Part shown: positions 1-64,000 of the stretch, piece by piece
Numbering within the stretch: the first letter of the stretch is position 1
How the letters are laid out: every line of letters begins with the position of its first letter
DNA from: a virus
Taxonomy: Duplodnaviria > Caudoviricetes
DNA: 64,000 nt
IMG/VR virus record: IMGVR_UViG_3300023283_000076
Coordinates: 64,001 to 128,000 of that record
Direction: 5' to 3' (one strand)
Notes under the pieces: model-generated
Seen by the model: the letters and a program-made list of their open reading frames with translations, nothing else
Databases searched by the model: none
What the model was told of the DNA's origin: nothing
Program-made: the position numbers and the translations under genes

Positions 1-3
1 ATT

Positions 4-171
4 ATGAACAAACTTGAACAGCGTCTTATTGAATTAACTAAACAGTTATCTAATGCACGTAGAGATAATGATGAAGAATCTATTGAAGAATTAGAAGATG
101 AGATTGATGAATTAGAATATGAAATTGAAGAAGAATATAATCGACGTTATGAAACAGATTGGGATGATTGA
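4..171 (+). CDS. small acidic hypothetical protein (55 aa)
   Basis: ATG at 4, TGA at 169-171; MNKLEQRLIELTKQLS...ETDWDD; translated by hand. Confidence 0.6.
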   Translation: MNKLEQRLIELTKQLSNARRDNDEESIEELEDEIDELEYEIEEEYNRRYETDWDD

Positions 172-347
172 TAATTTTGTAATGGAGAAATAAACTAAAC
201 TGGAAACTGGGCTAGTTAAAAAGCCCCTGATATGGCTCATCAATATTAAGGTAAATTAGAAATGTGATCGGTATATTTTAGTTCGCAAATCTATAAATAG
301 AGCTATGTGCTGGTAGAGGTTGGAAAAGACATAAATGAAAAACTTAC

Positions 348-421
348 GCCGGTATAGTTAAATGGTATAACGAGGGATTTGTAACCCCTAATTTGCAGTT
401 CGATTCTGTGTACCGGCACCA
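348..421 (+). tRNA. tRNA-Thr(TGT)
   Basis: GCCGGTA/TACCGGC acceptor, loop TT-TGT-AA, GTTCGATTC T-loop, encoded CCA. Confidence 0.92.
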
Positions 422-430
422 GATTACAAA

Positions 431-504
431 GTCTCCTTGGTGAAATGGAATCACGGCATCCTTACAAGTTGCAGTAGGCGGATCGTAACCGTCAGGAGAC
501 ACCA
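431..504 (+). tRNA. tRNA-Val(TAC), atypical T-loop ATCGTAA
   Basis: GTCTCCT/AGGAGAC acceptor, loop CT-TAC-AA, encoded CCA. Confidence 0.85.
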
Positions 505-550
505 GCTATCATTTGACACTCTCTTAAAATTGTGATATAATTAATTCATA

Positions 551-1009
551 ATGAATAGGAAAAAGTTAAAAATGAAAAACCCCAAAACTATGCAAGAATA
601 TTTTAAACAGTCGTCCTTTACTGATGCCGAATTAAATTATATATACAATTTCATGGATACTCTTCAGAGAATGGTCAAAAGTCTAGGTATCGAATACAAT
701 GCAGTCTGGAGAACCATTTTTTCTGATATGCGACTGTTTGAAGAAATGATGTTTAAGCGTTTCAATATGATTTCGAATTATAGTAATTCAATTGAAGATA
801 GCCCTGAAGGGGTTGATAGTTTTTCAGTACCTTTTATTTTCAATGTAAATGTAAACGATAATACTATGCCTGATCACGTTCGTAATGAACTGTTCAGATA
901 CATATGGAATTTGACTGATGAAGAAATAGCTACAAAAATTTCTATTCCTGAAACAGAAGAAGATGAACCGGATGAAGATATTTTGAATGTTTTCCAAGAC
1001 AATTTATAA
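551..1009 (+). CDS. hypothetical protein
   Basis: ORF directly downstream of TTGACA..TATAAT promoter; no motif recognised. Confidence 0.7.
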   Translation: MNRKKLKMKNPKTMQEYFKQSSFTDAELNYIYNFMDTLQRMVKSLGIEYNAVWRTIFSDMRLFEEMMFKRFNMISNYSNSIEDSPEGVDSFSVPFIFNVNVNDNTMPDHVRNELFRYIWNLTDEEIATKISIPETEEDEPDEDILNVFQDNL

Positions 1010-1059
1010 ATTATGTGGTCATGATAGCATGGCTATGATCAGAACATACATATTGGAAC

Positions 1060-1578
1060 ATGGATAAAAAATTAATTTCATCTCTTAATATGCCTTCTAA
1101 ACATCTTAAGGCACTTCGAGATTGGCAAGCTACGAAAGTTAATACTTTTGAAGGTAAATGGTTCACAAAAGAACGTAAGATAAAAATTCCAACTGCCCTA
1201 GATATTATTAACAGATTAGAAAACCATTGGAATATATATGTTTCACCAATATTTCCAGAATATAAATGGCATAATTTTGGAGAAGCATGGCCGGTGAGTT
1301 ACAGATGTGTTGCAATAAATGTATCAGCAAAAGAATTATTCGCGTCGACCGTTATTCATGAAGTAAGTCATGGAATTGTGGAATGTGCAAAAACTTTTCA
1401 TAAAAATGGAAGAAAATTAAAAGATCCCGGCCATGGTGCTATATGGTGTGGGGTATATGCATATAATACAATGTTAATTACAAATAAAGATATCACAGGT
1501 CCTTTGGCCCTACATAATATTAAGCAGGTTAATCAAGATGACATATTAAAATTTCGAGACTATTTCAAAAATACCTGA
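1060..1578 (+). CDS. SprT-like HExxH zinc metalloprotease domain protein
   Basis: VIHEVSHGIVE zincin motif followed by GHGAIW. Confidence 0.6.
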   Translation: MDKKLISSLNMPSKHLKALRDWQATKVNTFEGKWFTKERKIKIPTALDIINRLENHWNIYVSPIFPEYKWHNFGEAWPVSYRCVAINVSAKELFASTVIHEVSHGIVECAKTFHKNGRKLKDPGHGAIWCGVYAYNTMLITNKDITGPLALHNIKQVNQDDILKFRDYFKNT

Positions 1579-1618
1579 AGTATGATACACTACCTAAACA
1601 CACAAAGGGATATTAGAT

Positions 1619-1876
1619 ATGAAACAAAATACAGATTATTCACCGACCACCAGAGTAACCCAGTTAGGAAAATTGGGTACTCTTACAACTACTATTAGAA
1701 ATTATAATGATGGAACATCTGAACTCCATCAGACACTTACCTTTCTAGATCAAAATCAAAATGTGCACGAAGTTGTATCTTCGACAGGCGACTTGATTTT
1801 TGGAAGTTTGAAAGATCTAAAAGAAGTAGAGGAGTTAACCGGGTGGATCTCTGGAAATTCAATTAGAGATGCTTGA
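1619..1876 (+). CDS. hypothetical protein
   Basis: co-oriented ORF; no motif recognised. Confidence 0.6.
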   Translation: MKQNTDYSPTTRVTQLGKLGTLTTTIRNYNDGTSELHQTLTFLDQNQNVHEVVSSTGDLIFGSLKDLKEVEELTGWISGNSIRDA

Positions 1877-1935
1877 CATTTATAATTTTATTTGATATTA
1901 TTAATGAAACATAAATCATAAGGATGTAAGAATTC

Positions 1936-2211
1936 ATGGATATTTATGGCATTATCCTAAGTATGGACCCGATGGAAAGATATATGTATGGGGTATCTGG
2001 GTTAGTATTTTTGATTCCGGGTGTAATTCCTTTTTTGCTTGCCAAGGTTCCTGATTTTGTATTTGATCGTTTGTTCTTCTTGTCACCGTTTTTAATCATA
2101 TATGTTCCAGTGTGTGTGTTTGTTATTGCCATTGGAGTTATATGTGGTATTATTTCTGGGATTGCTTTTACTTTTACTGGCATGAATATTATTCTTAACC
2201 TTAGCGGATGA
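1936..2211 (+). CDS. small membrane protein
   Basis: two hydrophobic segments; stop overlaps tilS start. Confidence 0.65.
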   Translation: MDIYGIILSMDPMERYMYGVSGLVFLIPGVIPFLLAKVPDFVFDRLFFLSPFLIIYVPVCVFVIAIGVICGIISGIAFTFTGMNIILNLSG

Positions 2212-2819
2212 TTACTCTACTTGGAAAAATTCCCGAAAAGATTGGAATTGCAGTATCTGGCGGAATTGATTCTATGGTTGCTTTGGACTTCATTCAAAGA
2301 AGTTATCGAGATATCACGGTTGTTCATATTAACCATGGTACAGATCATGCTCCCGATGCTCTAGAGTTCGTTAAAGAGCAATCTGAACGTAGAAAACTGA
2401 AGTTTTGGACAAATAAGGAAGATCAATATAAATTCAGCGTGGCTAATAATAAAGAAGAAGCATGGAGAAATTTAAGGTATTCTCACTTTGAAAAATTTGA
2501 TATTCCTATTGTTACTGCCCATCATTTGGACGATTGTCTTGAGACATGGTTATTTTCTACATTCAATGGAAAACCCAAAACAATTCCATATAAACGGGGA
2601 AATGTAATTCGACCATTTTTGTTAACTAAAAGACAATCAATTGTTAACTATGCTAGCAAACATGGTGTAGAATACATTAATGATCCATCGAATAATGATT
2701 GTAATTATATGCGTAATCAGATTCGACATAAAATTGTTCCAGAAGTATTGAAAGTTAACCCGGGTATTCATAAAATTGTGCATCGTATAATAAAGGATAG
2801 ATATGACAGAACTATATAA
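2208..2819 (+). CDS. tilS: tRNA(Ile)-lysidine synthetase, catalytic domain only (203 aa)
   Basis: IAVSGGIDS PP-loop, VHINHG, RNLRY, AHHLDD, IRPFL, DPSN, RNQIRH motifs. Confidence 0.9.
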   Translation: MITLLGKIPEKIGIAVSGGIDSMVALDFIQRSYRDITVVHINHGTDHAPDALEFVKEQSERRKLKFWTNKEDQYKFSVANNKEEAWRNLRYSHFEKFDIPIVTAHHLDDCLETWLFSTFNGKPKTIPYKRGNVIRPFLLTKRQSIVNYASKHGVEYINDPSNNDCNYMRNQIRHKIVPEVLKVNPGIHKIVHRIIKDRYDRTI

Positions 2820-3078
2820 TATCTTTCAAATTGTTATTGTATTAGTGGTTGGATATGTTATTGTATCTGCAGCGATAGCCTTTGAAAAAACAGTTTCTGA
2901 TCGTATACTAGCATTAATATATTTTTTATCAATGTTGGCAGGAATAGGACTTGCTCTAAAATTTTATTTAGAAAACAATCCTATGTTTTATTTGGCATTT
3001 TTTTTGATATTAATAATGTTTTATAATTTATATAAACTTATAATTGAAGCTATTGTTAAAAACTTTAGTGACAATTAA
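2803..3078 (+). CDS. small membrane protein
   Basis: three hydrophobic segments, overlaps tilS end. Confidence 0.65.
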   Translation: MTELYNIFQIVIVLVVGYVIVSAAIAFEKTVSDRILALIYFLSMLAGIGLALKFYLENNPMFYLAFFLILIMFYNLYKLIIEAIVKNFSDN

Positions 3079-3129
3079 GCTTGACTTCAGCATAGTTTTT
3101 TGATAGTATAATTAATACATTAAACAGGA

Positions 3130-3519
3130 GTGAAACAAATGAATGACAAAACAAACCCGAATCTAGTAACTCGTAATGGTCAACGAATCCATGTGATTCA
3201 TGATCGTGATAACCGTGCTAGTTATGGATATGTTCTACAACCGTCTGAAGATGGTCAAAATGTTCATGTTCGAGTAGCACGGTCTGTTTGTTCTAAGCAA
3301 GATAGCTTCAACAAGAAAGTTGCTATTCGTGTAGTAAAGAACCGTCTTGATTCTGGTCCTAAAGGTTCCAATCAGCATCGTATGTTTGATTCTACGATTG
3401 CGGTTCCAGTACCATCTAATTCTAATGAATGGCGTGAGCTAGACCAGACTATTGTTAGCCTTGCTAATTTGAAGCTTACTGAACCTGAAAAGATTCGCCG
3501 TTGGCATTCCAGTGAATGA
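3130..3519 (+). CDS. hypothetical protein
   Basis: follows TTGACT..TATAAT promoter and AGGAG. Confidence 0.7.
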   Translation: MKQMNDKTNPNLVTRNGQRIHVIHDRDNRASYGYVLQPSEDGQNVHVRVARSVCSKQDSFNKKVAIRVVKNRLDSGPKGSNQHRMFDSTIAVPVPSNSNEWRELDQTIVSLANLKLTEPEKIRRWHSSE

Positions 3520-3976
3520 AGAAATAAAACCATGTCCATTCTGCGGTAAATCCGTAGATATGGACGACGGCGACACATTATATCCAATTGGAGTATATTG
3601 GAGAGAAAGTGAATATGTTCCGGATGAAAGACATTATGTAGGGCACAAAGAACACAACCCTGAAACGGATCATCCATGTTACGGCATGCATTGTCCAGAG
3701 TCATCAGGGGGATGTGGAGCCCAAATTACTGGAGACTCATTAGAAGAAACTATTGACAATTGGAACACCAGAGTATATACTTTAAACATGTCTCAAAACA
3801 ATGAAAATTCTACAAAGGTAACACTTCAAAATAAGTATGGCACGTATACTGTTGAAGTTCCTAATAGTGACTTGACTATTAATGAAATGATGTCGCAGGT
3901 TATAGCTCCAGTATTAAAGGCTGCAACATATCCATCACAACTCGTAAACCAATACATAAACCCAGATATTAAATAG
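3512..3976 (+). CDS. Lar-like (restriction alleviation family) Zn-binding protein with C-terminal extension
   Basis: KPCPFCG ... CPESSGGCGA ... IDNWNTR pattern typical of Lar family. Confidence 0.55.
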   Translation: MNEEIKPCPFCGKSVDMDDGDTLYPIGVYWRESEYVPDERHYVGHKEHNPETDHPCYGMHCPESSGGCGAQITGDSLEETIDNWNTRVYTLNMSQNNENSTKVTLQNKYGTYTVEVPNSDLTINEMMSQVIAPVLKAATYPSQLVNQYINPDIK

Positions 3977-3987
3977 GAGATAATCTC

Positions 3988-4395
3988 ATGGGTACACGAA
4001 GCGTAACAAAATTTCAAGAAGATGGTGAAACCCTAGTAGCAATATACAGGCAGTATGATGGATACCCGGAAGTTGTTGGTAAAGAAATTTTTAATTTTTT
4101 GAATAGTATTACTATGGTAAATGGTATTCCTTGTACTGGTAAAGATGGAGTACGATATGCTAATGGTGTTGGATGTCTAGCTGCACAATTCATCGCAGAT
4201 AATAAGTATGATGTTGGCGGATTGTATATAACTACTCCAGATAATACACAAAAATTTAATTACACCATTAATTATCCTATTAAAGGTATGGGATATGATG
4301 ATCCTATTATTACAGTTGATGGGGAATATGGAGATTTGTTTTTCTCTGGTTCATTAGAAGAGTTTAAGGAATTTATTGAAAATTTCCAAGATTAA
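3988..4395 (+). CDS. conserved phage hypothetical protein
   Basis: AGGAG SD; MGTRS...YRQYDGYP...NGVGCLAAQ recurring phage pattern. Confidence 0.75.
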   Translation: MGTRSVTKFQEDGETLVAIYRQYDGYPEVVGKEIFNFLNSITMVNGIPCTGKDGVRYANGVGCLAAQFIADNKYDVGGLYITTPDNTQKFNYTINYPIKGMGYDDPIITVDGEYGDLFFSGSLEEFKEFIENFQD

Positions 4396-4404
4396 AAGTT
4401 TTTT

Positions 4405-4896
4405 ATGAATATATTCGACTTTAATGTTGGAGATTATGTAGTACTCGATTGTCCGAGTTATGACGGATTTGATCCTACAGATTTATATATGGTAAAAAAT
4501 GTTGAAAAATCTAGAATCATGATAGATAATTTAATTCGTGGGTTTCAATGGATAGGAGAAAATGGCCCGAAAGAATTGTCTCGCTGGCCTGAAGGTACAC
4601 AATTCAGAAAAGCATATAATCTAGAAATTGTGTTAGGGTTGATATACCATAGTAACGAACGTATATGTTTTTTTGATCATAAAATACCAGAACCTACGGC
4701 GAGTGATAAAGCAGTAGGTTTACTACTAGGTAAGTATATCGATGATGTGAAGAATTTTCCTTTGGATGATTATTTTCACAAAGCTTTTAGACAAATTGAT
4801 GTGATAAGAGAAAGTAGAATGGATGATATTGTTCATACTCTTTTGAATGATGCACCGTTGTTTTGGTATTATTTTGATAAATTCAAAGATGAATAA
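4405..4896 (+). CDS. hypothetical protein
   Basis: tightly packed co-oriented ORF. Confidence 0.65.
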   Translation: MNIFDFNVGDYVVLDCPSYDGFDPTDLYMVKNVEKSRIMIDNLIRGFQWIGENGPKELSRWPEGTQFRKAYNLEIVLGLIYHSNERICFFDHKIPEPTASDKAVGLLLGKYIDDVKNFPLDDYFHKAFRQIDVIRESRMDDIVHTLLNDAPLFWYYFDKFKDE

Positions 4897-4955
4897 AATG
4901 AATGATTTAATTGAAGCATCAATTTACGTAGGAGAAATTTAAAATAAATACAATT

Positions 4956-5708
4956 TTGAAATCATTTGATAGTTACTATATTCAGGCGTTTGAAGATGGG
5001 TCATGGAATGAAGTTTATGACCCGCATGTAGCAACTGTTTTCATATCAGAAAAAGCGGCAGAGGATTTTGCAAACAACAAAACCGATTTTAGTGAATATA
5101 TTACACTAATTAGTGGTTCTGATAATATTTTTGCAGAATACAATATTTTTGATGAATGGGTAGCTAATGGAATGATTCGTCGTCATTTTGAAGCTATGAA
5201 TCCTACATATAATGTCATGTATGATCCTGAAAAGCATGATTGCATGGATGTTCTGAAATGGAATTATCAGTTTGCTATCAAGGGCGATGATATGATGATT
5301 CATCAAGAAGTTTATAATTCATGGTGTAGTAGAATATGGGACCATTTCAATTTTATAAATGACTTCAACTCATATTGTTCAGGAGATTATACAGAAAAAT
5401 TTGTGAGCTTCGAAATCAAGGTTGATAGGAACGCAAAACTCGAAGACTTCAAAAAAGAATTAGATTTGGTTCTTGACAATTTTGAATTCAATTATGTAGA
5501 TAAAGATGGTGGGTTGATTATCAGTATCTTTGAACATGATCTTTGTGAAACTCGTTCTATGGTTCTCATTATGAATGATCGTGAAAACGATGAATGGAGT
5601 ATTGAAAACGAAAGATGTGGCTCTGCTTCACCTGTAATAAATCGAGAATCATTAGAAAAATGTTTCAAAAAAATTCGGAAAAAATATTGGTATTATAGTT
5701 ATTCATAG
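4956..5708 (+). CDS. hypothetical protein
   Basis: 250-aa co-oriented ORF, TTG start uncertain. Confidence 0.65.
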   Translation: MKSFDSYYIQAFEDGSWNEVYDPHVATVFISEKAAEDFANNKTDFSEYITLISGSDNIFAEYNIFDEWVANGMIRRHFEAMNPTYNVMYDPEKHDCMDVLKWNYQFAIKGDDMMIHQEVYNSWCSRIWDHFNFINDFNSYCSGDYTEKFVSFEIKVDRNAKLEDFKKELDLVLDNFEFNYVDKDGGLIISIFEHDLCETRSMVLIMNDRENDEWSIENERCGSASPVINRESLEKCFKKIRKKYWYYSYS

Positions 5709-5728
5709 TAGATTGGAGAAATATAATC

Positions 5729-5911
5729 ATGAAAACATTTAACAGTATATCATTTCCTGCTTTTATTTTTTTTGCAGTTATGTGTGTTATTCCATGGGGA
5801 TTTATGGTACACTCTTATGGAGTACTATATCAACTCGGTGGGGTAATTGTTCAACTAGTAGGATTGATTGGGTTGATTGGGTTAATTAAAATGTTTAACA
5901 AAAAGGATTGA
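5729..5911 (+). CDS. small membrane protein
   Basis: GGAG SD, two hydrophobic segments. Confidence 0.6.
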   Translation: MKTFNSISFPAFIFFAVMCVIPWGFMVHSYGVLYQLGGVIVQLVGLIGLIGLIKMFNKKD

Positions 5912-5956
5912 AAAAGTATACCACTATTAATTAAAATAAAAATCAAGAATAATATC

Positions 5957-5984
5957 TTGACAAAGTTTCTAAATAGTGTATAAT
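5957..5984 (+). promoter_or_regulatory. sigma70-type promoter with embedded CTAAATAG
   Basis: TTGACA-N16-TATAAT upstream of tRNA(CAT). Confidence 0.75.
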
Positions 5985-6108
5985 GTTTTATGTTGAATAA
6001 CAAACGAGACCTGACATGATCTTTCAGGCTCTGGACACTTTCGGGAAGGGAGTTGTTGTTCAACAATTTTAAAGTGCATAAGCAAGGTGTTACGAACACG
6101 ATTTTTAA

Positions 6109-6185
6109 GGGTCCATAACTCAATTGGTTAGAGTAAACCACTCATAATGGTTAAGTTGCAGGTTCGAGTCCTGCTGGACCCACCA
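6109..6185 (+). tRNA. tRNA with CAT anticodon (Ile2/lysidine or elongator Met)
   Basis: GGGTCCA/TGGACCC acceptor, AACCA-CTCATAA-TGGTT arm, encoded CCA; paired 1:72, so not initiator-like. Confidence 0.92.
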
Positions 6186-6322
6186 ATTAAAGGCACTAGT
6201 TCAATTTAATAATACTCAATGTATATAAGGTGACAGACCTTAAAGTATTTATTAATATAAACATGTAGGCAATTTCTCTTACTTTATCTTAAACTTTTTT
6301 AATAACATAAGGAGTTATTGAA

Positions 6323-6604
6323 ATGAATTTCGCAAATTTTAAAGATGCAAAGCATCCTAGTGCCAAAATGCGTAATGACGCGGTGGTGCATAAAGTGAAG
6401 GATTATGGATTTTCCGAAATCGGGGAAGAAAGAAGTTTTGGGATGTCATGTGCCATGGAAGTATTTCGTCTGTCGGAAAATTTCCTTCATCGTCAATATT
6501 ATCATCGTGATTGTGCTATCGAAGCATTGGAATCTGGTGATACTAATACTGCTCTAGAGCATTTGAAGAGTATTGGCGATAGTGGCCATGGAATAACAAT
6601 TTAG
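6323..6604 (+). CDS. hypothetical protein
   Basis: AAGGAG SD, co-oriented ORF. Confidence 0.65.
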   Translation: MNFANFKDAKHPSAKMRNDAVVHKVKDYGFSEIGEERSFGMSCAMEVFRLSENFLHRQYYHRDCAIEALESGDTNTALEHLKSIGDSGHGITI

Positions 6605-6799
6605 GAGTAAAAATGCTAAGTCATATTTTCAAATTCCCATATAACGAAAAAGAGTTACGTCAAATAACCCTTGAATCTATGGAAAATGACATAACATCCT
6701 TTATTAATGATATTATGTATGCTTTGTTATTAAATTAATTATTGACATTTACAATTCTCTGTGATATATTAGAAACTACACGCTAATTAGGATTTCTCT

Positions 6800-7078
6800 A
6801 TGAGATTTCTAAAGAATAAGAAACGTACCATCGAAGTATGGTTTTGGCATGGTGCGGTAAAGTTAAATAGGGCGCTAGTGCTCGAAATTCTTGCCTCTGA
6901 ATTACATAAATTGGAGTTGATGTATGAAGGGCCAGAACGTGACCAGAATGTACTAGGTATTCGATATTATGGGACAGTAGATGATTTTATAAATGCTCTT
7001 CCTAATCGTCCTGTAATGAAACTAAGCGATCCGGATATCATTTATACAACTCAATTTAGAAATTTCTCTCAAAGGTGA
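6800..7078 (+). CDS. hypothetical protein
   Basis: downstream of TTGACA promoter. Confidence 0.6.
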   Translation: MRFLKNKKRTIEVWFWHGAVKLNRALVLEILASELHKLELMYEGPERDQNVLGIRYYGTVDDFINALPNRPVMKLSDPDIIYTTQFRNFSQR

Positions 7079-7081
7079 ATA

Positions 7082-7660
7082 ATGGAATTTAAATTTATGC
7101 CAAACATACATAATATAGTTTATAACGCAATCCGTACCCCTGACGGGACCGTTCTTGAGTCTCGTCACCGTCATGATTATGTAGAATATACTGACGAAAA
7201 TGGTTATGAGTATATGGTGGACGGTGGTTTAGAGTATCTTCGTAGGGGATGGACACCTGATGCCCCTGATTATAAAGAATTGTCATTAGGTATTGATGAT
7301 CCTCATGGGAAAGTTCGTGAACATGCTAAATGGGGAACATATGGACCTAATGGAGATCAACCATTAAAATTTGTGACTATTAAAGAAATGTCAACAGATC
7401 ATATTAACGCATGTTTGGAAAATGTTCCTAGTATGTCTGATAAGATTCGTACTGTCATGGAAAATGAATTGACCATGAGAGAGCTTCCGCCAGTACCTAA
7501 AGGTATGATATACTTGGGTATGTCTGGTGATTTCAATCCTGTCCACGTCGATATTCGTGCATGTTTTTTGAAAGGTGATGAAGATTGGATGACATGGGAA
7601 AAAGATGTATTAGATGGTGATGGTTTTTCTTTACATTATGCCGGATATATTTCGAATTAA
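7082..7660 (+). CDS. conserved phage hypothetical protein
   Basis: NAIRTPDG..LESRHRHDY...VDGGLEYLRR recurring phage pattern. Confidence 0.75.
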   Translation: MEFKFMPNIHNIVYNAIRTPDGTVLESRHRHDYVEYTDENGYEYMVDGGLEYLRRGWTPDAPDYKELSLGIDDPHGKVREHAKWGTYGPNGDQPLKFVTIKEMSTDHINACLENVPSMSDKIRTVMENELTMRELPPVPKGMIYLGMSGDFNPVHVDIRACFLKGDEDWMTWEKDVLDGDGFSLHYAGYISN

Positions 7661-7694
7661 TTTAATTAAAAAGAAAACGAATAGAGTATAGAAA

Positions 7695-8027
7695 ATGATA
7701 TAAGAAACAGCACTAGATACCGTTTACGTTGTAAGGAAAAATGCGGATATGACCGAAGGCAGAGGCCCTATGGTTATTGTTTGTATATTCTCTGATCGAA
7801 AGGATGCAGAAAACTATATTGATAATAAACTGGGAGTAATGGGACGGAAAGCAGAGTGATCAACGGTGAAATATGGTGATTGGGATGTAAAAGAATATCC
7901 TCTCTATCATAGTTTAGAATTATTGGAAAAAAATGAGAAAGATGAGATGGCAGCAGAAGCTCACACAAGTGCTCTCAAAAAACTCACCGACAGAGAAATT
8001 GAAGCCCTTAAAAAAATAGGAATATAA
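7695..8027 (+). pseudogene. phage hypothetical gene with two in-frame stops (TAA 7701, TGA 7857)
   Basis: frame reads MI*ETALDTVYVVRKNADMTEGRGPM...GRKAE*STVKYGDW...KKIGI* and fills the gap between neighbours. Confidence 0.6.
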
Positions 8028-8030
8028 CCC

Positions 8031-8255
8031 ATGACATGTGAAAATAACACACGTAAAATGCCTAACGGTGAACTAACTGATAATGTATATGAATATCTAG
8101 ATAGTTGGCAAGAAATTTGCTCTGCTGTAGAAAAGAAAGGATTAACCGTAATCGGGTTTGATCCGGGGATAACAGTTCAAGACAAGGATCACCCTCACAT
8201 AACATGTGGTATGCCTCTTACTATTGTGAAAAAATTTCTTGACAATGGACATTAA
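8031..8255 (+). CDS. hypothetical protein
   Basis: co-oriented ORF. Confidence 0.6.
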   Translation: MTCENNTRKMPNGELTDNVYEYLDSWQEICSAVEKKGLTVIGFDPGITVQDKDHPHITCGMPLTIVKKFLDNGH

Positions 8256-8273
8256 AAATGGTATAGTATCAAA

Positions 8274-8486
8274 ATGAAAGTAAAAATTAGACATATAGAT
8301 AAAACGGTTTCAACATTTTTCACTGAATGTAAATTTACAGAATTTTATTTGATGATAAATTTTATCAATGAAGTTGGTGGAATTTATTATACTGAAACTG
8401 CGGAGTATGAACCAATCGTAACATGGTATCTTTGTGTTGATAATAATGAGTGTTATGCTGAAATTATCGTAGGAGAACATGAATGA
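8274..8486 (+). CDS. hypothetical protein
   Basis: co-oriented ORF after promoter. Confidence 0.6.
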   Translation: MKVKIRHIDKTVSTFFTECKFTEFYLMINFINEVGGIYYTETAEYEPIVTWYLCVDNNECYAEIIVGEHE

Positions 8487-8803
8487 TTAACAATGAATAC
8501 GAAACAGGACCAGGACCTCTTATGGTGCATATTACCTCAGAATATTATCAAACTCTTCTATGGGCTAGTGAGTCTATTCCAAAGCTGGTGGTAAATCTAG
8601 CAAAACGTGAACTTGAACTAGCTAATAAAAACCGTATTGATGAAAATGAATGGCCAGCGGGTCAAAGTTGGAAAGATTTAGGAAATTCAAGTAAACAAAT
8701 ATTCGTGCGTAGAGCATGTGAATCGGTTGAAATTGATCCAGAAAAATATATTAAGTTGATACGTGATCATACACCAGATCGTATTTTGAAAGAGATTGAT
8801 TGA
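8483..8803 (+). CDS. hypothetical protein
   Basis: ATGA overlap with upstream gene, AGGAG SD. Confidence 0.65.
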   Translation: MINNEYETGPGPLMVHITSEYYQTLLWASESIPKLVVNLAKRELELANKNRIDENEWPAGQSWKDLGNSSKQIFVRRACESVEIDPEKYIKLIRDHTPDRILKEID

Positions 8804-8864
8804 TGAATCATACATTAGAGTGTTGACACTTTTACTAAATAGTGGTATCATTATTTTATTAACT

Positions 8865-8941
8865 GCCCGAATAGCCCAATTGGCAGAGGCGTTTGACTTA
8901 GAATCAAAATGTTGGGGGTTCGACTCCCTCTTCGGGCACCA
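8865..8941 (+). tRNA. tRNA-Leu(TAG), short variable loop
   Basis: TTTGA-CTTAGAA-TCAAA arm, GCCCGAA/TTCGGGC, CCA. Confidence 0.92.
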
Positions 8942-8948
8942 AATTTTT

Positions 8949-9025
8949 GCGGATGTGACGGAATTGGCATACGTGTCAGATTCAAAATCTGAATTTTGTG
9001 GGTTCGAGTCCCACCTTCCGCACCA
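8949..9025 (+). tRNA. tRNA-Leu(CAA), short variable loop
   Basis: TCAGA-TTCAAAA-TCTGA arm, CCA. Confidence 0.92.
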
Positions 9026-9033
9026 ACATAAAC

Positions 9034-9111
9034 GGGCAGGTAGAGAATTGGAATATCGGCTGGACTTAAAATCCGGTGTCATTGTGGGTTCGAGTCCCAC
9101 CCTGCCCACCA
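9034..9111 (+). tRNA. tRNA-Leu(TAA), short variable loop
   Basis: CTGGA-CTTAAAA-TCCGG arm, GGGCAGG/CCTGCCC, CCA. Confidence 0.9.
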
Positions 9112-9180
9112 TTTCATAATATATGGAATTTAAATATATTAACTTTAACTCAAAATACTCATAGAAAAATTGAAACGTGC

Positions 9181-9402
9181 ATGGACGAAGCTTATACCAA
9201 GGTTATTGAGCTTCTTGCAGAAGAACTATGTGGAAAGCATGTAAGACTCTCAAATGGTGTTGCTATATTGGATGCGAATGGAGAGTATTACATAGATTCT
9301 ATTTCAGACTACAGCCCAAATGAAGAATCTGTTTATGTGGGTGTCCTTTCCAATGTTGATCCACAATTTTTTGATGAATTTGCATTAGTAGATGAAATAT
9401 AA
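9181..9402 (+). CDS. hypothetical protein
   Basis: MDEAYTKVIELL...; start moved from the ORF-track start, which lies inside a tRNA. Confidence 0.55.
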   Translation: MDEAYTKVIELLAEELCGKHVRLSNGVAILDANGEYYIDSISDYSPNEESVYVGVLSNVDPQFFDEFALVDEI

Positions 9403-9703
9403 TTAATATGGATTTAGTTATGTATCGTAATAATATAGATCCTATACCTAAAAGAGAAGAGGAAGAAGACTATGATTAGACGTATTATTTTAACATTTTT
9501 ACCTTGGTGTATACTTGTAACTATTGCATGTGTTATCGCAATCCAGATTAATGCAAGTTTATCTATTGCGATATTATTAGGCGGAATTTCAAGTACAATT
9601 GGCGTAGTTAGTGGAGTTTTAATATATGATAACATTGAGAAATGATTAATATAGAAGAAACTCTTGACAAAACTGCTAAATAGTGTTAATATTAATTGAA
9701 TAT

Positions 9704-9789
9704 GGGTGAGATGGGAGAATCGGTACTCCTGCCGGGCTGTAACCCCGGTGCCTTAGTGCATGTTGGTTCGAATCCAACCTCACCCACCA
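9704..9789 (+). tRNA. tRNA-Tyr(GTA)
   Basis: CCGGG-CTGTAAC-CCCGG arm, long variable arm, CCA. Confidence 0.88.
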
Positions 9790-9848
9790 GATGAAGAAAT
9801 ACTTGATTAAAGTTTTCAAAAGATGTAATATTAGATAAATAGAAACAT

Positions 9849-9925
<77 letters not shown>

Positions 9926-9931
9926 ATTTAC

Positions 9932-10007
9932 ACCCTTGTAGCTCAACTGGAAGAGCAAGAGATTTCTACTCTCTAGGTTGCGGGTTCGAGTCCTGCCGAG
10001 GGTGCCA
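9932..10007 (+). tRNA. tRNA-Arg(TCT)
   Basis: AGAGA-TTTCTAC-TCTCT arm, GCCA end. Confidence 0.92.
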
Positions 10008-10019
10008 GAATTTAAAAAT

Positions 10020-10103
10020 GGGTAAGTCTGGTACGGGTGAACCAAGCTGACTGTACATCAGTGTCCTCTGGACTTGGACGTTCGAGTCTCTCCCTACCCA
10101 CCA
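10020..10103 (+). pseudogene. degenerate second tRNA-Tyr(GTA)
   Basis: GCTGA-CTGTACA-TCAGT arm and CCA present; T-stem GGACG/CTCTC mostly unpaired, acceptor mismatch. Confidence 0.65.
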
Positions 10104-10280
10104 ATTGTTTTTATAAATAATGTTGCTTATATATTGAATATATGTTATCATAAATATAATAATGAATAATAGGTATCAATATAAAGCTAACTATTCTAAT
10201 AGAGTTTTACGATGGTTAAGAAATACTCCACGTAAAGAAATCTATGAATGGATTGAAGAGCAGAAGCGTAAGAAATATAA

Positions 10281-10406
10281 GGGTGTGTAGCTCAGCGGTT
10301 TAGAGCGTCCGACTGTGGAAGTTGTGGGATACGTAGATCAGGTTCAACTCCTGAAACTTCAAAGGTAATCGGATGGTCGTAGGTTCAAATCCTACCACGC
10401 CCTCCA
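10281..10406 (+). tRNA. tRNA interrupted in the anticodon loop by a 49-nt insert (Asn GTT or Thr GGT after removal)
   Basis: perfect D-arm GCTC/GAGC, TCCGA/TCGGA anticodon stem, GTAGG-TTCAAAT-CCTAC T-arm, GGGTGTG/CACGCCC-TCCA; extra sequence 10317-10365. Confidence 0.85.
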
Positions 10407-10410
10407 ATTT

Positions 10411-10701
10411 TTGACCCCCCTTCATGTTTTAGTTTGCCATACCTATAAAATCGAGAATAGTAATGTTAGTAAACAAACCTTAAAATCTAGATATTTGAAA
10501 CACAGGGAAACTCTTGACATTACTTTCGAATGTGATATAATAGACTGTAAAATATCAAAATGGTATGGTAAAAAATTGAATCTTCAATTAGATCATATCA
10601 ATGGTATAAATAATGATAACAGGTTGAAAAATTTAAGATTACTTTGTCCTAATTGCCATAGTCTAACGGAGACATTTGCAGGGCGAAAGAAATTACAATA
10701 G
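10411..10701 (+). CDS. HNH endonuclease (probably N-terminally truncated)
   Basis: LQLDHINGINNDNRLKNLRLLCPNCHS; internal TTGACA..TATAAT promoter near 10514-10541. Confidence 0.75.
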   Translation: MTPLHVLVCHTYKIENSNVSKQTLKSRYLKHRETLDITFECDIIDCKISKWYGKKLNLQLDHINGINNDNRLKNLRLLCPNCHSLTETFAGRKKLQ

Positions 10702-10770
10702 GTACGAGCATAGATTGCCGACCAGATTTGGAATCTGGGAGAGAGATTTCGATTATCTTCGCACCCGCCA
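10700..10770 (+). pseudogene. atypical tRNA-like gene, anticodon TGG, minimal D-arm
   Basis: CCAGA-TTTGGAA-TCTGG, GAGAT-TTCGATT-ATCTT, GCCA end; D-arm only GCA-TAGAT-TGC; two acceptor mismatches. Confidence 0.6.
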
Positions 10771-10786
10771 AATTAAAAATGTAATA

Positions 10787-10860
10787 GACAGGATGCCAGA
10801 GTGGTAATGGGCGTGGTTGCAACCCACGAGTCGAGGGTTCGATTCCCTCTCTTGTCTCCA
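10787..10860 (+). tRNA. tRNA-Cys(GCA)
   Basis: CGTGG-TTGCAAC-CCACG, U73, CCA. Confidence 0.92.
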
Positions 10861-10870
10861 AAGTTTCAAT

Positions 10871-10948
10871 GGTGAGTGTGGCGGAACTGGTAGACGCACC
10901 TGACTGTGAATCAGGCACTTGTGGGTTCGAGTCCCATCATTCACCCCA
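10871..10948 (+). tRNA. tRNA-His(GTG) with G-1:C73
   Basis: CCTGA-CTGTGAA-TCAGG, GGTGAGTG/CATTCACC, CCA. Confidence 0.93.
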
Positions 10949-10954
10949 ATTTAA

Positions 10955-11027
10955 ACAAGACTGGTCCTCGCATGACTGTCCCGATAGTAAGAGCAAAGGT
11001 CGTTAATTGATTTGCCACCAGTCTTGT
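10955..11027 (+). ncRNA. structured RNA of unknown family, copy 1
   Basis: 11-bp closing stem ACAAGACTGGT/ACCAGTCTTGT; near-identical copy at 17582-17653. Confidence 0.6.
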
Positions 11028-11043
11028 ATTTTCTTTAAACATA

Positions 11044-11118
11044 AAAATCATCCCGTTCGGGATGATTTTCTATTATTATCTGTTATTTTAATTGAATCAT
11101 CCCGAACGGGTTGATTTC
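11044..11118. terminator. pair of mirror-image hairpin terminators where convergent operons meet
   Basis: AAAATCATCCCG-TT-CGGGATGATTTT and AATCATCCCG-AA-CGGGTTGATTT. Confidence 0.7.
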
Positions 11119-11396
11119 ATGTTTATAATTTAATTACGCATTTCCTAGATAGTACTCTACTGGCGGCGCTTCTACACTAAAATCTGGTTCTTGCATTTTT
11201 TGCTGATTTTCTGCGCACTCATTAAACATTTTAATATGTTTTAATGCGCTGTCTAACGCATCTTTAGTTTTTTTCTTCATCAGTTAAAGGTTCACCATTA
11301 GAAGTACCTTTTCTAATATCAAGACTTTTGGACGCACCAGTAGTAGCCATAGCCATCCAATAATGTGCATAGAGTTCATGCATTTTCTTTTGATCT

Positions 11397-11687
11397 TCAA
11401 TTTTCATTAGTGTATCCTCTCATCCATTCTACGATACCTATAGCCCATTTCTTACCATAATCAATATGGCCATATGCATTACTTTCATATCGTTCAATTA
11501 TATTTAGGGTAGGTTCTTTTAGATTGTCTCTTTTAGCTATTTCACAAGCTTTTCTATAAACAGCAATCCGTTCACGTTTAATCCACTCATTAGAATGATA
11601 TTCTCTATGTTTTGCTACATCTTGAAAAGTATCATACAGTTCTGTAGTAATAGAATCATGTGTCGGTCTGAAAAAATCGTGTTTCAT
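11397..11687 (-). CDS. hypothetical protein
   Basis: part of minus-strand operon 11.1-13.7 kb. Confidence 0.65.
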   Translation of the reverse strand: MKHDFFRPTHDSITTELYDTFQDVAKHREYHSNEWIKRERIAVYRKACEIAKRDNLKEPTLNIIERYESNAYGHIDYGKKWAIGIVEWMRGYTNEN

Positions 11688-11902
11688 TATTTATCTCGCT
11701 GTTGAGCTGGCATAATTGCATCACATACTGCATGAGATGCCCCATTTTCGCATGTGGAAATTGTGACTAAAACAATAATAACCATGATAGGAACTATAAT
11801 TATGAATATCATTGGAAGATATCCAAGACCAGTCATAATATTTCCTACAGTATTGTCCAGAAAACTTCCTAACTGCTTGATATTTTTAAAATTATCACCC
11901 AT
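11687..11902 (-). CDS. small membrane protein
   Basis: hydrophobic segment; TAATG coupling. Confidence 0.6.
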   Translation of the reverse strand: MGDNFKNIKQLGSFLDNTVGNIMTGLGYLPMIFIIIVPIMVIIVLVTISTCENGASHAVCDAIMPAQQRDK

Positions 11903-11973
11903 TTCATTTGTTTCCTGTATTTAATGATTAATTATAATAACATATATATTTGTGGATGTCAATTGGAGGAAGG

Positions 11974-12064
11974 TGGAGGAAGGTGGAGGAATCGAACCCC
12001 TATCGGCTCTTCACCGATACCCCGGATTTCAAGTCCGGTTGCCAGCCACTTAGCGGCACCTTCC
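11974..12064 (-). tRNA. tRNA-Ser(TGA) with 8-bp acceptor / 4-bp T-stem
   Basis: GGAAGGTG/CACCTTCC, GGGG-TTCGATT-CCTC, CCGGA-CTTGAAA-TCCGG, long variable arm, U73-CCA. Confidence 0.85.
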
Positions 12065-12088
12065 AGTATATTGCGTTATTTATAATGA

Positions 12089-12165
12089 TGGTACGGGTGG
12101 TGGGATTCGAACCCACACTGTGCGGATTTTAAGTCCGATCTCTCTGCCAATTGGAGTACACCCGC
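12089..12165 (-). tRNA. tRNA-Leu(TAA), second copy, short variable loop
   Basis: CGGA-CTTAAAA-TCCG, GCGGGTG/CACCCGT, CCA. Confidence 0.88.
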
Positions 12166-12173
12166 TTAAAAAA

Positions 12174-12740
12174 TCAATTCGTATCGTCTTTTTTACCTTT
12201 TAATTCTGGATATTTCTTATACATTTTAGAAACAAAATCATTTATTTCTCTATCTTCCTCTTCATTATAAAGCGGGGCTATTTTATCATTAGTTTTTTGT
12301 TGAAATTCTGTAATAGTATCAATGATATTTAATGCATTAACATGAATATGTTTTTCGACCAGTATTCTATCATATAATTGATTAATTGTGGTATCTAAAT
12401 ATTTACTTTTGTTAAACATGGATATAAGTTTAATAAGCCCATATGCAGACACTAAAACTAATACCAATTGCAATAATGTATTATCGCTACCATTGGTAAA
12501 CATAAGAAATATAAAACTAGAAACAATAATATAAAATATTTCTTTTGTATGATAAAGAATTTTATGTTTGAAAATAAAATCAAATTGATTTTTATGTAAC
12601 ATTGTTTGAGAATGAACCTGAGACCATAAATTATTTTTAATTAACGTGAGTTCTCTATCATTCTTGAGTGCTTCGGAGTTTTCGTTATTCTTTAAATTAT
12701 TTTCAATTGTATTAATTAGTTTCTTAACTCTTTTATTCAT
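12174..12740 (-). CDS. membrane protein with two TM segments
   Basis: hydrophobic central region flanked by charged coiled segments. Confidence 0.65.
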   Translation of the reverse strand: MNKRVKKLINTIENNLKNNENSEALKNDRELTLIKNNLWSQVHSQTMLHKNQFDFIFKHKILYHTKEIFYIIVSSFIFLMFTNGSDNTLLQLVLVLVSAYGLIKLISMFNKSKYLDTTINQLYDRILVEKHIHVNALNIIDTITEFQQKTNDKIAPLYNEEEDREINDFVSKMYKKYPELKGKKDDTN

Positions 12741-12920
12741 TTCAAAACTCTTGTTAAAATAGTGTGTATAAATTGTACCATAAAAATACGAAAAAGCTAA
12801 TAGTGCATAACACTAAACAGCATTCTGGTAAATATTTTTTCATATTAATCCTATTATAAACATTCTAATTATAATTTATAAATTACAATTAGAGCATCCA
12901 ACCTAATCAGTTATTTATTT

Positions 12921-13154
12921 CTACGGCGAAATTTTGTTTCCCATATTATCTAAGATATAAACATGAGGAACATTTGCCATTCTAACTTCATGTTTATAAA
13001 AATCCAACATTTGTATAGATTCAAACATATTTGCCTCATTAACAATTCGATCATCTGAAATAATACGTGATGGATCAAACGAAACATGTGTGCCATATGA
13101 ATGAAATGTATAAGTAGAACGATTTTGTGATCTCTTACGTACAACTCTTTTCAT
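12921..13154 (-). CDS. hypothetical protein
   Basis: AAGGGA SD, co-oriented. Confidence 0.55.
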   Translation of the reverse strand: MKRVVRKRSQNRSTYTFHSYGTHVSFDPSRIISDDRIVNEANMFESIQMLDFYKHEVRMANVPHVYILDNMGNKISP

Positions 13155-13287
13155 GTGTATAGTTCCCTTCTTTTTATAATTTAAGTTAATAATTAAAGTA
13201 CGTAGTTAAGTATGTAATTAACTACTCGTTAAGTATATATGAATACGGGCATGTATGTCAAACCATTAACGTATGCGTTAGCAGTTT

Positions 13288-13701
13288 TTAGTGTTTGATC
13301 CATGCAAAGCCATTATGTGTAATACATATTACGATATGCTTGAACAACCGTAAAATTAAAACTCCTTCATCACAATCTTCAACAATAATTTCACTACTTG
13401 GTATTATAAGGAATTTTTCTTTGATTGTTTTCAATTGTACATTTTCCATAAAATCTGGTGTAAGAATCTTGATCATTTTCTTCAACGCTTTATCAGCATC
13501 TGGTCTTGGAAGAATTGTATCATATCCTGTTCCTACACATTCAGGACATTCCCATTCATCATAAGAGATATCTCCTATATCAGCATTGTCTATATATCCT
13601 AGACCCATACATTCAAGACACTTTTTAGAGTTCAATTTATTTTTTTCTTTATTGTATAGACTAGTGTCTTTTTTCATAAAACACTCCATTTGTAAATCCA
13701 T
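13288..13701 (-). CDS. protein with DnaJ-type Zn-finger motifs
   Basis: CLECMGLG and CPECVGTG (CxxCxGxG). Confidence 0.65.
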   Translation of the reverse strand: MDLQMECFMKKDTSLYNKEKNKLNSKKCLECMGLGYIDNADIGDISYDEWECPECVGTGYDTILPRPDADKALKKMIKILTPDFMENVQLKTIKEKFLIIPSSEIIVEDCDEGVLILRLFKHIVICITHNGFAWIKH

Positions 13702-14073
13702 TGCAAATGATTATCATTCTCTAAAAATTAATATTTAATTTACGAATACGAATCATTCGCATTAACTTGATTTCATATTTCACCCTTTAGTATAACAGAA
13801 AAAAAAATTAAATCAAGGGTTGACATTGTATGTATTATATGGTAAAGGTATTAAAATAGGAATTAAAAAAAGACTTGCATTCTTTTGGTGGATATGATAT
13901 ATTACACATTCGCATTCAAAATATTGGAGTTTAATACATGGAACATCGTTAATGGAGAAATATTCTGAAATGGTGTTTACCGAACCCAAGTAAAATAATT
14001 GTATATTGGTATTGACAACCGTATAATGCTGGTGTATACTGAGCACTCTCAACAATTAAACAGGAGTTAACAC

Positions 14074-14820
14074 ATGAAATTTGTCGTATATGAATCGGAG
14101 TCTGGTTGCAAGTTTCGTTGTACTGAGGCACAGCAAGAGACTCTGAGAAAGCTGGAAACAATCGTTAAAGGCGGTATTGGTACCGTTCATGGTTATACGA
14201 TGAAATCTGGCCGTGTGAAACCCGAAAAGGCCGATATCCAGTTTCTTACTGCATTCTCTACTGAGCGTCTTTATAAGCGTCGAATTGCAGCACTCGAATC
14301 TATCAGTTATGATGACATTGCTGATAATCTTCCAGACAATCCGAAGTTGACGAAACTGACAGAAGATGAGCGCAGAGAAGTGTTCAATACTCGCCGCCAA
14401 AAGGAAATCGAGAGTTATCAGAAGTCTCTTGATGGTGACCGTAGTGATTCGCATCGTCAAGCGCATGATCGGTGTTATTGTAAGATTGGACAAGGTGTTA
14501 AGGTTCACTATCGTACCGAAAAAGATGCTGATGGTATTCGCCAGCCGATTATGGTTAACGGTTTGCCTGTTGTAGAATCTATCATGCTGACGATTCTTGA
14601 AATCAAGCGTAAGGTAATCGAACCGGGCGAGTATAAGAAGGTCAATTCTGGCGCTCCGGTGCTTATCTCTAATACGATTAAGTCTACCATGAATCTTCGA
14701 TCAGTCGGTCTTAAGACTCTTTCACTGAAAGAAGATAACTTCGACAGGCTTGTACTGGACAAGACGGAGTTTTTGCCTGAACAGGTTGAAACCATTCCGG
14801 CTGACTTGTTTATCCGATAA
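14074..14820 (+). CDS. early phage protein of unknown function
   Basis: own TTGACA..TATACT promoter, AGGAG SD, hairpin terminator after stop. Confidence 0.8.
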   Translation: MKFVVYESESGCKFRCTEAQQETLRKLETIVKGGIGTVHGYTMKSGRVKPEKADIQFLTAFSTERLYKRRIAALESISYDDIADNLPDNPKLTKLTEDERREVFNTRRQKEIESYQKSLDGDRSDSHRQAHDRCYCKIGQGVKVHYRTEKDADGIRQPIMVNGLPVVESIMLTILEIKRKVIEPGEYKKVNSGAPVLISNTIKSTMNLRSVGLKTLSLKEDNFDRLVLDKTEFLPEQVETIPADLFIR

Positions 14821-14887
14821 AAGTTTGATATACTCCAAGGGTCAGTCGTTAATCGGCTGACCCATTTCTCAACACTTAGGAGAGCAA

Positions 14888-15193
14888 ATGAATAAACTTC
14901 AATTTAATACTGGTGGTGATGCATATGGTACGAGTTTGAGAGGATACGTCACGACTGTATTTGATCAACTCGTGGAAATTTTCGGGGAGCCTGAGCTTGG
15001 ACCCAATGCCGGTGATGATGACGACAAGGTTACGTGTGAATGGGTAATTACATTTGCCGATGGGGCAGTAGCTACTGTTTATGACTGGAAAACTGACGGC
15101 ACTCCAAAAACCTTGTATAATTGGCATATTGGTGGGATGAAAAACACTGACGTTGTAAATCGTATCAATGCATTGGTAAATAATTGTCTTTAA
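14888..15193 (+). CDS. conserved phage hypothetical protein
   Basis: AGGAG SD; FGEP...KVTCEW...TVYDWK...WHIGG recurring phage pattern. Confidence 0.75.
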   Translation: MNKLQFNTGGDAYGTSLRGYVTTVFDQLVEIFGEPELGPNAGDDDDKVTCEWVITFADGAVATVYDWKTDGTPKTLYNWHIGGMKNTDVVNRINALVNNCL

Positions 15194-15216
15194 TTATAGA
15201 ACATGAGAATTGACAA

Positions 15217-15405
15217 ATGACAGAACGAAAAACATACATTTGTAATCATTGTGGTAGTGATGAAATACTCTTTGATGCATGGGTTGCATGGGATGTTGAA
15301 AATCAATGTATGAGCATCACTACAACAATGGATAAAGGGCATGTATGCGAGAATTGCAATGGTATATCTACTGATCCTATTGAAGTAAATTTAAAGGAAC
15401 TATGA
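15217..15405 (+). CDS. small Zn-ribbon protein
   Basis: CNHCGS ... CENCNG. Confidence 0.65.
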   Translation: MTERKTYICNHCGSDEILFDAWVAWDVENQCMSITTTMDKGHVCENCNGISTDPIEVNLKEL

Positions 15406-15503
15406 TACTGGAACTCTTAAATGTACTCTCGGCAATTGCAGTAATCTTTGTTACAGGGATGATTGCAGGTGCTAAACTCATACTCAAATTGATGAAGAAA
15501 TAA

Positions 15504-15701
15504 ATGGAATTGAATCAATGTCAATATGGTGTTTTGGTTGAAAGCGAACATGGTGAAATTGGTATGATTGTTGGGATCACGAATAATGCAAAAAGCGCAG
15601 AGCTTTCTGTACGCAAGAAAAAAATTCATGCAATTCCAATAGTTCAATGGTCTTATGGAGAAACCAGCAGTATTCATTACGAAAACATCAAGAAACTCTA
15701 A
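15504..15701 (+). CDS. hypothetical protein
   Basis: co-oriented ORF. Confidence 0.5.
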   Translation: MELNQCQYGVLVESEHGEIGMIVGITNNAKSAELSVRKKKIHAIPIVQWSYGETSSIHYENIKKL

Positions 15702-15943
15702 TATTCTATTGAAAGGGGATAAGATAATTTTTATTCCTAACATAGAGCCTTTATCATATATTTTAAATAATGTCAAGAGTTTTTTTAGTTGACTTTTTGA
15801 GTATTCTATGATAATATTTTAAGAGTTTAAATAATGGAAACAATGAGGCAAAGTCATGTGTGTACATAAAGTCACGGTAAATTTAAATGTATTGAACCGT
15901 AAAAAAAGTTGACAATTGTTTCCCCATATGCGATACTACAGTT

Positions 15944-17344
15944 ATGAATGATAATATCCTAGTAGGAAAAGGCGAAGAGTCGCAAGTACATTTACTTGGA
16001 CAATATGCAAATCGTCATGGACTTGTTGCCGGTGCTACTGGTACTGGTAAAACTGTGACCCTGATGATGTTGGCCGAAGGGTTTTCCCGTATGGGTGTAC
16101 CTGTATTCATGGCTGACGTTAAGGGTGATATGGCAGGTTTGGCAATGCAAGGTAACGACAATCCAAAAATTCTCGAACGTGCTGAAAATATCGGTATTGA
16201 TAATTTTTCGTTTAATGGAAATCCTGTATCTTTCTGGGATTTATGGAACAATTCAGGCAATCCAATTAGAACGAGTGTCGAAAGTATCGGTGCCACCTTG
16301 ATGGCTAGAATGCTCGATGTTAGCGATGCTCAAGAAGGTGTATTAGATGTTGCATATCATTATGCAAGAGAACGTAATATTGCACTTAATACACTCAAAG
16401 ATTTTAGAGCTTTGCTGACGTACATGGCACAAAATAGAGAATTTATCAGCACCGAATATGGATTGATAAATTCAAATAGCATTGGAGCTATTCAGCGTCG
16501 ATTGCTCACACTGGAAAACGATGGAATCGATAATTTTTTTGGCACACCTGCATTAGAATTATCGGATTTTATGCGAAATCAAAATGGTAAGGGTATAATT
16601 AACATTCTTTCTGCCGAGAGTTTAATCTTGCGTCCTAGAATGTATTCTACCTTTTTGCTTTGGCTGCTATCAGAGTTGTTTGATAAGATGCCAGAGCTAG
16701 GTGATGTTGACAAACCTGAATTAGTATTTTTCTTTGACGAAGCCCACCTATTATTTGATGATTGTTCAGGTGCATTGCTTCGTAGAGTTGAACAAGTGGT
16801 GAGATTGATTCGTTCCAAGGGTGTAGGTGTATACTTTTGTTCGCAGAACCCTGATGATATTCCTGAGACTGTCCTAGGGCAGCTTGGAAATCGTGTTCAG
16901 CATGCTTTAAGGGCGTTCACGCCTAGAGACCAAAAGGCTGTTAGAGCGGCTGCTGAGACGTTTGTAGAGAATCCTAATTTTGATGTTGGTGATGTTATAA
17001 CCCGTCTAGGCGTTGGTGAAGCATTAACTTCAATGTTAGATGACAAAGGGATTCCGCAACCAGTTCAACGCACAATGATTTCTCCACCGCAATGTCGGCT
17101 TGGTACAATCAGCCATGAAGAGAGAATGCAAATTGTCGATAATGATTCATTGAAAAGAAAATATAGTAACGACAATAATGTAGACACTACTAATAAATAT
17201 GATCCACGGGATGACTTTGATGATACGATTGATTATTGGAACATTGAGCCATCAAAAAATATCAATCCTGAACCAGAGTCACCTGATAATTTTGTAACAC
17301 GGTTTATGAATGAATTTAGAAAAGCATTAATGTTTAAAAATTAA
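15944..17344 (+). CDS. HerA/FtsK-like ATPase of the DUF853 (YjgR) family
   Basis: ANRHGLVAGATGTGKT, ADVKGD, FFFDEAHLLF, RLIRSKGVGVYF, QLGNRVQHALRAFTP. Confidence 0.88.
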   Translation: MNDNILVGKGEESQVHLLGQYANRHGLVAGATGTGKTVTLMMLAEGFSRMGVPVFMADVKGDMAGLAMQGNDNPKILERAENIGIDNFSFNGNPVSFWDLWNNSGNPIRTSVESIGATLMARMLDVSDAQEGVLDVAYHYARERNIALNTLKDFRALLTYMAQNREFISTEYGLINSNSIGAIQRRLLTLENDGIDNFFGTPALELSDFMRNQNGKGIINILSAESLILRPRMYSTFLLWLLSELFDKMPELGDVDKPELVFFFDEAHLLFDDCSGALLRRVEQVVRLIRSKGVGVYFCSQNPDDIPETVLGQLGNRVQHALRAFTPRDQKAVRAAAETFVENPNFDVGDVITRLGVGEALTSMLDDKGIPQPVQRTMISPPQCRLGTISHEERMQIVDNDSLKRKYSNDNNVDTTNKYDPRDDFDDTIDYWNIEPSKNINPEPESPDNFVTRFMNEFRKALMFKN

Positions 17345-17445
17345 TTAAAAACAAATGATCAGAAATATTGTCGAAAAAGTCTTGACAATCTTTGATAAAT
17401 AGATTAGACTGTAGTTGTGATGATAAATCACACATGTAAACAATA

Positions 17446-17558
17446 CGATGAAAAAGCGGTGGACAAGAGTACATCGCGGGGCAACCCTACAGTATCGGCC
17501 ATGCTGATCCGGTGATGGTGACAAAGATACTGTGAGTCGGACGCCAAGCGACCGGCCC
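17446..17558 (+). ncRNA. candidate multi-stem structured RNA
   Basis: CGATG/CATCG, GGG-GCAA-CCC, ACAGTATC/GATACTGT and GTCG/CGGC stems downstream of promoter at 17382-17410. Confidence 0.5.
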
Positions 17559-17581
17559 AAAAAAATTCTCGTTAATAGAAA

Positions 17582-17653
17582 ACAAGACTGGTCCTCGCAT
17601 GACCGTCCCGATAGTAAGAGCAAAGGTCGTTAATTGATTGCCACCAGTCTTGT
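17582..17653 (+). ncRNA. structured RNA of unknown family, copy 2
   Basis: matches 10955-11027 except one T/C change and one T indel. Confidence 0.6.
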
Positions 17654-17919
17654 ATTTTAAAAATGTCCTTTCTTGGGCGGTATATCAGCAACTATAAAAA
17701 GCGCGGGGATGGACAGCCCCTTAATAAATGATATATTAACCCTTTTTCTTTTCACCTATAGGAGAAAAGGCCCGATTCATTTGGGCCTTTTATTTTTCCT
17801 ACACTAGGACCTTTACCATAAAACTGAATGTATTGTCAAGGAAAATAATAATAAATATCCCTTGACCTTTGAACGAATATTCGGTATAGTGTTATACATA
17901 ATTTAAGAAAGGAGTTGCA

Positions 17920-18087
17920 ATGAACACGTACAAGAAGATTTCTCGTTATGGTCCGGGTGGCCGTAATTGCAATTGTTGTGGTCCTGCTCCTCGGCATCGT
18001 AAGACACATGATCGTATGGTTAAGCGTCGTGAGCGTCAGTATACTAAGAAAGAAGTAGAACAGGAAATGATGAACGTAAATCTCTAA
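17920..18087 (+). CDS. small basic Cys-rich protein (55 aa)
   Basis: AAGGAG SD; MNTYKKISRYGPGGRNCNCCGPAPRHRK...; translated by hand. Confidence 0.7.
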   Translation: MNTYKKISRYGPGGRNCNCCGPAPRHRKTHDRMVKRRERQYTKKEVEQEMMNVNL

Positions 18088-18200
18088 AACCCCCTTGACA
18101 TATATGTTTTTTAAGATACAATAGTAAGTATAAATAAAGTAGTTCCGAAGAAACCCTTAATATAAGTCGATTTGAAAGGCTTAAAACAAAAACTCATGAA

Positions 18201-18330
18201 GAACAAACTAGACGCAGAATTAGAAACTCTGCAACGAAACAGGGTCCGGAGGGAATGCCGGTAGAATGGTAGGATAGCGCCTATCACGTTGCCCCGCTAG
18301 GTAATTGCCAATCCCTAGCCTAGTTTGTTC
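18201..18330 (+). ncRNA. candidate 130-nt multibranch RNA upstream of tRNA-Lys
   Basis: 11-bp closing stem GAACAAACTAG/CTAGTTTGTTC with several internal hairpins. Confidence 0.55.
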
Positions 18331-18343
18331 ATTTTTAATCTTT

Positions 18344-18420
18344 GGGTCTGTGGCGCAATTGGCTAGCGCAGTGGACTTTTAATCCATTGGTTGTGAGTTC
18401 GAGTCTCACCAGACCCACCA
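18344..18420 (+). tRNA. tRNA-Lys(TTT)
   Basis: GTGGA-CTTTTAA-TCCAT, GGGTCTG/CAGACCC, CCA. Confidence 0.95.
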
Positions 18421-18717
18421 ATTTTATTACATAGAAAGCCCATTGGAGAAAAAATGGACAGCCGAAAAGAAGGAATTACAGTAAAACAACACAGCGATGG
18501 GCAGAACAGGGTTTTGACATCGTGGGATATCATGGATATACTATGGGAAGTATATTTTTACTAATTAATGTATGGTATCTTCTTAGAAAGGTCCCGGATA
18601 ATGGAATTATGTATAGTGCATACCTTATGCGATGGGGTGATGATAATGTAGAAGCGATAGATGCAATTAAACCGAATTAACGCTTGACAGATGAAATGAG
18701 ATATGTATAATAGGTTG

Positions 18718-19049
18718 CAAGTGGTCGTTTCAGAGTAAAAGCCGTAATTCAATCGGGCTTTGTACTTTAGATTGAACTAGATATTGCTGGCTGTAGGGTA
18801 ATATCATCACGTATCTACAGGGCGAGGCTACCGTCTTAGCAGTCAACATATAGTCTCAGTCTCGCAGAGACTTTATAAAACCCAGTGAGCGCGAGATTAA
18901 CTGGAAAACAATAACTGGCAGGTTGGGAGAGCGACCCAATGCCCTTGGCGACAAGGTAGCGTAGTGTGACCAGATTATGTAGAGAACGTGCAAACCTTAT
19001 TCTAGATAAGTTAGGCTAGGAGACGAGAAACTTCGAAGAATCAAATTCA
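18718..19049 (+). ncRNA. candidate large structured RNA (about 330 nt)
   Basis: promoter TTGACA-N16-TATAAT at 18684-18711; many stems, GCGA tetraloop, loop-loop complementarity; no long ORF. Confidence 0.55.
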
Positions 19050-19191
19050 GGGCACATTGTAGCAGTCTGTGAAGCGTGGCCCGCGTGGAGACTGCTATTT
19101 CAATTTCAACGGTAAATGCTCTCACCGGAGAAAATATCCACCATCGAGGGTGGTGGGAGATGTAGGTACCAAATCCTACCGGTGCCCACCA
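19050..19191 (+). ncRNA. 142-nt tRNA-like RNA ending in ACCA
   Basis: GGGCAC/GTGCCC-ACCA, GTAGG-TACCAAAT-CCTAC T-like arm, CCACCA-TCGAGGG-TGGTGG arm. Confidence 0.65.
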
Positions 19192-19264
19192 TCTTTAAAA
19201 AATTCTTGACATTAAGATGACTTTGCATTATGATGTAAAATCATATCAATAAAGGATCATATAA

Positions 19265-19582
19265 ATGAAATCAATTGAAGAATGGAGCGCAACACGTTGG
19301 ATTTTTACCGCAATGGCATCTATCATTGCAATATCAGTATTTTTCTTTGTACTGGCATCTGCCGGATTGATCGGTGAAAAGGTGGTGGAGAGAGAAGTAT
19401 TTGAAAATAGTTTTCAATATAGTGAAGCACGAAAAACTGCCATCGCTACATATGAAGCACAGTTGGCTGAAATTGATTCCCAACTTCGAAGCACCAATCT
19501 TTCAGAACGTGAAAGAAGTAATCTACGCTCCCAAGCCGCCCGTCTAAGGGTTCTACTACAAACCGAAAGGAGAAAACAGTAA
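19265..19582 (+). CDS. single-TM membrane protein, partner of downstream lipoprotein
   Basis: N-terminal TM then VEREVFENSFQY and coiled segment. Confidence 0.75.
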   Translation: MKSIEEWSATRWIFTAMASIIAISVFFFVLASAGLIGEKVVEREVFENSFQYSEARKTAIATYEAQLAEIDSQLRSTNLSERERSNLRSQAARLRVLLQTERRKQ

Positions 19583-19740
19583 TGAAAAATATTTTTAATG
19601 TGCTAGCCGCAGTAGTCGTCGTCTTTGTCATGGAATGGAGCGCAACACGTTGGATTTTTACCGCAATGGCATTTATCATTGCAATATCAGTATTTTTCTT
19701 TGTATTATCATCTGCCGGATTGATCGGTGAACCCGTCTAA
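19582..19740 (+). CDS. chimeric 52-aa hydrophobic ORF made by local duplication
   Basis: first 17 codons copy the lipoprotein signal; remainder copies the TM segment of 19265..19582. Confidence 0.55.
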   Translation: MKNIFNVLAAVVVVFVMEWSATRWIFTAMAFIIAISVFFFVLSSAGLIGEPV

Positions 19741-19774
19741 GGGTTCTACTACAAACCGAAAGGAGAAAACAGTA

Positions 19775-20341
19775 ATGAAAAATATTTTTAATGTACTAGC
19801 CGCAGTATTCGTCGTCTTTGTCATGGCAGGCTGTCAAGATACGTCTACAACTGCCGAAAGTGAATCTGTCATGAAACAACAGAAGCAGATGCTTACTAGC
19901 CAGCCTATTCCATCATTCAACTGGTCATTGGAACGTGACCTTCTGATTCAGTTGTATAATATTCGTAATGAACGTGTCAGCACCCATAGTGTATGGCGCA
20001 GTAATCATGGAATGGTTGAAGGTGATTGTCCGTCTATTGGATATGGCATTCCCTATGATACTTCTTTGACCAACCCACAGCGAGCTACGGCCCAAGCTGC
20101 TGACAAACGATACACTTCTGAATCTCTAGCCACAATTGAACAAGCTGAACCTAATGGTATCTTCGCCAGTAAGAATACGGCAGCTACATGGGTATTCTGC
20201 GTGGGTAGTGCGGGGGCGTTGAATCCAGTATACGTCGAAACCAAGGTTACTGCATATCCGTATCCAGTTGAGGTTGATTATGAGACCAACAGGGTTACTC
20301 AAGCTGGTGAATCAAGTGTTAATGTGACAGTTAACCGCTAG
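19775..20341 (+). CDS. lipoprotein
   Basis: AAGGAG SD; MKNIFNVLAAVFVVFVMAG-C lipobox. Confidence 0.8.
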   Translation: MKNIFNVLAAVFVVFVMAGCQDTSTTAESESVMKQQKQMLTSQPIPSFNWSLERDLLIQLYNIRNERVSTHSVWRSNHGMVEGDCPSIGYGIPYDTSLTNPQRATAQAADKRYTSESLATIEQAEPNGIFASKNTAATWVFCVGSAGALNPVYVETKVTAYPYPVEVDYETNRVTQAGESSVNVTVNR

Positions 20342-20452
20342 ATTAATTGAAAAGTAGTCAATATAATAATGAAACAGGGGGCTCCCCTGTTTCTTTTTCA
20401 ACAGAATGTAAGTTTCCCTTGACATTTACAAAAATAATGGTATATTGAAACC

Positions 20453-21226
20453 ATGACGACATTAATCAAAAACCGAGAAATGTACGATACTTTCATTGAA
20501 TTGCTTCCAGAGTTGGAGCGTGATGAAGTTTATTTTCTTTCATTGTCAGCACGTAACAAATACCTAACCGAAAATGAACGTGAAGCCTATTCTCTTGGTA
20601 AAACTGAAATGTTTTCACGACACATTGCACATGATAAGGAAGGCATTGAATATGCTATCAAGAAAATGGAAGCCGAACTGGAAGTAAAGACTACTCGTGG
20701 TGGGCATAGAATTCCAGAGAAAGCATTGGTAGTATACTTTAATATTCATCCTTCTTCAATGATCAAAGCGTATACTTCATTCAAACAACAAATGAACTCG
20801 CATTACGATGAAATTATTAAATCATTGATGAAGGGAACTAATCCACATTGCCATCCATTCTTAGGAATGTGTACTAAGTTGATGAGTCATATACAAAAAT
20901 GCTCTTCAAGAAAGGAATGGGTGGATATAGATATTGATGCACCTGCTGAAGAAACCGCATTGCGATACTCTGCGGCTATAGCTAATGCTTTATTCATGCA
21001 TTCTATCAATAATGTGAAAATCAAGACTCAGGGTGGCATTCATCTTTTGGTGAATCGGAACGATCTTAACACAAAGCCAATGGACGTTCCGTTACATAAA
21101 CTTATTGAAAACATGCATAAAGAACTCAAAGAGTTAAATGGTGAATGCAAATTTAACGATAACGCTATGGTGCCGTTACCGGGAACTAATCAAGCTGGTA
21201 AATTGGTAGAACTCTTGACAATTTAG
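20453..21226 (+). CDS. protein with AEP (primase-polymerase)-like motifs
   Basis: VDIDID, TQGGIH, PLPGT. Confidence 0.5.
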   Translation: MTTLIKNREMYDTFIELLPELERDEVYFLSLSARNKYLTENEREAYSLGKTEMFSRHIAHDKEGIEYAIKKMEAELEVKTTRGGHRIPEKALVVYFNIHPSSMIKAYTSFKQQMNSHYDEIIKSLMKGTNPHCHPFLGMCTKLMSHIQKCSSRKEWVDIDIDAPAEETALRYSAAIANALFMHSINNVKIKTQGGIHLLVNRNDLNTKPMDVPLHKLIENMHKELKELNGECKFNDNAMVPLPGTNQAGKLVELLTI

Positions 21227-21273
21227 TTATGATTTGATATGATCTAATTTTACAAACAGGCATGGAAAAGTAA

Positions 21274-21741
21274 ATGAATCCCGGTACACATTATTCGATG
21301 GCATTTGATTTAAATCGTATGCAAACACTGTGTAATGAAGCTGCTTTTAAATTAAATGAATATCAAAAGGAAAATAAGTGTGACATTGTTTTCGTTTATT
21401 CTGGGATGTCTGGAATAGCTACAGCAACAGCATTGGCGCATTATCTATATTGTGGCTATGATATTGCTGCGCATATGATCTATGTACGTAAGGAAAATGA
21501 TATTAATCATAATGGATCAAATGTTGAATGGAGCGACAATGACCTAAAATATCATAAAGCTGTGGTCTTTTTTGTCGATGATCTTATTGAAAGTGGAGAT
21601 ACGTTTAATCATACACGAGATTATGCAAGTAAAGCAACGTTTATAAAAACAGAAAAACTTACTAATAAACATATAGGCGAAATTCTTATTGGATTTGATT
21701 TGAATTTTAATGTTCCTCAAAAACATACAATGATTGTTTAA
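21274..21741 (+). CDS. type I phosphoribosyltransferase-like protein
   Basis: VFFVDDLIESGDT PRPP-binding motif, SGMSG loop. Confidence 0.75.
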   Translation: MNPGTHYSMAFDLNRMQTLCNEAAFKLNEYQKENKCDIVFVYSGMSGIATATALAHYLYCGYDIAAHMIYVRKENDINHNGSNVEWSDNDLKYHKAVVFFVDDLIESGDTFNHTRDYASKATFIKTEKLTNKHIGEILIGFDLNFNVPQKHTMIV

Positions 21742-21761
21742 TTATGGCTGAGGATAGATAG

Positions 21762-21971
21762 ATGTTTGATAAAAGAACTTTTTATGGTAATATTGTTACA
21801 GTACATGTTAGATCTAACAATATTGTTCATGTTAAACATAACATATATGATTACGAACATGAAATACCATTAAATGATGCCATCAATAATGGTAAAATTA
21901 TCAGTGAGGATAGAACCAAACAATATCATTTCTCTCTGCCCATAATAGAATGGTTGAAAAATTTTAAATAA
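21762..21971 (+). CDS. hypothetical protein
   Basis: GAGG SD, co-oriented. Confidence 0.55.
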   Translation: MFDKRTFYGNIVTVHVRSNNIVHVKHNIYDYEHEIPLNDAINNGKIISEDRTKQYHFSLPIIEWLKNFK

Positions 21972-21982
21972 AGGAAAAATTC

Positions 21983-22195
21983 ATGAAAGAATATGGATAT
22001 ACACTGTATACAAATACAGGTAAAAAAATTAGAGGAACTGTCACGAGTAAGAATGAATCAATTGCAAATTCAACTGTGAAGGAAATTGAAAACTCTAGGC
22101 AAGATGTTGAGTTTGCTACAATTGATAGTCTTGATATGCCTTGTGATTATGATTGGGACGAAGAATGTAAGGCATGGCAGTCAAAAATGTTTTAA
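21983..22195 (+). CDS. hypothetical protein
   Basis: AAGGA SD, co-oriented. Confidence 0.6.
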   Translation: MKEYGYTLYTNTGKKIRGTVTSKNESIANSTVKEIENSRQDVEFATIDSLDMPCDYDWDEECKAWQSKMF

Positions 22196-22258
22196 TATGC
22201 TCTTGACAATATTTTAAAATAAAGGTATAGTTATATAATCACATAATACAACATAGGA

Positions 22259-22945
22259 GTGATACATATGGAAACACAAACAATAGAAGTACTTAAAAAT
22301 CATGGTCTTGAAATTAACGAAGAAGTTGATTCTGAAAATTTGGCATCTCAGCTAGGTGAAATGGATGTATGTGATCTGTGGCCTATTGTCGAAGACTTTA
22401 CTGGTGATGAAACTATCGGAATTGATGGAAACGAACAGATACAAGGGCTGACTCTTAGTTATGCTTTGGTTGATGCCTTTGAAAATAATCTTGATCATAT
22501 TGGACAGGCAGAAATCGACGGTGCTCTCAAAAAGGCAACTGAAACTGTTAATAAGATGACAGAAGAAGAAACTGTCACCGATGAGAGTGCTGAGAGTGCT
22601 ACGCCCAAGATTAATAAAAAAGATATCGTAAGTGGTCTTGTTCAAGAAAATCCTACTGCATTAGCTGATGAAATTGTCGCAATGGCTGTCGAAGCTGATT
22701 CTACCATCAATGAATCGACTGCTAAACAATATTATTATAATGTTCGAAAAGAGTTGAATATGGCACCTGTAGGGAAACGAGGCCGTAAACCATCCGACAC
22801 ACTTGATCGTATTAAGAGTATGCTAGAAGGAAACCTCGATACGCCCAAGGCAGAAATGGTTGAATCTATTGTAGATAAACTTGGTCTTACCGAGGGCACT
22901 GCAGCAACATATTACTCAAAAGTCAAGAAACAACTGAAATCGTAA
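22259..22945 (+). CDS. putative DNA-binding protein with duplicated helical domain; paralog of 34265..34999
   Basis: repeated ..TA..YY..V.K unit separated by GKRGRK; own promoter and terminator. Confidence 0.7.
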   Translation: MIHMETQTIEVLKNHGLEINEEVDSENLASQLGEMDVCDLWPIVEDFTGDETIGIDGNEQIQGLTLSYALVDAFENNLDHIGQAEIDGALKKATETVNKMTEEETVTDESAESATPKINKKDIVSGLVQENPTALADEIVAMAVEADSTINESTAKQYYYNVRKELNMAPVGKRGRKPSDTLDRIKSMLEGNLDTPKAEMVESIVDKLGLTEGTAATYYSKVKKQLKS

Positions 22946-23010
22946 ACAATTAACAAATAAAGGTGGGACCACGACAGTCCCACCTTTTAAATAATTAAAG
23001 GATATCATAT

Positions 23011-23208
23011 ATGAGAAAGAAGAATTTTCCAGAACGTAAGAAAGCTCGACGCCGTCAGGCTCTTGAACAAGTAAATGCACGTATTAAGCGTGGTGGTAAA
23101 GCTGCTAACTCTGATGAACGTGAAAGCAAGGGTATCACAGGAAATAAGGAAGCTCAACGTCTTGAACAGGCTAAGTATGAAAAAGCTCTACTAGAAAAAA
23201 GAGTTTGA
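23011..23208 (+). CDS. small basic protein
   Basis: AAGGA SD; K/R-rich. Confidence 0.65.
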   Translation: MRKKNFPERKKARRRQALEQVNARIKRGGKAANSDERESKGITGNKEAQRLEQAKYEKALLEKRV

Positions 23209-23393
23209 TGGAATCGTACTTAATAGAGTTGTGGAAGGAACTTGACCCATTGCGCAATATTTGGCTTTGGGTCGTTCTTGCTGGAATTCTTATATTTTTT
23301 TATTTGACGTTCAAGCTCTGGTTAGGTATAATTATCCTAATGGGAGCAATTACTGCTTATCGTAGATTTAACAAAAATCAACATAATCATTGA
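23205..23393 (+). CDS. small membrane protein
   Basis: hydrophobic core, overlap coupling. Confidence 0.55.
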   Translation: MMESYLIELWKELDPLRNIWLWVVLAGILIFFYLTFKLWLGIIILMGAITAYRRFNKNQHNH

Positions 23394-23435
23394 TCTCGAT
23401 GTGTCCAAGAACTTATGGCTTGACAGCGTAGCTTA

Positions 23436-23666
23436 ATGACATTAAACTGCTGGAACTCTTTTAAGGAATCTCTCATGAACGAAATGCGAAAGATTGAAGT
23501 GTCCAAGGGAAAATACATTCTTTACAATGGTACTTTTTTTGTCAAATCATGCGGCGAACATATTGTATGGACTTCTGCAAGACAGGATGCATATGTGTTC
23601 GATTCAAACATTCAAGTAGAAGATTGCCTTGAAAAAATAAATAAATTTCTTCGTAATAGTACTTGA
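23436..23666 (+). CDS. hypothetical protein
   Basis: co-oriented ORF; true start probably the internal Met. Confidence 0.5.
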   Translation: MTLNCWNSFKESLMNEMRKIEVSKGKYILYNGTFFVKSCGEHIVWTSARQDAYVFDSNIQVEDCLEKINKFLRNST

Positions 23667-24005
23667 CAGACATGAATTTTTCTGTATAATGGTTCACATG
23701 GTCATCGGGACCAGACATTAACATTAACCCTTCAATCAGGAGAATATAAAATGAGCAATCGTACTCGGGAATACACTCTAGAAGTCTATCGCAACAAGCG
23801 CTATCGTACCGTTCATGCTTCTCGCAAGATTTCACAATGTCTCAAGCGGGTGGAAAGCATGTATAATCGTTGCCGTATTCGCCTGAACGGGGAATCTGTA
23901 GTGCACCAGTTTGCTGCCCGTCAGTAATCCTCAACTCAAACGTGTGGGGAAGGAAATTCCTTCCTCATACTACCCAGTTTATAACATCTAATACGTGATA
24001 TATTA

Positions 24006-24197
24006 ATGTTTTCATTTCATAAAGGATCAAATTCCATGCAGACAAACTTTGATGTGTACCAAAATGGAAAACTAATTCACATTCTTCAATTTAACTATGA
24101 AGTAAGTCCACAAAAAATTCGTGAAGATATGCAAAATAGAGATGGATTTGAAGGTCCGCTTGTGATAGTTAAAAAACCTATGATTAAAACTAAATAA
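24006..24197 (+). CDS. hypothetical protein
   Basis: co-oriented ORF. Confidence 0.5.
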   Translation: MFSFHKGSNSMQTNFDVYQNGKLIHILQFNYEVSPQKIREDMQNRDGFEGPLVIVKKPMIKTK

Positions 24198-24221
24198 ATA
24201 AGTTATTTAAAAGGAAGACAA

Positions 24222-24782
24222 GTGAATAATATATTGAGAGATATAATATTAACCAGTATGTATATATTTTTATGTCTATGGATGTGTGTTCATGTATTCA
24301 TGGAAATTACCGGAAACTATTATTCTCGGGAAGTTCCTTTAGAAATTGAGCTTAACCCGGAATCACTTTATGATGGAGAACATATTGATATCGCATCCCC
24401 TGAAATTCTGTGCCTAGCTAAAAACATATACCATGAAGCTCGCGGTGAAGGAATTAAAGGAATGAGTGCAGTAGCTGCCGTAACATTGAATAGGGTAAAT
24501 TCATATTATTATCCTGATAATATATGTGATGTAGTATATCAACCATTTCAATTTTCATGGGTTTATGAAAACATGAAAATTGATTATACTAACCCCATTA
24601 ATTTAACATCGTGGGAAACTTCAAAAAAAGTAGCATTGATGATATTGAATAATGGAATCCCTTCTGATATGATAGATGTTTTACATTACCATGCTGACCA
24701 TATTAAACCTGATTGGTCTGATAGTAAAATTGAACATAAAAGAATAGCGAATCACATTTTCTATACGAATGCAGGAACTTAA
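24222..24782 (+). CDS. SleB/Hydrolase_2-family cell wall hydrolase with N-terminal TM
   Basis: CLAKNIYHEARGE, VTLNRV, ICDVVYQPFQFSW, YHAD..KPDW, NHIFY. Confidence 0.88.
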   Translation: MNNILRDIILTSMYIFLCLWMCVHVFMEITGNYYSREVPLEIELNPESLYDGEHIDIASPEILCLAKNIYHEARGEGIKGMSAVAAVTLNRVNSYYYPDNICDVVYQPFQFSWVYENMKIDYTNPINLTSWETSKKVALMILNNGIPSDMIDVLHYHADHIKPDWSDSKIEHKRIANHIFYTNAGT

Positions 24783-25193
24783 TTATGGTCGATCTCAACA
24801 CTAGAATAATTTTCTTTGATATAGATTAGGAGTATAATACATGTTAACTGAACATCAACGTAATATGATTAATGAGCTTCGTGATTGTGGATGTGCTGTT
24901 ACTGTCTTCCAACCAGAAGAGATGAAAGGTGTTGACCCTGAATTGATTGAAGAAGGGCTAATAGTTGAGGGTAACACTATTATTGAAAAGCTGTCTCAAG
25001 AATAATGGGTAACTTCTTGTCTAAAAAGGAAAAATGGACACTTGTAATTCTTTATGTGATAGTAATCATAGAATTTGCGGCTGTTATATATGCAGTTTTC
25101 AATCAATGAAGAGAAATTAATTGTAAATGGGGGTTGCAATATCTGAATTTTTCTGTATAATAGATTTCACATTCATTGATAGGAGAGTATTTG

Positions 25194-25700
25194 ATGCATA
25201 CCATTCGTGAAGCACGTTAAGAAGTTGAAAAGTGCCTTGAGCGTGCAAAGGAACTCTTTGGTTTTAACGCGGACATAGACATTTCTTTTGACAAGCGTGG
25301 TCGTATTGCTGGAACAGCACATAACTTGCCTAATGGATATGCCTTGAAATTCAATCATCAATTGCTCGAAAACGAACATTGGAGAGAATTGATTGATGAA
25401 ACGATTCCCCATGAGGTCGCACATATTGTCTGCTACTTTAATCCTACTCTTGGTAAGAATCATAACCAAGGCTGGCGTAGAGTATGCAGAATGTTGGGTG
25501 GTCGTGGTGATCGTACTCATAATATGCCGCTCAAACGTGCTAGGGTAACTCGCAAGGCAATCTATGATATCAATGGTAAGACTACCCATATCGGTCTTAC
25601 TGTACATCGTAGAATCCAACAGGGAAGGTCTTATACCATGCGTGGTGCTGGCAAGATTCACCCTACTCACTTCACTGGAGAGATTGTAGAAGTAAAATAA
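25194..25700 (+). pseudogene. sprT: SprT-family metalloprotease with in-frame TAA at 25218
   Basis: promoter and AGGAG leader, MHTIREAR*EVEKCLERAKELF...RIAGTA...ETIPHEVAHIV...HNQGWRRVC. Confidence 0.75.
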
Positions 25701-25968
25701 GACTTGACAAAACCCTCGATGGTTGATACTATTACAACCATCGAGGATGTTTTAAGAGTGACTTTAACACTGGCCTTACATTTTAAGACGCTGCCAGTCA
25801 CCCTTTCCTCAGGAATATTGGATGAGTTGATGAATGGTGCGGATTCAATAGCAATCCAATCTTGGAATCACGAGGATCATTCAGTAAGTTAGAGTCACTC
25901 TTAAAGCATTATAAGACTGTAATAAGCAGACTAATAAACTGGATTCAACATAGATACGGGACATAAAA

Positions 25969-26259
25969 ATGAGAACTCTAGAACAAATCGAACAAGAATA
26001 TCGGAGAGTTAGTGATATTCTTTCATGGGAAGCTGTTACGGAAGAAAGTTTGTTAGAACTTCCCTTCCCAGACGATGTAAACTTCGTGCAGTTTACAGGC
26101 CGTATGAATAACAGATTCGTGCGAGGTCGTCTTACTCGGGATCGTTCCGGTACTGTTAGTGTTAACATCGATCATACCATGTTGGCATGTAATTTACATG
26201 ATGCAATCAGAGCACTACACACCGAAGCAGGTGAAGTGTATTTGGCAAACAATTCTTGA
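25969..26259 (+). CDS. hypothetical protein
   Basis: co-oriented ORF. Confidence 0.6.
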   Translation: MRTLEQIEQEYRRVSDILSWEAVTEESLLELPFPDDVNFVQFTGRMNNRFVRGRLTRDRSGTVSVNIDHTMLACNLHDAIRALHTEAGEVYLANNS

Positions 26260-26282
26260 CAAATCTGGAATCTATTGTATAA

Positions 26283-26600
26283 TTGTTTCATCATTTAAAT
26301 AAAGGAACCATAATGTCAAAAGTATATCGATTCTATAGTGATCCCGGTCATGGATGGCTAGCAGTAAAAATTACTGATCTTGTGCGATTGGGCATTGTAG
26401 AAAAAATTACCAGTTTTTCATATATTCGTGGCAAGACTGCGTATCTTGAAGAGGATGCAGACTTATCCACCTTTGTTAAAGCATTAAAGGCCAATGGTGA
26501 AGAATTCTTAAATAAAGAGGGTTCATATAATGACTCTCGCAGTCATATTCGATCATATGATCAATATACACTACAAAAAGCATTGAATGCTATCAAATAA
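26283..26600 (+). CDS. conserved phage early protein
   Basis: FYSDPGHGWLAV...AYLEEDAD recurring phage pattern. Confidence 0.75.
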   Translation: MFHHLNKGTIMSKVYRFYSDPGHGWLAVKITDLVRLGIVEKITSFSYIRGKTAYLEEDADLSTFVKALKANGEEFLNKEGSYNDSRSHIRSYDQYTLQKALNAIK

Positions 26601-26794
26601 AGGAATCTCCAATGAATACACATGATAATAATCAAGCTATCTATGAAGAGCTTAAGAAACGATTTCCTGAACTCTGGACTGATGAACCTCTTCCCGGTGC
26701 AGATGCTGTAGATCGTCTAGTTTGGTGGAAAAAACAGCTTGACAACATTGACGAAGAATGATAATATACAATTAAATCAAACGTAAGGAAACCC

Positions 26795-27307
26795 ATGGAA
26801 GATTTTACTCGTATTGTCTGTCCCGGTGAAGCTTTTGTGAATGATACCATTTTTAAAAAGGTAATTTGCAGAATTTCATATGCTAATGGAAAATTGACGA
26901 TTACTGGTGTACATGGCCCGAAACGTAATGGCGATGCGTTTGGATCATGTGGTCAGATTAACCTTGAAAAACTCGATTTTGATTCATTCGAGGATGGATG
27001 GACGCAAGAGCGTCTTAACATGTTTATCAGTATTTGGAAAAGATTTCACCTGAATGATGTAAATGCTGGTTCACCTGCTCAACAGTTTTATTTGCAGAAT
27101 AATCCTATTGAGGGTGGCCAGTTGAACCATTACGAAAGGGCATGTGAAGCATTGGAGTTAGCAAGGTTGAACCCTGACCCTTATTATATTCATAATGGTA
27201 AGCCTTACTTATATGGCTCTGCATGGATTTCAATGGATGTACCTGAATGGGCATTGAAATGGCTCCACGATCTCCCGGAGACTAACAGAAATTACGCTTG
27301 GGTTTAA
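26795..27307 (+). CDS. conserved phage early protein
   Basis: GSCGQ...HLNDVNAG...YLYGSAW pattern. Confidence 0.75.
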   Translation: MEDFTRIVCPGEAFVNDTIFKKVICRISYANGKLTITGVHGPKRNGDAFGSCGQINLEKLDFDSFEDGWTQERLNMFISIWKRFHLNDVNAGSPAQQFYLQNNPIEGGQLNHYERACEALELARLNPDPYYIHNGKPYLYGSAWISMDVPEWALKWLHDLPETNRNYAWV

Positions 27308-27528
27308 GATTCCCTGTCAGTGAATGGTCAGTGGAATGTAAGGGCACAAAACATCGTGCCCCTTTTTTAATCGTATTCTAGGGCCTTTACTCCATCATAA
27401 TCCATTTGTCAAAAACTTTCGACGGAACTACATCACATAAAAAATTTACAATTATTTTCGGAAATCGGTTGACAGATTAATCATGATGCTGTATAATTGT
27501 ACTCACACTCACTGATAGAAAAAACAAC

Positions 27529-28029
27529 ATGCGAACAGTAAATCTTACATGTACACAATACTTCAATAATGCCGGTCAACTGTTCCTTACGGAATACAGG
27601 CTGAATGATCAACTTCATCGAGAAGATGGTCCGGCATATCAAGAATGGAATTATGCCGGTCAACTGATCCGTAAGGAATATTGGCTGAATGATCAACTTC
27701 ATCGAGAAGATGGTCCAGCAATCCAAAACTGGAATGATGCTGGTCAACTGATCCGTAAGGAATATTGGCTGAATGATCAACTTCATCGAGAAGATGGTCC
27801 AGCATATCAACAATGGAACGATGATGGTCAACTGTTCTTTGAAGCATACTGGTTGAATGATCAACTTCATCGAAAAGAGGGTCCAGCAATCAAAGGATGG
27901 AATGATGCTGATCAACTGATCCGTGAGGAATACTGGCTGAATGGAAAAATTGTTGACTCTTTGCCGGATTCATACGATAATAAAATCGTAGAGATTGATG
28001 GCAAGAAGTTTCGGCTTCAAAAGATTTAA
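27529..28029 (+). CDS. LHREDGPA (MORN-variant-like) repeat protein
   Basis: about 4.5 tandem 28-aa (84-bp) units. Confidence 0.85.
   Translation: MRTVNLTCTQYFNNAGQLFLTEYRLNDQLHREDGPAYQEWNYAGQLIRKEYWLNDQLHREDGPAIQNWNDAGQLIRKEYWLNDQLHREDGPAYQQWNDDGQLFFEAYWLNDQLHRKEGPAIKGWNDADQLIREEYWLNGKIVDSLPDSYDNKIVEIDGKKFRLQKI
27560..27945 (+). repeat. 84-bp coding tandem repeat
   Basis: TGAATGATCAACTTCATCGA recurs every 84 bp (about 27601, 27685, 27769, 27853). Confidence 0.9.
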
Positions 28030-28229
28030 TCCTAGTCAGTGAATGGTCAGTGGAATGTAAGGGCACAGAGCATCGTGCCCTTTTTTATTTTCTATTCTAC
28101 AACCTTTACCATATTATTCCCATACTGTCAAGTAAAAAATTAAAAAATAATTTCAAAAAACTATTGCATTTCTTAAATTGTTTAGTATAATTTCACTGCA
28201 CTTTCCAAAAACAGTTAAGGATATTCATA

Positions 28230-28760
28230 ATGGAACTGCTAGAATATTTTAAGGATTGCATGTCTGAGATTCACGAGAGAGTATCTAAGAGTATTGAACT
28301 AATTAACCATGGTGGTTGTGCTATCTTTGCTGTTGAACTTGTTAAGAGAATGCACAAATTGGGAATGAATCCAAGTATCAGAGTTTATGGAGAAGAAGAG
28401 GTAGACGTATCTTTAGCAGAACAGCACATTCTGGAATATGAAGAACCCATGGATGTTGAATCATGGAATGATAATGGTGTTGAATTTGTTCATATTGTGG
28501 TAGAATGGGCTGGATATCTATGGGACGCTGAGACTATAGAATCGATAGAAGATGCTTATGAATATGGTTGGCATGATTATCCTCTGCTCGCCGGTGAGAT
28601 ATCTTTTAATTCATTAAAAGAGATTGCATTGCAAAGAGACGGTTGGAATAGTACCTATAACAGATCACAAAACCCCATTCTGTATAACATTCTTGATGAT
28701 GTATTTGAACGTCTCGAAAATAATTTGGGGCAGGAACGGCAGGAACTGATTGCTGCTTGA
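28230..28760 (+). CDS. hypothetical early protein
   Basis: own promoter, AAGGA SD; GGCAIFA and HIVVEW motifs. Confidence 0.7.
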   Translation: MELLEYFKDCMSEIHERVSKSIELINHGGCAIFAVELVKRMHKLGMNPSIRVYGEEEVDVSLAEQHILEYEEPMDVESWNDNGVEFVHIVVEWAGYLWDAETIESIEDAYEYGWHDYPLLAGEISFNSLKEIALQRDGWNSTYNRSQNPILYNILDDVFERLENNLGQERQELIAA

Positions 28761-28815
28761 CAAACATGAAAATATCTGTATAATAGTTCATATTGTTGAC
28801 AGTTAAGGAATATCA

Positions 28816-29082
28816 ATGAACACTCGTGAACTTATGGTTAATCTCGAACTCATTCATAACCTTCTTATAGAAGGTAACCATAAAGAAGCAGAGCACAAGC
28901 TTCGCAATCTTCGTGCTCAGTTCGCGGAAACTGAAACTGTGTTGAATGGTCATGATTGTCGGGACATTATTACAAAATACGATGCTGGTAAAATTTCATT
29001 TGTATGTTTTGTTCGTGCTGTCCGAAACCGTACTGACGTGAGTATTGCTGAACTCAAACAATTTTGTGAAAAGTTTCGTTAA
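28816..29082 (+). CDS. hypothetical protein
   Basis: own promoter, AAGGA SD. Confidence 0.65.
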   Translation: MNTRELMVNLELIHNLLIEGNHKEAEHKLRNLRAQFAETETVLNGHDCRDIITKYDAGKISFVCFVRAVRNRTDVSIAELKQFCEKFR

Positions 29083-29146
29083 ACAGCCGTTGAAGCCTTG
29101 ACAAGCATGAAAACATCTGTGTAATAGGTTACAAGATTTAAGGTTT

Positions 29147-29230
29147 CAACAAGGTTTGTAGTCGAAGCCCTTAGAGCCGTGAAACCGGAGCTAGATTGAA
29201 AACTGGTCAAAACAAACCTTGTTGCTTTTT
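29147..29230 (+). ncRNA. candidate small RNA with 13-bp closing stem and U-tract
   Basis: CAACAAGGTTTGT/ACAAACCTTGTTG perfect stem, TTGACA upstream at 29099. Confidence 0.5.
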
Positions 29231-29704
29231 TATTTAATTAAAAGGATATTAGTCATGAACACAGTGTACCTGCTTGAAAGGGATATTCCCTATGAAGGAA
29301 ACACTATTAAATCTGTCCATAGCACTCTTTCAAAGGCTGTAGAAGCTCTTGCAGATATTGCAATGAGTGAAGGGCCAATGGGTTTTGCTTACACTGTGAA
29401 TTACCATATTTATTCTATGGAAACTGATGGTGAAGAAGAGAGCCATAATCATTTTTTTAGTGTTGGTGATAGTAACTTTTTTGTTCGAGGAGCAGATTCT
29501 GATGTAAAAAACTTCACCAATCTTACTCATAATGATATTGTCCATGCTATCAATACCAACATGGAACACCGTAAAGAATATCCACATACTACATTGAGCC
29601 TCTGCAACATTCTGTATTACATGGAGCAGTTCAATATAGATTATGATACTGCCTATCGGTGGTACGCTCAAGCTGATGAAAAATGGTGGAAAGAAAATTA
29701 TTAA
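29219..29704 (+). CDS. hypothetical protein (likely start at MNTVYLL)
   Basis: AAGGA before internal Met. Confidence 0.65.
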   Translation: MLLFYLIKRILVMNTVYLLERDIPYEGNTIKSVHSTLSKAVEALADIAMSEGPMGFAYTVNYHIYSMETDGEEESHNHFFSVGDSNFFVRGADSDVKNFTNLTHNDIVHAINTNMEHRKEYPHTTLSLCNILYYMEQFNIDYDTAYRWYAQADEKWWKENY

Positions 29705-29729
29705 ATCTGCTTGACAAACATGAAAACAT

Positions 29730-30092
29730 TTGTATAATGGATTTCAATGTCCCCCAAACAGGAACAAAAACATGAAAGCATTTTTGATTGATCCCCGAAA
29801 TGAAACCGTTACCGAAACAACGTATAACGGTAACATCGAAGATATCTACAATCAAATTGATGTACGAAATTTTGAAGTTGCAACAATCAACGATGAAGGG
29901 GATGGTGTATATGTCGATGGTGAGGGACTATTCTCAGATGAGCGTTTTGTGTTCACTGTAAGAGGGTATTCGGGACCACTTGTGAACCCGGCAATGGTTA
30001 TCGGTTGCAATCCTGAAACGGGTGAAAATCGTGAAGCGTCAGTGACACTAGAATGGCTTGAACGCAATGTAAATTTTATGGGCCGAGTGTAA
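29730..30092 (+). CDS. DUF3846-like phage protein (likely start MKAFLIDP)
   Basis: YVDGEGL motif. Confidence 0.65.
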   Translation: MYNGFQCPPNRNKNMKAFLIDPRNETVTETTYNGNIEDIYNQIDVRNFEVATINDEGDGVYVDGEGLFSDERFVFTVRGYSGPLVNPAMVIGCNPETGENREASVTLEWLERNVNFMGRV

Positions 30093-30368
30093 TAACTTAC
30101 TCGGATATTCTAAAGGAGACCTTAAAAATGCTTAGACGAAATAAAGATCCGCCCGCGAGGGTATAATTAGATGATTATTTTAAGATAATAAGAAAGATGA
30201 AAGAACCCGGTTCGTAGATGGCCGGGTTCTTTCTTTTTTATCCTATTCTAAAACCTTTATCATATGTTCAACATTATGTCAAGATATTTCTTGTTTAATT
30301 TTCCATTGCATTTTCTTTGGTTTTCAGGTAGACTATAATTATTAAATTACATGTTAGGAGTCTAAAAA

Positions 30369-30701
30369 ATGTCTGAGAAACCTCGTCATACATGCATGAA
30401 GAGAATTCATGTTCGTCAGGCTATCGAAGAAACAATCATGGAATCCGATTTCCATACTCATGTTGTACTGACAACATCGTGGACTTGGACTGAAGTAATC
30501 GATGGTGTCGTCAAATATTTCAGAGAACGTCCTAGTATGCAAGAAGAATATTTTTATGACGTGATCGAAATTGCTACTGAAATTGTAGGTGAAGATAGAT
30601 TAACAGAACGTGCTGCGCCCTATGGTGACGCTGATACAGGTCAGGCCATTAGCTTTCCTGCTTTCATCGAAACTATTGCGGGAGATGTGTTTGACATTTG
30701 A
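30369..30701 (+). CDS. hypothetical protein
   Basis: own promoter, AGGAG SD. Confidence 0.7.
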   Translation: MSEKPRHTCMKRIHVRQAIEETIMESDFHTHVVLTTSWTWTEVIDGVVKYFRERPSMQEEYFYDVIEIATEIVGEDRLTERAAPYGDADTGQAISFPAFIETIAGDVFDI

Positions 30702-30734
30702 GATATAGTATACTATTGTTTTACACTTAACAGG

Positions 30735-31046
30735 ATGATTATTATGGCTTCTGCAATTCATTTCCATGGCACCGATTTTTTTCTTGATCCGTCAGAACTG
30801 GATGGTAACATTCTGCAAGATTTGAAGGATTGTGGCGGTCAAGGTGACGCTTCCAGTGCAGTTGACTATGTAATGGACAATTATCAAATTACTGGAAATG
30901 AGCAGGATTGTCAAAACTATCTCAAGGGATATGGTGCATGGGAAGATCATGAACTTCAAGATCATCATGAAAATCTGCGTCGTCTTGTATGGCTTGCAGG
31001 ATGCGACTTAGATGAACAAAACGAAATATATTTTTCAACCTATTAA
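30735..31046 (+). CDS. conserved phage hypothetical protein
   Basis: YGAWEDHEL...RLVWLA pattern. Confidence 0.7.
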   Translation: MIIMASAIHFHGTDFFLDPSELDGNILQDLKDCGGQGDASSAVDYVMDNYQITGNEQDCQNYLKGYGAWEDHELQDHHENLRRLVWLAGCDLDEQNEIYFSTY

Positions 31047-31065
31047 AATTCAATGGAGATATTAG

Positions 31066-31485
31066 ATGTTTACACTTCAAGATTGCTTCAATGCTGCATG
31101 GCACCATTTTATCGAAAATCAAAATCCTCCATCCGTAGTATCAAGGACATGGGATGATAATAGCTATATGCCAGCATACAATAATGGCACAAATAAATGT
31201 GCAATTGGTCTATTGACTGATGATCTTAAAGATTGGGATGGTAGCATTGAAGAATTATTTACTCCGGGTCCTGAAAACGAAAAATTTAAAAGTCTTGTAG
31301 AACAATTTGATGTTGATCTTTCATCCGAAGAGAGTATTGAATCATGGCAAGAAGCGCAAAATAAACTCCATGATTTTCATATTGACTTCGAGTCTGGAGA
31401 ATGGGTTTGTTCATTTGAAGAGCTTAAAGATAACTATATTCGATTTGCTCATGAACATGCTTTGGATATCCCAAATGAACATTAA
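31066..31485 (+). CDS. hypothetical protein
   Basis: GGAG SD; KCAIGLL...QNKLHD. Confidence 0.7.
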   Translation: MFTLQDCFNAAWHHFIENQNPPSVVSRTWDDNSYMPAYNNGTNKCAIGLLTDDLKDWDGSIEELFTPGPENEKFKSLVEQFDVDLSSEESIESWQEAQNKLHDFHIDFESGEWVCSFEELKDNYIRFAHEHALDIPNEH

Positions 31486-31962
31486 TAAGATTTATGAAAA
31501 TCTGTGCATTCGTGATTCCAGAAATCCGATGTATGATGAATTGAAGGATTCTTATGAACCATATGATATCATGCCTGAACCTAGAGCCGATTGTGCTTGT
31601 GACAATTGTTTCTATGGTAGAGACAGATTAGCACTTGAAATTATTCGACTGCGTATTAAATTGGGGTTGTATCATTAGATTATTTTTTGTAGAATATACG
31701 TATGTCATTGTGGGCGAACGAACACGGATGGATCAACCCGATTAACCATGTTTTAGTATTTACAAAAACAGAACGGGATACGTTGAATCTACCCATGGGT
31801 GAACACTGGCACCGTATTGTTGGTTAAGTGTCCATATACCCTCTATATACCCCCTAATATATAACGCATGCGTTAGTAGTTAATGTATCATATTCTTTAC
31901 ACTATCTTACTTAATGTATAAAATGAGATACATTACCATCTAAAATCATTTTTAAATTTCTC

Positions 31963-32301
31963 TTGCATTGTTTGATTGATCATGCTATTATATATCCACG
32001 TTCACTAATCGGAGAAACTTACATGTCTGTCGAAATTGTTAACGAACGTTTCATGGTTTGTGTTGATTGCGCTATGTTTATTGCCAACGATGATCTTAGT
32101 GGGCTCGATTACCATTTTCTCTCCGATGAATCTGAACAGCGTGAAATCGCTATCCGCAACGGTGTTCAATATCAAAACGATCAAGATAATCATATTGTTA
32201 TGGGAAACTCTGATGATGATATTGAATTTTCCAAAAGCCCTTGCAATTGTTGTGGCGATCATTTACATGGATATCGTTATCATGCAGTTTTACTTAAATA
32301 A
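31963..32301 (+). CDS. Cys-rich hypothetical protein (likely start MSVEIV near 32023)
   Basis: CVDC and CNCCG motifs; GGAG before internal Met. Confidence 0.65.
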   Translation: MHCLIDHAIIYPRSLIGETYMSVEIVNERFMVCVDCAMFIANDDLSGLDYHFLSDESEQREIAIRNGVQYQNDQDNHIVMGNSDDDIEFSKSPCNCCGDHLHGYRYHAVLLK

Positions 32302-32318
32302 GAAACATTCCTACATAT

Positions 32319-32459
32319 AAATGAAAATCATTTTCATTTGGCAATGAGAATCATTTTCAATATCAAAAATGATAGCCATTCTCATTTGACAATAAAAACC
32401 ATTCTCATTTGACAATAAAAACCATTCTCATTTGACAATAAAAACCATTCTCATTTGAC
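32319..32459. promoter_or_regulatory. array of six Fur-box-like sites, last four as 23-bp tandem repeat
   Basis: AAATGAAAAT-C-ATTTTCATTT palindrome, TGAGAAT-C-ATTTTCA, then CCATTCTCATTTGACAATAAAAA repeats. Confidence 0.7.
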
Positions 32460-32558
32460 CTTATCTCGATTCAACCCTAGATGGTATCATATAACACCTG
32501 TAAATACAAAGATTTTTTTTTATCCTATTTTGGTACCTTTATCATATGCTGATACCTT

Positions 32559-32701
32559 TGTCAATACCCTAAAGAAAATATAATCAAAATCTATCAATCC
32601 ATCAGAGTTCATGCACAAATCGGATTTACAATTATTTTCAAAAATCGGTTGACGGATTGAGCATGTTGCTGTATGATCGGACTCACATTCACTGATAAAG
32701 G
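32559..32701. repeat. repeated intergenic promoter module (copies near 35095-35237 and 35603-35744, partial near 27444-27520)
   Basis: TGTCAATACCCTAA...AAATCGGATTTACAATTATTTTCA.A.ATC.GTTGAC...ACATTCACTGATA. Confidence 0.85.
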
Positions 32702-32710
32702 TAAATTGTT

Positions 32711-33019
32711 ATGCTAAAGATTGAACAGGAAATGATTAACGCCATTCAAAACAAGCGCAATTGGAGGTTCGGTAATACTTCGGTCGAATACTTGCCCGAG
32801 ATTGTTACACCTATGCGGGCACGTATTGAAATGGCAAAAGTTTATCTTTACAGTAACTGTATTGCCACTTATTCTTATCATGATAATACAGCTACTATCG
32901 TTCCCAGCACGCTTGTAGAATGGCCTACTGTTACAACCTTTTCTCGCCTTCGTGCTCTTGGACTTGATCCTAAATCGGAACTTAAGAGAATTGCAAATAA
33001 CATACAAGATGCAGCATGA
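32711..33019 (+). CDS. conserved phage early protein
   Basis: MLKIEQEM...GNT.V...TTFSRLRAL; own promoter. Confidence 0.7.
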   Translation: MLKIEQEMINAIQNKRNWRFGNTSVEYLPEIVTPMRARIEMAKVYLYSNCIATYSYHDNTATIVPSTLVEWPTVTTFSRLRALGLDPKSELKRIANNIQDAA

Positions 33020-33333
33020 AAAACAATTACCGCAAGTTAACCAAGAAACAATGGTATGACCTTGGCGGCTTCGCCAATCCATCATTGTTTCGTCGTGACC
33101 GTAGCAGGGGCTGGCAATACTATCAAGATATGGACCACCCTGCAAGTAATCATAACTATAGTGAATAAAGAATCGGGGCTTCGGCCCCCTTTCTTTTATC
33201 CTATTCTAGAACCTTTACCATACAATCAAAACAGTGTCAACCGATAAACGAAATAATTTATTTTTAAATAAGTATTGACTCCTCCAAAAATACCAGTATA
33301 ATTGTTTACATCATTTCAACAAGGGAAATAGCT

Positions 33334-33636
33334 ATGGAAAATGTAAAGTTTGCTGGCTTTGATTGTACCGTTGAATTTGCCACGTACTCGAATGGACGTA
33401 CCGCTATTCAGCTTCGTGATGCAAACGATGGCCAGCCAATTGCCACCGCAACAGTCAACCTTCCCGATGAACCGATGGCTGAGGATGAGGTTGCTATCAA
33501 GAACTATAGCGAAAACTCTGGCATGTTAGATATTTTAATAGACACTGGAGTGATTGCCAGCCCGCATCGTGAAATCCCTAGCGGCTTCGTCACCATACCA
33601 GTCTGCGCCCTTCTGGTCAATCCAAATCAATCCTAG
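33334..33636 (+). CDS. conserved phage early protein
   Basis: YSNGRTAIQL...ATVNLP...IKNYSEN pattern; own promoter. Confidence 0.75.
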   Translation: MENVKFAGFDCTVEFATYSNGRTAIQLRDANDGQPIATATVNLPDEPMAEDEVAIKNYSENSGMLDILIDTGVIASPHREIPSGFVTIPVCALLVNPNQS

Positions 33637-33723
33637 TCAGTGAATGGTCTAGGTGGGCACGGGAAACCGTGCCCTTTTTTATCCTATTCTAAAACCTTTA
33701 TCATATCTTCATTCTAATGTCAA
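33631..33723. repeat. about 93-bp trailer/terminator module, near-identical copy at 34066-34158
   Basis: TCCTAGTCA.T.AATGGTCTAGGT-GGGCACGG-GAAA-CCGTGCCC-TTTTTTATCCTATTCTAAAACCTTTATCATATCTTCATTCTAATGTCAA. Confidence 0.9.
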
Positions 33724-33806
33724 GAAAAATAATTTAAAATTTATTCTTGACACTCTCAAAAATATCTGTATAATAGAATGTACATTCACTGATAGGAATA
33801 ACATAC

Positions 33807-34043
33807 ATGAACACTCTCAAGAACATTTCATTAGATCGAGATACTATTTTAATGGAACACGGATATGATCCGAATGATCCTACCTTGCAGGTGCATGTTA
33901 GTGTATCTGAAATTGAACCTAACCCTGATGGCAATGAAGATTATCTCATCGATGGTTCTAGTGTCACTACATCATCAGAACTTATCGACGGCCGTCAAAA
34001 TGATGTTGATCTGAATATCGAAATTTTCCGAGAACCGCATTAA
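33807..34043 (+). CDS. small acidic hypothetical protein
   Basis: own promoter with shared leader. Confidence 0.65.
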   Translation: MNTLKNISLDRDTILMEHGYDPNDPTLQVHVSVSEIEPNPDGNEDYLIDGSSVTTSSELIDGRQNDVDLNIEIFREPH

Positions 34044-34264
34044 GTATCGGCTCCAATCAGTTTAATCCTAGTCAATAAATGGTCTAGGTGGGCACGGGAA
34101 ACCGTGCCCTTTTTTATCCTATTCTAAAACCTTTATCATATCTTCATTCTAATGTCAACCCTTCAACCCAAAAAATTTCTTACAAATAATTATTAAAAAC
34201 CCTTGCACTTTCCCGAAAAATCTTTATAATAGATTCTAACATCAACTGAAAAAGGATAGTAGGT

Positions 34265-34999
34265 ATGCCAAGTCAAGAAATCGTCGAAATTTTCCGCAAT
34301 CATGGCGTGAACATCACCGCTGATGATTCCAGTATGAAACTGGTCAAAGCGTTGAAAGAAGAAAATCCCGCAACACTATGGCCCATGCTTGAAGAGTTTA
34401 CTAACAACAAGCCTATCGGCCTCGATGGCTGTAACGAAACAATGCATCACTATACATTGCAATATGCCCTCGTAAGAGCATTTGAACAAAATCGTGATAG
34501 CATCACTCAAGACGATTTAGATGCTGCTCGTGAAGATGCTGCCAAATTAGCAGAATCCCTTTCTCATGGTTCGTCTACTCGTGATGATGAAATCGTTCAA
34601 AATGATTCCGAAAATGAAGATAATCAGAGTAACGTTGCTAAGCCTAAGAAAACCAGAAAACGAAATCGTAATCTGTATCCCATGATCCTTTCGTTAGTCG
34701 AAGATAATATGAAAGCAACGCCTAACGAAATTCTCGAAATGGTCAAAGAACGTGATCCCGCTGCAAACGATTCAACCGTCAAGGTATACTACAGCAAGGC
34801 ACGTAATGAACTCAACTTGCCGAAAATCGGAAAACGTGGCCGCAAGGGTTCAGGTATCTATGATAAGATCAAAGCATTGATTGAAGCTAACCCGAACGTT
34901 GAACGTGCTGAAATGATCGAACGCATCGTTAACGAACTTGGAGCCAAAGTCGGTACCGCTCAAGCCTACTACAGCAAGGCAATGAAAGAATTGAGCTAA
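34265..34999 (+). CDS. putative DNA-binding protein; paralog of 22259..22945
   Basis: KVYYSKAR...GKRGRK...AQAYYSKAMK duplicated unit. Confidence 0.75.
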   Translation: MPSQEIVEIFRNHGVNITADDSSMKLVKALKEENPATLWPMLEEFTNNKPIGLDGCNETMHHYTLQYALVRAFEQNRDSITQDDLDAAREDAAKLAESLSHGSSTRDDEIVQNDSENEDNQSNVAKPKKTRKRNRNLYPMILSLVEDNMKATPNEILEMVKERDPAANDSTVKVYYSKARNELNLPKIGKRGRKGSGIYDKIKALIEANPNVERAEMIERIVNELGAKVGTAQAYYSKAMKELS

Positions 35000-35245
35000 C
35001 CCCTAGCTTAACATCAAAAACTATTCAGGGACCATAGAACGGTCCCTGAATATTATCCTATCCTAATGCCTTTAACTCATCATCATCATCCATTTGTCAA
35101 TACCCTAAGCAAAATATAATCAAAACATATCAATCTATCCAAATCTATAGACAAATCGGATTTACAATTATTTTCAGAAATCGGTTGACGAATTGACCAT
35201 GTTGCTGTATGATCGTACTTACATTCACTGATAGGAGAAACACAA

Positions 35246-35515
35246 ATGGAAGATATTCTCAGGGAAGAGCGATTCAACAAAATTATGGAAGCAGGAAACA
35301 ATGGCCATTTCTTTTCTGTTCGCTTCATCAAGCGGTCTAACGGTGCCGAACGCTTCATGACCTGTCGCCTCGGAGTTACAAAACATCTCAAGGGTGGTAA
35401 CAAAGCATACGACGACAAAGTTCACAAACTTGTCACCGTCTACGATGTTCAAGCCAAAGGATACCGTTGCATTCCACTGGAAAGCATCTTTGAACTCAAC
35501 GGCGAACCTATCTGA
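35246..35515 (+). CDS. SH3/WYL-like beta-barrel phage protein
   Basis: FFSVRFIKRSNG.ER.M.CRLGV.KHLKGG...VYDVQAKGYR. Confidence 0.65.
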   Translation: MEDILREERFNKIMEAGNNGHFFSVRFIKRSNGAERFMTCRLGVTKHLKGGNKAYDDKVHKLVTVYDVQAKGYRCIPLESIFELNGEPI

Positions 35516-35752
35516 TAGGTTCAATCGTATCATCAAGAGGATGCGACTTGTTCGCATCCTTTTTTATCCTATCCTAATGCCTTTAACTCATCATCATTTA
35601 TTTGTCAATACCCTAAAGAAAATATAATCAAAACCTATCAATCAATAAGAATCTATAGACAAATCGGATTTACAATTATTTTCAGATATCAGTTGACAAT
35701 CCTGAAAATATCTGTATAATCCTTAATTACATTCACTGATAAGGGTAACACG

Positions 35753-36640
35753 ATGAACGGAAATCAAAAGATTCACAAGATTGTAGCGCAAGCTTTCATC
35801 GACCAGATCGAAGCAGGTATGGCGGATGGTAAATGGACCGCTCCATGGGCGAAGCTTGCCACAGACTTTCCGACCAATGCCGTGACAAAGAAGGCATACC
35901 GTGGTATCAATATCTTTTCATTGTGGGGCGCTGGATTCTCATCCCCGTACTGGGCTACCTTTAAGCAATGGAAGTCAGTCGATGCCACGATCAAGAAAGG
36001 ATCAAAAGGATCATTGATCGTTTTCTGGAAAATTATCGATTCCAAGAATCAATTCGATAGTGACGGCAAGCCAAAAAAGTTTCCCTTCCTACAGAAATCG
36101 AAAGTTTTCAATGCCGATCAAGTTGATGGCTGGACCGCTCCAACACTGGAAGATCGTCCTAAGCTTTCGACAAATGAAATCCATGCCGAATGCGATGCAA
36201 TGATCGCAGCGACGGGTGCTGAAATCCAGCATGGCGGAAATATGGCCTGTTATGTTCCAAGTCATGACCGTATACTTCTTCCTGAATTCAACGCCTTTCG
36301 GGATGCCGATTCATACTATCAGACCGCATTCCATGAACTGGCACATTGGACAGGTCATGCTTCACGACTGGACCGCAACCTTTCCACCCGCTTCGGAAGC
36401 AATGCATATGCATTGGAAGAACTGTTAGCAGAACTTACAGCAGCCATTGTGGGCGTCCGTATGGGCATCGATGCTACTACCCGCATGGACCATGCAAAGT
36501 ATGTAAAGAGTTGGCTTACGGCGCTTCGTGAACAGCCAGAGTGCCTCATGCATATCGCCAGCAAGGCGAGCAAGGTAGCGGATTACCTGATCGAGGGCGA
36601 AGCAGGTGAAACCAAACAAGATCAAGCGGAAGCCGCTTGA
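35753..36640 (+). CDS. ardC: ArdC-like antirestriction protein (ssDNA-binding plus zincin domain)
   Basis: W.APW, YRGIN, YWATFKQW, VFNADQV, FHELAHWTGH.SRL.R, YALEEL.AEL. Confidence 0.9.
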   Translation: MNGNQKIHKIVAQAFIDQIEAGMADGKWTAPWAKLATDFPTNAVTKKAYRGINIFSLWGAGFSSPYWATFKQWKSVDATIKKGSKGSLIVFWKIIDSKNQFDSDGKPKKFPFLQKSKVFNADQVDGWTAPTLEDRPKLSTNEIHAECDAMIAATGAEIQHGGNMACYVPSHDRILLPEFNAFRDADSYYQTAFHELAHWTGHASRLDRNLSTRFGSNAYALEELLAELTAAIVGVRMGIDATTRMDHAKYVKSWLTALREQPECLMHIASKASKVADYLIEGEAGETKQDQAEAA

Positions 36641-36739
36641 TCTATCATTGATAGACTAGACGAGGATGCGAATCATTCGCATCCTCTTTTTTATCCTACT
36701 CTAGAGCCTTTACCATATAACATATCGCTTGTCAATACC

Positions 36740-37350
36740 CTAATCCAAAAAACTGAAAACAAGTTTGGGAAATTTTGATTACCATATTTTTGAGATCTTG
36801 TCAAGGGGGTACGGGCTGTGCTAAGCAATTGAACAAAAATTAACCACTTTTTTATATAGAAAGTTTTTGAGAATTTTTGATTAGTTCTACAGGGGAATAT
36901 TAGACCCTTTTTTATTTTTTGCTATCATTTTTTATCATTTGCTATTATTTTTCACGATTTATAATAATTTGTGATTGTTTTTCATAAGTTGTGACTGTTT
37001 TTCATGAATATTGATAAACACAATTTGATTGTATAAACACAATACAATACTTTGGCATTGATTCTGCTAAACAGAATACAAGTTTCGGTTTTGTATATAT
37101 GGAAGAGGGGGGTCTTTTATATAAGGGTTTATATTATTGAAAAAATTTTCTCAGAATTTTTTTTATTACTCAGAGATTTTATATTCTGTTAGAGTTTATA
37201 AACTTTAATAAAATATTGTTTTTTAAAAAAGTATGATTTAAAACATCCGATGAATTGAAAGTTAAGTGAAATCTATGATAATGACCACAAGAATCAAGAA
37301 CTGATTCAAATGAACTAAATATTTGAAAGATCATTTCAATAGTCGTTGGA
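36740..37350. other. AT-rich non-coding boundary with short direct repeats
   Basis: TTGTGA(T/C)TGTTTTTCAT twice (36969, 36989), ATAAACACAAT twice (37014, 37033); no ORF in track. Confidence 0.55.
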
Positions 37351-37358
37351 ATTAACAT

Positions 37359-37727
37359 TTATTTTTTCCAGACACATTTTTCGTTATACCACTTTGCTAC
37401 TACGGTAGTTACTATAATTTTTGAATTATTTTTTACTTTACAGATAAAGAAACATGGTCCATTATTCACTACAACGAATTTACCGTAGCGTGTAAAGTTT
37501 CTATTCAGCCAGAACGGTGATTGTTCCCATTTGTCACAAATTCTTCCTTCTTTAACTTTTTCTGCAATGATTGAATTCCACATATATTTGGAAGATACTT
37601 TACTACTGTAGAAATATAATCTAAAGCGTTCCAAGAATCTATTATGTGCGTGATGTGTAACACGAATATCTTTTATATTAGCGTTTCGCACACAGTTTTT
37701 AAGAGAGGTGGTGTTTATATGTGTCAT
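37359..37727 (-). CDS. hypothetical protein, possible RelE-like fold
   Basis: VTHHAHNRFLERF ... IIVTTV pattern. Confidence 0.55.
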   Translation of the reverse strand: MTHINTTSLKNCVRNANIKDIRVTHHAHNRFLERFRLYFYSSKVSSKYMWNSIIAEKVKEGRICDKWEQSPFWLNRNFTRYGKFVVVNNGPCFFICKVKNNSKIIVTTVVAKWYNEKCVWKK

Positions 37728-37881
37728 TGTTATTTTTCGTTATTTTAAAAATTATTAGTTATATAATTTACGATTGGTATTATACCAATTGTTGAAGGGA
37801 TTGTCAAGCTTAAATGTTATTGATTGTAATTTGGTACTTATTGTGATATACTTATTTTAGAAATTTGTTAGGAAAAGATTA

Positions 37882-38274
37882 ATGTATAAGATGGATAACA
37901 ATTTACCTATAATTGGAGATAATTTTTCGGATAATGATTTTGGTAGAATATGTAAAGAATTATATTTATTTTTAGATGAAGAAAGTCGTGCTGTAGCGGA
38001 TGATATCGGAACTGATATTGAAAAATTTAATGTATTTTTGGCACAAATTCATCATTCTTATGGTCGTTTTTTGAGGAATGAATTTCATTTATGGAATTCG
38101 GACAATCCGATTGTATTGTGGAGTAGGGAAAAATACGGAATTGATCATGCTGATGATATTTCCAGTATTATTATTGCTGGGATAATATTTAATAAAGATC
38201 ATGAATTCAGAGATTTGGTAATTGATACATTAGTTAAGCGGTTTCATAAGCATTGGAGGATGTATGGAAACTAA
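37882..38274 (+). CDS. conserved phage hypothetical protein
   Basis: GRFLRNEFHLW...HADDISSII. Confidence 0.7.
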   Translation: MYKMDNNLPIIGDNFSDNDFGRICKELYLFLDEESRAVADDIGTDIEKFNVFLAQIHHSYGRFLRNEFHLWNSDNPIVLWSREKYGIDHADDISSIIIAGIIFNKDHEFRDLVIDTLVKRFHKHWRMYGN

Positions 38275-38495
38275 AGACTTGAAGACTATAGGCGCTCTTC
38301 AGAAGGCGGTTCAATTAGCTCGTATTGCTAGTGATTGGAATTTTGATGAAGTTGAGATAGACGAAGAGATGGTTAGTATTCATGAACTAATTGAAGAATT
38401 TGAAATGGTTATTAAAGAATTTGATTGAAAAGCGGTAGTGAAATCAAAATAGTTATTGGAATAAATAATATTGTCAGAGTGTTCCCGTAAGATAT

Positions 38496-39716
38496 ATGAA
38501 TATATTAAAGATATTAAAAGAGATTGATGGTTTCACTTATAATGAACTATTTAATATTTTAAATGAGAATTACAAGATTGCGTTAGACAAATTTTCATCT
38601 GAAGCAAATACTGATACTATCAAGGATTATTTTTCTAAGTTTAAGGAACTGGGGAAGAAAAATTTGATTAACAAGGACATATCTTATTGGATTCCCAAGG
38701 GTTGGGAAAAATTTAAAGCGGCGGTAGATGATGCAGAAGGATATGGTAAGTCTAGGACTGAGCATAAGCGTAGTAAAAATGCGGGTAAATCTATTACTAT
38801 ACATGAAGATAATAGATGGTTGATTGTTATTCCGTTAGATAAAGATGCAAGTTGTTTTCATGGTCGAAATACTGATTGGTGTACTGCCAAGCCCACTGAA
38901 TTGCATTTTATCAAATATTTTAATGAAAACAATATAATACTAATTTATTTCATAGAAAAATCTTCTAATGAAAAATACGCAATCTCATTTAATGAAGATA
39001 ATAATCAGGTAGAATTGTTTGATAAGAATGACAAGAGCATTAGTAGAGAAGATTTTAAATCAGGCACTGGACGGGATCCTTTAGATATTGTTAATTTGGT
39101 TGAGGATGAGTATTTAGAAAAAATAAAATCTTGGAAACAGAATCAGAAACAAGAGCAAAAAGAAGCTAAAGCGGATATTATTAAATACCGAGATGGTGAT
39201 TATTTTAAAAAGGATGCTCCCAAGAATAAAATTGAACACTATTTGAGAAATTCTCGTGATGTTGATAACTTGTCCGCTTATATACGAACTTTTGGTTCAG
39301 ATAATCCAGAAGAAGACATATTGATGATGGATTCTGGACTATCTACACAAATACTTGGTGATAAGGCACCTGAAAAGGTAAAAAGGGCGGCTATTAATTT
39401 ATCTCCCCTGAATATTATGTATTTGGATAATCCATCTGAAGAGCTTCAATTGATGGGTATAAAAAGTTTATCAGGTATTCGTTCTGTTTTTAGTGATCCC
39501 AAAAAAGAAATTTCTGATAAAGTGGCGTTGGCTGCGATAGATAGATTGCGAGGAGCGTATAATGGAGAATATCTCAAAGATATATTTACTCCTTATCGAA
39601 ATTATTCTGAGGATGTTCAGATTGCAGCAGCGAAGAAATATCCAGAAAAAGCATTAAAGTATATCATAAATCCTACGGATAAAGTTAAAAGGATGCTACA
39701 ACATAAAACACAATAA
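38496..39716 (+). CDS. putative virion-internal protein with C-terminal helical repeats
   Basis: N-terminus MNILKILKE; FHGRNTDWCTA motif; VQIAAAKK-type repeats. Confidence 0.7.
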   Translation: MNILKILKEIDGFTYNELFNILNENYKIALDKFSSEANTDTIKDYFSKFKELGKKNLINKDISYWIPKGWEKFKAAVDDAEGYGKSRTEHKRSKNAGKSITIHEDNRWLIVIPLDKDASCFHGRNTDWCTAKPTELHFIKYFNENNIILIYFIEKSSNEKYAISFNEDNNQVELFDKNDKSISREDFKSGTGRDPLDIVNLVEDEYLEKIKSWKQNQKQEQKEAKADIIKYRDGDYFKKDAPKNKIEHYLRNSRDVDNLSAYIRTFGSDNPEEDILMMDSGLSTQILGDKAPEKVKRAAINLSPLNIMYLDNPSEELQLMGIKSLSGIRSVFSDPKKEISDKVALAAIDRLRGAYNGEYLKDIFTPYRNYSEDVQIAAAKKYPEKALKYIINPTDKVKRMLQHKTQ

Positions 39717-39836
39717 AAATATTATCTTTTTAAACTAAATAAACATTTTTTAATACAGAAAAAGGTTGATAGGTAACAGATGTCCTGATTTATGGTATTG
39801 TGACGACTATAGCTTTTTTGATTGTCGACCACGATA

Positions 39837-39844
39837 TATAAATA
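39837..39844 (+). promoter_or_regulatory. T4-like late promoter TATAAATA (others at 46849, 55980, 58172 on +; 44863, 54847, 55974 on -)
   Basis: exact octamer shortly upstream of gene starts. Confidence 0.75.
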
Positions 39845-39875
39845 AGTTTAACATATGTAAGGCATTTTATTAACG

Positions 39876-40334
39876 ATGAAAGTTGGTATTATATTAGAAA
39901 GAGTTAACGCTGAACTAGGCATATTAACCGAAATGCCTGAAAAGGATTTAAAGGTTGTTATAAATGCTCTTGAAAAAGAATTCAAGAAATATGGGTTACG
40001 TATACATTTAACAAAGCATTTTATTAATTATGCATTACATTCGGCTGCTGAAGAGCGTAAAACGGTATCTGCTGCTGATTTATATAGAACCATAATGGAA
40101 TTTTTGAATAAGCATGGCACAAGGTTTGATGAATTTAGAAAGAGCAGAAAAAACTTCAAGATTGCTATAACCAACAAGAGAACTAATTTGACGATAAACT
40201 TAGTTATTGATTATAATAAGCCGCCTAGGGATTCGAATGTTCCATATGATGCGGCGTTACAGTCTATTATAAAGAAAGATGATTATCGTGCAGATAACAA
40301 TCCGGTAGATTTTTGGTCTAAAGTAAATGTTTAA
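39876..40334 (+). CDS. late protein of unknown function
   Basis: first gene after late promoter; MKVGIILE N-terminus. Confidence 0.7.
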   Translation: MKVGIILERVNAELGILTEMPEKDLKVVINALEKEFKKYGLRIHLTKHFINYALHSAAEERKTVSAADLYRTIMEFLNKHGTRFDEFRKSRKNFKIAITNKRTNLTINLVIDYNKPPRDSNVPYDAALQSIIKKDDYRADNNPVDFWSKVNV

Positions 40335-40347
40335 GCGGGATTAATTA

Positions 40348-41265
40348 ATGAAGATATTATTAGAATTACAACAAATAATAAATGAATCTAAAGTTCCATC
40401 TATAACATTACAACAAGCTAAAGACAATAATTTATTTGGTCCGGTATATCATGGGACTGATGAAAGTGGTCGAGATAAAATAGCCAAGGATGGGTTTAGG
40501 GTTATAATGAATCGTAAAGATGCGAGGCATGGGTATCCAGATCAGCCTTATTATGGTAGGTTACCCCCGCCCATTCATCATTTGGGATATGGTGTATATT
40601 TTACTACTGTTAAAGCCATTGGTAAAAAATTTAATGACAATTCTACAAAGGGATTGGAACAATATTATTTAGATATTCCTAATTTAGAGGTCATTAATTT
40701 TGCTGCACCTAGGACGATGATGAAATGGTGGCAAGAAAACGGATATGATTTTGATCCTTCTGTAAAGGATCGTGAAGCTGAGAGAATTCGCGCTACTAAA
40801 AAAATGACAGATAATTTAGCATCGAAATATGATGCTGTATTATTTAAAGGAAAGACAATTCACAAGGTTTTGGATGGTAATCAAATATGTGTATTTGATC
40901 CTTCAAATAAAATATACAGGATAGATAATTCATCTATTCAAGACATAGAGGTTGGTGCTAAAGTAAGATTCTCTATGGATTTGGATGAGGCCAAAAAGTT
41001 AATTTTGAAAAATATAAATACTATCCGTCAAAAAGTTAATCCTTCGGGAATGTTATCCATGGATGATATCACGGTAAGAGAAGAGAAAGATTTCTGGAAT
41101 ATAAGTAACATATTACATGTTCCCAAGGATCCCAAGAATTGGGGAACTATTATAGATTCTAGAAGTAGTCCGAAAGGATTATATAATATATCATTTGATA
41201 TTAAATGGAAGAAGGGCGGTACCAAGTTTGGTTATCTCAAGCCGATGTTAGAATTACATAAATGA
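40348..41265 (+). CDS. ADP-ribosyltransferase-like domain protein
   Basis: VYHGTD, LGYGVYFTT, YDAVLF...NQICVFDP. Confidence 0.65.
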   Translation: MKILLELQQIINESKVPSITLQQAKDNNLFGPVYHGTDESGRDKIAKDGFRVIMNRKDARHGYPDQPYYGRLPPPIHHLGYGVYFTTVKAIGKKFNDNSTKGLEQYYLDIPNLEVINFAAPRTMMKWWQENGYDFDPSVKDREAERIRATKKMTDNLASKYDAVLFKGKTIHKVLDGNQICVFDPSNKIYRIDNSSIQDIEVGAKVRFSMDLDEAKKLILKNINTIRQKVNPSGMLSMDDITVREEKDFWNISNILHVPKDPKNWGTIIDSRSSPKGLYNISFDIKWKKGGTKFGYLKPMLELHK

Positions 41266-41275
41266 TATATAAGCC

Positions 41276-41992
41276 ATGGATATTAAAAAACTAATTGAAA
41301 TAATTGAACCCAGAGTTAGTGATAAAAACATATCTAAAGATTTTACATCTGACGATGATAAAAAGATACAACAATCATTACAAAAGAGAGAATTAGGTTC
41401 TGGAAATTATTCTTCGGTTGCGCCTGATCGTGGTGATTCACATATGGTAAAGAAAACCTCTTATGGTTATTTAGACTCTGACAGAGAGGATCCATATTGG
41501 TTATATGTTAATCATATTATTAAAAATAAATTATGGGAGAATCCATATTTTCCTAGAATATATAAGCAGCGTAACGTGAAAGACTCTTCTGGTCATGTTG
41601 TCAAGCGTGCTCAAATGGAAAAGCTGGAACCGGTATCCGTATTATCTGATGAAGAATTGAAAGCCTTATTTCATAAAGTTTTAGGGATTTCTGACTATGA
41701 TAAATGGGCAAAAAGAACTGATAATATTGATAAGAATGTTAAAGATGTTGTAATAAATACAATATTGGATATAACGGAAGATGTCATAAAAACGGGTTCA
41801 TATAAAACATTTGCAACGTTTGCTATTGATGAATCTGATATTGATGACAATTTTAAAAGGGCATTAAATATATTATATAACTTATCTAAAACGGATAATA
41901 TATTTATGGGGCTTGATCTTTACGAGGATAATGTTATGGTTCGACGTGGTAAATATGGTTCACAATTAGTATTCACAGATATATTTGCATGA
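41276..41992 (+). CDS. protein kinase-like protein; paralog of 54093..54812
   Basis: LGSGNYSSV, MVKK, FPRIY, MEKL, DLYEDNVM, VFTD. Confidence 0.7.
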   Translation: MDIKKLIEIIEPRVSDKNISKDFTSDDDKKIQQSLQKRELGSGNYSSVAPDRGDSHMVKKTSYGYLDSDREDPYWLYVNHIIKNKLWENPYFPRIYKQRNVKDSSGHVVKRAQMEKLEPVSVLSDEELKALFHKVLGISDYDKWAKRTDNIDKNVKDVVINTILDITEDVIKTGSYKTFATFAIDESDIDDNFKRALNILYNLSKTDNIFMGLDLYEDNVMVRRGKYGSQLVFTDIFA

Positions 41993-42906
41993 AAATACAA
42001 AATATTTTTTTAACAGAAGCCATTTCTCCGATAGTGTTTCATCACACAAATTTGAGAAATTTATATGATATATTAACCAATAACAGAATAGAACTATCCC
42101 CCGGCGGTTTCACAAAAGATGTAGAAGTTCAGAAAGGTAAGGGAGGATATTTTTTATCTACTTCCAGAACTAGAACTGGAGGGTTCCATGTTACAAAACT
42201 CACCGGTGCATTAATAAAGTTAGATGGTAAAAAGCTATCGAATAATCTTGCTGGTAAAGCCATGGACTATTATCCTGATCATATGCGCCAATATAATCCT
42301 AGAGGTTTTGAACAAGAGGATCGTATATTTTCTCATAAACCTGTAATAGAAAACATTCAAAAATATATATTAAGGATTGACATTCTTATTTCCGATAATG
42401 TTGGGAGTGATATGTTTAAAAAGTATATCAATCAATTAGCATATATGGCGTATTCATTTGGAAAGAAGAATAACATTGATGTAAACATTTATGATAATAA
42501 AAAGAGTTTTATCAGTGGGTCAAATAATACGTTATCTTTTGAAGATATAAAGAAATTAAATACTAAAGACAAGACTGCCACGGAGGATAACAGGCGAAGT
42601 ATTAGTAAAAATGAATTAGATGAATTACGATTCATATATAAAGCACTTGCTTTCGATGATTTTAATAGATTATCTTCTAAAGAACAGGATACTATGAAAA
42701 AATATTTAAGATATTTTGAATCTGAAAAAAACAATCCGGGTGGTTTGATTACCACGCTTCATAACGTCACAAATACTCCCAAGGCTAAAAACATATTACA
42801 TAAAATATATGAAAAGATGAGGGGTTATGGTATAAAAAATATTAATCCTCAAAAAATTACTAAAGCCATTTATATAAAATGGAAACATATATTAGGTCCA
42901 GTTTAA
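41989..42906 (+). CDS. possible ART-like domain protein
   Basis: VFHHTN...DIL...YFLSTSRT. Confidence 0.45.
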   Translation: MKIQNIFLTEAISPIVFHHTNLRNLYDILTNNRIELSPGGFTKDVEVQKGKGGYFLSTSRTRTGGFHVTKLTGALIKLDGKKLSNNLAGKAMDYYPDHMRQYNPRGFEQEDRIFSHKPVIENIQKYILRIDILISDNVGSDMFKKYINQLAYMAYSFGKKNNIDVNIYDNKKSFISGSNNTLSFEDIKKLNTKDKTATEDNRRSISKNELDELRFIYKALAFDDFNRLSSKEQDTMKKYLRYFESEKNNPGGLITTLHNVTNTPKAKNILHKIYEKMRGYGIKNINPQKITKAIYIKWKHILGPV

Positions 42907-42976
42907 TTTTTTAACTTGACAATTTTTAGAATAGATACTATTATGTTACTTAATAATTGTAAAGAGGTATATTATT

Positions 42977-43219
42977 ATGGATAGTAAACAATTTAATAGA
43001 ATAAGGTCTAATGCATTAGATGAAGCATCTATGGAACACAGAAACCAAACGTTAAAAATAAATAAAATCACAAAAGAGTTAGATGAAGCGGGAGACATTA
43101 TTAATTCATTGATTGATAATTATGCGTTAAGAGAGAATGGTGTTTTTTTGCCTTATTCGAAGCAGCCAACTGAAATTCAGTCTGCGATAGATTTTGTAAC
43201 TGAGGTTACAAGTAATTAA
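42977..43219 (+). CDS. hypothetical protein
   Basis: TTGACA promoter, GAGG SD. Confidence 0.6.
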   Translation: MDSKQFNRIRSNALDEASMEHRNQTLKINKITKELDEAGDIINSLIDNYALRENGVFLPYSKQPTEIQSAIDFVTEVTSN

Positions 43220-43453
43220 GACAGGGTACAATAGTATTACGGCGAATGGAATTGGATAATATTAAAGGATATTTAATATGAAAAGAAAGCATCATGATGA
43301 AATAGTGGAAGAGAGTTATAGAGAAAAAGTTTTGGGGCCTCGGGCTAGAAATGTTGGAAAATCTAGGACTAAAAGTAAAAAGCACAAGAGGCCATCTTGC
43401 TCTATGTTACTTAAAAGTGCAATGAGAAAAGTTATGATAAAATAGTTATTCTT

Positions 43454-44164
43454 TTAGAGTTCAGATAAGTCTTTAACTGAATTTATTTTATTTTCAAACG
43501 CGACACATGCTTCACCACGATCTTTTAATAATTTTTCAAAATCTCTAAAGCGTATATACGCAATACCATGAAAGCCCCATGTAGAACCCCAAGAATTTTT
43601 AATTCTAAATAGTTCTTTATCCATATTTACGCCATTGAGAAGATATGCATGTCCTCCTGCGTTTCTTCCGGAAGGTCGTATTATATGCTGGGCACTGGTG
43701 GGATGATTCATTCCATCCGTCCATTTGGTACCAACAACCATAGGCCCCAGATATAACAAAGAATTAATAACATCATCTATAGTCTGAGCCCACCTATATT
43801 CTTTTACTATTCCCAATTTTTGAAACGTTTTGGCCCCTGCTCTAACTGTAGTTCCCTCATAATTAACGCCTTGTATATCATCATTTTGTTTAAATATTTC
43901 ATATAGTTGTGTAGTATCATATATTGGTTTTTGTCGGCCTACAATAGTATCTTGAATGACTGGACCATCTTCAAACCAATGTGACCAGCTATATGCCACG
44001 CATTCAGAACTTGCGCCCTGATTTCCTGTCCATCCATCAGCCCACCAAAATTTTTCCTTAATACTGGGCATATCAACAGTTTGTATAACTTCATTTACCG
44101 GGAAATTTAAATCCCTACTATCTTCTTTGTAAATTCTACCAAACCATGGCATTTCCTGACTCAT
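43454..44164 (-). CDS. papain-family (C1A) cysteine peptidase
   Basis: QGASSECVAYS, GGHAYLL, KNSWG..WG..G. Confidence 0.85.
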   Translation of the reverse strand: MSQEMPWFGRIYKEDSRDLNFPVNEVIQTVDMPSIKEKFWWADGWTGNQGASSECVAYSWSHWFEDGPVIQDTIVGRQKPIYDTTQLYEIFKQNDDIQGVNYEGTTVRAGAKTFQKLGIVKEYRWAQTIDDVINSLLYLGPMVVGTKWTDGMNHPTSAQHIIRPSGRNAGGHAYLLNGVNMDKELFRIKNSWGSTWGFHGIAYIRFRDFEKLLKDRGEACVAFENKINSVKDLSEL

Positions 44165-44198
44165 AATTCAAATTCCGTTAAGTTATTGTTTGTTGTAT

Positions 44199-44825
44199 TT
44201 ATCTCTTTTTATTTTGAGATGTTTTATATTTTGTTATGGCTTTATCATGGTTTATTTTTAATGTTTCCAACAAAGAAGCATAATCTTGTGGAAGTTCTAA
44301 TGTTTGCATTTTGAAAGTGGTCACAACATTATCTTTTTCGGAGCCGAATAAATATCTTAGATATGATGGGGTAATTTTAGGTTCATACGCTACAAAAACT
44401 ATACTACCATTTTCTAATTTATTTTGATAACTATGTGCAGCACTGAGGCGCGTGAGAACAACTTCTTTTAGATTACTTCCATTTCCGGTTCTAGCGTCAT
44501 ATGACTTTAATTTTGTTATCAAGGGATATATTTTTTTATATACTGGGGCTTTTTCAGATAATGGCTTCCAGTACGGTACGTCCATACAACGCATTAATAA
44601 AGATGTTAATTTAACTCGTGATGCTTCATGTATTCTATCTATTACAGAAGGTGATATGGTGGATAATTTATTGGCAGTAGTAACTACAATATCAACAGCA
44701 TTAACTCGCCGTTTAATTTTTTTCCATTCATTATACATTTGATTTATTATATCAATGGAATATTTAATTTCTTTATTCGCAGTTTTTTCTGCTTCCATTA
44801 AGGAAAATTCTTTAAATAGCTTCAT
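44199..44825 (-). CDS. late protein of unknown function
   Basis: TATAAATA upstream; MKLFKEFSLME N-terminus. Confidence 0.65.
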   Translation of the reverse strand: MKLFKEFSLMEAEKTANKEIKYSIDIINQMYNEWKKIKRRVNAVDIVVTTANKLSTISPSVIDRIHEASRVKLTSLLMRCMDVPYWKPLSEKAPVYKKIYPLITKLKSYDARTGNGSNLKEVVLTRLSAAHSYQNKLENGSIVFVAYEPKITPSYLRYLFGSEKDNVVTTFKMQTLELPQDYASLLETLKINHDKAITKYKTSQNKKR

Positions 44826-44875
44826 TCTATTATAAAATACATAAATATTTTTATCTAACAGGTATTTATAGTACT

Positions 44876-45160
44876 ATGAGCACATTTAAAACACTTACGG
44901 AAGAGGAATCGAAAAAGGTTTCGGCAATTAAGCCAAAAATTTATGAAGCGGTGGCCGCTAAACAAATGAATGAAATGGTTCCTTGTGACAAAAACAACCC
45001 CGCAAACTATGGCGGGGTAAATTTCTTTTTTTATCATGACAGTAATGGATCTTACATAATGTGGGATAAGCATGTAAACGAATGGAATGAAAAAGCCATA
45101 ATGCGTGATATATATGAGCAAGAACACTACATTGCAAAGTTAAAGGGATTAGTTGATTAA
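44876..45160 (+). CDS. hypothetical protein
   Basis: MSTFKTLTEE N-terminus. Confidence 0.6.
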   Translation: MSTFKTLTEEESKKVSAIKPKIYEAVAAKQMNEMVPCDKNNPANYGGVNFFFYHDSNGSYIMWDKHVNEWNEKAIMRDIYEQEHYIAKLKGLVD

Positions 45161-45345
45161 AGTTAAAATAATCCAATATAATCCCACTGGCCACATTATC
45201 CCTGATTGTAATGCTTCTTTAAGATCCTTAGTTTGATACAATACAATGCTAAAAGCTATAATAGTTCCAGCGGTCCATATCGCCAATAATATTAACAGTA
45301 TTGTTATAATTAATTCTAAATTCATTTATATTACCTTATTTTTTA

Positions 45346-45672
45346 TTAACTTACTAAATGTATTCCGCTAACCATTTCTCGATATTGTTTTTGTATATCT
45401 TTAGTAGGTCTAGCAGCGAACAATATATCCCTTTCATGTAAGTTGAGCATTGCATCTTTTGGGTCTCCTTCCATCATTAGACTCAGCGCATGCAAACCTG
45501 TAGCCAATTCTCCATTCTCATCTCTTTGCATTTGAATCAAGAATGGTGATGTAACCGTGAAACTATCAATATTTGATTTTTTTATTAGTTTATCTGCCAC
45601 ATCACCATCAACTTTGCATATAATTTCTGCAAAGCTAGCACTTAACTTTAATAATATTACTTCATCTTTCAT
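45346..45672 (-). CDS. conserved T4-like hypothetical protein (possible Sm-like fold)
   Basis: ILLKLS...EIICKV...P...QYREMVSGI pattern. Confidence 0.5.
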   Translation of the reverse strand: MKDEVILLKLSASFAEIICKVDGDVADKLIKKSNIDSFTVTSPFLIQMQRDENGELATGLHALSLMMEGDPKDAMLNLHERDILFAARPTKDIQKQYREMVSGIHLVS

Positions 45673-45683
45673 TTTTTTCTCCT

Positions 45684-46775
45684 TTAGTTTCCTATTGTAT
45701 TTGATTCGTTTATTGTATTATGCGTGTTATTTACTTTAATAAAAGTTGTACGTTTAGGTAGTTCTTTTATTTTATTTGCTCCCACATATGTACAGCAGCT
45801 ACGTATACCACCCAATATATCTTTAATTACAGTTTCAGTTGGTCCAGTTAATGGTATTAAAGCAGTTCTACCCTCACTACTACGATAATCTTTTAACCCA
45901 GTTCCATATTTATCCTGTGCAGTTTTAGATGACATACCATAATATACTCCATAGGTTACTGTTTTTCCATTTTCTGAAACGGTAGTTTTTTTGCAATCAG
46001 CTTCATTAGTACCAGCAAAGAATGAGCCAGACATAATAATATCTGCACCGGCACCAAATGCTTTTGCAAAATCTCCAACGTGAACACACCCACCATCTGA
46101 TATAATATGTCCCCCCAAACCATGGGCAGCGTCAGAACATGCATGTATTGCTGAAAGCTGGGGATACCCAACTCCAGCTTTCAGACGAGTGCTACATACG
46201 GAGCCATTTCCCACGCCTATTTTAACAACATCTGCTCCTGCGAAAATCAATGCTTCAGTCATATCAGGAGTAACTACATTTCCAGCGGTTATGACGGCAT
46301 TCGGAAAATCATCACGTATGCGCTTAATATGATCAACAAACTTTTCAGAATACCCATTGGCAACATCAATCATTATATTGGGTACTTCAGCGCTTAATTC
46401 TTTTCGCAAAAATGCGTTAACATCGTGGAGGATATTATAGGAATCATTATCTATGCCTATAGGAAAAAACATATGATCTAAATAATCATTAATTTTATTT
46501 TCCATTGAACGCAATTTTTTTATCCATTTATCAGTATCATGAAATTTATGTATTGTATATAAACAATTATAATTTTGTAATACATCTGCAACTCCGAATG
46601 TACCACATGTACCCATATTAGAATTCATTATTGGAATAGCGGTTATAGTCTTATTACTATGTTTAAAAGTCAATGATCGTTTAAGTGATACATCCTTTCT
46701 AGATTCTAATGCACTTCTCTTGGGACGTATCAAGACATCTGAAAAATCCAGCTTTACATCTTCTTCTATTCTCAT
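45684..46775 (-). CDS. guaC: GMP reductase
   Basis: MRIEEDVKLDFSDVLIRPKRS, IDVANGYS, GNVVT, GVGNGSVCSTR, GVGYPQLSA, SDGG, YGMSS, YRSSEG. Confidence 0.93.
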   Translation of the reverse strand: MRIEEDVKLDFSDVLIRPKRSALESRKDVSLKRSLTFKHSNKTITAIPIMNSNMGTCGTFGVADVLQNYNCLYTIHKFHDTDKWIKKLRSMENKINDYLDHMFFPIGIDNDSYNILHDVNAFLRKELSAEVPNIMIDVANGYSEKFVDHIKRIRDDFPNAVITAGNVVTPDMTEALIFAGADVVKIGVGNGSVCSTRLKAGVGYPQLSAIHACSDAAHGLGGHIISDGGCVHVGDFAKAFGAGADIIMSGSFFAGTNEADCKKTTVSENGKTVTYGVYYGMSSKTAQDKYGTGLKDYRSSEGRTALIPLTGPTETVIKDILGGIRSCCTYVGANKIKELPKRTTFIKVNNTHNTINESNTIGN

Positions 46776-46887
46776 ATATCTTGTTCCTTTGTTGGAATAG
46801 CAATATTAATATCTTAAGCCTTTATTGTCAACATTTATACACAAATCATATAAATAAAGTGTAAATGAACTACAAAGGTAAGTCGAA

Positions 46888-47451
46888 ATGAGCGAACTTT
46901 ATAATATCATAACTGAATTTGATGTTAGAATGACGGATAATGAAGAAGATGATACCGAGAACACTGGACTAGATTTTGAAAAAGAATTCGGCCCTGATCG
47001 TCATGGTAAGAGTATGACAGGTGATGATGTTAATGGACGAGATGACATCGAGGGTATGGGATCATCTGAAAATGGTGAAATGTCCTTCGACAGTGACGAT
47101 GATTTTGGAATGAATTATGGTAGTAAAGACCCTGACGACAGTGAGGATTATGATAGTGAAGAAAATGATATGTTTGCTGGGGAAAAGAGAACTGATATAA
47201 CTCACAAACTTAAGCAGATGCTTAAAAATCGTGGTATGTACAAAGATCTAGAAAGTGACAACGATGGGGAAGGTAGTGAAGAGCTTCCTGATTTAGATGA
47301 TCTTGATCTAGATTTAAGTGCCGATAGCGATTATGAGGAAGATGATGAAGATCCAGATTTTGACTATAGTGCATTTTCCGATGAAAGAAAGTCAGATCCC
47401 GAATCTGATAAAGAAGATAACGAATTTAACTTCGGTCCGGGAAACAGATAA
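46888..47451 (+). CDS. highly acidic late protein (possible head core/internal)
   Basis: TATAAATA at 46849; D/E-rich; MSELYNIITE. Confidence 0.7.
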   Translation: MSELYNIITEFDVRMTDNEEDDTENTGLDFEKEFGPDRHGKSMTGDDVNGRDDIEGMGSSENGEMSFDSDDDFGMNYGSKDPDDSEDYDSEENDMFAGEKRTDITHKLKQMLKNRGMYKDLESDNDGEGSEELPDLDDLDLDLSADSDYEEDDEDPDFDYSAFSDERKSDPESDKEDNEFNFGPGNR

Positions 47452-47478
47452 ATAAACATACAAAAGAGCAAAAATACT

Positions 47479-47880
47479 ATGAAAAATATTAATGTTTACA
47501 GTCTATTAGTTGAAGCTAAGGTTAATGATAATATCAATATAACTAAAAAGCAGTTCAACACTATACTCAAAGATATAAAGGAAGAAAAGGAGCTTTTTGA
47601 AACCCAATTCTCCGTTATAAATGAAGATCACAATATTGATACATCCGATATTAAAAAGGGATTCAGTAGGGCAGCAAAATCTTTGAAAGAAGCAAAAGCG
47701 CTAATTGAAGAGGCTGAAAAAAATAAGAGAAATAGTAATTTAAAGACTGCTAATGATCTTATAAAAAAAGCTCACAAGCACTTGAAATCTACTAAGAAGC
47801 TGTCTGAGAAAAATACAGAATCTTTTCATTCAGTTGTAACTATCGCTGAAAGTCTGGAGTCAGAAAGCAAAAATATATAA
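47479..47880 (+). CDS. charged helical late protein (possible head internal)
   Basis: MKNINVYSLLVE N-terminus; same late operon. Confidence 0.65.
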   Translation: MKNINVYSLLVEAKVNDNINITKKQFNTILKDIKEEKELFETQFSVINEDHNIDTSDIKKGFSRAAKSLKEAKALIEEAEKNKRNSNLKTANDLIKKAHKHLKSTKKLSEKNTESFHSVVTIAESLESESKNI

Positions 47881-47944
47881 TTTAACTATATAATTAATAA
47901 AAAGGGGGCGATGCCCCCTTTTTATTTCCCTTTTTTATCATGCA

Positions 47945-48304
47945 TTAAAATAATTGTGAAGAGATTTCATCTGTACGTATTGATCGTCTAATTCCGTTAC
48001 CAGAGCGAAGATTGTAATATTTGGTCTTATAACTTCCCTTTTTAGCTGTGGGTTTTAAAAATTTATTTCGGCTAATAGACCAAATTTTGTTATTGGGATA
48101 CGCAATATAATTGGAATACCCCGGAATCGCCTTTGGCATAGGAACATCCGAATAACTATCTCCAGATGCTACTCTACGAACGGTGGACGGAGAGGATTTA
48201 TATTTCTTGGCAACCGCTGTAGTGCCAGTATTTTCAATGTTTACGGCGTGACGTATGTTACATACCTGATTAGTATTAAATTTTCTCATATAGTTTAACT
48301 CCAT
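47945..48304 (-). CDS. NUMOD4-like DNA-binding protein with N-terminal HTH
   Basis: IPGYSNYIAYPNNKIWSI; KKYKSSPSTVRRV. Confidence 0.6.
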   Translation of the reverse strand: MELNYMRKFNTNQVCNIRHAVNIENTGTTAVAKKYKSSPSTVRRVASGDSYSDVPMPKAIPGYSNYIAYPNNKIWSISRNKFLKPTAKKGSYKTKYYNLRSGNGIRRSIRTDEISSQLF

Positions 48305-48694
48305 TAATTTAATTATATAATTTAATTATAGATCACCTATTGATCTATTTGAACCATTTTATATGTTTGAATACAATATGTCAACCTTGTTTTAAGTAGA
48401 TATTACAGTAATTCTATTTCCTACAAATCCACTAAATTTTTCTGCTGCTTGTATAGCAGTCCTAACTATATTCTCTCCATTTGAAACATCAATAGATTTA
48501 GTTGACATATGTTCAGATGCAACATGTAATGCACCAAGTGCGAATGACTGGCCACAACCAACACATGCAAAGGGCTCCTCAAATTCCATGACAGAGAAAT
48601 CATGTGATATGGTAAAAATATTATTTTCAAATGCTACAATGAACTCCCCGCCCGAAATTTCAGAAGCATCAGACTTTTTTATATACAAGTGATC

Positions 48695-50008
48695 TTGACA
48701 ACTCCCCTCGCTAAAGCAAGGGGATTCTTGTTTCACAGTCCTGTGCATTGCTCCATACAGGAGATTCAGTCTTATTTTGGACTCCACAAGCTAACTCCGT
48801 GTGCCCCACGGTTAAAATATTTTTAGCTGCATTAATATCTCGGTCATGTTCAACATGACACGATTCACAGCTAAATTTACGGACTGAAAGAGGCATTTTT
48901 GAATGCAAATGTCCACAACTGGAGCATGTTTTGGAACTAGGATACCATCGATTGACTTGATGGAATGTTCTGCCATACCATTCAGATTTATATTTCAGCA
49001 TGTCTACGAATGTTGACCATGCTGCATCTGAAATGGCTTTGCTCAATTTGCGGTTTTGAATCATGTTTTTAACAGCTAAGTCTTCTAATATGATCACTTG
49101 GTTCTCGTTGACAATATTAGAAGACAGTTTATGCAGAAAATCTTTCCTGCAATCAGCTATTTTAGCATGGACTCGTGCCACTTTCAGTTTTTGTTTCTTG
49201 AAGTTTTCACTTCCTTTTTGTTTCTTGCTTAAACGTCTTTGTTCAATTTTTAATTTCTGTGCATATTTTCTGGTGTTTCTCAGATTAGCAATCTTGTTTC
49301 CATTTGAATCAATCAGAAAATGTGTCAACCCAAGATCAATTCCAATCTTGTTTTGATTGACAGGTTTCAATTTCATGTCCTTCTCACCCTGAATAGAGAC
49401 GAAATATCTGTCAGCACTATCTTTTGAAACTGTGATTGAATTAATTTTTGACAAATCTAAGTCTCTTGACCATTTTATTTCTAATGGTTCTTTAGACTTT
49501 GCGATGTATAGCTTTCCGTCTTTAAAACGGAATCCACTATTGGTTAATCGAAATGATTGCTTTTTATGTCTATTTTTAAATTTTGGATATTTGGCTCTTC
49601 CCTTAAAGAAGTTAGAAAATGCAGTATCTAGATTGCGTAGTCCTTGTTGTAATGCCACATTACTTACATCATACAACCAGTCCAGTTCTTTTTTTAGCTC
49701 TGTGAGTTTTGCGCTCGTTTGATTATAATTAATTGAATTGTTATTTTGGTAATACTCATTGTGTCGGTATTCCAAAATATTGTTGTAGACAAATCGCACA
49801 CAGCCAAATGTCCGAGCGAGAAGTGTTTTCTGCTCATTGGTCGGATACACTCTATATTTGTATGCGATTTGTTGATTCAATTAATTGTTGCATATTTTTG
49901 TATTATACATCTATTTAGTAAATTTGACAAGTAGTAAATACTTTTGTCATATTATATTCTTTTAGAGTTTAACCCCTCCCTTAAGGAAGGGGTCTGTTTG
50001 TTTGGTTG
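48695..50008 (-). mobile_element. IS200/IS605-family element, TnpB only (IS1341-like)
   Basis: TTGAT target before left end CAAC; hairpins CCCCTTCC-TTAA-GGGAGGGG and CCCCTTGC-TTTA-GCGAGGGG; right end TCAA. Confidence 0.88.
48711..49880 (-). CDS. tnpB: TnpB RNA-guided endonuclease
   Basis: AYKYRVYP HTH, IGIDLGL, ILEDL, SKTCSSCG..CESC, DRDINAAKNI. Confidence 0.95.
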   Translation of the reverse strand: MNQQIAYKYRVYPTNEQKTLLARTFGCVRFVYNNILEYRHNEYYQNNNSINYNQTSAKLTELKKELDWLYDVSNVALQQGLRNLDTAFSNFFKGRAKYPKFKNRHKKQSFRLTNSGFRFKDGKLYIAKSKEPLEIKWSRDLDLSKINSITVSKDSADRYFVSIQGEKDMKLKPVNQNKIGIDLGLTHFLIDSNGNKIANLRNTRKYAQKLKIEQRRLSKKQKGSENFKKQKLKVARVHAKIADCRKDFLHKLSSNIVNENQVIILEDLAVKNMIQNRKLSKAISDAAWSTFVDMLKYKSEWYGRTFHQVNRWYPSSKTCSSCGHLHSKMPLSVRKFSCESCHVEHDRDINAAKNILTVGHTELACGVQNKTESPVWSNAQDCETRIPLL

Positions 50009-50618
50009 ATCAAATAAATCATATAAAGCTGGAACAAATGATTTCACCATATATTCCATATTATTGGTTATTACCTCAGGATCTAATCTAGGGACATTAA
50101 AATGATATTCTAGAATCTGTCCCATTCTAAATGATGTGGTATATCCAATTAATAAGGGCCTAGGATTAGCGTCAGGGTTTTTAATTGAAGTCTTATTTTT
50201 TAATTCTTTGGTAAAAATCTTTGAATGCGCGTATGATCTTTTTGCATAACTCTCTGAATCAGAATACGCAGCGATATCGTCTCCACCCATATAAATTCTA
50301 TCAATATCTTTATATGCTACTATACAAGTCATAAGTTTTCCATATTCTTTATAATAACTATATTATAATAGAATGTGAACTATATGTAAAGAACTAATCG
50401 ACTTCTCGGTCTTTAACTTCATCTTCTTCAATTTTATTTTCTATGCCACCGAAATCAGAAGAATATTTTCCTGACATTTTTTTATTAAGAACCGAAGAAT
50501 ATTTTCTTGACATTTTTTTACCGAACCCTAATAAACTTTGTATTATATTCATTTTTTGAAGTACTTTGACATAGAGCTATGTAGGTTGTAAAATATACGA
50601 AATGCTCTAAAATGATGT

Positions 50619-51185
50619 ATGAATAGAAGAATAGTAGTACTTAATTGTCCTCCTCAAAGTGGAAAGGATACTATTGCGGAAGAGTTCATTAACCGAAATG
50701 GATATACGATGATGTCTTTCAAATTTACCCTTATCAATATAGCATTAGTAATATCAAAAATACCTAAGGAAGAATGGGATGAAAGATATGTAGTGCATAA
50801 AGATTTGCCATGGGATAAATTGGGGGGATTGTCTCAACGAAACTATCTTATAAAGATAAGTGAAGAATGGGTTAAACCTGTTCACGGTAAAACTTACTTT
50901 GGTGAGTGTGTAAGAACAGATATAACAAGGCTCTCCAATAATGATAAGTTTATTTTACCGGATGGTGGATTTATAGAAGAAATAGAGCCATTATACGAGG
51001 AATTCGGACCAACATCTTTACTTATATTACAATGGGGTAGAAAAAATTGTAGTTTTGATAACGACAGTCGAGATTGGATTACCGCCTTTCCAGAAATAAC
51101 AAGAAAAGTTGATCGAGATAATGACACTACAATCGAAGATCATTATATAGCCGTAAAAGAGGTAATAGATGAATATTTTAAGTGA
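50619..51185 (+). CDS. deoxynucleoside monophosphate kinase-like P-loop protein
   Basis: LNCPPQSGKDT, R.YLI..SE...KP..G, DGGF..E, DSR. Confidence 0.75.
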   Translation: MNRRIVVLNCPPQSGKDTIAEEFINRNGYTMMSFKFTLINIALVISKIPKEEWDERYVVHKDLPWDKLGGLSQRNYLIKISEEWVKPVHGKTYFGECVRTDITRLSNNDKFILPDGGFIEEIEPLYEEFGPTSLLILQWGRKNCSFDNDSRDWITAFPEITRKVDRDNDTTIEDHYIAVKEVIDEYFK

Positions 51186-51759
51186 TAGAGAAATCATAGG
51201 AGTTGATGTAGATTTAACTACGTTAAGGTCTGATATAAATTGGTGGCACTGGCTTAAAAATATGTCAGAAGATAATGACTTGCCTTATAATATTCAGGAT
51301 TATATCGATGCCGGAAACAAAGTTAGGTACAATCTTTCCAGCCATTTTCCGGCAATGAAAAACTCTAATGTACATCCCATGGATTTTTGGAGACAAGAAG
51401 GTGTTTATGATACTATACAACCTGTTGATAACGCTGTAGAGTCTATTAAAAAGTTAATGAATGTTTACAATATAGTTTTTGTAACACACAATAAAGGAAA
51501 CGGAGGGAGATCAAAATTCAATAATTTAGTTAGGCTGTTTGGAAAGGGAAATTTTGGGTATGTTGTAACAAAAGAAAAATATTTAATAAAATTGGATTAT
51601 CTTATAGACGATAGACACAGTTTTTTGAACAAATGTAATGAATTTGGAATATGCCCGATTAAAATATGTACACCGTTTATACAAGAAGAAGATCCTGAAG
51701 AACATATTGTAGAAATAGATGGATGGAAAAACATAACTAAATTATTAATAAATAAATAG
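51169..51759 (+). CDS. HAD-family 5'(3')-deoxyribonucleotidase-like protein
   Basis: IGVDVDLT, FVTH, LIDDR. Confidence 0.75.
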   Translation: MNILSDREIIGVDVDLTTLRSDINWWHWLKNMSEDNDLPYNIQDYIDAGNKVRYNLSSHFPAMKNSNVHPMDFWRQEGVYDTIQPVDNAVESIKKLMNVYNIVFVTHNKGNGGRSKFNNLVRLFGKGNFGYVVTKEKYLIKLDYLIDDRHSFLNKCNEFGICPIKICTPFIQEEDPEEHIVEIDGWKNITKLLINK

Positions 51760-51782
51760 AACAGCATAGAAAATTTAATAAT

Positions 51783-52013
51783 ATGGCACCTATCGGAAAT
51801 TTTAGAACTATGGCATTATCTTTTAATCTTGGGAGATCAATGACTGATTCACAAAAGGAATGGTTGATTAATTGGGTGAAGTCAAATCTTTCCACGCCGA
51901 ATGAATTTGAAAAGGCTGCAACCATTGCATGGCAGTATGAGTTGCCGGAAGACGTGATAGAAAAAATTAAAAATCTTAAACCCGAAGAATCATATGACCA
52001 CGACGAATATTGA
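51783..52013 (+). CDS. hypothetical protein
   Basis: co-oriented ORF. Confidence 0.55.
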   Translation: MAPIGNFRTMALSFNLGRSMTDSQKEWLINWVKSNLSTPNEFEKAATIAWQYELPEDVIEKIKNLKPEESYDHDEY

Positions 52014-52057
52014 CGGTTTTAACGTAAAGTAGTATAATACAGAAAAGTAATATTCTT

Positions 52058-53116
52058 ATGGTTAGAAAAAAATTATTATTATTTACCGACGCGTATGAAC
52101 CACAAGTTAATGGCGTTGTTACTACATTAAAGCAAACTAAAAAGCATTTGGAATGTATGGACTATGATGTTACGATAATATCACCAAATGACTTTAAATT
52201 TACTGTACCTCTACCATTTTATAATCAAATACGCTTAGCGTTTCCATCGAAAAGGAAAATATCAAAAATTGTAAAAAGTATAAACCCTGATTATATACAT
52301 ATAGCAACCGAAGGACCTATAGGATATCAAGCTTCTAGAGTTTGTCAAAAAAATAGTTTCTCTTACACAACATCATATCATACGAATTTCCCAGAGTATA
52401 TAAATCAAAAATTTTCGTTTATCTCAGAGAAAATAATAAACAAATATCTTAGAATTATACACTATAATGCCAACTGCGTATTAGTGACTACAAACTCCAT
52501 GAAGAAGAAACTACATGATAATGATATAAGCCATATTATAAGTGTATGGGGTAGAGGAGTTGATACATCTTCTTTTAAGTTCTCAAATAAGATAAAAGAT
52601 AATAATAAAATAAGACTTCTGTATGTGGGAAGGGTATCTGACGAAAAGAATATAGAAAGTTTTTTAGATATTAATCAGAAATTTTTTGTTCCTAAACTGG
52701 AAAAGATTGTTGTAGGTGATGGACCGGCACTTAAAAAATTAAAAGAAAAATATGCTGATGATCAGTCGATACGATTTGTGGGATGTAAAAAAGATAGAGA
52801 GCTAGAAAAAGAATACCAAAACGCTGATATATTTGTATTTCCATCTAAGACCGATACGTTTGGTATTGTCATGTTAGAGTCTATGGCCTGTGGTACTCCT
52901 GTAGCTGGCTATAGAGTCATGGGACCGAAGGATATTATAATACCCGGAATAAATGGTCATATTGATGATGATCTAACTATCGCAGTTTTAAAATGTGTAG
53001 ATATAGATAGGGGGACATGCTCTAATTCAATTTCATTTTTAACATGGGATGAAATAACAAAAAATTTTAAAAATATAATAGAGCATGTTACTGAAAATAA
53101 ATATGACTTATCGTAA
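52058..53116 (+). CDS. GT4 glycosyltransferase, Agt-like (diacylglycerol glycosyltransferase)
   Basis: TDAYEPQVNGVV, IHIATEGP, YHTNFPEY, WGRGVD, YVGRV..EKN, FPSKTDTFG.V.LESMACG. Confidence 0.85.
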   Translation: MVRKKLLLFTDAYEPQVNGVVTTLKQTKKHLECMDYDVTIISPNDFKFTVPLPFYNQIRLAFPSKRKISKIVKSINPDYIHIATEGPIGYQASRVCQKNSFSYTTSYHTNFPEYINQKFSFISEKIINKYLRIIHYNANCVLVTTNSMKKKLHDNDISHIISVWGRGVDTSSFKFSNKIKDNNKIRLLYVGRVSDEKNIESFLDINQKFFVPKLEKIVVGDGPALKKLKEKYADDQSIRFVGCKKDRELEKEYQNADIFVFPSKTDTFGIVMLESMACGTPVAGYRVMGPKDIIIPGINGHIDDDLTIAVLKCVDIDRGTCSNSISFLTWDEITKNFKNIIEHVTENKYDLS

Positions 53117-53129
53117 TTTTGTATATAGA

Positions 53130-53399
53130 TTAATACTCCGGGAATCCTATTTCATTTAAAATTTCGTTCATTTTAAACAGACTTTCTTCATACATTACGA
53201 TTTTATCATCACTTTGATAATCTGGCAAATCTTTTTGTGTTATTGGGAATCCTGCAAGCCATATATATTCGCGGTCACCATTGTATACTATGAGTTCAGC
53301 TAAATTTCCTGTCATTTTGTCATATGCTTTTTTAACATAGTTCCCGTTGAGAAAACGATATGTTTCTAATGAAATCAAGGTATATAGATTATCGGACAT
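53130..53399 (-). CDS. hypothetical protein
   Basis: ORF in minus-strand block. Confidence 0.6.
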   Translation of the reverse strand: MSDNLYTLISLETYRFLNGNYVKKAYDKMTGNLAELIVYNGDREYIWLAGFPITQKDLPDYQSDDKIVMYEESLFKMNEILNEIGFPEY

Positions 53400-53598
53400 T
53401 ACTTTTAATTAATTCAAACTCTATTAATGCGTCTTCTTCGTCCATGGATTTCCAACGATTTCCTAGTATATTGATTATTTCTTTAATTTGAGCAATACTG
53501 ATTTCTTCCTTACCCGCTTCAGCTTCTGCTATATAAACTGCTAATTCGTTTAAATTTAAGTTTTTCATATGCCACCTCTATGTTTAAGATTATTTATA

Positions 53599-54096
53599 TC
53601 AGGAAAACGGGTTGTGTATTACTTTACTGTTGAACTGGCTTTCTAATTTATCTTTTATGTTTTTAATCCATTCATCCTCTATATGTCTAGCACGTATTTC
53701 AAATTTACCTCGAAGCACTAAATGAGTTTCAACCGGAACGTCTCCAAACTCGTCAAGTATAGAATACATTCTATTCCTGCCTTCGTGCCCTGAAACTTTT
53801 GCATGATCTGAGAAATCCTGTTCAAACCATCCATCTGGAATCTTTACGATAAGAAATGGAGAGCCAATTCCCTTACCAAATCTCAGTTTTTGACGTAGAT
53901 ACTCTACACTTTTTGTATCGGGTTTGAATACTCCAGTATCACTAGTTAATTTTAAAAATATAGAAGGTTTCATTTTCATGCGTTTTCCAAAATAATCTAT
54001 ATCTTGAGAGTATCCCGTAGCACCTATTCCGGTAGAAATGTTATTGTCTATTATAGGGGAATTTTGCTGTTCAAATAATATGTCAAAAATTTTCAT
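53599..54096 (-). CDS. ParB/Srx-like fold late protein
   Basis: VSGHEGRNRM motif; MKIFDILFE N-terminus. Confidence 0.55.
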   Translation of the reverse strand: MKIFDILFEQQNSPIIDNNISTGIGATGYSQDIDYFGKRMKMKPSIFLKLTSDTGVFKPDTKSVEYLRQKLRFGKGIGSPFLIVKIPDGWFEQDFSDHAKVSGHEGRNRMYSILDEFGDVPVETHLVLRGKFEIRARHIEDEWIKNIKDKLESQFNSKVIHNPFS

Positions 54097-54812
54097 AAAA
54101 AGGGATCCGTAAAAACAAGTTGTAAGCCATATGGTGTTCTTCTTACCATAATATTTTCTGAATGGATATCATATATCAATCCTCGTCCTCCTCTAATTGA
54201 CTTCTTTCCGGCTTGTTTTTCTTTTTTTCTAATCATTTGTAATATTTTTATCGCTTTTTTAAAAGAGTCATCAACTATTTTCAGTTTTGTTATCCCCTTA
54301 GAAATTTGCTCTATATCTTTAGCGAATCTATCAATATATGCTTTCTTTAATTCACTACTATCCAATCCAGCAGTATTTTGCATCAACGTAGGCAGCCCGT
54401 CTTGTCCAAATATTCTTTCAAATAAATGTTCAATTTCTTTAAGATTCAACTCTTTTAATGGTTCTAATTTTTCGATTTCACCACGAAACATCAAGTCTCC
54501 TGTAGAATCTTTAATCTTTTTTATACTATATACTCTAGGAAAATGAGGATTTTCCCATAACTTATATTTTATTACATAATCTATAAATGTCCAATACCCG
54601 TCTATTGTATCCATTCCGGGAACTTTAGAAGATTTTTTTACAGTGTGTGGGTCTGAGCCGGGTTTAACTGTAGAAAATCTACCAACACTCCTTCCTTTTT
54701 CTCTTTCATTTTGATCGTCTTCTACCTCCCAATCATCAGATTTAAATTTTCCTGATACCGAACGCTCTTTAGTTGAAGTTGATATTATCTCTAATAAGTT
54801 ATTGATTTTCAT
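54093..54812 (-). CDS. protein kinase-like protein; paralog of 41276..41992
   Basis: VGRFSTV, TVKK, LWENPHFPRVY, EKLEPL, DIHSENIM, LVFTDP. Confidence 0.72.
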   Translation of the reverse strand: MKINNLLEIISTSTKERSVSGKFKSDDWEVEDDQNEREKGRSVGRFSTVKPGSDPHTVKKSSKVPGMDTIDGYWTFIDYVIKYKLWENPHFPRVYSIKKIKDSTGDLMFRGEIEKLEPLKELNLKEIEHLFERIFGQDGLPTLMQNTAGLDSSELKKAYIDRFAKDIEQISKGITKLKIVDDSFKKAIKILQMIRKKEKQAGKKSIRGGRGLIYDIHSENIMVRRTPYGLQLVFTDPFL

Positions 54813-55204
54813 ATATGTAAGATATAAATTTACACAATATATAAGATATTTATAAAATATTAATTATATAATGGAGGTAGAAATAAATAAAATATATTAA
54901 ATAAAAAATTATAATGGAAGACGGTCCGGATATTTTAAATATTATAAATCTAATTACATTACTAAAAATATCGGGTTTTTTAGTAACAGCAATAGTTGGA
55001 ATTCCACTGTTCATACTTTTAGCATTTCTAATAATTATTAAAGTTGGAATACAAACAATAATTGAAGATTTCTTATCTTAGCAAAAATTATATATTTAAA
55101 TCAGTTACCTGTTATGTAGATAATACCATAATTTTTATCTCCTACGAAGAACAGACAGCGATGTCGTCTCCATCCATGTAAATTCTATCTGCTATTTATA
55201 CAAA

Positions 55205-55618
55205 TCATGATATTCTCTTATTCTCTTGCATAAATTCATCTTTTCCTATGTTTTCTTCTAAAAATATATATTTTTTGGCATATATATCTTTCCTCATGGA
55301 AATAATTATATTCTCATATGCATCCTTTATTTCATCGCCCCCATTGTCTATTTTAAACAAAAAATCATTTATGGCTCTGATGACTTTCGGTGGTGCATAT
55401 AACCAACATGTATCATAATGTAATTTATTACGCGTCTTCGCATTCAAAAACAACGGAGCGGAGCTATTACTTTCTTTACACTCTTGCAAAACCGTTAGTA
55501 TTTTAGCATAGTGATTTTCTTTATTGCGGTCTTGATCCCATAATCGTTGGCGTCGCGTATTAAACAACCACCCAGAAATTATGCCTACTGCAGACAATAT
55601 AATATTGTAATCTTCCAT
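55205..55618 (-). CDS. hypothetical protein with N-terminal hydrophobic segment
   Basis: AAGGAG SD; WLYAP..VIRAI..F. Confidence 0.6.
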   Translation of the reverse strand: MEDYNIILSAVGIISGWLFNTRRQRLWDQDRNKENHYAKILTVLQECKESNSSAPLFLNAKTRNKLHYDTCWLYAPPKVIRAINDFLFKIDNGGDEIKDAYENIIISMRKDIYAKKYIFLEENIGKDEFMQENKRIS

Positions 55619-55696
55619 ATTAAATACTCCTTATATTTAATGATAAGGGGTATAGTATAATAGGATACAAATTATGTGTAAAGGTTTTTATGGAAG

Positions 55697-55939
55697 TTAC
55701 TTTAAGCTAGGGTACCATTTCCGTGCCATCGCTTCTGATTCAAAAGAGTCAATATGTTCTTTCTTTTCAACCTTTCCGTCGACCTCGGTATTTTTATATA
55801 CCCAAAATTCACCTACAGCTTTTTTAGGCTCCATGGTGTAATATTCTTTTTTGTTTTCCTTTTTAGGTCTGTTCTCTTCTTCAAATATTCCGGACCATTT
55901 CTTTAAAAATGATAAATCATTTTCATCTAAGTGTTTCAT
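55697..55939 (-). CDS. late hypothetical protein
   Basis: TATAAATA on minus strand at 55974-55981, AAGGAG SD. Confidence 0.65.
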   Translation of the reverse strand: MKHLDENDLSFLKKWSGIFEEENRPKKENKKEYYTMEPKKAVGEFWVYKNTEVDGKVEKKEHIDSFESEAMARKWYPSLK

Positions 55940-56009
55940 ATAATGTAATCACTCCTTTTAGTTTAATTACATATATTTATATAAATATTCTTCAGTAAAA
56001 ATTAAACAT

Positions 56010-56525
56010 GTGATGGATATAGTTAATATATTAGAATCCTTTGATACTTCTCCTGTAAGCTGGAAGTGGATAAATAAAAAAGATAATAAGCATAATAGCC
56101 CATTAGCCCGAATAGCAGCATTTGTAATCGATGGCATAGAATATAAAGTCAATATAACTACAACCAATGACCCGAATGATAGAATATACGAAATAGCATT
56201 TTATATGGGAGACGACGATCAAGGCGACAATGATCGAATGACGAACACCGGAAACCAATATAAGGTTCTTTCTACTGTAATGGACATAATGGAATCGTTT
56301 ATTGTAAAGCACAAAAAGGTGATTAAAGGTATTATATTCGCAGCAAATAAACGTATATCAAAGTATGACTACGAGGAGTCTGATTCCCGTGATAAAGTCT
56401 ATAGGCGTCTAATATATAAAAATATTAAAAAACTCCCGGGTATTTGGTCAGTGACTGAAACGAACAATAAATCAGGAAACTTTATAGTTTTTCATTTACA
56501 TAACCATAATTTTAATGAACAATAG
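56010..56525 (+). CDS. late protein; paralog of 58203..58754
   Basis: shared NILESF, GNQYKVLSTV, VY.RLI..N.K.LPG.WS. Confidence 0.75.
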   Translation: MMDIVNILESFDTSPVSWKWINKKDNKHNSPLARIAAFVIDGIEYKVNITTTNDPNDRIYEIAFYMGDDDQGDNDRMTNTGNQYKVLSTVMDIMESFIVKHKKVIKGIIFAANKRISKYDYEESDSRDKVYRRLIYKNIKKLPGIWSVTETNNKSGNFIVFHLHNHNFNEQ

Positions 56526-56564
56526 GTAATTGACATTACTATATATTAATGGTATGATATTCTA

Positions 56565-57152
56565 ATGAAAATAAAATTAAATAATAGTAAAATACAATAT
56601 TGGGTGACATCAGATATGCACCTCGGGCATAAAAATGTTATAAGATATTCTAATAGACCATTTTCTTCCGTTGAAGATATGGATAATGCCCTCATTCATA
56701 ATTGGAACAGTACAGTAGGAAAAGATGATATTGTTTTTAATTTAGGAGATTTTGCGTTTCTCAATCAAGATAAAATTATAGAAATTTTGGAATGCTTAAA
56801 TGGGGCACAATATTTTGTATATGGCAATCATGATAGGCAAATGGCATCTGACGCCGTCCAAAATTTTTGTAAGAGAACTAAAAAAATTAAGTTATTCTGT
56901 GATGTTATAGAATGTAATTACAAAAAGATTCCAATATTTATGAGCCATTATGCCCATAGAGTCTGGAATAAGCATCATCATGGTGCTATACATTTGTATG
57001 GACATTCACATGGTTCATTGCCACAAATAGGACGATCAATGGATGTTGGTGTGGATAGTAATGATATGCCTACAAATTATTCCCCTCGATCATTAGATGA
57101 TGTTGTAGAATTTTTAAACACTCAACCCATTAACAAAGCTGACCATCATTGA
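56565..57152 (+). CDS. calcineurin-like metallophosphoesterase
   Basis: SDMHLGH, LGDFA, GNHD, SHY, GHSH. Confidence 0.88.
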   Translation: MKIKLNNSKIQYWVTSDMHLGHKNVIRYSNRPFSSVEDMDNALIHNWNSTVGKDDIVFNLGDFAFLNQDKIIEILECLNGAQYFVYGNHDRQMASDAVQNFCKRTKKIKLFCDVIECNYKKIPIFMSHYAHRVWNKHHHGAIHLYGHSHGSLPQIGRSMDVGVDSNDMPTNYSPRSLDDVVEFLNTQPINKADHH

Positions 57153-57218
57153 TGATTCATGTATGAGTCATTTAGAGGGCTTTTGATTTATGTATGAGTC
57201 ATTTAGAGAGCTTTTAAT

Positions 57219-57599
57219 TTATAATAGATCCAAAAAATTATCATTAATGGCTTTAGCAAAGTTGCTAGGTGTATCCACTATAAGGCTTCTTTTAGGTTTA
57301 TGCTCAGAGTCTATTAATTTCAACGCCTGTTCTGCTCTAAACAATTGATGTTTAAGTATGCGCGCCTGCGCCTTTTTCCGTTGTTCAAAGGATTCTAATG
57401 CTTTCTCAGGAGTGGGACAAGCGAACTTTTTTCTGGTATCAGCACGGACAAATTTTTTCTCTCCTGACTCTAATTTGATCCATGCTCCACAAGGTGTGTG
57501 TTTTATAACAGGATATTTTTTTAGCTTAATATCAAAACCTTGTACAGTCTTGAAATCTTCATATCTATACCAATATTTTCCGTCATCGAATAATCCCAT
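57219..57599 (-). CDS. hypothetical protein
   Basis: VIKHTPCGAWI...ACPTPEKALESF. Confidence 0.65.
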   Translation of the reverse strand: MGLFDDGKYWYRYEDFKTVQGFDIKLKKYPVIKHTPCGAWIKLESGEKKFVRADTRKKFACPTPEKALESFEQRKKAQARILKHQLFRAEQALKLIDSEHKPKRSLIVDTPSNFAKAINDNFLDLL

Positions 57600-57805
57600 T
57601 TTTTAACTCTCGTTATTATTTAAACGTTTTATAAACGTAACTATGGTGTAAAGGTCTTTCTCATTAAAATCTTTGTTAGGCTTAGGCCGAAATCTAAGTT
57701 CATTTTCAAATATGTTAATATACCCAACAGTATTTTCAAAATCGCCGTTTACAGATACAACCTCTCATCCGTAATCTCCACCCAATTCATAGAATCCAAT
57801 ATTGC

Positions 57806-58087
57806 TCATTTGTTATCCTGTTTTTGTCGTTCAATTCTATCAATTGAAGCAGCAATTAATGCCCCGGCCTTTTCTAGATTCCGAATTTTATTATCAGAGG
57901 GTTTCCACCATGAATCTGGCCATGGCCATGTGTGACCCTTTCCCGTTCCGTATATTGTGTGTCTTAAATATTCAAATGCAGCAGACTCTAATTCATTATG
58001 TTTATATTGGTTATCGTGTATACTATCAAAACCTTCTTCATTTATTTGACGGTTACGCTCTTGCTCAATTTTTTTAATTCCACTCAT
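57806..58087 (-). CDS. conserved phage hypothetical protein
   Basis: ERNRQI.EEG...HD...WPWP..WWKP...KAGALI. Confidence 0.75.
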   Translation of the reverse strand: MSGIKKIEQERNRQINEEGFDSIHDNQYKHNELESAAFEYLRHTIYGTGKGHTWPWPDSWWKPSDNKIRNLEKAGALIAASIDRIERQKQDNK

Positions 58088-58202
58088 ATTTTTTCTCTCC
58101 GGATTATGTTATATTATATTATAAATGATTTAAAATGTAATGTCAATATTTTAAAACTTTGTTTTTTGATCTATAAATATTATAATTAATAATAGTATAT
58201 AA

Positions 58203-58754
58203 ATGTATTTTTTAAATGAACTTAACAAAATTAATATATTAGAATCTTTCAATACTAATCCTGTGAATTGGACATGGACAGAGAAAAATGATTCTAAAGA
58301 CGCTATGGGCACTATCACACCGGAAAAATACACTGCTGATTTTTCTATCGATGACCACAAATATAAAGTACGCATAGACACGGATATGCCAGTTAAGTAT
58401 GTGCCTAGTCCGCATACATATGTAGTGGTTTTTGGTTTACTCACAGGACCCAATAAAATTAATATGGATATGACGCATGCTGGCAACCAATATAAAGTCT
58501 TAAGTACCGTTATAGATATACTTAAAAATTTTATTCAGAATAACCAAAAACATATTGGAGAAATACATTTTTCTGCAGAAAAAAAGGATTTTTTTAGTTC
58601 TGATCCAACTACTGATCCAAATAGTTTTAGTAAAAACAGAGCGAACGTATATGCTAGACTGATTAAAGAAAATTTAAAAAACCTGCCCGGAAATTGGAGC
58701 TTTATACAAAAAGATCATGAAGCAGAAGTTCAATTTAAACTTATACAAAAGTGA
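58203..58754 (+). CDS. late protein; paralog of 56010..56525
   Basis: TATAAATA at 58172; shared motifs. Confidence 0.75.
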   Translation: MYFLNELNKINILESFNTNPVNWTWTEKNDSKDAMGTITPEKYTADFSIDDHKYKVRIDTDMPVKYVPSPHTYVVVFGLLTGPNKINMDMTHAGNQYKVLSTVIDILKNFIQNNQKHIGEIHFSAEKKDFFSSDPTTDPNSFSKNRANVYARLIKENLKNLPGNWSFIQKDHEAEVQFKLIQK

Positions 58755-58766
58755 AAATTTTTAAGA

Positions 58767-59135
58767 TTAGTCAAATACTTCATCTTCCATATTTAATTTT
58801 TCTGCTAATTTAGCTAACACATCTCCGTGACATGGTAACGGATGACAAAAACAACCCAATCGTTTCCCATATAACTGTTTTACATTTGTCCTAAAGTCTG
58901 GGTCATTATTAATTCGTTTTATTGCATATTTTTCAAAGTTATTGATTCGGCTAGTTCTAGTCCCAACAGTAAACGGGTTACCAAAATAGCCATCCATACC
59001 ATGACCGGCGCGGCCAATATATACATCAAAGTCTTTATTGGTATTGATATTGACTACTGTTGTTTTTGGCATTTTATTATTATAGTATCTTAATTGTTTT
59101 TTGTCTACACATAGCATAAATAATAACGTCATCAA
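58767..59135 (-). CDS. DUF4326-like protein (likely start MPKTTVV)
   Basis: DVYIGR..G.FGNPF, GKRLGCFCHP.PCHGDVL. Confidence 0.8.
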   Translation of the reverse strand: MMTLLFMLCVDKKQLRYYNNKMPKTTVVNINTNKDFDVYIGRAGHGMDGYFGNPFTVGTRTSRINNFEKYAIKRINNDPDFRTNVKQLYGKRLGCFCHPLPCHGDVLAKLAEKLNMEDEVFD

Positions 59136-59146
59136 TTTTTGTATAA

Positions 59147-59359
59147 ATGAAAATTCAAAAACTCATGGAAGTCCCAGAAAAATATATTGATGCCTATAGA
59201 TATTTTAAACGAATGTCGGCCACTCAAACAAATATGACAAGAGATGCTATTATTACTACCGTTGCTAGAATGTTTGCCATCCCAAATATTAAACATTTTC
59301 ATAGCTATGTGTTACGTATGATTGAACGTGAAAAACAGGGTTTTATGACATATAGATGA
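59147..59359 (+). CDS. small hypothetical protein
   Basis: MKIQKLME N-terminus. Confidence 0.55.
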   Translation: MKIQKLMEVPEKYIDAYRYFKRMSATQTNMTRDAIITTVARMFAIPNIKHFHSYVLRMIEREKQGFMTYR

Positions 59360-59367
59360 TATATTAA

Positions 59368-60171
59368 TTAGTAATACTCAAGTTTTATATTTCCATGTTC
59401 ATCTTCATACAAATACGAGCAAAATTCCACCCAGCATCCACAATTTAAATATCTTATATCATCAATTATTTTGTCTTCCGCATAATGTATGTGCCCACAA
59501 ATAACGCCATCCGCATCATGTTCTGCAGCACAATTTACAACCAAATTTTCATAATTATTAATATATTGTACTGATCGTTTAACACTATTTTTCACCCATT
59601 GTGCCAAACTCCATTCCTTTAAATTAAACATTCGTCTAATTTTGTTTAGTAGTCTATTTAAGATTATAATAAGTTTATAGCTACAGTTTCCTAATGTATA
59701 TATAATAGGATACATTCTAACTAATCCATCGAACTCGTCCCCGTGAAGAATAAAAAATCTGTCACCGTTTTTTGTAGTATAAACGTCATTATATTTTATT
59801 GTTATTCCATTAAAAGTTACACCTGCGGGAGACTCTTTTAAAAATTCTTCTGATAAAAAGTAATCATGATTCCCTCTTATATACGTTATTTGCACTCCCT
59901 TGTCTGCCATACGAAAGAACTTTTTAATTATTTTTCTATGTTTAGACCAAAAAACCCTATGATTAAATCCTGTCATATCTATAATGTCACCAACAAGGAA
60001 AATTTTATTAATAATATAACCTCCCTCATTGTTTTCTAAAGATTTGAGAAATTCATATAATTTTTCATGTTGGCAATTAGGATTTCCAAGGTGAATATCA
60101 GATAACCATATAGACTCAATATGTGTATTTTTATTTTTTTCGTTTTTCATTCGTGGGCGGTCACTTGTCAA
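59368..60171 (-). CDS. LpxH/PlcP-like metallophosphoesterase (putative phospholipase C)
   Basis: SDIHLG, LVGDIID, RGNHD, LHGDEFD, WSL...K..VK..V..I, GVICGHIH, G.WVE.C. Confidence 0.85.
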   Translation of the reverse strand: MTSDRPRMKNEKNKNTHIESIWLSDIHLGNPNCQHEKLYEFLKSLENNEGGYIINKIFLVGDIIDMTGFNHRVFWSKHRKIIKKFFRMADKGVQITYIRGNHDYFLSEEFLKESPAGVTFNGITIKYNDVYTTKNGDRFFILHGDEFDGLVRMYPIIYTLGNCSYKLIIILNRLLNKIRRMFNLKEWSLAQWVKNSVKRSVQYINNYENLVVNCAAEHDADGVICGHIHYAEDKIIDDIRYLNCGCWVEFCSYLYEDEHGNIKLEYY

Positions 60172-60232
60172 CTGCTGATTTATTTATCTTCTTGTTATAG
60201 AAGTTACTATATTACAAAACAGTTACAACAAA

Positions 60233-60320
60233 TGGTGCGGATGGTGGGATTCGAACCCACAAGACCCAATCGGGCCATATGTCCCTCAAACATACGTGTC
60301 TGCCATTCCACCACATCCGC
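60233..60320 (-). tRNA. tRNA-Leu(GAG), long variable arm
   Basis: TATGT-TTGAGGG-ACATA, GCGGATG/CATCCGC, CCA. Confidence 0.92.
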
Positions 60321-60396
60321 TTGACTTTCCCCTTCATTAATGAAGGGGATTTCTAATTCATCGAAACTTACATTGTTTTTGATAAATGGGAGGGGA

Positions 60397-60468
60397 TGCC
60401 GTTGAAAGGATTCGAGCCTTTAACTTTTTCCTATCAAGGAACTGCTCTGCCAATTGAGCTACAACGGC
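60397..60468 (-). pseudogene. degenerate tRNA-Ile(GAT)
   Basis: GCCGTTG/CAACGGC acceptor and D-arm intact; 6-nt anticodon loop TTGATA, T-loop CTCGAAT, no CCA. Confidence 0.7.
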
Positions 60469-60483
60469 AATTTATATTATTTA

Positions 60484-61050
60484 TTATCCACCCCAATTGC
60501 GCAGACGATAATCTTCATACTCTGGTTCAAGTCTATGTACCACTACACTATACATGTAAACTTCTGGATTGTCATTCCACTTTTGACCTTCTTCATGATC
60601 TAAATCCCATTCATACGCAAATCTCCATATTTCAAGAGGTTTCTTTTTAAAGTCGTCCGGCATTTCATTATCAATTTTTTGTGGAATAGATTCATTAAAT
60701 ATTCCAGTGTTAATGGCTTCCTTCTTGCCAATATTCTTCAATTTTTTGGTATCTATTGCTACACATTCTAAAGCATATCGGGCATAAGACTTTTTCATTT
60801 TAGATGATTCAATCCATTTTGGGTCTTCTTTTTTATAGAAGTCTGTATAATATTGTATTGTTTTTGTTTTGTTATTCTGAACTATTCTATATTTTTCCGG
60901 AACCCAATAATATGCATCTTTTTCCAAAGAGGGTTTCTTTTTCTTTCCCACCGGTTCTAATATAATTCTAGGTGTATTTCCAAACCTATATCGAATAAAT
61001 TTGAAGAACCTATATGGAATTTCTATAGGAAATTTTTTATTGGGGTCCAT
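60484..61050 (-). CDS. ASCH/PUA-like phage protein
   Basis: KMKKSYARYALE...LKNI...EAI..GI...W..NP.V pattern. Confidence 0.55.
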   Translation of the reverse strand: MDPNKKFPIEIPYRFFKFIRYRFGNTPRIILEPVGKKKKPSLEKDAYYWVPEKYRIVQNNKTKTIQYYTDFYKKEDPKWIESSKMKKSYARYALECVAIDTKKLKNIGKKEAINTGIFNESIPQKIDNEMPDDFKKKPLEIWRFAYEWDLDHEEGQKWNDNPEVYMYSVVVHRLEPEYEDYRLRNWGG

Positions 61051-61261
61051 TAATATGCCTGTATTCTACCTTTTGGATTCTATGAGGTGGATACCACATA
61101 CCAACAGTAGTTTCTACCTTTTCAAAAACTCCTATATTTTTGATTTCATTTAATCTAGTTTCTAAAGTCAATCTACCTTGAATAATTTGCTCTTCGATTA
61201 TGGGTGCAGGTTTCCCTGTTATAAAAATTTTGAATCTTAAATATTCTCTGGTATCTTCCAT
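61037..61261 (-). CDS. hypothetical protein
   Basis: AAGGA SD, overlap coupling. Confidence 0.6.
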   Translation of the reverse strand: MEDTREYLRFKIFITGKPAPIIEEQIIQGRLTLETRLNEIKNIGVFEKVETTVGMWYPPHRIQKVEYRHINGPQ

Positions 61262-61280
61262 AATATATCCTTTTTTAAAT

Positions 61281-61373
61281 TGGCGGAGGGGGAGGGATTT
61301 GAACCCTCGTGGCGTTTCGCACGCCGCACTCCTTAGCAGGGAGGCTCAATTAACCAGACTCTGACACCCCTCC
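61281..61373 (-). tRNA. tRNA-Ser(GCT)
   Basis: CTCC-CTGCTAA-GGAG, long variable arm GGCGT-GCGAA-ACGCC, GGAGGGG/CCCCTCC-GCCA. Confidence 0.92.
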
Positions 61374-61412
61374 GATTATCTAATGATACATTATTATCGC
61401 ATAGATGTCAAA

Positions 61413-61910
61413 TTATTTATATTTTTTAAGCTTATTTTTATGCTTAATAACAAATCTACGGGCATGTGGTGCATTACTTTGTAATATTTTTATAATTTGA
61501 TTTTTTTCTTGTTTATTTTCGAGTATTTTAAAAGTAGAATCTACTTCTGCAACTCTTATTTCTTTAATGTTTTCATTATATAACAAAGATCTTGTTTGAG
61601 ATTTTAATTCACAGTCCCACATTTTTAGTGTATTTTTAATACATTTAGTGTTTGATAACATCGAACCTATTATCGGTATCAATAAACAATGCTTAACTTT
61701 CCATTTTATTTTAAATATCTCGGCGGCGATTATGGCTGCAGGGTACTTATTATTTGGATGTACTGTGATTTTAAATAAATTACCATGATATTTTTGCTTA
61801 ATATCTTTTATTTCTATCTTCAACGGACAAAAGTTATATATTAATAAATATATAATAATTACAATACCTATTCCTATTGTTGTACTAGTTACAATTAGCA
61901 TGTATTTCAT
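61413..61910 (-). CDS. hypothetical protein with N-terminal TM
   Basis: hydrophobic N-terminus, GGGGA SD. Confidence 0.6.
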   Translation of the reverse strand: MKYMLIVTSTTIGIGIVIIIYLLIYNFCPLKIEIKDIKQKYHGNLFKITVHPNNKYPAAIIAAEIFKIKWKVKHCLLIPIIGSMLSNTKCIKNTLKMWDCELKSQTRSLLYNENIKEIRVAEVDSTFKILENKQEKNQIIKILQSNAPHARRFVIKHKNKLKKYK

Positions 61911-61978
61911 ATCCCCTTTTTTTATCTAAATATCTTACAGTTATTAATTAATAAGGATTTAATTCATTACATTTTAAA

Positions 61979-62296
61979 ATGATTACTAAAAAAGAATTTA
62001 AACAACTATTAAATAATTTAAAAGCATCTGCTAAAAAACGTAACATCCCCTTTGAATTAACAACGGAAGACATAGATTATATAGGAATACCATTAACATG
62101 TCCAGTATTAAACATACCTATATATTTTAACAAGGGTCAACCGAAAGATAATTCGATATCATTTGACAGAATAGATTCAAGTAAAGGATATACTCGGGAT
62201 AATGTGGTAATAGTATCACACAGAGTTAATAAACTTAAATCCAATGCGGCATTCGAAGAAATGCAGAAAATATTTGAATTTTATAAAGATCTATAA
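61979..62296 (+). CDS. His-Me finger (HNH-like) endonuclease-like protein
   Basis: RNIPFELT, TCPVL, SFDRIDSSKGY..DNV.IVS.RVN.LK. Confidence 0.75.
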   Translation: MITKKEFKQLLNNLKASAKKRNIPFELTTEDIDYIGIPLTCPVLNIPIYFNKGQPKDNSISFDRIDSSKGYTRDNVVIVSHRVNKLKSNAAFEEMQKIFEFYKDL

Positions 62297-62343
62297 AAAA
62301 GCCCCCATCCGGGGGCTCTCGGTCGGTATAACAGAGCTAAAAA

Positions 62344-62685
62344 CTAACTAGCTCCGCATGTCCCCTCACCACATGCTCCTTCTTCATCTTCTGATTCTTC
62401 ACCACAAGATCCCTCACCGCATGATCCTTCTTCATCTGCAGATTCTTCACCACATGCCCCTTCACCACATGCCCCTTCAGAATCTTCACTATCGCCTTCT
62501 TCACCACAGGAGCCTTCACCACAAGAACCTTCCTTGTCATCTTCTGTAGCATTTAGTGGCATGCCAGTAGTCTCCGCCATGAATGGATTAACGCCATTTT
62601 CTAAACCTAGTTCCGAGGCCGATGCTACTCCTGCCATAGTGGTTAGTCCTGCTAGTGTTGCAATTGTTAATTTATTAGACTTCAT
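62344..62685 (-). CDS. HvfA/BufA-like RiPP metallophore precursor (EGxCG repeats)
   Basis: signal peptide, NPF motif, eight EG(S/A/T)CG units in acidic linkers. Confidence 0.75.
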   Translation of the reverse strand: MKSNKLTIATLAGLTTMAGVASASELGLENGVNPFMAETTGMPLNATEDDKEGSCGEGSCGEEGDSEDSEGACGEGACGEESADEEGSCGEGSCGEESEDEEGACGEGTCGAS

Positions 62686-62788
62686 ATTATACTTCTCCTT
62701 TTTTGTGTTTTTAACTTATCGTTCTATTAGAATGTTCATATTACTATAAAGTTCAATTAATTACCATACGTAATTATACATATGATGA

Positions 62789-63229
62789 TTAGTGAGCTAA
62801 CTTATATGGCTTTATTATATTATACAATTCCACATCCTTTTCGGTTAAATGTGGGTATGTATACATATTCAAATCCATATTATTATTATATATGGACTCA
62901 GGTAGCACAATCCCAACGGAGGTTAATGCACCATTTAATGCGCCCTTTTCCTCTGTAAAATATGCAACAGGATAATCCGTGCCTTTATTTGTATTGATAT
63001 TCAACATATTGATCAAATCTTGTAAGTTTTTCTGCGGGCCTCCGTTTAAAAGGATCATAGTTTTATCTTCTTCCATCCATCGATTAAATATTTTACTAGC
63101 CACATTACTCGTAACCTGATTATATTTGGTCGCCATCACTTGAATAACATGGGCTGCTTGTATTCCATGTTGTATGGAAGAAAGATACATGTTTCCGAAA
63201 AAATATCCTATGCAATTTTCATTATTCAT
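62789..63229 (-). CDS. PTH2-like fold phage protein
   Basis: LSSIQHGIQAAH, KTMILLNGG, F.EE..ALNGALT.VG. Confidence 0.55.
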   Translation of the reverse strand: MNNENCIGYFFGNMYLSSIQHGIQAAHVIQVMATKYNQVTSNVASKIFNRWMEEDKTMILLNGGPQKNLQDLINMLNINTNKGTDYPVAYFTEEKGALNGALTSVGIVLPESIYNNNMDLNMYTYPHLTEKDVELYNIIKPYKLAH

Positions 63230-63509
63230 ATTCTAAACCTTTTATTTTAATTTCTCTATCAAGCGGTATGGTTTGACAATTAAATTCTTTTAAGACTGCA
63301 CCTTCAGCGAAAGCTATAGCCCAACAATCTTCTACCGTAAGAACAGGTGAGTTTTTGCAATAGGAATATGCGACTCTTTTATCCAGTGTAGCTCTTATTA
63401 ATGCTTGAATGATTGCTTGTTCCGGTGTTTTCTTTGATGGATCTATAAACGTTTGATATATAAGATAAATATAACCAGATTCTTCAGTATTTAAATTTTC
63501 TTTGGTCAT
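63222..63509 (-). CDS. hypothetical protein
   Basis: overlap-coupled ORF. Confidence 0.55.
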   Translation of the reverse strand: MTKENLNTEESGYIYLIYQTFIDPSKKTPEQAIIQALIRATLDKRVAYSYCKNSPVLTVEDCWAIAFAEGAVLKEFNCQTIPLDREIKIKGLEYE

Positions 63510-63780
63510 TTTTTCTTACCCAATTTACGAATACCATTAGCTTATCATGAGATCTTAATTTTGTCAAGTTATTATATTCTTTAGCTAAATCCTTGTTCGA
63601 TATAAATTTATGGATAGCCCCGTGACAATCATGGCAAATAAAAATTTTGTTATTCTTCATTTCTTCAAGAGTAAATGTTTTTTTACACCATTTTTTGTTG
63701 TGCATTTCCTTTGGTATAAGATGGTGTTCCGTAAGTTCTAAATTACGTTCACATAATTCACATTTTTCCATTGATGGCAA
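63484..63780 (-). CDS. small HNH-like protein
   Basis: CELCER..LTEHHLIP...CHDCH.AIH. Confidence 0.75.
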   Translation of the reverse strand: MPSMEKCELCERNLELTEHHLIPKEMHNKKWCKKTFTLEEMKNNKIFICHDCHGAIHKFISNKDLAKEYNNLTKLRSHDKLMVFVNWVRKNDQRKFKY

Positions 63781-64000
63781 CTATCCTTTCCTTTAAAATT
63801 AGTAACTATTGGACCGTGGTAGTCGGTCGATACACTATCCATGGGAAGAATTCATGGGCAGGCTGCATTAAACTATTAAAACTCGTTATCATACAATTTC
63901 TTCAACTTTGTGAAAAGCGGGGGAGGCAGGCCCCCGCTCAGTATTTTTATACAATATATTCACTACTAATTTCCGTTATATTCATCGGTGTAATATCACC

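What the first reader, a model, noticed from the sequence alone, without database searches (positions are those of the whole stretch)
10281..10406. tRNA with a mini-tRNA-shaped insert inside its anticodon loop
Seen: an otherwise intact cloverleaf with 49 extra nt (10317-10365) in the anticodon loop. The insert folds as GAAGTT/AACTTC stacked on a canonical T-arm TCAGG-TTCAACT-CCTGA, with a 14-nt GG-containing loop in place of the D and anticodon arms, i.e. an acceptor-plus-T-arm minihelix. Removal gives CT-GTT-AA (Asn); a shifted junction gives CT-GGT-AA (Thr). It is far too short for a group I intron and shows no obvious bulge-helix-bulge. Inference: a new intron type excised by tRNA-maturation nucleases (RNase P/Z) and religated, a masked anticodon that avoids anticodon nucleases, or a tRNA-elbow decoy.
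Basis: partly seen in the sequence, partly recalled or inferred. Interest (0 to 1): 0.85.

Follow-up and report, generated by a model that had tools for sequence, protein, structure and literature searches.

The report
tRNA-shaped mini-intron splitting a phage anticodon
A giant phage's asparagine tRNA gene is split in the middle of its anticodon by a 49-base insert folded like a miniature tRNA; it belongs to a widespread phage family of such inserts, too small to splice themselves, in viruses of bacteria that have no known tRNA-splicing enzymes.

Summary
Window 10281-10406 is an intact tRNA-Asn(GUU) cloverleaf (Rfam tRNA, 58.8 bits) with 49 extra bases at 10317-10365, between anticodon bases 35 and 36.

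It is not a one-off or a mis-assembly. I found about 23 distinct relatives in phage and metagenome contigs, in tRNA-Asn(GUU), tRNA-Lys(UUU) and one tRNA-Tyr(GUA), all at 35/36. Two are unannotated genes of the cultured Agrobacterium jumbo phage Atu_ph07.

All share one design:
- one unpaired purine, then a 4-7 bp stem;
- a joiner;
- a 4-6 bp hairpin with a T-loop-like 7-base loop, stacked on the stem's return strand;
- a 5-base tail.

The stems covary strongly. The 1-base and 5-base overhangs are constant in 23 of 23 while the tail sequence varies.

None of five large carrier genomes searched has RtcB or EndA; the insert has no Rfam match. An Rnl1-type RNA ligase is present in 6 of 7 carrier genomes. 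Homing endonuclease genes often lie alongside; here an HNH-like ORF starts 5 bases downstream.

Best reading: a mobile, protein-spliced intron whose tRNA mimicry sets the cut sites, possibly RNase P plus a 3'-end nuclease, then ligase. No RNA data exist, so splicing is inferred.

The closest published relatives are the "enigmatic" Lak megaphage tRNA introns. This scan has noted similar inserts on other DNA.

The parts
10281..10316 (+). 5' exon of tRNA-Asn(GUU): acceptor 5' strand, D arm, anticodon stem 5' strand and loop bases C32 U33 G34 U35
   Evidence: Rfam tRNA alignment; ARAGORN with introns; sequence
10317..10365 (+). 49-nt insert (intron) between anticodon bases 35 and 36
   Evidence: covariance model R1 scores 71.3 bits at genome 74308-74373; clean indel against intron-less alleles
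10317..10317 (+). N1: unpaired G opposite the first tail A (a 'G1-A72'-like mismatch). G in 19 of 20 aligned members, A in Atu_ph07
   Evidence: alignment A1
10318..10323 (+). P1 5' strand GAAGTT (acceptor-like stem)
   Evidence: all 6 pairs covary
10324..10337 (+). 14-nt joiner containing GGG (D-loop-like). In relatives it is 9-20 nt, often AAAGGTAAAT or a small hairpin
10338..10354 (+). P2 hairpin TCAGG-TTCAACT-CCTGA. The closing G-C, loop U1, C3 and A5 are invariant or nearly so, which is the T-loop signature
10355..10360 (+). P1 3' strand AACTTC, directly stacked on P2
10361..10365 (+). 5-nt tail AAAGG. The length is constant in 23 of 23 members; the sequence varies after A-A
10366..10406 (+). 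3' exon: U36 A37 A38, anticodon stem 3' strand, variable loop, T arm, acceptor 3' strand, U73 and encoded CCA
10411..10701 (+). 96-aa ORF with an HNH motif (LDHINGxNNDNRxxNLRLLCPNCH), a free-standing homing-endonuclease-like gene 5 nt downstream of the tRNA. It is absent from the intron-less arm
   Evidence: Pfam HNH_3 21.3 bits and HNH 21.0 bits, both just under their cut-offs; alignment of the two arms
10700..10767 (+). decayed tRNA-like remnant after the HNH ORF. Its 3' strand CGCACCC complements the 5' acceptor strand of the intron-bearing gene. Possibly the displaced 3' part of an older tRNA
   Evidence: Rfam tRNA 21.7 bits, E 0.01, below the gathering score; weak similarity only

Best explanation
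The 49 nt are a genuine intron of a conserved, mobile, non-self-splicing family that sits between bases 35 and 36 of phage tRNA anticodons (Asn GUU, Lys UUU, Tyr GUA).

Shown:
- The insert and its fold: a purine, stem P1, a joiner, a T-arm-like hairpin P2 stacked on the P1 return strand, and a 5-nt tail.
- The family, the covariation and the fixed distances of both junctions from P1.
- Intact exons throughout the family.

Inferred:
- The precursor is cut at both junctions and the exons are rejoined to give a working tRNA-Asn.
- The cut sites are measured from the intron's miniature-tRNA shape.

The most likely route is as follows. Host RNase P cuts 5' of N1 (U35|G1), as it does at position +1 of any tRNA. 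A tRNA 3'-end endonuclease of the RNase Z/BN type, or an equivalent, cuts after the fourth base beyond 'position 72'. This leaves 3'-OH and 5'-P ends at a nick in the anticodon loop, which is the known substrate of the T4 Rnl1-type ligase these phages encode.

At the DNA level the insert probably spreads, or protects its gene, together with neighbouring free-standing homing endonucleases. Here that would be the HNH-like ORF at 10411-10701.

My odds: the family and its fold are real, 0.97; it is spliced to a functional tRNA, about 0.7; the RNase P / 3'-nuclease / ligase route specifically, about 0.3.
For: 1. Intact tRNA with one loop insertion.
2. About 23 distinct members with the same junctions CTNT|...|NAA.
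3. P1, P2 and the anticodon stem covary: 94.3% paired against 62.9% shuffled, covariation score 0.83 against 0.20, slid controls at most 47%. RNAalifold agrees.
4. T-loop signature: closing G-C, loop C3 and A5 invariant, loop U1 in at least 90%.
5. Ruler: a 1-nt 5' overhang and a 5-nt tail in 23 of 23 members, with tail sequences AAAAG, AAAGG, AAGCT, AAACC, AACAG, GAAAG, AAGAA and AAGAT. The T-loop-to-tail strand is 10-11 nt plus the A mismatch, about the 12 layers of a tRNA acceptor/T stack.
6. U at -1 in all members and G at +1 in 19 of 20 match known RNase P preferences. That preference is established knowledge, not tested here.
7. Exons of 13 members score 38-60 bits on Rfam tRNA despite the insert.
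8. The intron-bearing gene is the only Asn(GUU) gene in complete genomes G002, G003 and G004. For Atu_ph07 the published annotation found no Asn tRNA (PMC6102473) and the gene is unannotated in GenBank. G001 also has an intron-less copy.
9. Near-identical intron-less alleles show a clean 50-nt indel.
10. RtcB and EndA are absent from G000-G004, the five genomes searched. The insert has no Rfam family. It is far below group I size.
11. Rnl1-type ligase is present in 6 of 7 genomes with a 35/36 insert and in 0 of 4 smaller phages with intron-less Asn. Rnl2-family hits are present in 5 of 5.
12. HNH or GIY-YIG genes lie within about 1 kb in roughly 10 of 15 loci, and immediately adjacent in the window, L020, L043 and L045.
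13. None was found in 185,579 cellular genomes with the strict pattern.
Against: - No RNA evidence of any kind. No RNA run holds the locus. The one metatranscriptome hit for a relative was another organism's tRNA.
- No nuclease is known to cut precisely four bases beyond a discriminator without a CCA. The tail is not CCA-like.
- A T-loop is a common RNA building block, so the resemblance need not mean recognition by RNase P or Z.
G002 has no Rnl1 match.
- In this genome the Rnl1-like gene lies in the other arm of a contig that may be a chimera of two phages.
- The Lak-phage introns have about 26-30 nt between the 5' junction and their tRNA-like part, so RNase P alone cannot explain those.
- Most Asn members were found with a pattern that fixed the GG start and the CAAARG end, so conservation of those letters is partly imposed. 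The exon-only scan and the model hits are the unbiased part.
- This window's tRNA has U73, whereas G73 is the usual Asn discriminator.
Confidence: 0.4

Rival explanations
1. It is a spliced intron, but a dedicated and still unknown endonuclease (phage- or host-encoded) cuts it by reading the three-way junction of anticodon stem, loop and P1. The ends are then healed and sealed (kinase/phosphatase plus Rnl1, or Rnl2). The tRNA-like shape serves folding or stability, or another partner such as the CCA-adding enzyme, TruB or the ribosome.
For: The same family, covariation and exon evidence applies. Both junctions are also at fixed distances from the anticodon stem (4 nt and 3 nt), so the ruler could be read from the tRNA body. 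RNAalifold adds two pairs, C32-G(-1) and U33-A(-2), in 17-18 of 20 members. These create a 3-nt bulge UAA at the 3' site. Ligases are present.
Against: No candidate nuclease was identified. EndA and RtcB are absent. The two extra pairs do not covary and are missing in two Lys members. The central helix is 2 bp, not the 4 bp of a bulge-helix-bulge.
Confidence: 0.2
2. The RNA is not spliced. The interrupted tRNA acts as it is, for example as a decoy or sponge for host anticodon nucleases that attack Lys(UUU) and Asn(GUU) tRNAs, or as a stored precursor with a masked anticodon.
For: The tRNAs that carry the insert (Lys UUU, Asn GUU) are among the targets of the PARIS nuclease AriB, which reads U36-A-A-U-C next to the insertion point. 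Phage T5 counters PARIS with its own Lys, Thr and Asn tRNAs (PMC12409363). The insert splits the anticodon itself.
Against: AriB cuts at 40/41 in the stem, not at 35/36. Removing the insert always restores an exact 7-nt loop with a sense anticodon in all 23 members, which a decoy does not need. The gene is the only Asn tRNA in phages that carry near-complete tRNA sets. One member is in tRNA-Tyr.
Confidence: 0.12
3. It is selfish DNA only. The short structured cassette is spread by homing endonucleases or recombination and simply inactivates the tRNA gene. The copy in this window is a mosaic pseudogene made when the HNH cassette invaded.
For: The window locus is a mosaic. Homology with the other arm stops 27 nt into the tRNA. 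The HNH-like ORF and a decayed tRNA remnant follow. Endonuclease genes are frequent neighbours. Hosts supply tRNA-Asn anyway.
Against: The exons stay perfect cloverleaves with compensatory changes across very divergent members. The insert's own helices are under selection. Dead genes would not keep an exact 7-nt loop on removal in 23 of 23.
Confidence: 0.1
4. RNA-catalysed removal: a very small self-splicing or self-cleaving element, or one processed by a trans-acting phage RNA.
For: The 5' exon ends in U and most Asn-type inserts end in G, as in group I introns. These phages encode several large structured RNAs of unknown function, according to unverified notes from this scan.
Against: At 44-50 nt, apart from one 71-nt member, it is several-fold too small for a group I core. 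No ribozyme family matches at E up to 10. The terminal G is not conserved in the Lys and Tyr members.
Confidence: 0.05
5. Assembly artefact: two tRNA fragments joined by mistake.
For: The contig itself looks like a join of two related phages.
Against: An exact 600-nt contig spans the tRNA and the HNH ORF in two runs. The same design is found in about 23 independent sequences, including a finished isolate genome.
Confidence: 0.01

Closest known systems
'Enigmatic' introns in Lak megaphage tRNAs (Devoto et al. 2019, Nat Microbiol, PMC6784885; Table S6 read)
   Same: They are short, non-group-I inserts in the anticodon loops of huge-phage tRNAs. Each contains an acceptor-like stem plus a T-arm with a TTCGAAT-type loop, and one was called 'a possible tRNA'. 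They have no Rfam match, no known mechanism, and are strongly conserved between cohorts.
   Different: Lak inserts are 79-114 nt. They sit after base 36 (36/37 by my reading of the published sequences) in Tyr, Phe, Thr and Gly tRNAs. They start with an extra hairpin and an A/T linker of about 26-30 nt before the tRNA-like part, and they end 2-3 nt after the stem. The present family is 41-71 nt, sits at 35/36 in NUU and GUA anticodons, and has fixed 1-nt and 5-nt overhangs.
Group I introns in bacterial, plastid and phage genes, including tRNA anticodon loops (tRNA-Leu UAA, fMet, Arg CCU, Ile CAU; review PMC3984707)
   Same: They occupy the anticodon loop of a tRNA gene. They are mobile and often associated with homing endonucleases. 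The 5' exon ends in U and many inserts end in G.
   Different: Group I ribozymes need roughly 200 nt or more with a P3-P9 core. This insert is 49 nt, has no Rfam Intron_gpI match, and its terminal G is not conserved across the family.
Archaeal and eukaryal protein-spliced tRNA introns (bulge-helix-bulge, EndA/TSEN plus RtcB or Trl1; review PMC4090602)
   Same: They are short, protein-dependent, have structure-defined cut sites, and occur in or near the anticodon loop.
   Different: Here there is no 3-4-3 bulge-helix-bulge, the usual position is 37/38, and no EndA or RtcB is found in five carrier genomes. The known hosts are bacteria (Agrobacterium for Atu_ph07).
Collaborative homing of an ORF-less intron with a neighbouring free-standing HNH endonuclease (T7-like phage PhiI; Bonocora and Shub 2009). 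Recalled from memory, not read here
   Same: An ORF-less insert in a conserved gene has a free-standing endonuclease gene right beside it. The insert would disrupt the enzyme's target site.
   Different: That case is a self-splicing group I intron in a protein gene. Here neither cleavage specificity nor mobility was tested, and several family members have no endonuclease nearby.
T4 tRNA repair: Rnl1 with Pnkp reseals tRNA-Lys nicked in the anticodon loop by PrrC (reviews PMC3400036 and PMC3014915 listed, not read; the pathway is stated from established knowledge)
   Same: The proposed last step is the same reaction: sealing a nick in an anticodon loop held together by the tRNA body, by an Rnl1-family ligase that the phage encodes.
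   Different: In T4 the break is host-inflicted damage at 33/34. Here it would be a programmed step of gene expression at 35/36.

Membership tests
tRNA (Rfam RF00005), isotype Asn(GUU) | Full cloverleaf scoring above the gathering threshold | tested here: met
   58.8 bits against a gathering score of 29, model positions 1-71, with a single loop insertion
tRNA (Rfam RF00005), isotype Asn(GUU) | 7-nt anticodon loop CU-GUU-AA after removal of the insert, and orthology to intron-less Asn genes | tested here: met
   There is a unique junction CTGT|TAA. Intron-less genes have the same anticodon stem. L009 against L020 shows a clean indel
tRNA (Rfam RF00005), isotype Asn(GUU) | G73 discriminator, the E. 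coli Asn identity element (established knowledge) | tested here: not met
   The window gene has U73. Several relatives have G73
Group I intron | Catalytic core P3-P9, about 200 nt or more, matching Rfam Intron_gpI | tested here: not met
   The insert is 49 nt and has no Rfam match at E up to 10
Group I intron | U at the end of the 5' exon and a conserved terminal G | tested here: inconclusive
   U35 is always present. The terminal G is present in Asn members, but the search pattern imposed it there, and it is absent in several Lys and Tyr members
Bulge-helix-bulge (EndA-type) tRNA intron | Two 3-nt bulges separated by a 4-bp helix at the junctions | tested here: not met
   The consensus fold gives a 3-nt bulge, a 2-bp helix and a 3x3 internal loop
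Bulge-helix-bulge (EndA-type) tRNA intron | Splicing endonuclease and RtcB or Trl1 ligase available | tested here: not met
   PF01974 was found in 0 of 5 genomes and PF01139 in 0 of 5. The hosts' genomes were not examined
Lak-type phage tRNA introns (Devoto 2019) | Short insert in the anticodon loop of a huge-phage tRNA with an internal acceptor-plus-T-arm element and no Rfam class | tested here: met
   Searches compared
Lak-type phage tRNA introns (Devoto 2019) | Same position and architecture (36/37; 5' hairpin plus linker before the tRNA-like part) | tested here: not met
   Here the insert is at 35/36, has no 5' hairpin, and P1 begins 1 nt after the junction
tRNA-like minihelix / RNase P model substrate | T-loop motif: closing G-C, U1...A5, C3 | tested here: met
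   The closing G-C, C3 and A5 are invariant, and U1 is present in at least 90% of 20 sequences
tRNA-like minihelix / RNase P model substrate | About 12 stacked base-pair layers from the cut site to the T-loop, with U at -1 and G at +1 | tested here: met
   Typically P1 of 6 bp plus P2 of 5 bp directly stacked, plus the N1-A mismatch. U at -1 in all members and G at +1 in 19 of 20
tRNA-like minihelix / RNase P model substrate | Actual cleavage by RNase P; a 3' RCCA tail | not testable with these tools
   No biochemical or RNA data are available. The tail is A-A-N-N-N, not RCCA
Homing-endonuclease-associated mobile intron | Presence/absence polymorphism at the same site in related genes | tested here: met
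   Filled and empty alleles: L020 against L009; the window form against the alternative form in runs X1-X4; OLIVR5-type empty against Atu_ph07 filled
Homing-endonuclease-associated mobile intron | An endonuclease that cleaves the intron-less target | not testable with these tools
   HNH or GIY-YIG ORFs are adjacent in many loci, but none is near in Atu_ph07 or L038. Specificity is unknown

The most novel reading that the evidence does not exclude
This is a third kind of tRNA intron, the first protein-spliced one in the bacterial world. A miniature tRNA is embedded in the anticodon, so that the cell's ordinary tRNA end-processing enzymes (RNase P at its 5' end, an RNase Z/BN-like cut at its 3' end) excise it. 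A phage RNA-repair ligase (Rnl1) then joins the exons. This would give RNA 'repair' ligases a programmed role in phage gene expression. It would also give homing endonucleases a ribozyme-free vehicle.
Probability: 0.3. Interest if true: 0.95.

Novelty: new variant of a known kind. Interest (0 to 1): 0.8.

Why it matters
Bacteria and their viruses are thought to have only self-splicing introns in tRNA genes. Here a large, conserved family of inserts far too small to be ribozymes sits inside the anticodon of otherwise perfect phage tRNAs. In several complete genomes it interrupts the only gene for that tRNA.

If these inserts are spliced, a protein-based tRNA splicing pathway exists in bacterial cells. 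The insert's exact tRNA-like geometry points to a testable route: RNase P, a 3'-end nuclease and an Rnl1 ligase.

Practical consequences:
- tRNA sets of jumbo phages are under-annotated. Atu_ph07 was reported to lack tRNA-Asn.
- T4-type RNA ligases, whose natural roles beyond repair are unclear, gain a possible function.
- The family is present in a cultured phage-host pair (Atu_ph07 on Agrobacterium tumefaciens C58), so the question can be settled at the bench.

Tried and rejected
- Exact 25-mer of the insert in IMG/VR: no hit.
- Megablast of the region against GenBank phages: only tRNA-Pro matches.
- Rfam on the insert alone and on the region at E up to 10: nothing but tRNA.
- Single-sequence folding of the insert: not significant (z -1.15), and the minimum-energy fold differs from the conserved fold.
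- Thr(GGU) and His(GUG) readings of the junction: rejected, because intron-less orthologues read CTGTTAA. ARAGORN miscalls one relative as His.
- Scan of cellular genomes: the single hit was an ordinary tRNA-His. Two metagenome hits were likewise false.
- RNA evidence: no RNA run for the window. One metatranscriptome for a relative held only another organism's tRNA-Asn.
- RtcB and EndA: absent.
- Remnant of a phage attachment-site duplication: rejected, because the insert has its own covarying 5' strand and recurs at one site in many phages.
- Similarity of the downstream tRNA remnant to the other arm's Asn gene: weak, so the history of the locus stays tentative.
- Literature searches for this family: only the Lak-phage report.
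Full report
**1. What is in the window**

Bases 10281-10406 (+) read as a complete tRNA. The acceptor stem is GGGTGTG/CACGCCC, the D arm GCTC/GAGC, the anticodon stem TCCGA/TCGGA and the T arm GTAGG-TTCAAAT-CCTAC, followed by U73 and an encoded CCA. The anticodon loop has 56 nt instead of 7.

- Rfam's tRNA model aligns end to end at 58.8 bits (E 1.7e-12) with one 52-nt insertion in the loop.
The default run gives a spurious tRNA-Leu at 10311-10406, because it mistakes the insert's hairpin for an anticodon arm.
- Only one junction restores a 7-nt loop that matches intron-less relatives: CTGT | 49 nt | TAA. The insert therefore occupies 10317-10365 and splits the anticodon G34 U35 | U36.

**2. 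Context**

The window is bases 64001-128000 of a 270,653-bp IMG/VR virus record. CheckV rates it 79% complete, and it has about 33-36% G+C and 48 tRNA genes.

- Nearby genes are typical jumbo-phage cargo: a HerA-like ATPase, GMP reductase, an ArdC-like protein and TnpB.
- The first 46.5 kb of the contig mirror 51.8-102.7 kb at 68-93% identity.
- In the other arm the homologous place holds an intron-less, rather divergent tRNA-Asn directly next to tRNA-Cys.
- In the window arm, homology stops 27 nt into the tRNA. The rest of the tRNA follows with its insert, then a 96-aa ORF with an HNH motif (10411-10701), then a decayed tRNA-like remnant (10700-10767), and only then tRNA-Cys.

**3. Not an assembly artefact**

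In two public runs a 600-nt contig covers 10216-10815 without a single difference.

The same runs, and two more, also hold a form that skips 10292-10786 with 64 other letters in between. This is the intron-less arrangement.

The two forms differ in depth: about 6 against 20 in one run, and the second form alone in two runs. The two arms of the contig are therefore probably two related phages joined by the assembler. This does not affect the locus itself. It does matter for which genes belong to the intron-bearing phage.

**4. A family, not a singleton**

Pattern scans gave these results:

- A scan with the exons and a free gap found a second case in IMG/VR. L020 has the same anticodon stem and a 50-nt insert at the same place with a different sequence.
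- The intron-less version of the same anticodon arm occurs in 14 contigs as ordinary tRNA-Asn; the other three of the 17 pattern matches are one non-tRNA sequence.
- L009 and L020 carry nearly identical genes that differ by a clean 50-nt indel at CTGT^TAA.
- Scans with looser exons found many more in viral and metagenome contigs.
- The same strict pattern found only an ordinary tRNA-His among one genome for each of 185,579 bacterial and archaeal species.

Neighbouring genes and a covariance model (R1) added further members:

- tRNA-Lys(UUU) members and one tRNA-Tyr(GUA) member with a 71-nt insert;
- two genes in the finished genome of the cultured Agrobacterium phage Atu_ph07: Asn at MF403008.1 323910-324019 and Lys(UUU) near 68189-68253. 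Both lie where GenBank annotates nothing.

[quoted passage not shown] The Asn gene was missed because of the insert.

Altogether there are about 23 distinct sequences. In every one the junction is after U35: CTGT|..|TAA, CTTT|..|TAA or CTGT|..|AAA.

**5. Anatomy and covariation**

Every member has the same parts in the same order:

| Part | Description |
|---|---|
| N1 | one purine: G, or A in Atu_ph07 |
| P1 | stem of 4-7 bp |
| Joiner | 9-20 nt, often AAAGGTAAAT or a small hairpin, usually containing GG |
| P2 | hairpin of 4-6 bp closed by an invariant G-C, with a 7-nt loop U-(U/G)-C-R-A-N-Y |
| P1 return strand | directly stacked on P2 |
| Tail | 5 nt |

On a 20-sequence alignment (A1):

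- 94.3% of cells form standard pairs, against 62.9% in shuffles (0 of 500 shuffles as high).
- 14 of 16 pairs show changes on both sides.
- The covariation score is 0.83 against 0.20.
- Sliding the partner columns drops pairing to 25-47%.
- RNAalifold predicts the same helices without my input.

The loop invariants (C3, A5 and the closing G-C; U1 in at least 90%) are the T-loop signature.

This holds even though single-sequence folding prefers another inner pairing and is not significant on its own.

**6. A ruler**

The tail sequence varies: AAAAG, AAAGG, AAGCT, AAACC, AACAG, GAAAG, AAGAA, AAGAT. Its length is 5 in 23 of 23 members, and the 5' overhang is 1 in 23 of 23.

Count the N1-A mismatch as a seventh layer. 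P1 plus P2 then gives about 12 stacked layers, as in a tRNA's acceptor/T-arm stack. The excised RNA would start at 'position 1' and end four bases past 'position 72', which are the proportions of a mature tRNA minihelix.

The base before the 5' junction is always U, and the first intron base is G in 19 of 20. Those are the preferred -1 and +1 bases of bacterial RNase P (established knowledge, not tested here).

**7. Are the exons functional?**

- Exons of 13 members score 38-60 bits on the tRNA model despite the insert.
- Their anticodon stems covary with 100% pairing.
- I fetched four complete relatives piecewise and scanned them whole. The interrupted gene is the only Asn(GUU) gene in G002, G003 and G004.
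- G004 has both its only Lys gene and its only Asn gene interrupted.
- G001 also has an intron-less Asn copy.
- For Atu_ph07 the published annotation found no Asn tRNA, so its interrupted gene is probably its only one.

This argues that the genes are used, and hence that the insert is removed. That is an inference. No RNA data exist.

**8. What could remove it?**

| Candidate | Result |
|---|---|
| Self-splicing | 49 nt, no ribozyme family match |
| EndA | none in five large carrier genomes |
| RtcB | none in five large carrier genomes |
| Rnl1-type ligase | present in G000, G001, G003, G004, G005 and Atu_ph07; absent in G002 and in four smaller phages with intron-less Asn |
| Rnl2-family | hits in 5 of 5 |

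The ligase correlation is weak because genome size and lineage confound it. In G000 the Rnl1 gene sits in the other arm.

A coherent route would run as follows. RNase P cuts at U35|N1. A tRNA 3'-end endonuclease cuts after the tail. Both leave 3'-OH and 5'-P, so the nicked anticodon loop, held together by the tRNA body, is exactly what Rnl1 seals in T4's repair of PrrC-cut tRNA-Lys.

The weak point is the 3' cut. A precise cut four bases beyond the discriminator without a CCA is not an established activity. I recall a Thermotoga RNase Z that cuts after CCA, but that is memory and not a test.

**9. DNA-level behaviour**

Free-standing HNH or GIY-YIG (Seg-like) genes lie within about 1 kb in roughly 10 of 15 loci. 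They are immediately adjacent in the window, L020, L043 and L045. Atu_ph07 and L038 have none nearby.

Co-resident intron-less Asn genes differ at the insertion site. This fits an insert that breaks an endonuclease target and travels with it, as in collaborative homing. However, such genes are common in phage tRNA clusters, so this remains suggestive.

**10. Comparison with what is known**

The only published parallel I found is the Lak megaphage report of "enigmatic" tRNA introns, one of which "may encode a tRNA" (PMC6784885).

Reading their Table S6, all four Lak introns contain an acceptor-like stem plus a T arm. They differ in three ways. They are longer (79-114 nt). They sit after base 36. 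They carry a 5' hairpin and linker, so RNase P alone could not make their 5' junction.

The present family differs in position, size and its exact ruler, and I found no paper describing it.

Notes from this scan describe similar tRNA-shaped inserts in phage tRNA-Asn on other DNA, some carrying an endonuclease gene inside. Those are unverified leads, not evidence.

The carriers Lys(UUU) and Asn(GUU) are also the tRNAs attacked by the PARIS nuclease AriB (PMC12409363). This keeps a defence-related reading alive, although AriB cuts at 40/41.

**11. Verdict**

- The insert is a member of a widespread phage family of tRNA-shaped mini-introns at anticodon position 35/36.
- Splicing is likely but unproven.
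- The RNase P / 3'-nuclease / Rnl1 route is the best mechanistic guess, at about 0.3.
- A cultured phage-host pair makes all of this testable.

Noticed in passing
whole contig G000: 1-46,558 against 51,775-102,686 (window 1-38,686 is part of the second arm): Large inverted duplication at 68-93% identity, with a hinge of about 63-bp tandem repeats at 49.6-50.5 kb. In public runs the two arm forms have different depths, and two runs hold only the arm-1-like form. The contig is probably two related phages joined head to head, or else a real diverged inverted repeat.
   Followed up: partly
window 10700-10767 (+): Decayed tRNA (Rfam 21.7 bits, E 0.01; UGG anticodon arm, no D arm) directly after the HNH-like ORF. 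Its 3' strand CGCACCC complements the 5' acceptor strand of the intron-bearing tRNA. It may be the displaced 3' part of the tRNA that was there before the cassette arrived.
   Followed up: partly
window 10162-10290 (+): A 42-codon ORF that ends inside the first bases of the tRNA is conserved in both arms. It has no Pfam match, and whether it is a gene is unknown.
   Followed up: no
window 10020-10105 (+): This stretch aligns with the other arm's second tRNA-Tyr(gta) (genome 29228-29314, minus strand), but ARAGORN does not call it as a tRNA in the window.
   Followed up: no
window 60394-60469 (-); also L020 10665-10739: tRNAs with a 6-nt anticodon loop (TTGATA and CTGAAA). ARAGORN reports a two-base anticodon '(ga)'. 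Rfam scores the window copy 58.2 bits. The same oddity appears in two unrelated phage contigs.
   Followed up: no
L040 9306-9421 (genome G005, 313,597 bp): This tRNA-Asn has a different insert at the same 35/36 site: 41 nt, a plain 7-bp hairpin with an 18-nt loop, no GG start and no T-loop. Model R1 does not match it. The site seems to attract more than one kind of insert.
   Followed up: partly
MF403008.1 (Atu_ph07) 323910-324019 (-) and about 68160-68285 (-); loci L062 and L063: Two intron-bearing tRNA genes, Asn(GUU) and Lys(UUU), lie in stretches without annotation. [quoted passage not shown]
   Followed up: yes
L026 1952-2090 (genome G002 48668-48806): A class II-shaped tRNA (long variable arm) carries a family member at 35/36 and would read CTGTTAA (Asn anticodon) after removal. 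This combination of body and anticodon is unusual.
   Followed up: no
L028 3300-3374, L031 1815-1891, L020 9588-9747, G001 474-550: Intron-less tRNA-Asn genes that share a genome with an interrupted one differ around the insertion site (GATTGTTAATC, GATTGTTACTC, GGCTGTTAACC). This is as expected if they escape a site-specific endonuclease.
   Followed up: no
L023 7848-8242; L029 7082-7363 and 8981-9108: Phage-encoded permuted tmRNA genes in two carrier contigs, and a skipping-rope RNA in L029.
   Followed up: no
window 48711-49880 (-): TnpB / IS605 OrfB-type gene inside the phage genome.
   Followed up: no

What the first reader, a model, noticed from the sequence alone, without database searches (positions are those of the whole stretch)
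10955..17653. Duplicated 72-73 nt structured RNA in two RNA operons
Near-identical copies lie 6 nt after tRNA-His (10955-11027) and after another structured RNA (17582-17653). The fold has an 11-bp closing stem, an inner ATGAC(C/T)/GGTCGT stem in which the C/T difference preserves pairing, and a possible GCAA(A)/(T)TTGC pseudoknot whose T indel is tolerated. It contains TCCTCGC, reminiscent of the HDV-like L3 loop. I cannot assign a family. Inference: a processing ribozyme, a protein sponge or an antitoxin mimic.
Basis: partly seen in the sequence, partly recalled or inferred. Interest (0 to 1): 0.65.

Follow-up and report, generated by a model that had tools for sequence, protein, structure and literature searches.

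The report
New double-pseudoknot RNA in phage tRNA arrays
The two near-identical 72-73-base elements are genes for a small, tightly knotted RNA from a widespread family found almost only in phages, usually sitting among their tRNA genes like an extra tRNA; I found it in neither Rfam 15 nor the papers searched, and its job is unknown.

Summary
The copies at 10955-11027 and 17582-17653 differ by one C/T and one T indel.

They belong to a large RNA family. I found 132 distinct instances in uncultured phage and metagenome contigs. Cultured carriers are Rhodococcus phages Francesca and Dorin, Microbacterium phage Zooman, three Sulfitobacter phages, and a tRNA array in Salipiger mucosus.

The "HDV L3-like" CCUCG is one strand of a helix that pairs with CGAUA inside the inner loop. 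The strand order is P1-P3-P2-P3'-P4-P2'-P4'-P1', a stem-closed double pseudoknot. Compensatory changes support all four helices in two independent alignments. In both, about 92% of cells are paired against 75% in shuffles, and no shuffle reached the observed covariation.

It matches no Rfam 15 family. It is not HDV-like, not a tRNA and not a terminator. It always lies in the sense of neighbouring tRNAs, often 0-15 nt from one on either side. It has no fixed tRNA type, neighbour gene or conserved phage protein partner.

Function is untested. I rank a discrete, stable, trans-acting RNA first (about 0.35) and a new self-cleaving ribozyme second (about 0.2). The scan's sequence look-up showed only a note on this same stretch.

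The parts
10955..11027 (+). Copy A of the double-pseudoknot RNA (73 nt with the full 11-bp stem), the last gene of a tRNA operon
   Evidence: Sequence. CM hits: R1 88.9 bits, R2 74.3 bits, E 9e-19. It starts 6 nt after tRNA-His.
10955..10965 (+). Copy A, P1 5' strand (ACAAGACUGGU). It pairs with 11017-11027.
   Evidence: All seven inner P1 pairs show changes on both sides in relatives (99.4% of cells paired, 96.0%). The stem is 7-22 bp long across the family.
10966..10970 (+). Copy A, P3 5' strand (CCUCG). UCG pairs with CGA at 10982-10984. C10967 faces U10985 as a conserved C.U. C10966 faces A10986.
   Evidence: In one search, pair 10/26 is UA 38, CG 6, GC 1 and pair 11/25 is CG 37, UA 8. In one search the same pairs are UA 36, CG 25, GC 3 and CG 40, UA 18, AU 4, GC 2.
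10972..10977 (+). Copy A, P2 5' strand (AUGACU, core GACU). It pairs with 10998-11003 (GGUCGU).
   Evidence: Core pair 16/43 is GC 41, AU 4 and GC 60, AU 3. The outer two pairs are not conserved.
10982..10986 (+). Copy A, P3 3' strand (CGAUA), lying inside the P2 loop. This makes the first pseudoknot.
10987..10992 (+). Copy A, conserved unpaired RUAAGA segment (GUAAGA)
   Evidence: UAAGA is invariant in alignments A5 and A6. It is also present in all 16 members that were found through the other half of the motif alone.
10993..10996 (+). Copy A, P4 5' strand (GCAA). It pairs with 11012-11015 (UUGC). This makes the second pseudoknot.
   Evidence: In one search, pair 35/57 is GC 29, GU 12, AU 2; pair 36/56 is CG 39, UA 6; pair 37/55 is AU 39, GC 5. 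One search gives similar counts.
10998..11003 (+). Copy A, P2 3' strand (GGUCGU)
11004..11011 (+). Copy A, A-rich linker UAAUUGAU (family consensus NNWAAU plus 1-4 nt). It is 8 nt here and 7 nt in copy B, because the single T indel falls in the T run 11011-11013.
   Evidence: AA is invariant. One relative tolerates an insertion of about 43 nt at this site (L086).
11012..11015 (+). Copy A, P4 3' strand (UUGC), followed by the invariant C11016
11017..11027 (+). Copy A, P1 3' strand (ACCAGUCUUGU)
17582..17653 (+). Copy B (72 nt). P1 17582-17592/17643-17653; P3 17593-17597/17609-13; P2 17599-17604/17625-30; P4 17620-23/17638-41.
   Evidence: Sequence. CM hits: R1 96.2 bits, R2 80.7 bits, E 1e-20.
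10514..10541 (+). Promoter-like site (TTGACA-16-TATAAT, 12 of 12, with TG) that could drive tRNA-Cys, tRNA-His and copy A
   Evidence: Consensus scan only. Function not shown.
10787..10948 (+). tRNA-Cys (10787-10860) and tRNA-His (10872-10948), directly upstream of copy A on the same strand
   Evidence: ARAGORN and Rfam tRNA.
11044..11069 (+). Intrinsic-terminator-like hairpin plus T run, 17 nt after copy A. This is the operon's likely terminator.
17382..17410 (+). Promoter-like site (TTGACA-17-TAGACT) ahead of the RNA-only unit that holds copy B
   Evidence: Consensus scan only.
17440..17575 (+). Unassigned structured region ('RNA X') between that promoter and copy B
   Evidence: Fold -44.3 kcal/mol, z -2.6. 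No Rfam match. No look-alike in the loci held.
17765..17791 (+). Intrinsic-terminator-like hairpin plus T run that closes the unit holding copy B

Best explanation
**What it is (shown).** Each copy is a gene for a small non-coding RNA of an uncatalogued family found almost only in phages. A conserved core of about 50 nt, plus the seven inner pairs of a closing stem, makes a 62-nt unit. The full stem is 7-22 bp long. The RNA folds into a stem-closed double pseudoknot with strand order P1-P3-P2-P3'-P4-P2'-P4'-P1'.

- P3 (CUCG/CGA) and P2 (GACC/GGUC) form one pseudoknot.
- P2 and P4 (GCAA/UUGC) form the second.
- The conserved joining strands are GUYC, RUAAGA and WAAU.

**How it is made (inferred from position).** It is read in the sense of the tRNA genes, as one more unit of tRNA or small-RNA operons. 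It stands at tRNA-like distances from its neighbours. The nucleases that trim the flanking tRNAs would therefore release it as a discrete, tRNA-sized RNA protected by its closing stem.

**How it works (inferred, my estimate about 0.35).** The freed RNA acts in trans through its invariant pseudoknot core. It needs no phage protein, and it binds something common to very different bacteria, most plausibly a part of the tRNA or translation apparatus. The stated confidence applies to this mechanism. That the element is a real RNA with this fold I hold at about 0.95.
For: - **Duplication and fold.**
- **Family size.** This gives 132 distinct instances.
- **Covariation.** On a MAFFT alignment not fitted to the structure (A6), 92.9% of cells are paired versus 75.8% in shuffles, 15 of 21 pairs change on both sides, and the score is 0.518 versus 0.164, reached by 0 of 500 shuffles. 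Sliding the partners gives at most 54% paired. An independent metagenome set (A7) gives 92.2% versus 75.0% and 0.520 versus 0.176.
- **Strand.** About 7% of cells are G.U pairs, which would be A.C on the other strand. Only 3 of 132 instances have an opposite-strand tRNA nearby.
- **tRNA-like slot.** 67 of 132 have a same-strand tRNA within 300 nt. 28 have one 15 nt or less upstream, 27 have one 15 nt or less downstream and 8 have both. No tRNA type is preferred after correction.
- **Own transcription units.** Promoter-like sites and terminators bracket both window copies.
- **Precedent.** T4 rnaC and rnaD are small stable RNAs at the end of the T4 tRNA cluster.
- **No phage partner.** No neighbour protein family recurs in more than 11 of about 85 IMG/VR and genome loci. 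Sulfitobacter phage pCB2047-C shares no protein with the window's genome at E<=1e-3.
- **Host breadth.** Carriers infect Actinomycetota (Rhodococcus, Microbacterium) and Alphaproteobacteria (Sulfitobacter). Other carriers are MAG contigs labelled Bacteroidota and Acidobacteriota.
Against: - No transcript, end or partner has been observed.
- Nothing in the sequence points to a particular host target. Resemblances to rRNA segments and to T4 rnaD, seen by eye, did not hold up.
- A core this conserved, with two pseudoknots and many fixed unpaired bases, fits a ribozyme or a ligand aptamer as well. Those are the usual outcomes for such RNAs according to Weinberg et al. 2017 (PMC5737381).
- The pattern searches required parts of the core, so invariance is somewhat overstated. 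The cross-check supports real conservation. However, Zooman, which was found by BLAST, deviates in the UAAGAG block.
Confidence: 0.35

Rival explanations
1. It is a new class of small self-cleaving ribozyme. The double-pseudoknot core cuts its own backbone at an internal site. This segments polycistronic tRNA or small-RNA precursors, or late-operon leaders, without host nucleases.
For: - The core is compact, pseudoknotted and highly conserved, with many fixed unpaired bases. It is present in phages of several host phyla and tied to no gene. These are the criteria said to mark 'biochemically sophisticated' RNAs (PMC5737381).
- There is a precedent for ribozymes in phage tRNA arrays: theta (HDV-like) ribozymes (PMC10879173).
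- There is no conserved phage protein partner.
- Three genomes carry two copies each.
Against: - It matches none of the ribozyme models in Rfam 15, for three variants.
- The motif is enclosed by a variable 7-22-bp stem and lies at variable distance on either side of tRNAs. A cut would therefore be internal. It would not make a tRNA end, and it would leave a paired trailer on the upstream tRNA.
- No circular permutations were seen among the 132 instances.
Confidence: 0.2
2. It is a small-molecule or ion aptamer. It would be either a riboswitch-like sensor that changes processing or read-through of the operon, or an abundant RNA 'sponge' for a metabolite or signalling nucleotide.
For: - Its size and H-type pseudoknot architecture, with A-rich linkers, resemble small aptamers. 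This comparison rests on my own knowledge of the SAM-II, preQ1 and fluoride classes.
- Conservation is very high across hosts.
- Some copies lie shortly upstream of ORFs, for example L004, about 30 nt before a start codon.
Against: - No gene family is consistently downstream.
- 27 instances have a tRNA 1-15 nt downstream, which leaves no room for an expression platform.
- The T run after P1 is not conserved: at most 46% T at any position.
- No Rfam riboswitch matches.
Confidence: 0.12
3. It is a passive structural element with no specific partner. Possibilities are a spacer or insulator between tRNAs, an exonuclease block, an RNase III or RNase E processing signal, or a terminator-like hairpin.
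For: - It has a long closing stem of up to 22 bp.
- The 5' flank is mildly A-rich and the 3' flank mildly T-rich.
- Copy A sits at the 3' end of its operon.
Against: - A spacer or hairpin signal does not need about 25 fixed bases and two covarying pseudoknots kept across phages of different phyla.
- The element is mid-array in many loci, with tRNAs on both sides in 8 instances.
- Canonical terminators follow both window copies.
Confidence: 0.1
4. The conservation is at DNA level. The element would be a homing-endonuclease target or the footprint of a small mobile DNA spreading among phage tRNA islands, and not an RNA with a function.
For: - HNH and GIY-YIG endonuclease genes are the commonest neighbours, in 9 and 11 loci.
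- Within-genome copies are near-identical, including the stem. This holds for the window and for L045/L047.
- Identity is 85-89% between phages as distant as this AT-rich jumbo phage and Rhodococcus phage Francesca.
Against: - Compensatory double changes occur in all four helices.
- G.U pairs make sense on one strand only.
- Co-orientation with tRNAs is strict.
- The stem sequence is free to vary between genomes while pairing is kept. Mobility may add to the spread, but it does not explain these features.
Confidence: 0.04
5. It is an HDV-like (theta-type) ribozyme, as hinted by the TCCTCGC string.
For: - It has a string similar to HDV L3, and copy A lies a few nt after a tRNA, like theta ribozymes.
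- As a double pseudoknot it shares a general feature with HDV.
Against: - CUCG is a helix strand that covaries with CGA(U).
- The helix order a b c b' d c' d' a' differs from HDV's order P1 P2 P3 P3' P1' P4 P4' P2'.
- Mapping it as a circular permutation fails, because there is no room for P3 around the P1.1-like strand.
- No HDV-family model matches at E<=10.
- The element lies upstream of tRNAs as often as downstream.
Confidence: 0.02

Closest known systems
Phage T4 small stable RNAs, species 1 (rnaC, 139 nt) and species 2 (rnaD, 119 nt)
   Same: Both are non-tRNA RNAs encoded on the tRNA strand within a few nt of tRNA genes in a phage tRNA cluster. They are annotated as small stable RNAs in the T4 record. 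To my knowledge their function is also unknown.
   Different: - There is no sequence or structure relation. Model R1 with filters off finds nothing at rnaC or rnaD.
- The T4 RNAs are longer and carry tRNA-like T-arm or CCA features. This RNA has neither.
- The T4 RNAs are known from T4-type phages. This family spans phages of several host phyla.
Theta ribozymes (minimal HDV-like ribozymes next to phage tRNAs; Kienbeck et al. 2024, PMC10879173)
   Same: Both are small double-pseudoknotted RNAs embedded in phage tRNA regions, within a few nt of a tRNA, in uncultured Caudoviricetes.
   Different: - The helix order is different.
- There is no P1 that starts at a cleavage site, and no L3/P1.1 or J4/2 arrangement.
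- This RNA lies on either side of tRNAs, whereas the theta cleavage site lies within about 5 nt of the associated tRNA.
- Catalysis is not shown here.
GOLLD (RF01998) and ROOL (RF03087) large ornate RNAs
   Same: Both are phage and prophage RNAs often located beside tRNA genes and possibly co-transcribed with them, with function unknown (PMC5737381; PMC12286853).
   Different: They are roughly ten times larger (ROOL averages 581 nt) and form multimeric assemblies. This RNA is a 62-nt unit with far higher sequence conservation. No Rfam model matches it.
Small pseudoknotted self-cleaving ribozymes of phage-rich metagenomes (twister, pistol, hatchet)
   Same: They share small size, a closing stem, pseudoknots, many fixed unpaired bases, and occurrence in phages without a fixed gene partner.
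   Different: No match to their Rfam models. As I recall it, twister's loop strands pair in the opposite order. No cleavage data exist for this RNA.

Membership tests
HDV-like / theta ribozymes | Nested double pseudoknot with strand order P1-P2-P3-L3-P3'-P1'-P4-P4'-P2' | tested here: not met
   The covariation-supported order is P1-P3-P2-P3'-P4-P2'-P4'-P1'. Treating the closing stem as an opened P4 leaves no room for P3.
HDV-like / theta ribozymes | An unpaired L3 loop (UCCUCGC-like) whose C residues form P1.1 with J1/4 | tested here: not met
   CUCG is a helix strand paired with CGA(U) and covaries with it: UA/CG/GC and CG/UA/AU/GC.
HDV-like / theta ribozymes | Match to the family's covariance models | tested here: not met
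   No HDV-family hit at E<=10 on the element alone or on two variants.
HDV-like / theta ribozymes | Self-cleavage at the 5' end of P1, dependent on the J4/2 cytosine | not testable with these tools
   This needs an in vitro cleavage assay.
Any Rfam 15 family | A score at or near a family's gathering threshold | tested here: not met
   Only tRNAs reach threshold in the window. The best hit on the element is HOTTIP_2 at 2.6 bits, E 5.7.
tRNA / tRNA-like RNA | Cloverleaf with T arm, and a 3' CCA or discriminator context | tested here: not met
   ARAGORN and RF00005 do not call it. The flanks are not conserved and carry no CCA.
Intrinsic terminator | G+C-rich hairpin with a short loop followed directly by a conserved U tract at an operon end | tested here: not met
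   - The stem encloses a structured core of about 50 nt.
- T frequency after the stem is at most 46%.
- 27 instances have a tRNA 1-15 nt downstream.
- Separate terminators follow both window copies.
Riboswitch (cis-regulatory aptamer) | Consistent position in the 5' UTR of a functionally coherent gene set, with an expression platform | tested here: not met
   The largest neighbour families are homing endonucleases and T4-like gp33, gp59 and gp32, each in at most 11 of about 85 loci. Half the instances sit in tRNA arrays.
Riboswitch (cis-regulatory aptamer) | Specific ligand binding | not testable with these tools
   This needs in-line probing or ITC.
Type III antitoxin RNA (ToxI-like) or its phage mimic | Tandem repeats of about 34-36 nt next to an endoribonuclease toxin gene | tested here: not met
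   The two copies are single units 6.6 kb apart. Other loci hold one copy each. No recurrent toxin-like neighbour was found.
T4 rnaC / rnaD | Sequence or structure similarity to the T4 RNAs | tested here: not met
   An R1 search of the T4 tRNA region with filters off finds nothing at 70908-71171.
T4 rnaC / rnaD | A non-tRNA stable RNA encoded in a phage tRNA operon | tested here: inconclusive
   The genomic position is met.

The most novel reading that the evidence does not exclude
The element is the founding example of a new class of natural small self-cleaving ribozyme. It would have a stem-closed double pseudoknot unlike any known class and would be spread through phage tRNA and small-RNA operons across many host phyla.
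Probability: 0.2. Interest if true: 0.9.

Novelty: categorically new. Interest (0 to 1): 0.72.

Why it matters
Few small natural RNAs combine two pseudoknots, about 25 nearly fixed bases and a distribution across phages of unrelated bacteria. RNAs with those properties have usually turned out to be ribozymes, ligand sensors or parts of core machinery.

This one is only 62 nt, so it suits biochemistry and structure determination. It also occurs in cultured, genetically tractable phage-host pairs: Rhodococcus equi with Francesca or Dorin, Microbacterium foliorum with Zooman, and Sulfitobacter CB2047 lysogens.

It adds a well-defined member to the poorly understood set of non-tRNA RNAs that large phages express with their tRNAs (T4 species 1 and 2, GOLLD, ROOL, theta ribozymes). 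Learning its partner or activity would bear on what phage tRNA islands do beyond supplying codons. A family model would also let annotators stop leaving these gaps blank.

Tried and rejected
- **HDV-like reading.** Rejected on helix order and covariation. A circular-permutation mapping (closing stem as an opened P4) also fails, because no P3 fits.
- **rRNA resemblances.** I compared the core by eye with the sarcin-ricin loop, the 16S h44 decoding strand, H69 and the 16S 540-560 region. The matches are short, the alternative register conflicts with the G16-C43 to A-U covariation, and part of the similarity is specific to Proteobacteria. Dropped.
- **T4 rnaD.** It shares the blocks GUUCC, GUAAG, GUUAAUA and UUGC in order. 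However, the helices do not map and the CM finds nothing. Treated as chance.
- **Shared GGACAGCCC downstream.** It occurs after the window copy B, the Sulfitobacter copies and L080 only, that is 3 distinct loci of about 85. In the window it overlaps a promoter-like -35 box. Not pursued.
- **tRNA-Lys adjacency.** 10 of 61 adjacent tRNAs against an 8% background gives raw p 0.02. This is not significant over 18 tRNA types.
- **Partner protein by neighbourhood.** None recurs. No protein is shared between pCB2047-C and this genome, apart from a spurious ORF antisense to the element itself.
- **Literature.** A search by sequence string found only an unrelated PCR primer. Keyword searches found no description. 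The 10,006-candidate phage RNA catalogue (PMC10690425) has no supplements held, so I cannot exclude that the motif is among its unnamed candidates.
- **Chance pattern matches.** Hits in coding regions (L007, L009, L017, L021, L026-L043 and others) were discarded after inspection and CM scoring.

Full report
**1. Observation**

The window is part of a 270,653-bp IMG/VR virus record. It is an AT-rich jumbo phage with 18 tRNA genes in the window.

The two elements are at 10955-11027 and 17582-17653. They are identical from two bases before the stem to the TATTTT after it, except for T10977 versus C17604 and one extra T in copy A. The whole genome holds only these two copies.

- **Copy A** begins 6 nt after tRNA-His. 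It is the last unit of a run comprising a consensus-perfect promoter-like site (10514-10541), tRNA-Cys, tRNA-His, the element, and a terminator-like hairpin at 11044-11069.
- **Copy B** lies in an RNA-only unit: promoter-like site 17382-17410, a structured region of about 130 nt, the element, then a terminator-like hairpin at 17765-17791.

**2. A large family restricted almost entirely to phages**

- BLAST against cultured phages found the same core, unannotated, in Rhodococcus phages Francesca and Dorin. There it sits inside a tRNA array, a few nt before tRNA-Lys.
- It is also in three Sulfitobacter phages and in Microbacterium phage Zooman, 2 nt before the first tRNA of an array.
- Pattern scans followed by two covariance models recovered it in about 85 IMG/VR and genome loci.
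Together these give 132 instances with distinct context.
- Only 9 pattern hits occur in one genome each of 185,579 prokaryotic species, and 4 of them are confirmed by the model. Three are MAG contigs. The fourth is a tRNA array in Salipiger mucosus DSM 16094.

No Rfam 15 family matches the window copy or two divergent variants, even at E<=10.

**3. Structure**

Relatives show four helices in the order P1-P3-P2-P3'-P4-P2'-P4'-P1'.

- **P1** is the closing stem. It is 7-22 bp long and free in sequence, except for the inner G-C, G-C and a frequent U.G.
Only GACC/GGUC is conserved, with G-C to A-U exchanges.
It also occurs as GCGA/UCGC, GUAA/UUAC and GUGA/UCAU. In one subgroup it has two Watson-Crick pairs plus a tandem G.A (GCGA/GAGC, AAGA/GAUU).
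- **P3** is new. It occurs as CUUG/CAAG, CCUG/CAG, CCCG/CGGG, ACCG/CGGU, UCUG/CAGA and ACAG/CUGU.

| Alignment | Sequences | Cells paired | Paired in shuffles | Covariation score | Shuffled score | Shuffles reaching observed |
|---|---|---|---|---|---|---|
| A6 (MAFFT, not fitted to structure) | 45 | 92.9% | 75.8% | 0.518 | 0.164 | 0 of 500 |
| A7 (independent metagenome set) | 64 | 92.2% | 75.0% | 0.520 | 0.176 | 0 of 500 |

In A6, 15 of 21 pairs change on both sides, and sliding the partners gives at most 54% paired. About 7% of cells are G.U, which fixes the strand as the tRNA strand.

The conserved unpaired segments are GUYC, RUAAGA, a single A, WAAU and a single C.

A variant group (GUUCC, with one more P3 pair and AGG before UAAGAG) and an insertion of about 43 nt in the P2/P4 linker (L086) show where the fold tolerates change.

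One caveat is that the scans required parts of the core, so invariance is inflated. Against that, members found through one half of the motif always carry the other half: 16 of 16, and all full-length cases the other way. Zooman, found by BLAST, departs in the UAAGAG block.

**4. Context**

- The element is always in the sense of nearby tRNAs. Only 3 of 132 instances have an opposite-strand tRNA within 1.5 kb.
- 67 of 132 have a same-strand tRNA within 300 nt. 28 have one 15 nt or less upstream, 27 have one 15 nt or less downstream, and 8 have both.
- These are the spacings of tRNAs within arrays, so the element occupies a tRNA-like slot.
- No tRNA type is preferred after correction.
- The flanks are not conserved and carry no CCA.
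- Other copies lie outside tRNA regions. In the temperate, tRNA-less Sulfitobacter phage pCB2047-C, the element sits in a 510-nt gap between the last early-region gene and the packaging genes. In T4-like contigs it lies upstream of gp33-, gp59- and gp32-like genes.
- No neighbour protein family recurs in more than 11 loci. The commonest are GIY-YIG and HNH homing endonucleases.
- pCB2047-C and the window's genome share no protein at E<=1e-3. A conserved phage protein partner is therefore unlikely.
- Copies within one genome resemble each other more than copies between genomes, including the stem. This holds for the window, for L045/L047 and, less so, for L006/L013. It points to recent duplication or gene conversion.

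**5. What it is not**

- **Not HDV-like or theta.** The helix order differs, CUCG is paired, and no model matches.
- **Not a tRNA or tRNA-like RNA**.
- **Not a terminator.** Many copies are mid-array, the T run is not conserved, and separate terminators follow both window copies.
- **Not a ToxI-type antitoxin mimic.** There are no tandem repeats and no toxin neighbour.
- **Not related to T4 rnaC or rnaD**.
- **Not a typical riboswitch.** There is no coherent downstream gene set and no room for an expression platform.

**6. Mechanism**

The following is shown: a real RNA-level constraint on a four-helix double pseudoknot, the strand, co-location with tRNAs, host breadth, and the absence of a conserved phage partner.

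The following is inferred: the element is co-transcribed with tRNAs, and the nucleases that trim its neighbours free it as a stem-closed, tRNA-sized RNA, as for T4 species 1 and 2.

From there two readings compete.

- **A stable trans-acting RNA (about 0.35).** It would bind something common to very different bacteria. The variable closing stem and the variable placement on either side of tRNAs suit a free-standing stable RNA.
- **A self-cleaving ribozyme (about 0.2).** This fits the general profile of small, highly conserved pseudoknotted phage RNAs, and it has the theta-ribozyme precedent. However, a cut inside such a motif would not create tRNA ends, and it would leave a base-paired trailer on the upstream tRNA.

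The lower-ranked readings are an aptamer or sponge (0.12), a passive structural element (0.1) and a DNA-level element (0.04).

**7. Novelty**

I found no description by sequence string or keywords. I cannot exclude that the motif is one of the unnamed candidates in the phage RNA catalogue PMC10690425.

Earlier notes of this scan describe other uncatalogued RNAs in phage tRNA arrays, including in this genome. The sequence look-up reported look-alike stretches in 3 windows of 2 genomes, but it showed only a note on this same stretch.

I class it as a new RNA family with a fold of its own. Its kind of genomic setting has precedents, but its function is open.

Noticed in passing
window 17440-17575 (+): A region of about 130 nt lies between a promoter-like site (17382-17410) and copy B. 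It folds better than shuffles (-44.3 kcal/mol, z -2.6), matches no Rfam family and has no look-alike in the loci held. It may be another small RNA of the same transcription unit.
   Followed up: partly
window 10281-10406 (+): Rfam's tRNA model spans 123 nt here (10281-10403), while ARAGORN calls a 96-nt tRNA-Leu(caa) at 10311-10406. The two disagree, which suggests a tRNA gene with an insert.
   Followed up: no
window 10514-10541 (+), inside the HNH ORF 10411-10701: A 12-of-12 sigma-70 consensus (TTGACA-16-TATAAT with TG) lies inside a small HNH endonuclease ORF. It would start the transcript that carries tRNA-Cys, tRNA-His and copy A.
   Followed up: no
window 60394-60469 (-): ARAGORN reports a tRNA with an undetermined, two-base anticodon ('ga'). 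Rfam scores the same stretch as a tRNA at 58 bits.
   Followed up: no
window 48711-49880 (-), 15944-17344 (+), 45684-46775 (-): Three genes were identified in this stretch of the jumbo phage: a TnpB/IS605 OrfB-type protein (Cas12f1-like TNB domain), a HerA-like helicase directly upstream of the copy-B unit, and an IMPDH/GMP-reductase-family gene.
   Followed up: no
L045 11920-11981 and L047 3433-3494 (one contig); L006 and L013 (one contig); window copies A and B: In all three genomes with two copies, the copies share the closing-stem sequence and are far more alike than copies from different genomes, while their flanks differ. This suggests recent duplication, gene conversion or copy-and-paste mobility of the element.
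   Followed up: partly
L086 8352-8456 (+): A family member carries an insertion of about 43 nt, with its own hairpin and a second AAGGTCAT, in the linker between P2 and P4. This marks a site where the fold tolerates extra RNA.
   Followed up: no
L114 2013-7999 (Salipiger mucosus DSM 16094, scaffold9): A cultured bacterium's assembly holds an array of 11 tRNA genes in 8 kb, with the element at 3202-3263 directly after tRNA-Cys. It shows no protein similarity to the Sulfitobacter phage. Whether this is a prophage, a plasmid or a chromosomal tRNA island was not examined.
   Followed up: partly
L002 2340-2880 (Sulfitobacter phage pCB2047-C 35103-35612): A 510-nt gene-free gap before the packaging genes of a temperate phage holds the element plus further G+C-rich hairpins. 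None of it matches Rfam. The gap may encode more than one RNA, or be a late-operon leader.
   Followed up: partly

What the first reader, a model, noticed from the sequence alone, without database searches (positions are those of the whole stretch)
13820..36735. Thirteen TTGACA-N17-TAAAGG elements back-to-back with real early promoters
On the minus strand the CCTTTA..TGTCAA spans are 15748-15776, 17810-17839, 27384-27412, 28103-28131, 30254-30282, 32536-32564, 33212-33240, 33695-33723, 34130-34158, 35069-35100, 35580-35608 and 36707-36735; one plus-strand copy at 13820-13848 faces away from a minus-strand promoter. The spacer is exactly 17 in 11 copies (18 and 20 in the others) despite variable sequence, and most copies continue with a TAG(A/G)ATAGGA-like tail and an A-tract. 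Known: the last T of the sigma70 -10 hexamer is needed for melting, and here it is always G. Inference: RNAP traps or sinks, promoters for a phage-modified RNAP producing antisense RNA against upstream early genes, or insulators.
Basis: partly seen in the sequence, partly recalled or inferred. Interest (0 to 1): 0.72.

Follow-up and report, generated by a model that had tools for sequence, protein, structure and literature searches.

The report
Backward-facing atypical promoters between phage early genes
An uncultured T4-like jumbo phage and at least four related phages keep dozens of copies of a near-perfect bacterial promoter whose last box is always TAAAGG instead of TATAAT. Most copies point backwards at the terminator of the previous early gene, so this looks like a second, undescribed promoter class, though whether it fires has not been tested.

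Summary
**Observation:** confirmed. All 13 copies lie at the stated coordinates, against 0.1 expected by chance. The whole 270-kb phage record has 26 copies, all in the early region.

**The element:** TTGACA, a 17/18-bp spacer of unconserved sequence, a TRTGn extended -10, an invariant TAAAGG, then a purine-rich box.

**Placement:**
- Most copies sit 19-22 nt from the reversed hairpin of the previous gene's terminator.
- They stand back-to-back with a canonical early promoter.
- Five or six copies instead sit in tandem just upstream of a canonical promoter.

**Conservation:**
- Four more distant metagenomic relatives (ArdC-like protein 59-65% identical) carry 25 further copies with the same -35, spacing, TRTG and TAAAGG.
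- Their downstream box differs (GCTGAA).
- With the hexamer defined only by its flanks, it is TAAAGG in every true copy of these five genomes. One TAGAGG variant occurs in a strain-variant contig of this phage.
- Xanthomonas phage XacN1 and its kin have an analogous class with TAAAAT-GGATGGCAGG.

**Reading:** a selectively kept RNA-polymerase recognition element. It is most likely a conditional or weak antisense promoter class embedded in PeSL-like shuffling cassettes. A non-firing polymerase dock is the main rival.

**Limits:** no RNA data exist, so firing is untested. No description was found in the papers searched.

**Earlier notes:** other first-stage notes of this scan flagged the same class in this genome.

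The parts
13820..13871 (+). TAAAGG element, tandem type: TTGACA-17-TAAAGG plus a purine-rich box and A-tract. It is back-to-back (3-nt gap) with a minus-strand promoter and is followed by a canonical promoter.
13789..13816 (-). Canonical minus-strand promoter TTGATT-16-TATACT for the 137-aa Zn-ribbon gene (13288-13701).
13875..13903 (+). Canonical promoter (TTGCAT-17-TATATT with TGn) in tandem, 26 nt after TAAAGG. It lies upstream of the 248-aa gene at 14074-14820.
15728..15776 (-). TAAAGG element (N17). An AT-rich hairpin lies downstream. Its paralogue in the left arm (genome 19212+) has a T-tract on the element's own strand.
17790..17839 (-). TAAAGG element (N18) facing a bidirectional terminator (17765-17791).
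27364..27412 (-). TAAAGG element (N17, no TG) facing the reversed terminator at 27342-27361.
28083..28131 (-). TAAAGG element facing the reversed terminator at 28059-28082.
30234..30282 (-). TAAAGG element facing the reversed terminator at 30199-30233.
32481..32564 (-). TAAAGG element (32536-32564) of tandem type, followed 25 nt later by the promoter-like TTTGTA-N18-TACCAT (32481-32510).
33189..33240 (-). TAAAGG element facing the hairpin at 33175-33188.
33675..33723 (-). TAAAGG element facing the reversed terminator at 33655-33674. It is 23 nt back-to-back with the promoter at 33747-33774.
34110..34158 (-). TAAAGG element, identical to the 33695 copy, facing the reversed terminator at 34090-34109.
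35053..35100 (-). TAAAGG element (N20). The hairpin at 35022-35052 scores as a terminator on the element's own (minus) strand.
35561..35608 (-). TAAAGG element (no TG) facing the reversed terminator at 35538-35560.
36687..36735 (-). TAAAGG element facing the reversed terminator at 36662-36686. No canonical partner promoter was found behind it.
33655..33680 (+). Example of a plus-strand intrinsic terminator (8-bp GC stem plus T6). Its T-tract is the complement of the element's A-tract.
33747..33774 (+). Example of a canonical early promoter (TTGACA-16-TATAAT) with the leader CATTCACTGATAGGA, serving the gene at 33807-34043.

Best explanation
**What it is.** The TTGACA-17/18-TRTGn-TAAAGG units are real, selectively maintained recognition sites for a sigma70-type RNA polymerase holoenzyme. 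They form a second promoter class of this T4-like jumbo phage and its relatives, built into the junctions between single-gene early cassettes (gene, terminator, backward element, forward promoter, next gene).

**Shown by sequence.**
- All duplex-read determinants are optimal: -35, spacer length, extended -10, and T-12/A-11.
- The last bases of the -10 are invariably AAGG.
- The unit faces either the reversed terminator of the previous gene, at a fixed 19-22 nt, or the -35 of a canonical promoter.

**Inferred mechanism.**
- Host holoenzyme docks facing backwards. Because G replaces the melting-critical T at -7, it opens only weakly or conditionally.
- Opening may need a phage factor that reads TAAAGG and the adjoining box, supercoiling, or convergent transcription.
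- When it fires, it starts about 7 nt past TAAAGG and runs through the hairpin. In that direction most hairpins lack a U-tract.
- It then enters the 3' end of the previous early gene, where it would damp, insulate or shut off the early cassettes by antisense RNA and head-on interference.
- Tandem copies add a second input to a few genes.

**Second role.** The same repeated junctions serve as recombination sites that shuffle cassettes.
For: **Promoter-type anatomy**
- Enrichment: 13 copies against 0.11 expected in the window; 26 in the genome, all between 2.7 and 100.7 kb.
- Over the 40 copies with an N17 spacer from 5 genomes: -35 T/T/G/A/C/A in 40/40/40/39/40/37; T-17 34; R-16 37; T-15 32; G-14 38; A at -2 39; purine at +1 33.
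- TAAAGG was required by that search. With the hexamer defined only by its flanks, it is TAAAGG in every true copy of these five genomes. The one variant, TAGAGG, is in the strain-variant contigs L173/L174.
- Spacer identity between copies is 0.30-0.40, about random, against 0.97-1.00 in the hexamers.

**Conservation in relatives**
- Relatives at 59-65% ArdC identity carry 4, 7, 11 and 3 copies. TAAAGG is the top hexamer after TTGACA-N17 in two of them.

**Placement**
- The hairpin starts 19-22 nt after TAAAGG in most copies of all lineages. In tandem copies the next -35 starts 14-15 nt after TAAAGG in the relatives and 14-26 nt (mostly 23-26) in this phage.
- Ten of 21 strict terminator-like sites in the early 108 kb are followed by the full element, and one more by a copy with a damaged -35. 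None of the 16 sites in the rest of the genome is.
- The tool's own scan finds the plus-strand terminators and consensus promoters flanking the elements.

**Hints that transcripts matter**
- Some copies have terminators usable in the element's own direction: window 17810 and 35069, genome 19212.
- XacN1, Xoo-sp13 and RAS14 have an analogous class with a normal -10, TTGACA-17-TAAAAT-GGATGGCAGG. It occurs in the early regions in both orientations, and some of the hairpins it faces are flanked by U-rich runs in its own direction.

**Transcription programme**
- It is T4-like: TATAAATA is enriched upstream of the ORFs beyond 128 kb, taken as the late region (20 against 1.5 expected), and a gp55-like late sigma is present.
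- No AsiA or MotA hit was found, so the phage's middle-mode control is open.
Against: **No evidence of firing**
- No transcript evidence of any kind exists.
- By established knowledge of sigma70, T at -7 is close to essential for open-complex formation. With unaided host polymerase these sites may therefore not fire at all.

**No factor identified**
- No phage sigma or sigma-modifying gene was identified. Only a gp55-like late sigma was found. The record is about 79% complete.

**Cost of antisense transcription**
- Most reversed hairpins lack a U-tract in the element's direction. An active promoter would make long antisense RNAs and head-on collisions during the early phase, which looks costly unless activity is delayed.

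**Unexplained features**
- Tandem copies do not fit a purely antisense role.
- The downstream box differs between lineages, and no function is shown for it.
- The constant distances could partly reflect common descent of the terminator-element units.
Confidence: 0.45

Rival explanations
1. **Non-firing polymerase dock.** The element binds host holoenzyme through the -35, TG and T-12 but cannot melt. It would act at the DNA level in one of three ways:
- as a roadblock or insulator just beyond each terminator;
- as a competitor or reservoir for the adjacent canonical promoter;
- as a sink for sigma70 holoenzyme as genome copies accumulate.
For: - G at -7 and -8 in every copy, while all duplex-read elements are optimal.
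- Most reversed hairpins have no U-tract for the element's direction, so firing would give uncontrolled antisense RNA.
- The distance to the terminator is fixed at 19-22 nt, and to a tandem -35 at 14-15 nt in the relatives.
- In some copies the two -35 hexamers are only 3-4 nt apart, which suggests competition.
Against: - A site that only had to be unable to melt would tolerate many hexamers. Yet A-10, A-9, G-8, G-7 and the next 6-7 bases are invariant or strongly conserved.
- A-11, the base flipped first in melting, is kept in all copies.
- Closed complexes are short-lived by established knowledge, so they make poor roadblocks.
- The analogous XacN1-type elements have a normal TAAAAT.
- A few copies carry a terminator for their own direction.
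Confidence: 0.2
2. **Mainly a recombination module.** The repeated terminator-element-promoter junctions exist because they mediate cassette shuffling, like the PeSLs of T4-type phages. On this view the backward promoter-like unit is an inverted, decayed copy of the forward promoter and leader, with no transcriptional role.
For: - Strain variants L173/L174 and L168 differ from this genome by cassette reordering, insertion and deletion, with breakpoints in these junctions. A 125-bp element segment, 96.8% identical, sits at a new junction in L168.
- In several copies an inverted copy of the forward 5' leader follows the reversed hairpin.
- PeSLs are described for T4-type phages (PMC2839356, PMC4122927).
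Against: - Decay would not keep TTGACA, the 17-bp spacing, TRTG and TAAAGG exact while the spacers drift to random identity across 5 lineages.
- Homology-driven shuffling does not need a promoter-shaped repeat.
- Published PeSL promoters have canonical -10 boxes and point with the genes.
Confidence: 0.1
3. **Promoter for short trans-acting or priming RNAs.** The product is the conserved purine-rich 5' end. In this phage it is AGAAUAGGAUAAAAAA-like, and in the relatives it is A-rich with AAGG, GGUGA or GGGG runs. It could be a decoy for an RNA-binding host factor or for ribosomes (Shine-Dalgarno-like), or an R-loop primer as at T4 replication origins.
For: - The region just after the start is conserved and 80-85% purine in each lineage.
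- Some copies end at a terminator after about 35-50 nt.
- In XacN1 several of the hairpins faced by the analogous elements are followed by U-rich runs in the element's direction, so short RNAs of roughly 60 nt would be expected there (my reading of the printed sequences).
Against: - The purine run is largely the complement of the forward terminator's T-tract.
- The box differs between lineages.
- No Rfam family matches.
- Most copies in this phage have no terminator in their own direction.
- 26 replication origins would be implausible.
Confidence: 0.1

Closest known systems
PeSL cassettes (promoter-early stem-loops) of T4-type phages (Arbiol et al. 2010, PMC2839356; Comeau et al. 2014, PMC4122927)
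   Same: - Composite terminator/promoter motifs repeated between small early genes in plastic regions of T4-like genomes.
- They are associated with indels and shuffling between close relatives, as seen here in L168 and L173/L174.
   Different: - PeSL promoters have canonical -10 boxes and point at the next gene.
- Here an extra unit with an invariant TAAAGG points backwards at the terminator, or sits in tandem upstream of the canonical promoter.
- Nothing like it appears in the passages of the 2014 PeSL paper that I read.
Cis-antisense promoters of temperate phages: lambda pO (oop RNA), lambda PaQ and PRE, and P22 Psar (from my own knowledge)
   Same: - A promoter placed convergent to an early transcription unit, so that its RNA overlaps the 3' end or control region of a gene.
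- PaQ and PRE have poor core elements and need an activator (CII).
   Different: - Those are single-copy and regulate one gene, and oop and sar have their own terminators.
- Here there are dozens of copies, one per cassette, mostly without a terminator of their own.
- The -35 and extended -10 are perfect, and only the -10 is odd.
Phage re-targeting of sigma70 holoenzyme: T4 AsiA/MotA middle promoters (from my own knowledge)
   Same: - A T4-like phage with a second promoter class that keeps one host-type element and replaces the other.
- Such promoters are often placed in tandem with early promoters.
   Different: - T4 keeps the -10 and replaces the -35 with a MotA box at -30. Here the -35 is kept and the -10 is replaced.
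- No AsiA or MotA homologue was found.
- The orientation here is mostly antisense.
Extended -10 (TRTGn) sigma70/sigmaA promoters
   Same: TRTG at -17 to -14, one base before the hexamer. T-12 and A-11 are present.
   Different: Known extended -10 promoters keep T at -7 and usually have a weak -35. These have a perfect -35, and G at -8 and -7.
TTGACA-17-TAAAAT-GGATGGCAGG elements of Xanthomonas phages XacN1 and Xoo-sp13 and Stenotrophomonas phage RAS14 (found here; I know of no description)
   Same: - Related jumbo phages: the 248-aa protein is 46-51% identical.
- A repeated early-region intergenic element with a host-type -35, a 17-bp spacer and a long invariant stretch from the -10 onward.
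- It is often back-to-back with a canonical promoter and faces the previous terminator.
   Different: - The -10 is canonical (T at -7).
- The downstream box is different.
- The hairpin lies 35-45 nt away, and some hairpins look usable in both directions.

Membership tests
sigma70-type -35/-10 promoter | -35 hexamer close to TTGACA | tested here: met
   TTGACA is exact in 23 of 26 genome copies and in 22 of the 25 copies in the relatives; the other three read TTGACT.
sigma70-type -35/-10 promoter | 17 +/- 1 bp spacer whose sequence is not itself conserved | tested here: met
   Spacer lengths are 17 in 40 copies, 18 in 8 and 20 in 1. Spacer identity is 0.30-0.40.
sigma70-type -35/-10 promoter | -10 hexamer TAnnnT, with A at -11 and T at -7 | tested here: not met
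   T-12 and A-11 are present, but -8 and -7 are G in every copy. The hexamer is invariant even when defined only by its flanks.
sigma70-type -35/-10 promoter | Extended -10 (TGn, TRTG) one base upstream of the hexamer | tested here: met
   G-14 in 38/40, T-15 in 32/40, R-16 in 37/40 and T-17 in 34/40.
sigma70-type -35/-10 promoter | Transcripts start about 7 nt downstream | not testable with these tools
   No RNA run holds the phage. Only a conserved A at -2 and a purine at +1 are seen.
PeSL cassettes of T4-type phages | Repeated composite terminator-plus-early-promoter motif between small genes of plastic regions | tested here: met
   Terminator, element and canonical promoter occur at nearly every junction between 27 and 37 kb.
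PeSL cassettes of T4-type phages | The promoter of the motif is near-consensus and drives the downstream gene | tested here: not met
   This holds for the forward partner promoter, not for the TAAAGG unit, which mostly points the other way.
PeSL cassettes of T4-type phages | Associated with indels and shuffling between close relatives | tested here: met
   L168 and L173/L174 are 96-99.7% identical in shared segments but have reordered cassettes.
Cis-antisense small RNA genes (lambda oop, P22 sar) | Promoter convergent with the 3' end or control region of a gene | tested here: met
   About 20 of 26 copies face the 3' end of the preceding gene.
Cis-antisense small RNA genes (lambda oop, P22 sar) | Own terminator giving a discrete short RNA | tested here: not met
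   Only a few copies qualify (window 17810 and 35069, genome 16746 and 19212). Most reversed hairpins lack a U-tract.
T4 middle (MotA/AsiA) promoters | MotA box near -30 replacing the -35; MotA and AsiA genes present | tested here: not met
   The -35 is TTGACA. There is no hit to PF09010 or PF09114 in the record, which is 79% complete.
T4 late promoters | TATAAATA at -10, read by a gp55-type sigma | tested here: not met
   TATAAATA marks the late genes and a gp55-like gene exists. The element differs from it and is absent from late regions.
Lambdoid Q-loading promoters (PR') | A -10-like pause element in the initially transcribed region, plus a Q antiterminator gene | tested here: inconclusive
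   - In this phage a TAnnnT hexamer lies 3 nt after TAAAGG in nearly all copies. It is absent in the relatives.
- The neighbouring 137-aa protein hits a PHROG named 'Q-like' only through a CxxC zinc ribbon.

The most novel reading that the evidence does not exclude
- A phage-encoded or virion-injected factor re-programmes the -10 readout of host sigma70 holoenzyme to TAAAGG plus the adjoining lineage-specific box. This would be sigma appropriation acting on region 2 rather than region 4.
- At a set time it would switch on one antisense promoter behind every early cassette, giving a genome-wide, promoter-encoded shut-off of early genes.
- The few tandem copies would carry selected genes into the next phase.
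Probability: 0.2. Interest if true: 0.85.

Novelty: new variant of a known kind. Interest (0 to 1): 0.62.

Why it matters
**What is unusual.** Promoter recognition by sigma70 is among the best understood protein-DNA codes, and T at -7 is one of its firmest rules. Here, over 50 copies in at least five phage lineages, a site is perfect in every other respect and always has G at -7 and -8. It is placed systematically behind early genes.

**What follows.** Either holoenzyme can be made to use such a -10, which implies an unknown phage factor or mode of opening. Or phages use non-productive polymerase docking as a regulatory device.

**How it can be tested.** Both can be tested with simple in vitro transcription and footprinting on a 200-bp fragment. 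The cultured Xanthomonas phages with the analogous element allow RNA-seq.

**Wider use.** The finding also refines the picture of how T4-like phages build and shuffle early-gene cassettes.

Tried and rejected
**RNA evidence**
- No RNA holder is listed for the window, with either a 9.5-kb or a 1.15-kb query. Two DNA runs of one study hold it. Expression therefore could not be examined.

**Searches for the element elsewhere**
- The exact element with its box is not in other IMG/VR contigs.
- A 14-base loose pattern gave only chance single hits.
- The relatives' version in IMG/VR gave 3 chance or coding hits.
- The metagenome scan gave one true relative, L168, among 13 hits.
- Megablast of 8 kb against the phage collection found nothing related.

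**Searches through proteins**
- The YjgR-like ATPase led only to bacterial contigs filed as phage.
- The search for related loci with the 248-aa protein found nothing.

**Readings considered and dropped**
- T7-like RNA polymerase promoter, because of the TAAAGG resemblance to the T3 promoter: no PF00940 hit, but the control genomes also gave none, so this is uninformative.
- Late promoter: rejected. The late motif is TATAAATA, and the box never occurs outside the elements.
- TAnnnT as the true -10: rejected as a general reading. It lies 26 nt from TTGACA and is absent in the relatives.
- A mini-ORF inside the element (ATG-RTA-AAG-...-stop): it lies upstream of the predicted start and has no Shine-Dalgarno sequence. 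The NTG preference is explained by the TRTG motif.
- Other host sigma consensus motifs, recalled from memory (sigma28, sigma32, sigmaE, sigma54): none fits.
- Rfam: no family at the elements.

**Literature**
- No paper holds TAAAGG together with TTGACA and phage in a relevant sense.
- Papers mentioning XacN1 do not describe its promoters.

Full report
**1. Observation**

- TTGACA-N17-TAAAGG occurs 11 times in the window (0.01 expected). With N15-21 it occurs 13 times, at exactly the reported coordinates (0.11 expected).
- The window is bases 64001-128000 of a 270,653-bp IMG/VR virus record, about 79% complete.
- The whole record has 23 full copies. The downstream box (TAAAGG-N3-TA-N3-TAGG) reveals 3 more whose -35 is mutated or deleted. 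That makes 26, all between 2.7 and 100.7 kb.
- TAAAGG is the most frequent hexamer 17 nt after TTGACA in the genome: 20, against 8 for TATACT and 5 for TATAAT.

**2. What kind of phage**

- TATAAATA is strongly enriched upstream of the ORFs beyond 128 kb, taken as the late region: 20 observed against 1.5 expected.
- A 225-aa gp55-like late sigma is present. The programme is therefore T4-like, with host polymerase used for early genes.
- No T7-type polymerase hit was found, but the control genomes also gave none, so that search is uninformative.
- No AsiA or MotA hit was found. No full sigma70-family gene was found.

**3. Anatomy**

On the gene strand a typical junction (window 33637-33806) reads in this order:
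- stop codon;
- short trailer;
- GC hairpin plus T6, scored as a terminator by the scan tool;
- the complement of the box;
- CCTTTA-N17-TGTCAA;
- 12-84 nt of AT-rich DNA;
- a consensus forward promoter;
- a shared leader, CATTCACTGATAGGA;
- ATG.

Read on its own strand, the element is: TTGACA, 11 unconserved bases, TRTGn, TAAAGG, three bases, TAnnnT-AGGA, A-tract, reversed hairpin.

Placement:
- Every strong plus-strand terminator between 27 and 37 kb is followed by an element 21-24 nt away.
- With a strict home-made predictor, 10 of 21 terminator-like sites in the early 108 kb are followed by the full element, and one more by a copy with a damaged -35. None of the 16 sites elsewhere is.
- Five or six copies have no hairpin. 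They are followed, in the same direction, by a canonical promoter and a gene: window 13820+ and 32536-, and genome 6874+, 20785-, 45832- and perhaps 52547+.
- A few copies have a terminator usable in their own direction: window 17810 and 35069, and genome 16746 and 19212.

**4. Conservation outside this genome**

*Strain-level relatives*
- The exact element is absent from other IMG/VR contigs.
- A metagenome scan found one close relative, L168. In it, a 125-bp element segment 96.8% identical to one copy sits next to different DNA.
- Contigs L173 and L174, from two other samples, are strain variants of the left arm, 96-99.7% identical in shared segments. Their cassettes are reordered, inserted or deleted, with breakpoints in these junctions.

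*More distant relatives*
- Homologues of the ArdC-like protein (window 35753-36640) led to four more distant phage contigs, at 59-65% identity.
- All four carry the class: 4, 7, 11 and 3 copies of TTGACA-17/18-TRTGn-TAAAGG-GCTGAA.
- Each is followed by about 20 purine-rich bases and the reversed terminator hairpin, or by the -35 of a canonical promoter starting 14-15 nt after TAAAGG.

*Position by position*
- Over the 40 N17 copies from 5 genomes, the -35, G-14 (38/40) and A at -2 (39/40) are nearly invariant. T-17, R-16 and T-15 are strongly preferred.
- Spacers and flanks are at about random identity, 0.30-0.40.
- When the hexamer is defined only by its flanks, it is still TAAAGG in every true copy of these five genomes. 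One TAGAGG occurs in the strain-variant contigs L173/L174.
- The GG at -8/-7 is therefore ancient and under selection, not decay.

**5. An analogous class in cultured phages**

- The 248-aa protein downstream of the 13820 copy is 46-51% identical to proteins of Xanthomonas phages XacN1 and Xoo-sp13 and Stenotrophomonas phages RAS14 and CM1.
- XacN1, Xoo-sp13 and RAS14 were scanned and have no TAAAGG elements. They do have TTGACA-17-TAAAAT-GGATGGCAGG(C/A)CGGG.
- Counts: 24 hits in XacN1, paired between the two ends of the record and so about 12 distinct sites; 11 in Xoo-sp13; 3 in RAS14. The reversed-pattern control gave 0-1.
- These elements lie in early intergenic regions in either orientation. 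They are typically back-to-back with a canonical promoter and 35-45 nt from a hairpin. Some of those hairpins are flanked by A- and U-rich runs on both sides.
- There the -10 is normal, so those units should fire.

**6. Interpretation**

*That polymerase recognises the site*
- Exact spacing over random spacers, a perfect -35, a correctly placed TRTG and T-12/A-11 are the signature of recognition by regions 4, 3 and 2.4 of a sigma70-type factor.

*What happens next is inference*
- Established knowledge says T-7 is needed for stable melting.
- That argues for weak or conditional opening, or for none.

*Against a merely dead site*
- A-10, A-9, G-8, G-7 and the following bases are invariant. Canonical promoters in the same genomes vary freely at -10 to -8.
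- A-11 is retained.
- The XacN1 analogue has a normal -10.
- A few copies have a terminator for their own direction.

*Against constitutive strong firing*
- Most hairpins are unidirectional, so long antisense RNAs would result.

*Reading I favour (0.45)*
- A conditional antisense promoter class. Once opened, by a factor reading TAAAGG plus its lineage-specific box or by topology or convergent transcription, it transcribes back into the previous cassette. It would damp or shut off early genes there.
- Tandem copies give a second input to selected genes.

*Alternatives*
- The main rival is a non-firing dock, roadblock or insulator (0.2).
- Recombination-only (0.1) and short trans-acting or priming RNAs (0.1) follow.
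- Shuffling at these junctions is shown and is compatible with all readings.

**7. Novelty**

- PeSLs of T4-type phages are the nearest described structures (PMC2839356, PMC4122927). Their promoters are canonical and point with the genes.
- Lambda oop, PaQ and P22 sar are single antisense units.
- No paper in the searched library pairs TAAAGG with TTGACA in phage promoters. Papers citing XacN1 do not treat its promoters.
- I class the finding as a new variant of a known kind.
- Other first-stage notes of this scan had flagged the same class elsewhere in this genome. Their list of degenerate copies agrees.

Noticed in passing
window 33775-33806 and 33637-33654; also genome 5844, 91317, 92036 and 97637; L177-L180: - The forward early mRNAs share a 5' leader: CATTCACTGATAGGA here, and CATTCAACGGAGG in the relatives.
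- In several cassettes the 3' trailer just before the terminator hairpin carries its reverse complement: TCAGTGAATGG here, and CCTCCG-type anti-Shine-Dalgarno in 9 of about 16 relatives' copies.
- Each mRNA could therefore pair its 5' and 3' ends. A backward transcript from the element would carry a copy of the leader.
   Followed up: partly
L127-L159 (XacN1 AP018399, Xoo-sp13 MN047793, RAS14 OP752703): - A repeated early-region element, TTGACA-17-TAAAAT-GGATGGCAGG(C/A)CGGG: about 12 distinct copies in XacN1, 11 in Xoo-sp13 and 3 in RAS14, in either orientation.
- It is testable in culture.
- Some copies show small variable hairpins right after the box.
   Followed up: partly
genome 2.7-20.8 kb versus 77.8-100.7 kb (window 13.8-36.7 kb): - The two early arms are diverged inverted duplicates of each other (80-91% identity in blocks). 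Genes read outward and elements point inward.
- Strain variants L173/L174 carry, in the left arm, cassettes that this genome has only in the right arm.
   Followed up: partly
all lineages, upstream of the element's -35: - The gaps between the two back-to-back -35 hexamers cluster near 22, 33, 45 and 56 nt, and near 84 nt. This suggests steps of about one helical turn.
- It may simply reflect shared sequence modules.
   Followed up: no
window 27413-27445; genome about 3800-3830; L177, L179, L180: A conserved module, TTTTTATGTGAT-N~8-CCGTCGAAAGTTC, directly abuts the -35 of a subset of elements in several lineages. It contains a TGTGA half-site like that of CRP.
   Followed up: no
window 13288-13701 (-): - A 137-aa protein with two CxxCxGxG zinc-ribbon motifs hits a PHROG labelled 'anti-termination protein Q-like' (E 2e-12). 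Pfam gives only weak DnaJ-type zinc-finger hits.
- It lies divergent from the 13820 element.
   Followed up: partly
inside every element, e.g. window 33679-33699 (-): - A tiny in-frame ORF spans the -10: ATG-RTA-AAG-GNN-YTA-NNN-TAG here, and NTG-NTA-AAG-GGC-TGA in the relatives.
- It is probably a by-product of TRTG plus TAAAGG, since it lies upstream of the predicted start.
   Followed up: partly
genome 19212-19290 (+): This copy is followed after 10 nt by a hairpin plus T6 on its own strand. The converging genes get no U-tract. It is a self-contained unit that would give an RNA of about 35 nt.
   Followed up: partly
window 32319-32470: A tandem array of repeats of about 23 bp (ATTCTCATTTGACAATAAAAACC-like) lies just downstream of the tandem-type element at 32536 and its second promoter.
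   Followed up: no
phage collection records CAKLQH020000003 and MW462191: Records filed as 'Acinetobacter phage MD-2021a' and 'Bacteriophage sp.' that match the window's YjgR-like ATPase look like bacterial chromosome pieces. The first carries ribosomal protein operons and the second housekeeping metabolic genes.
   Followed up: no
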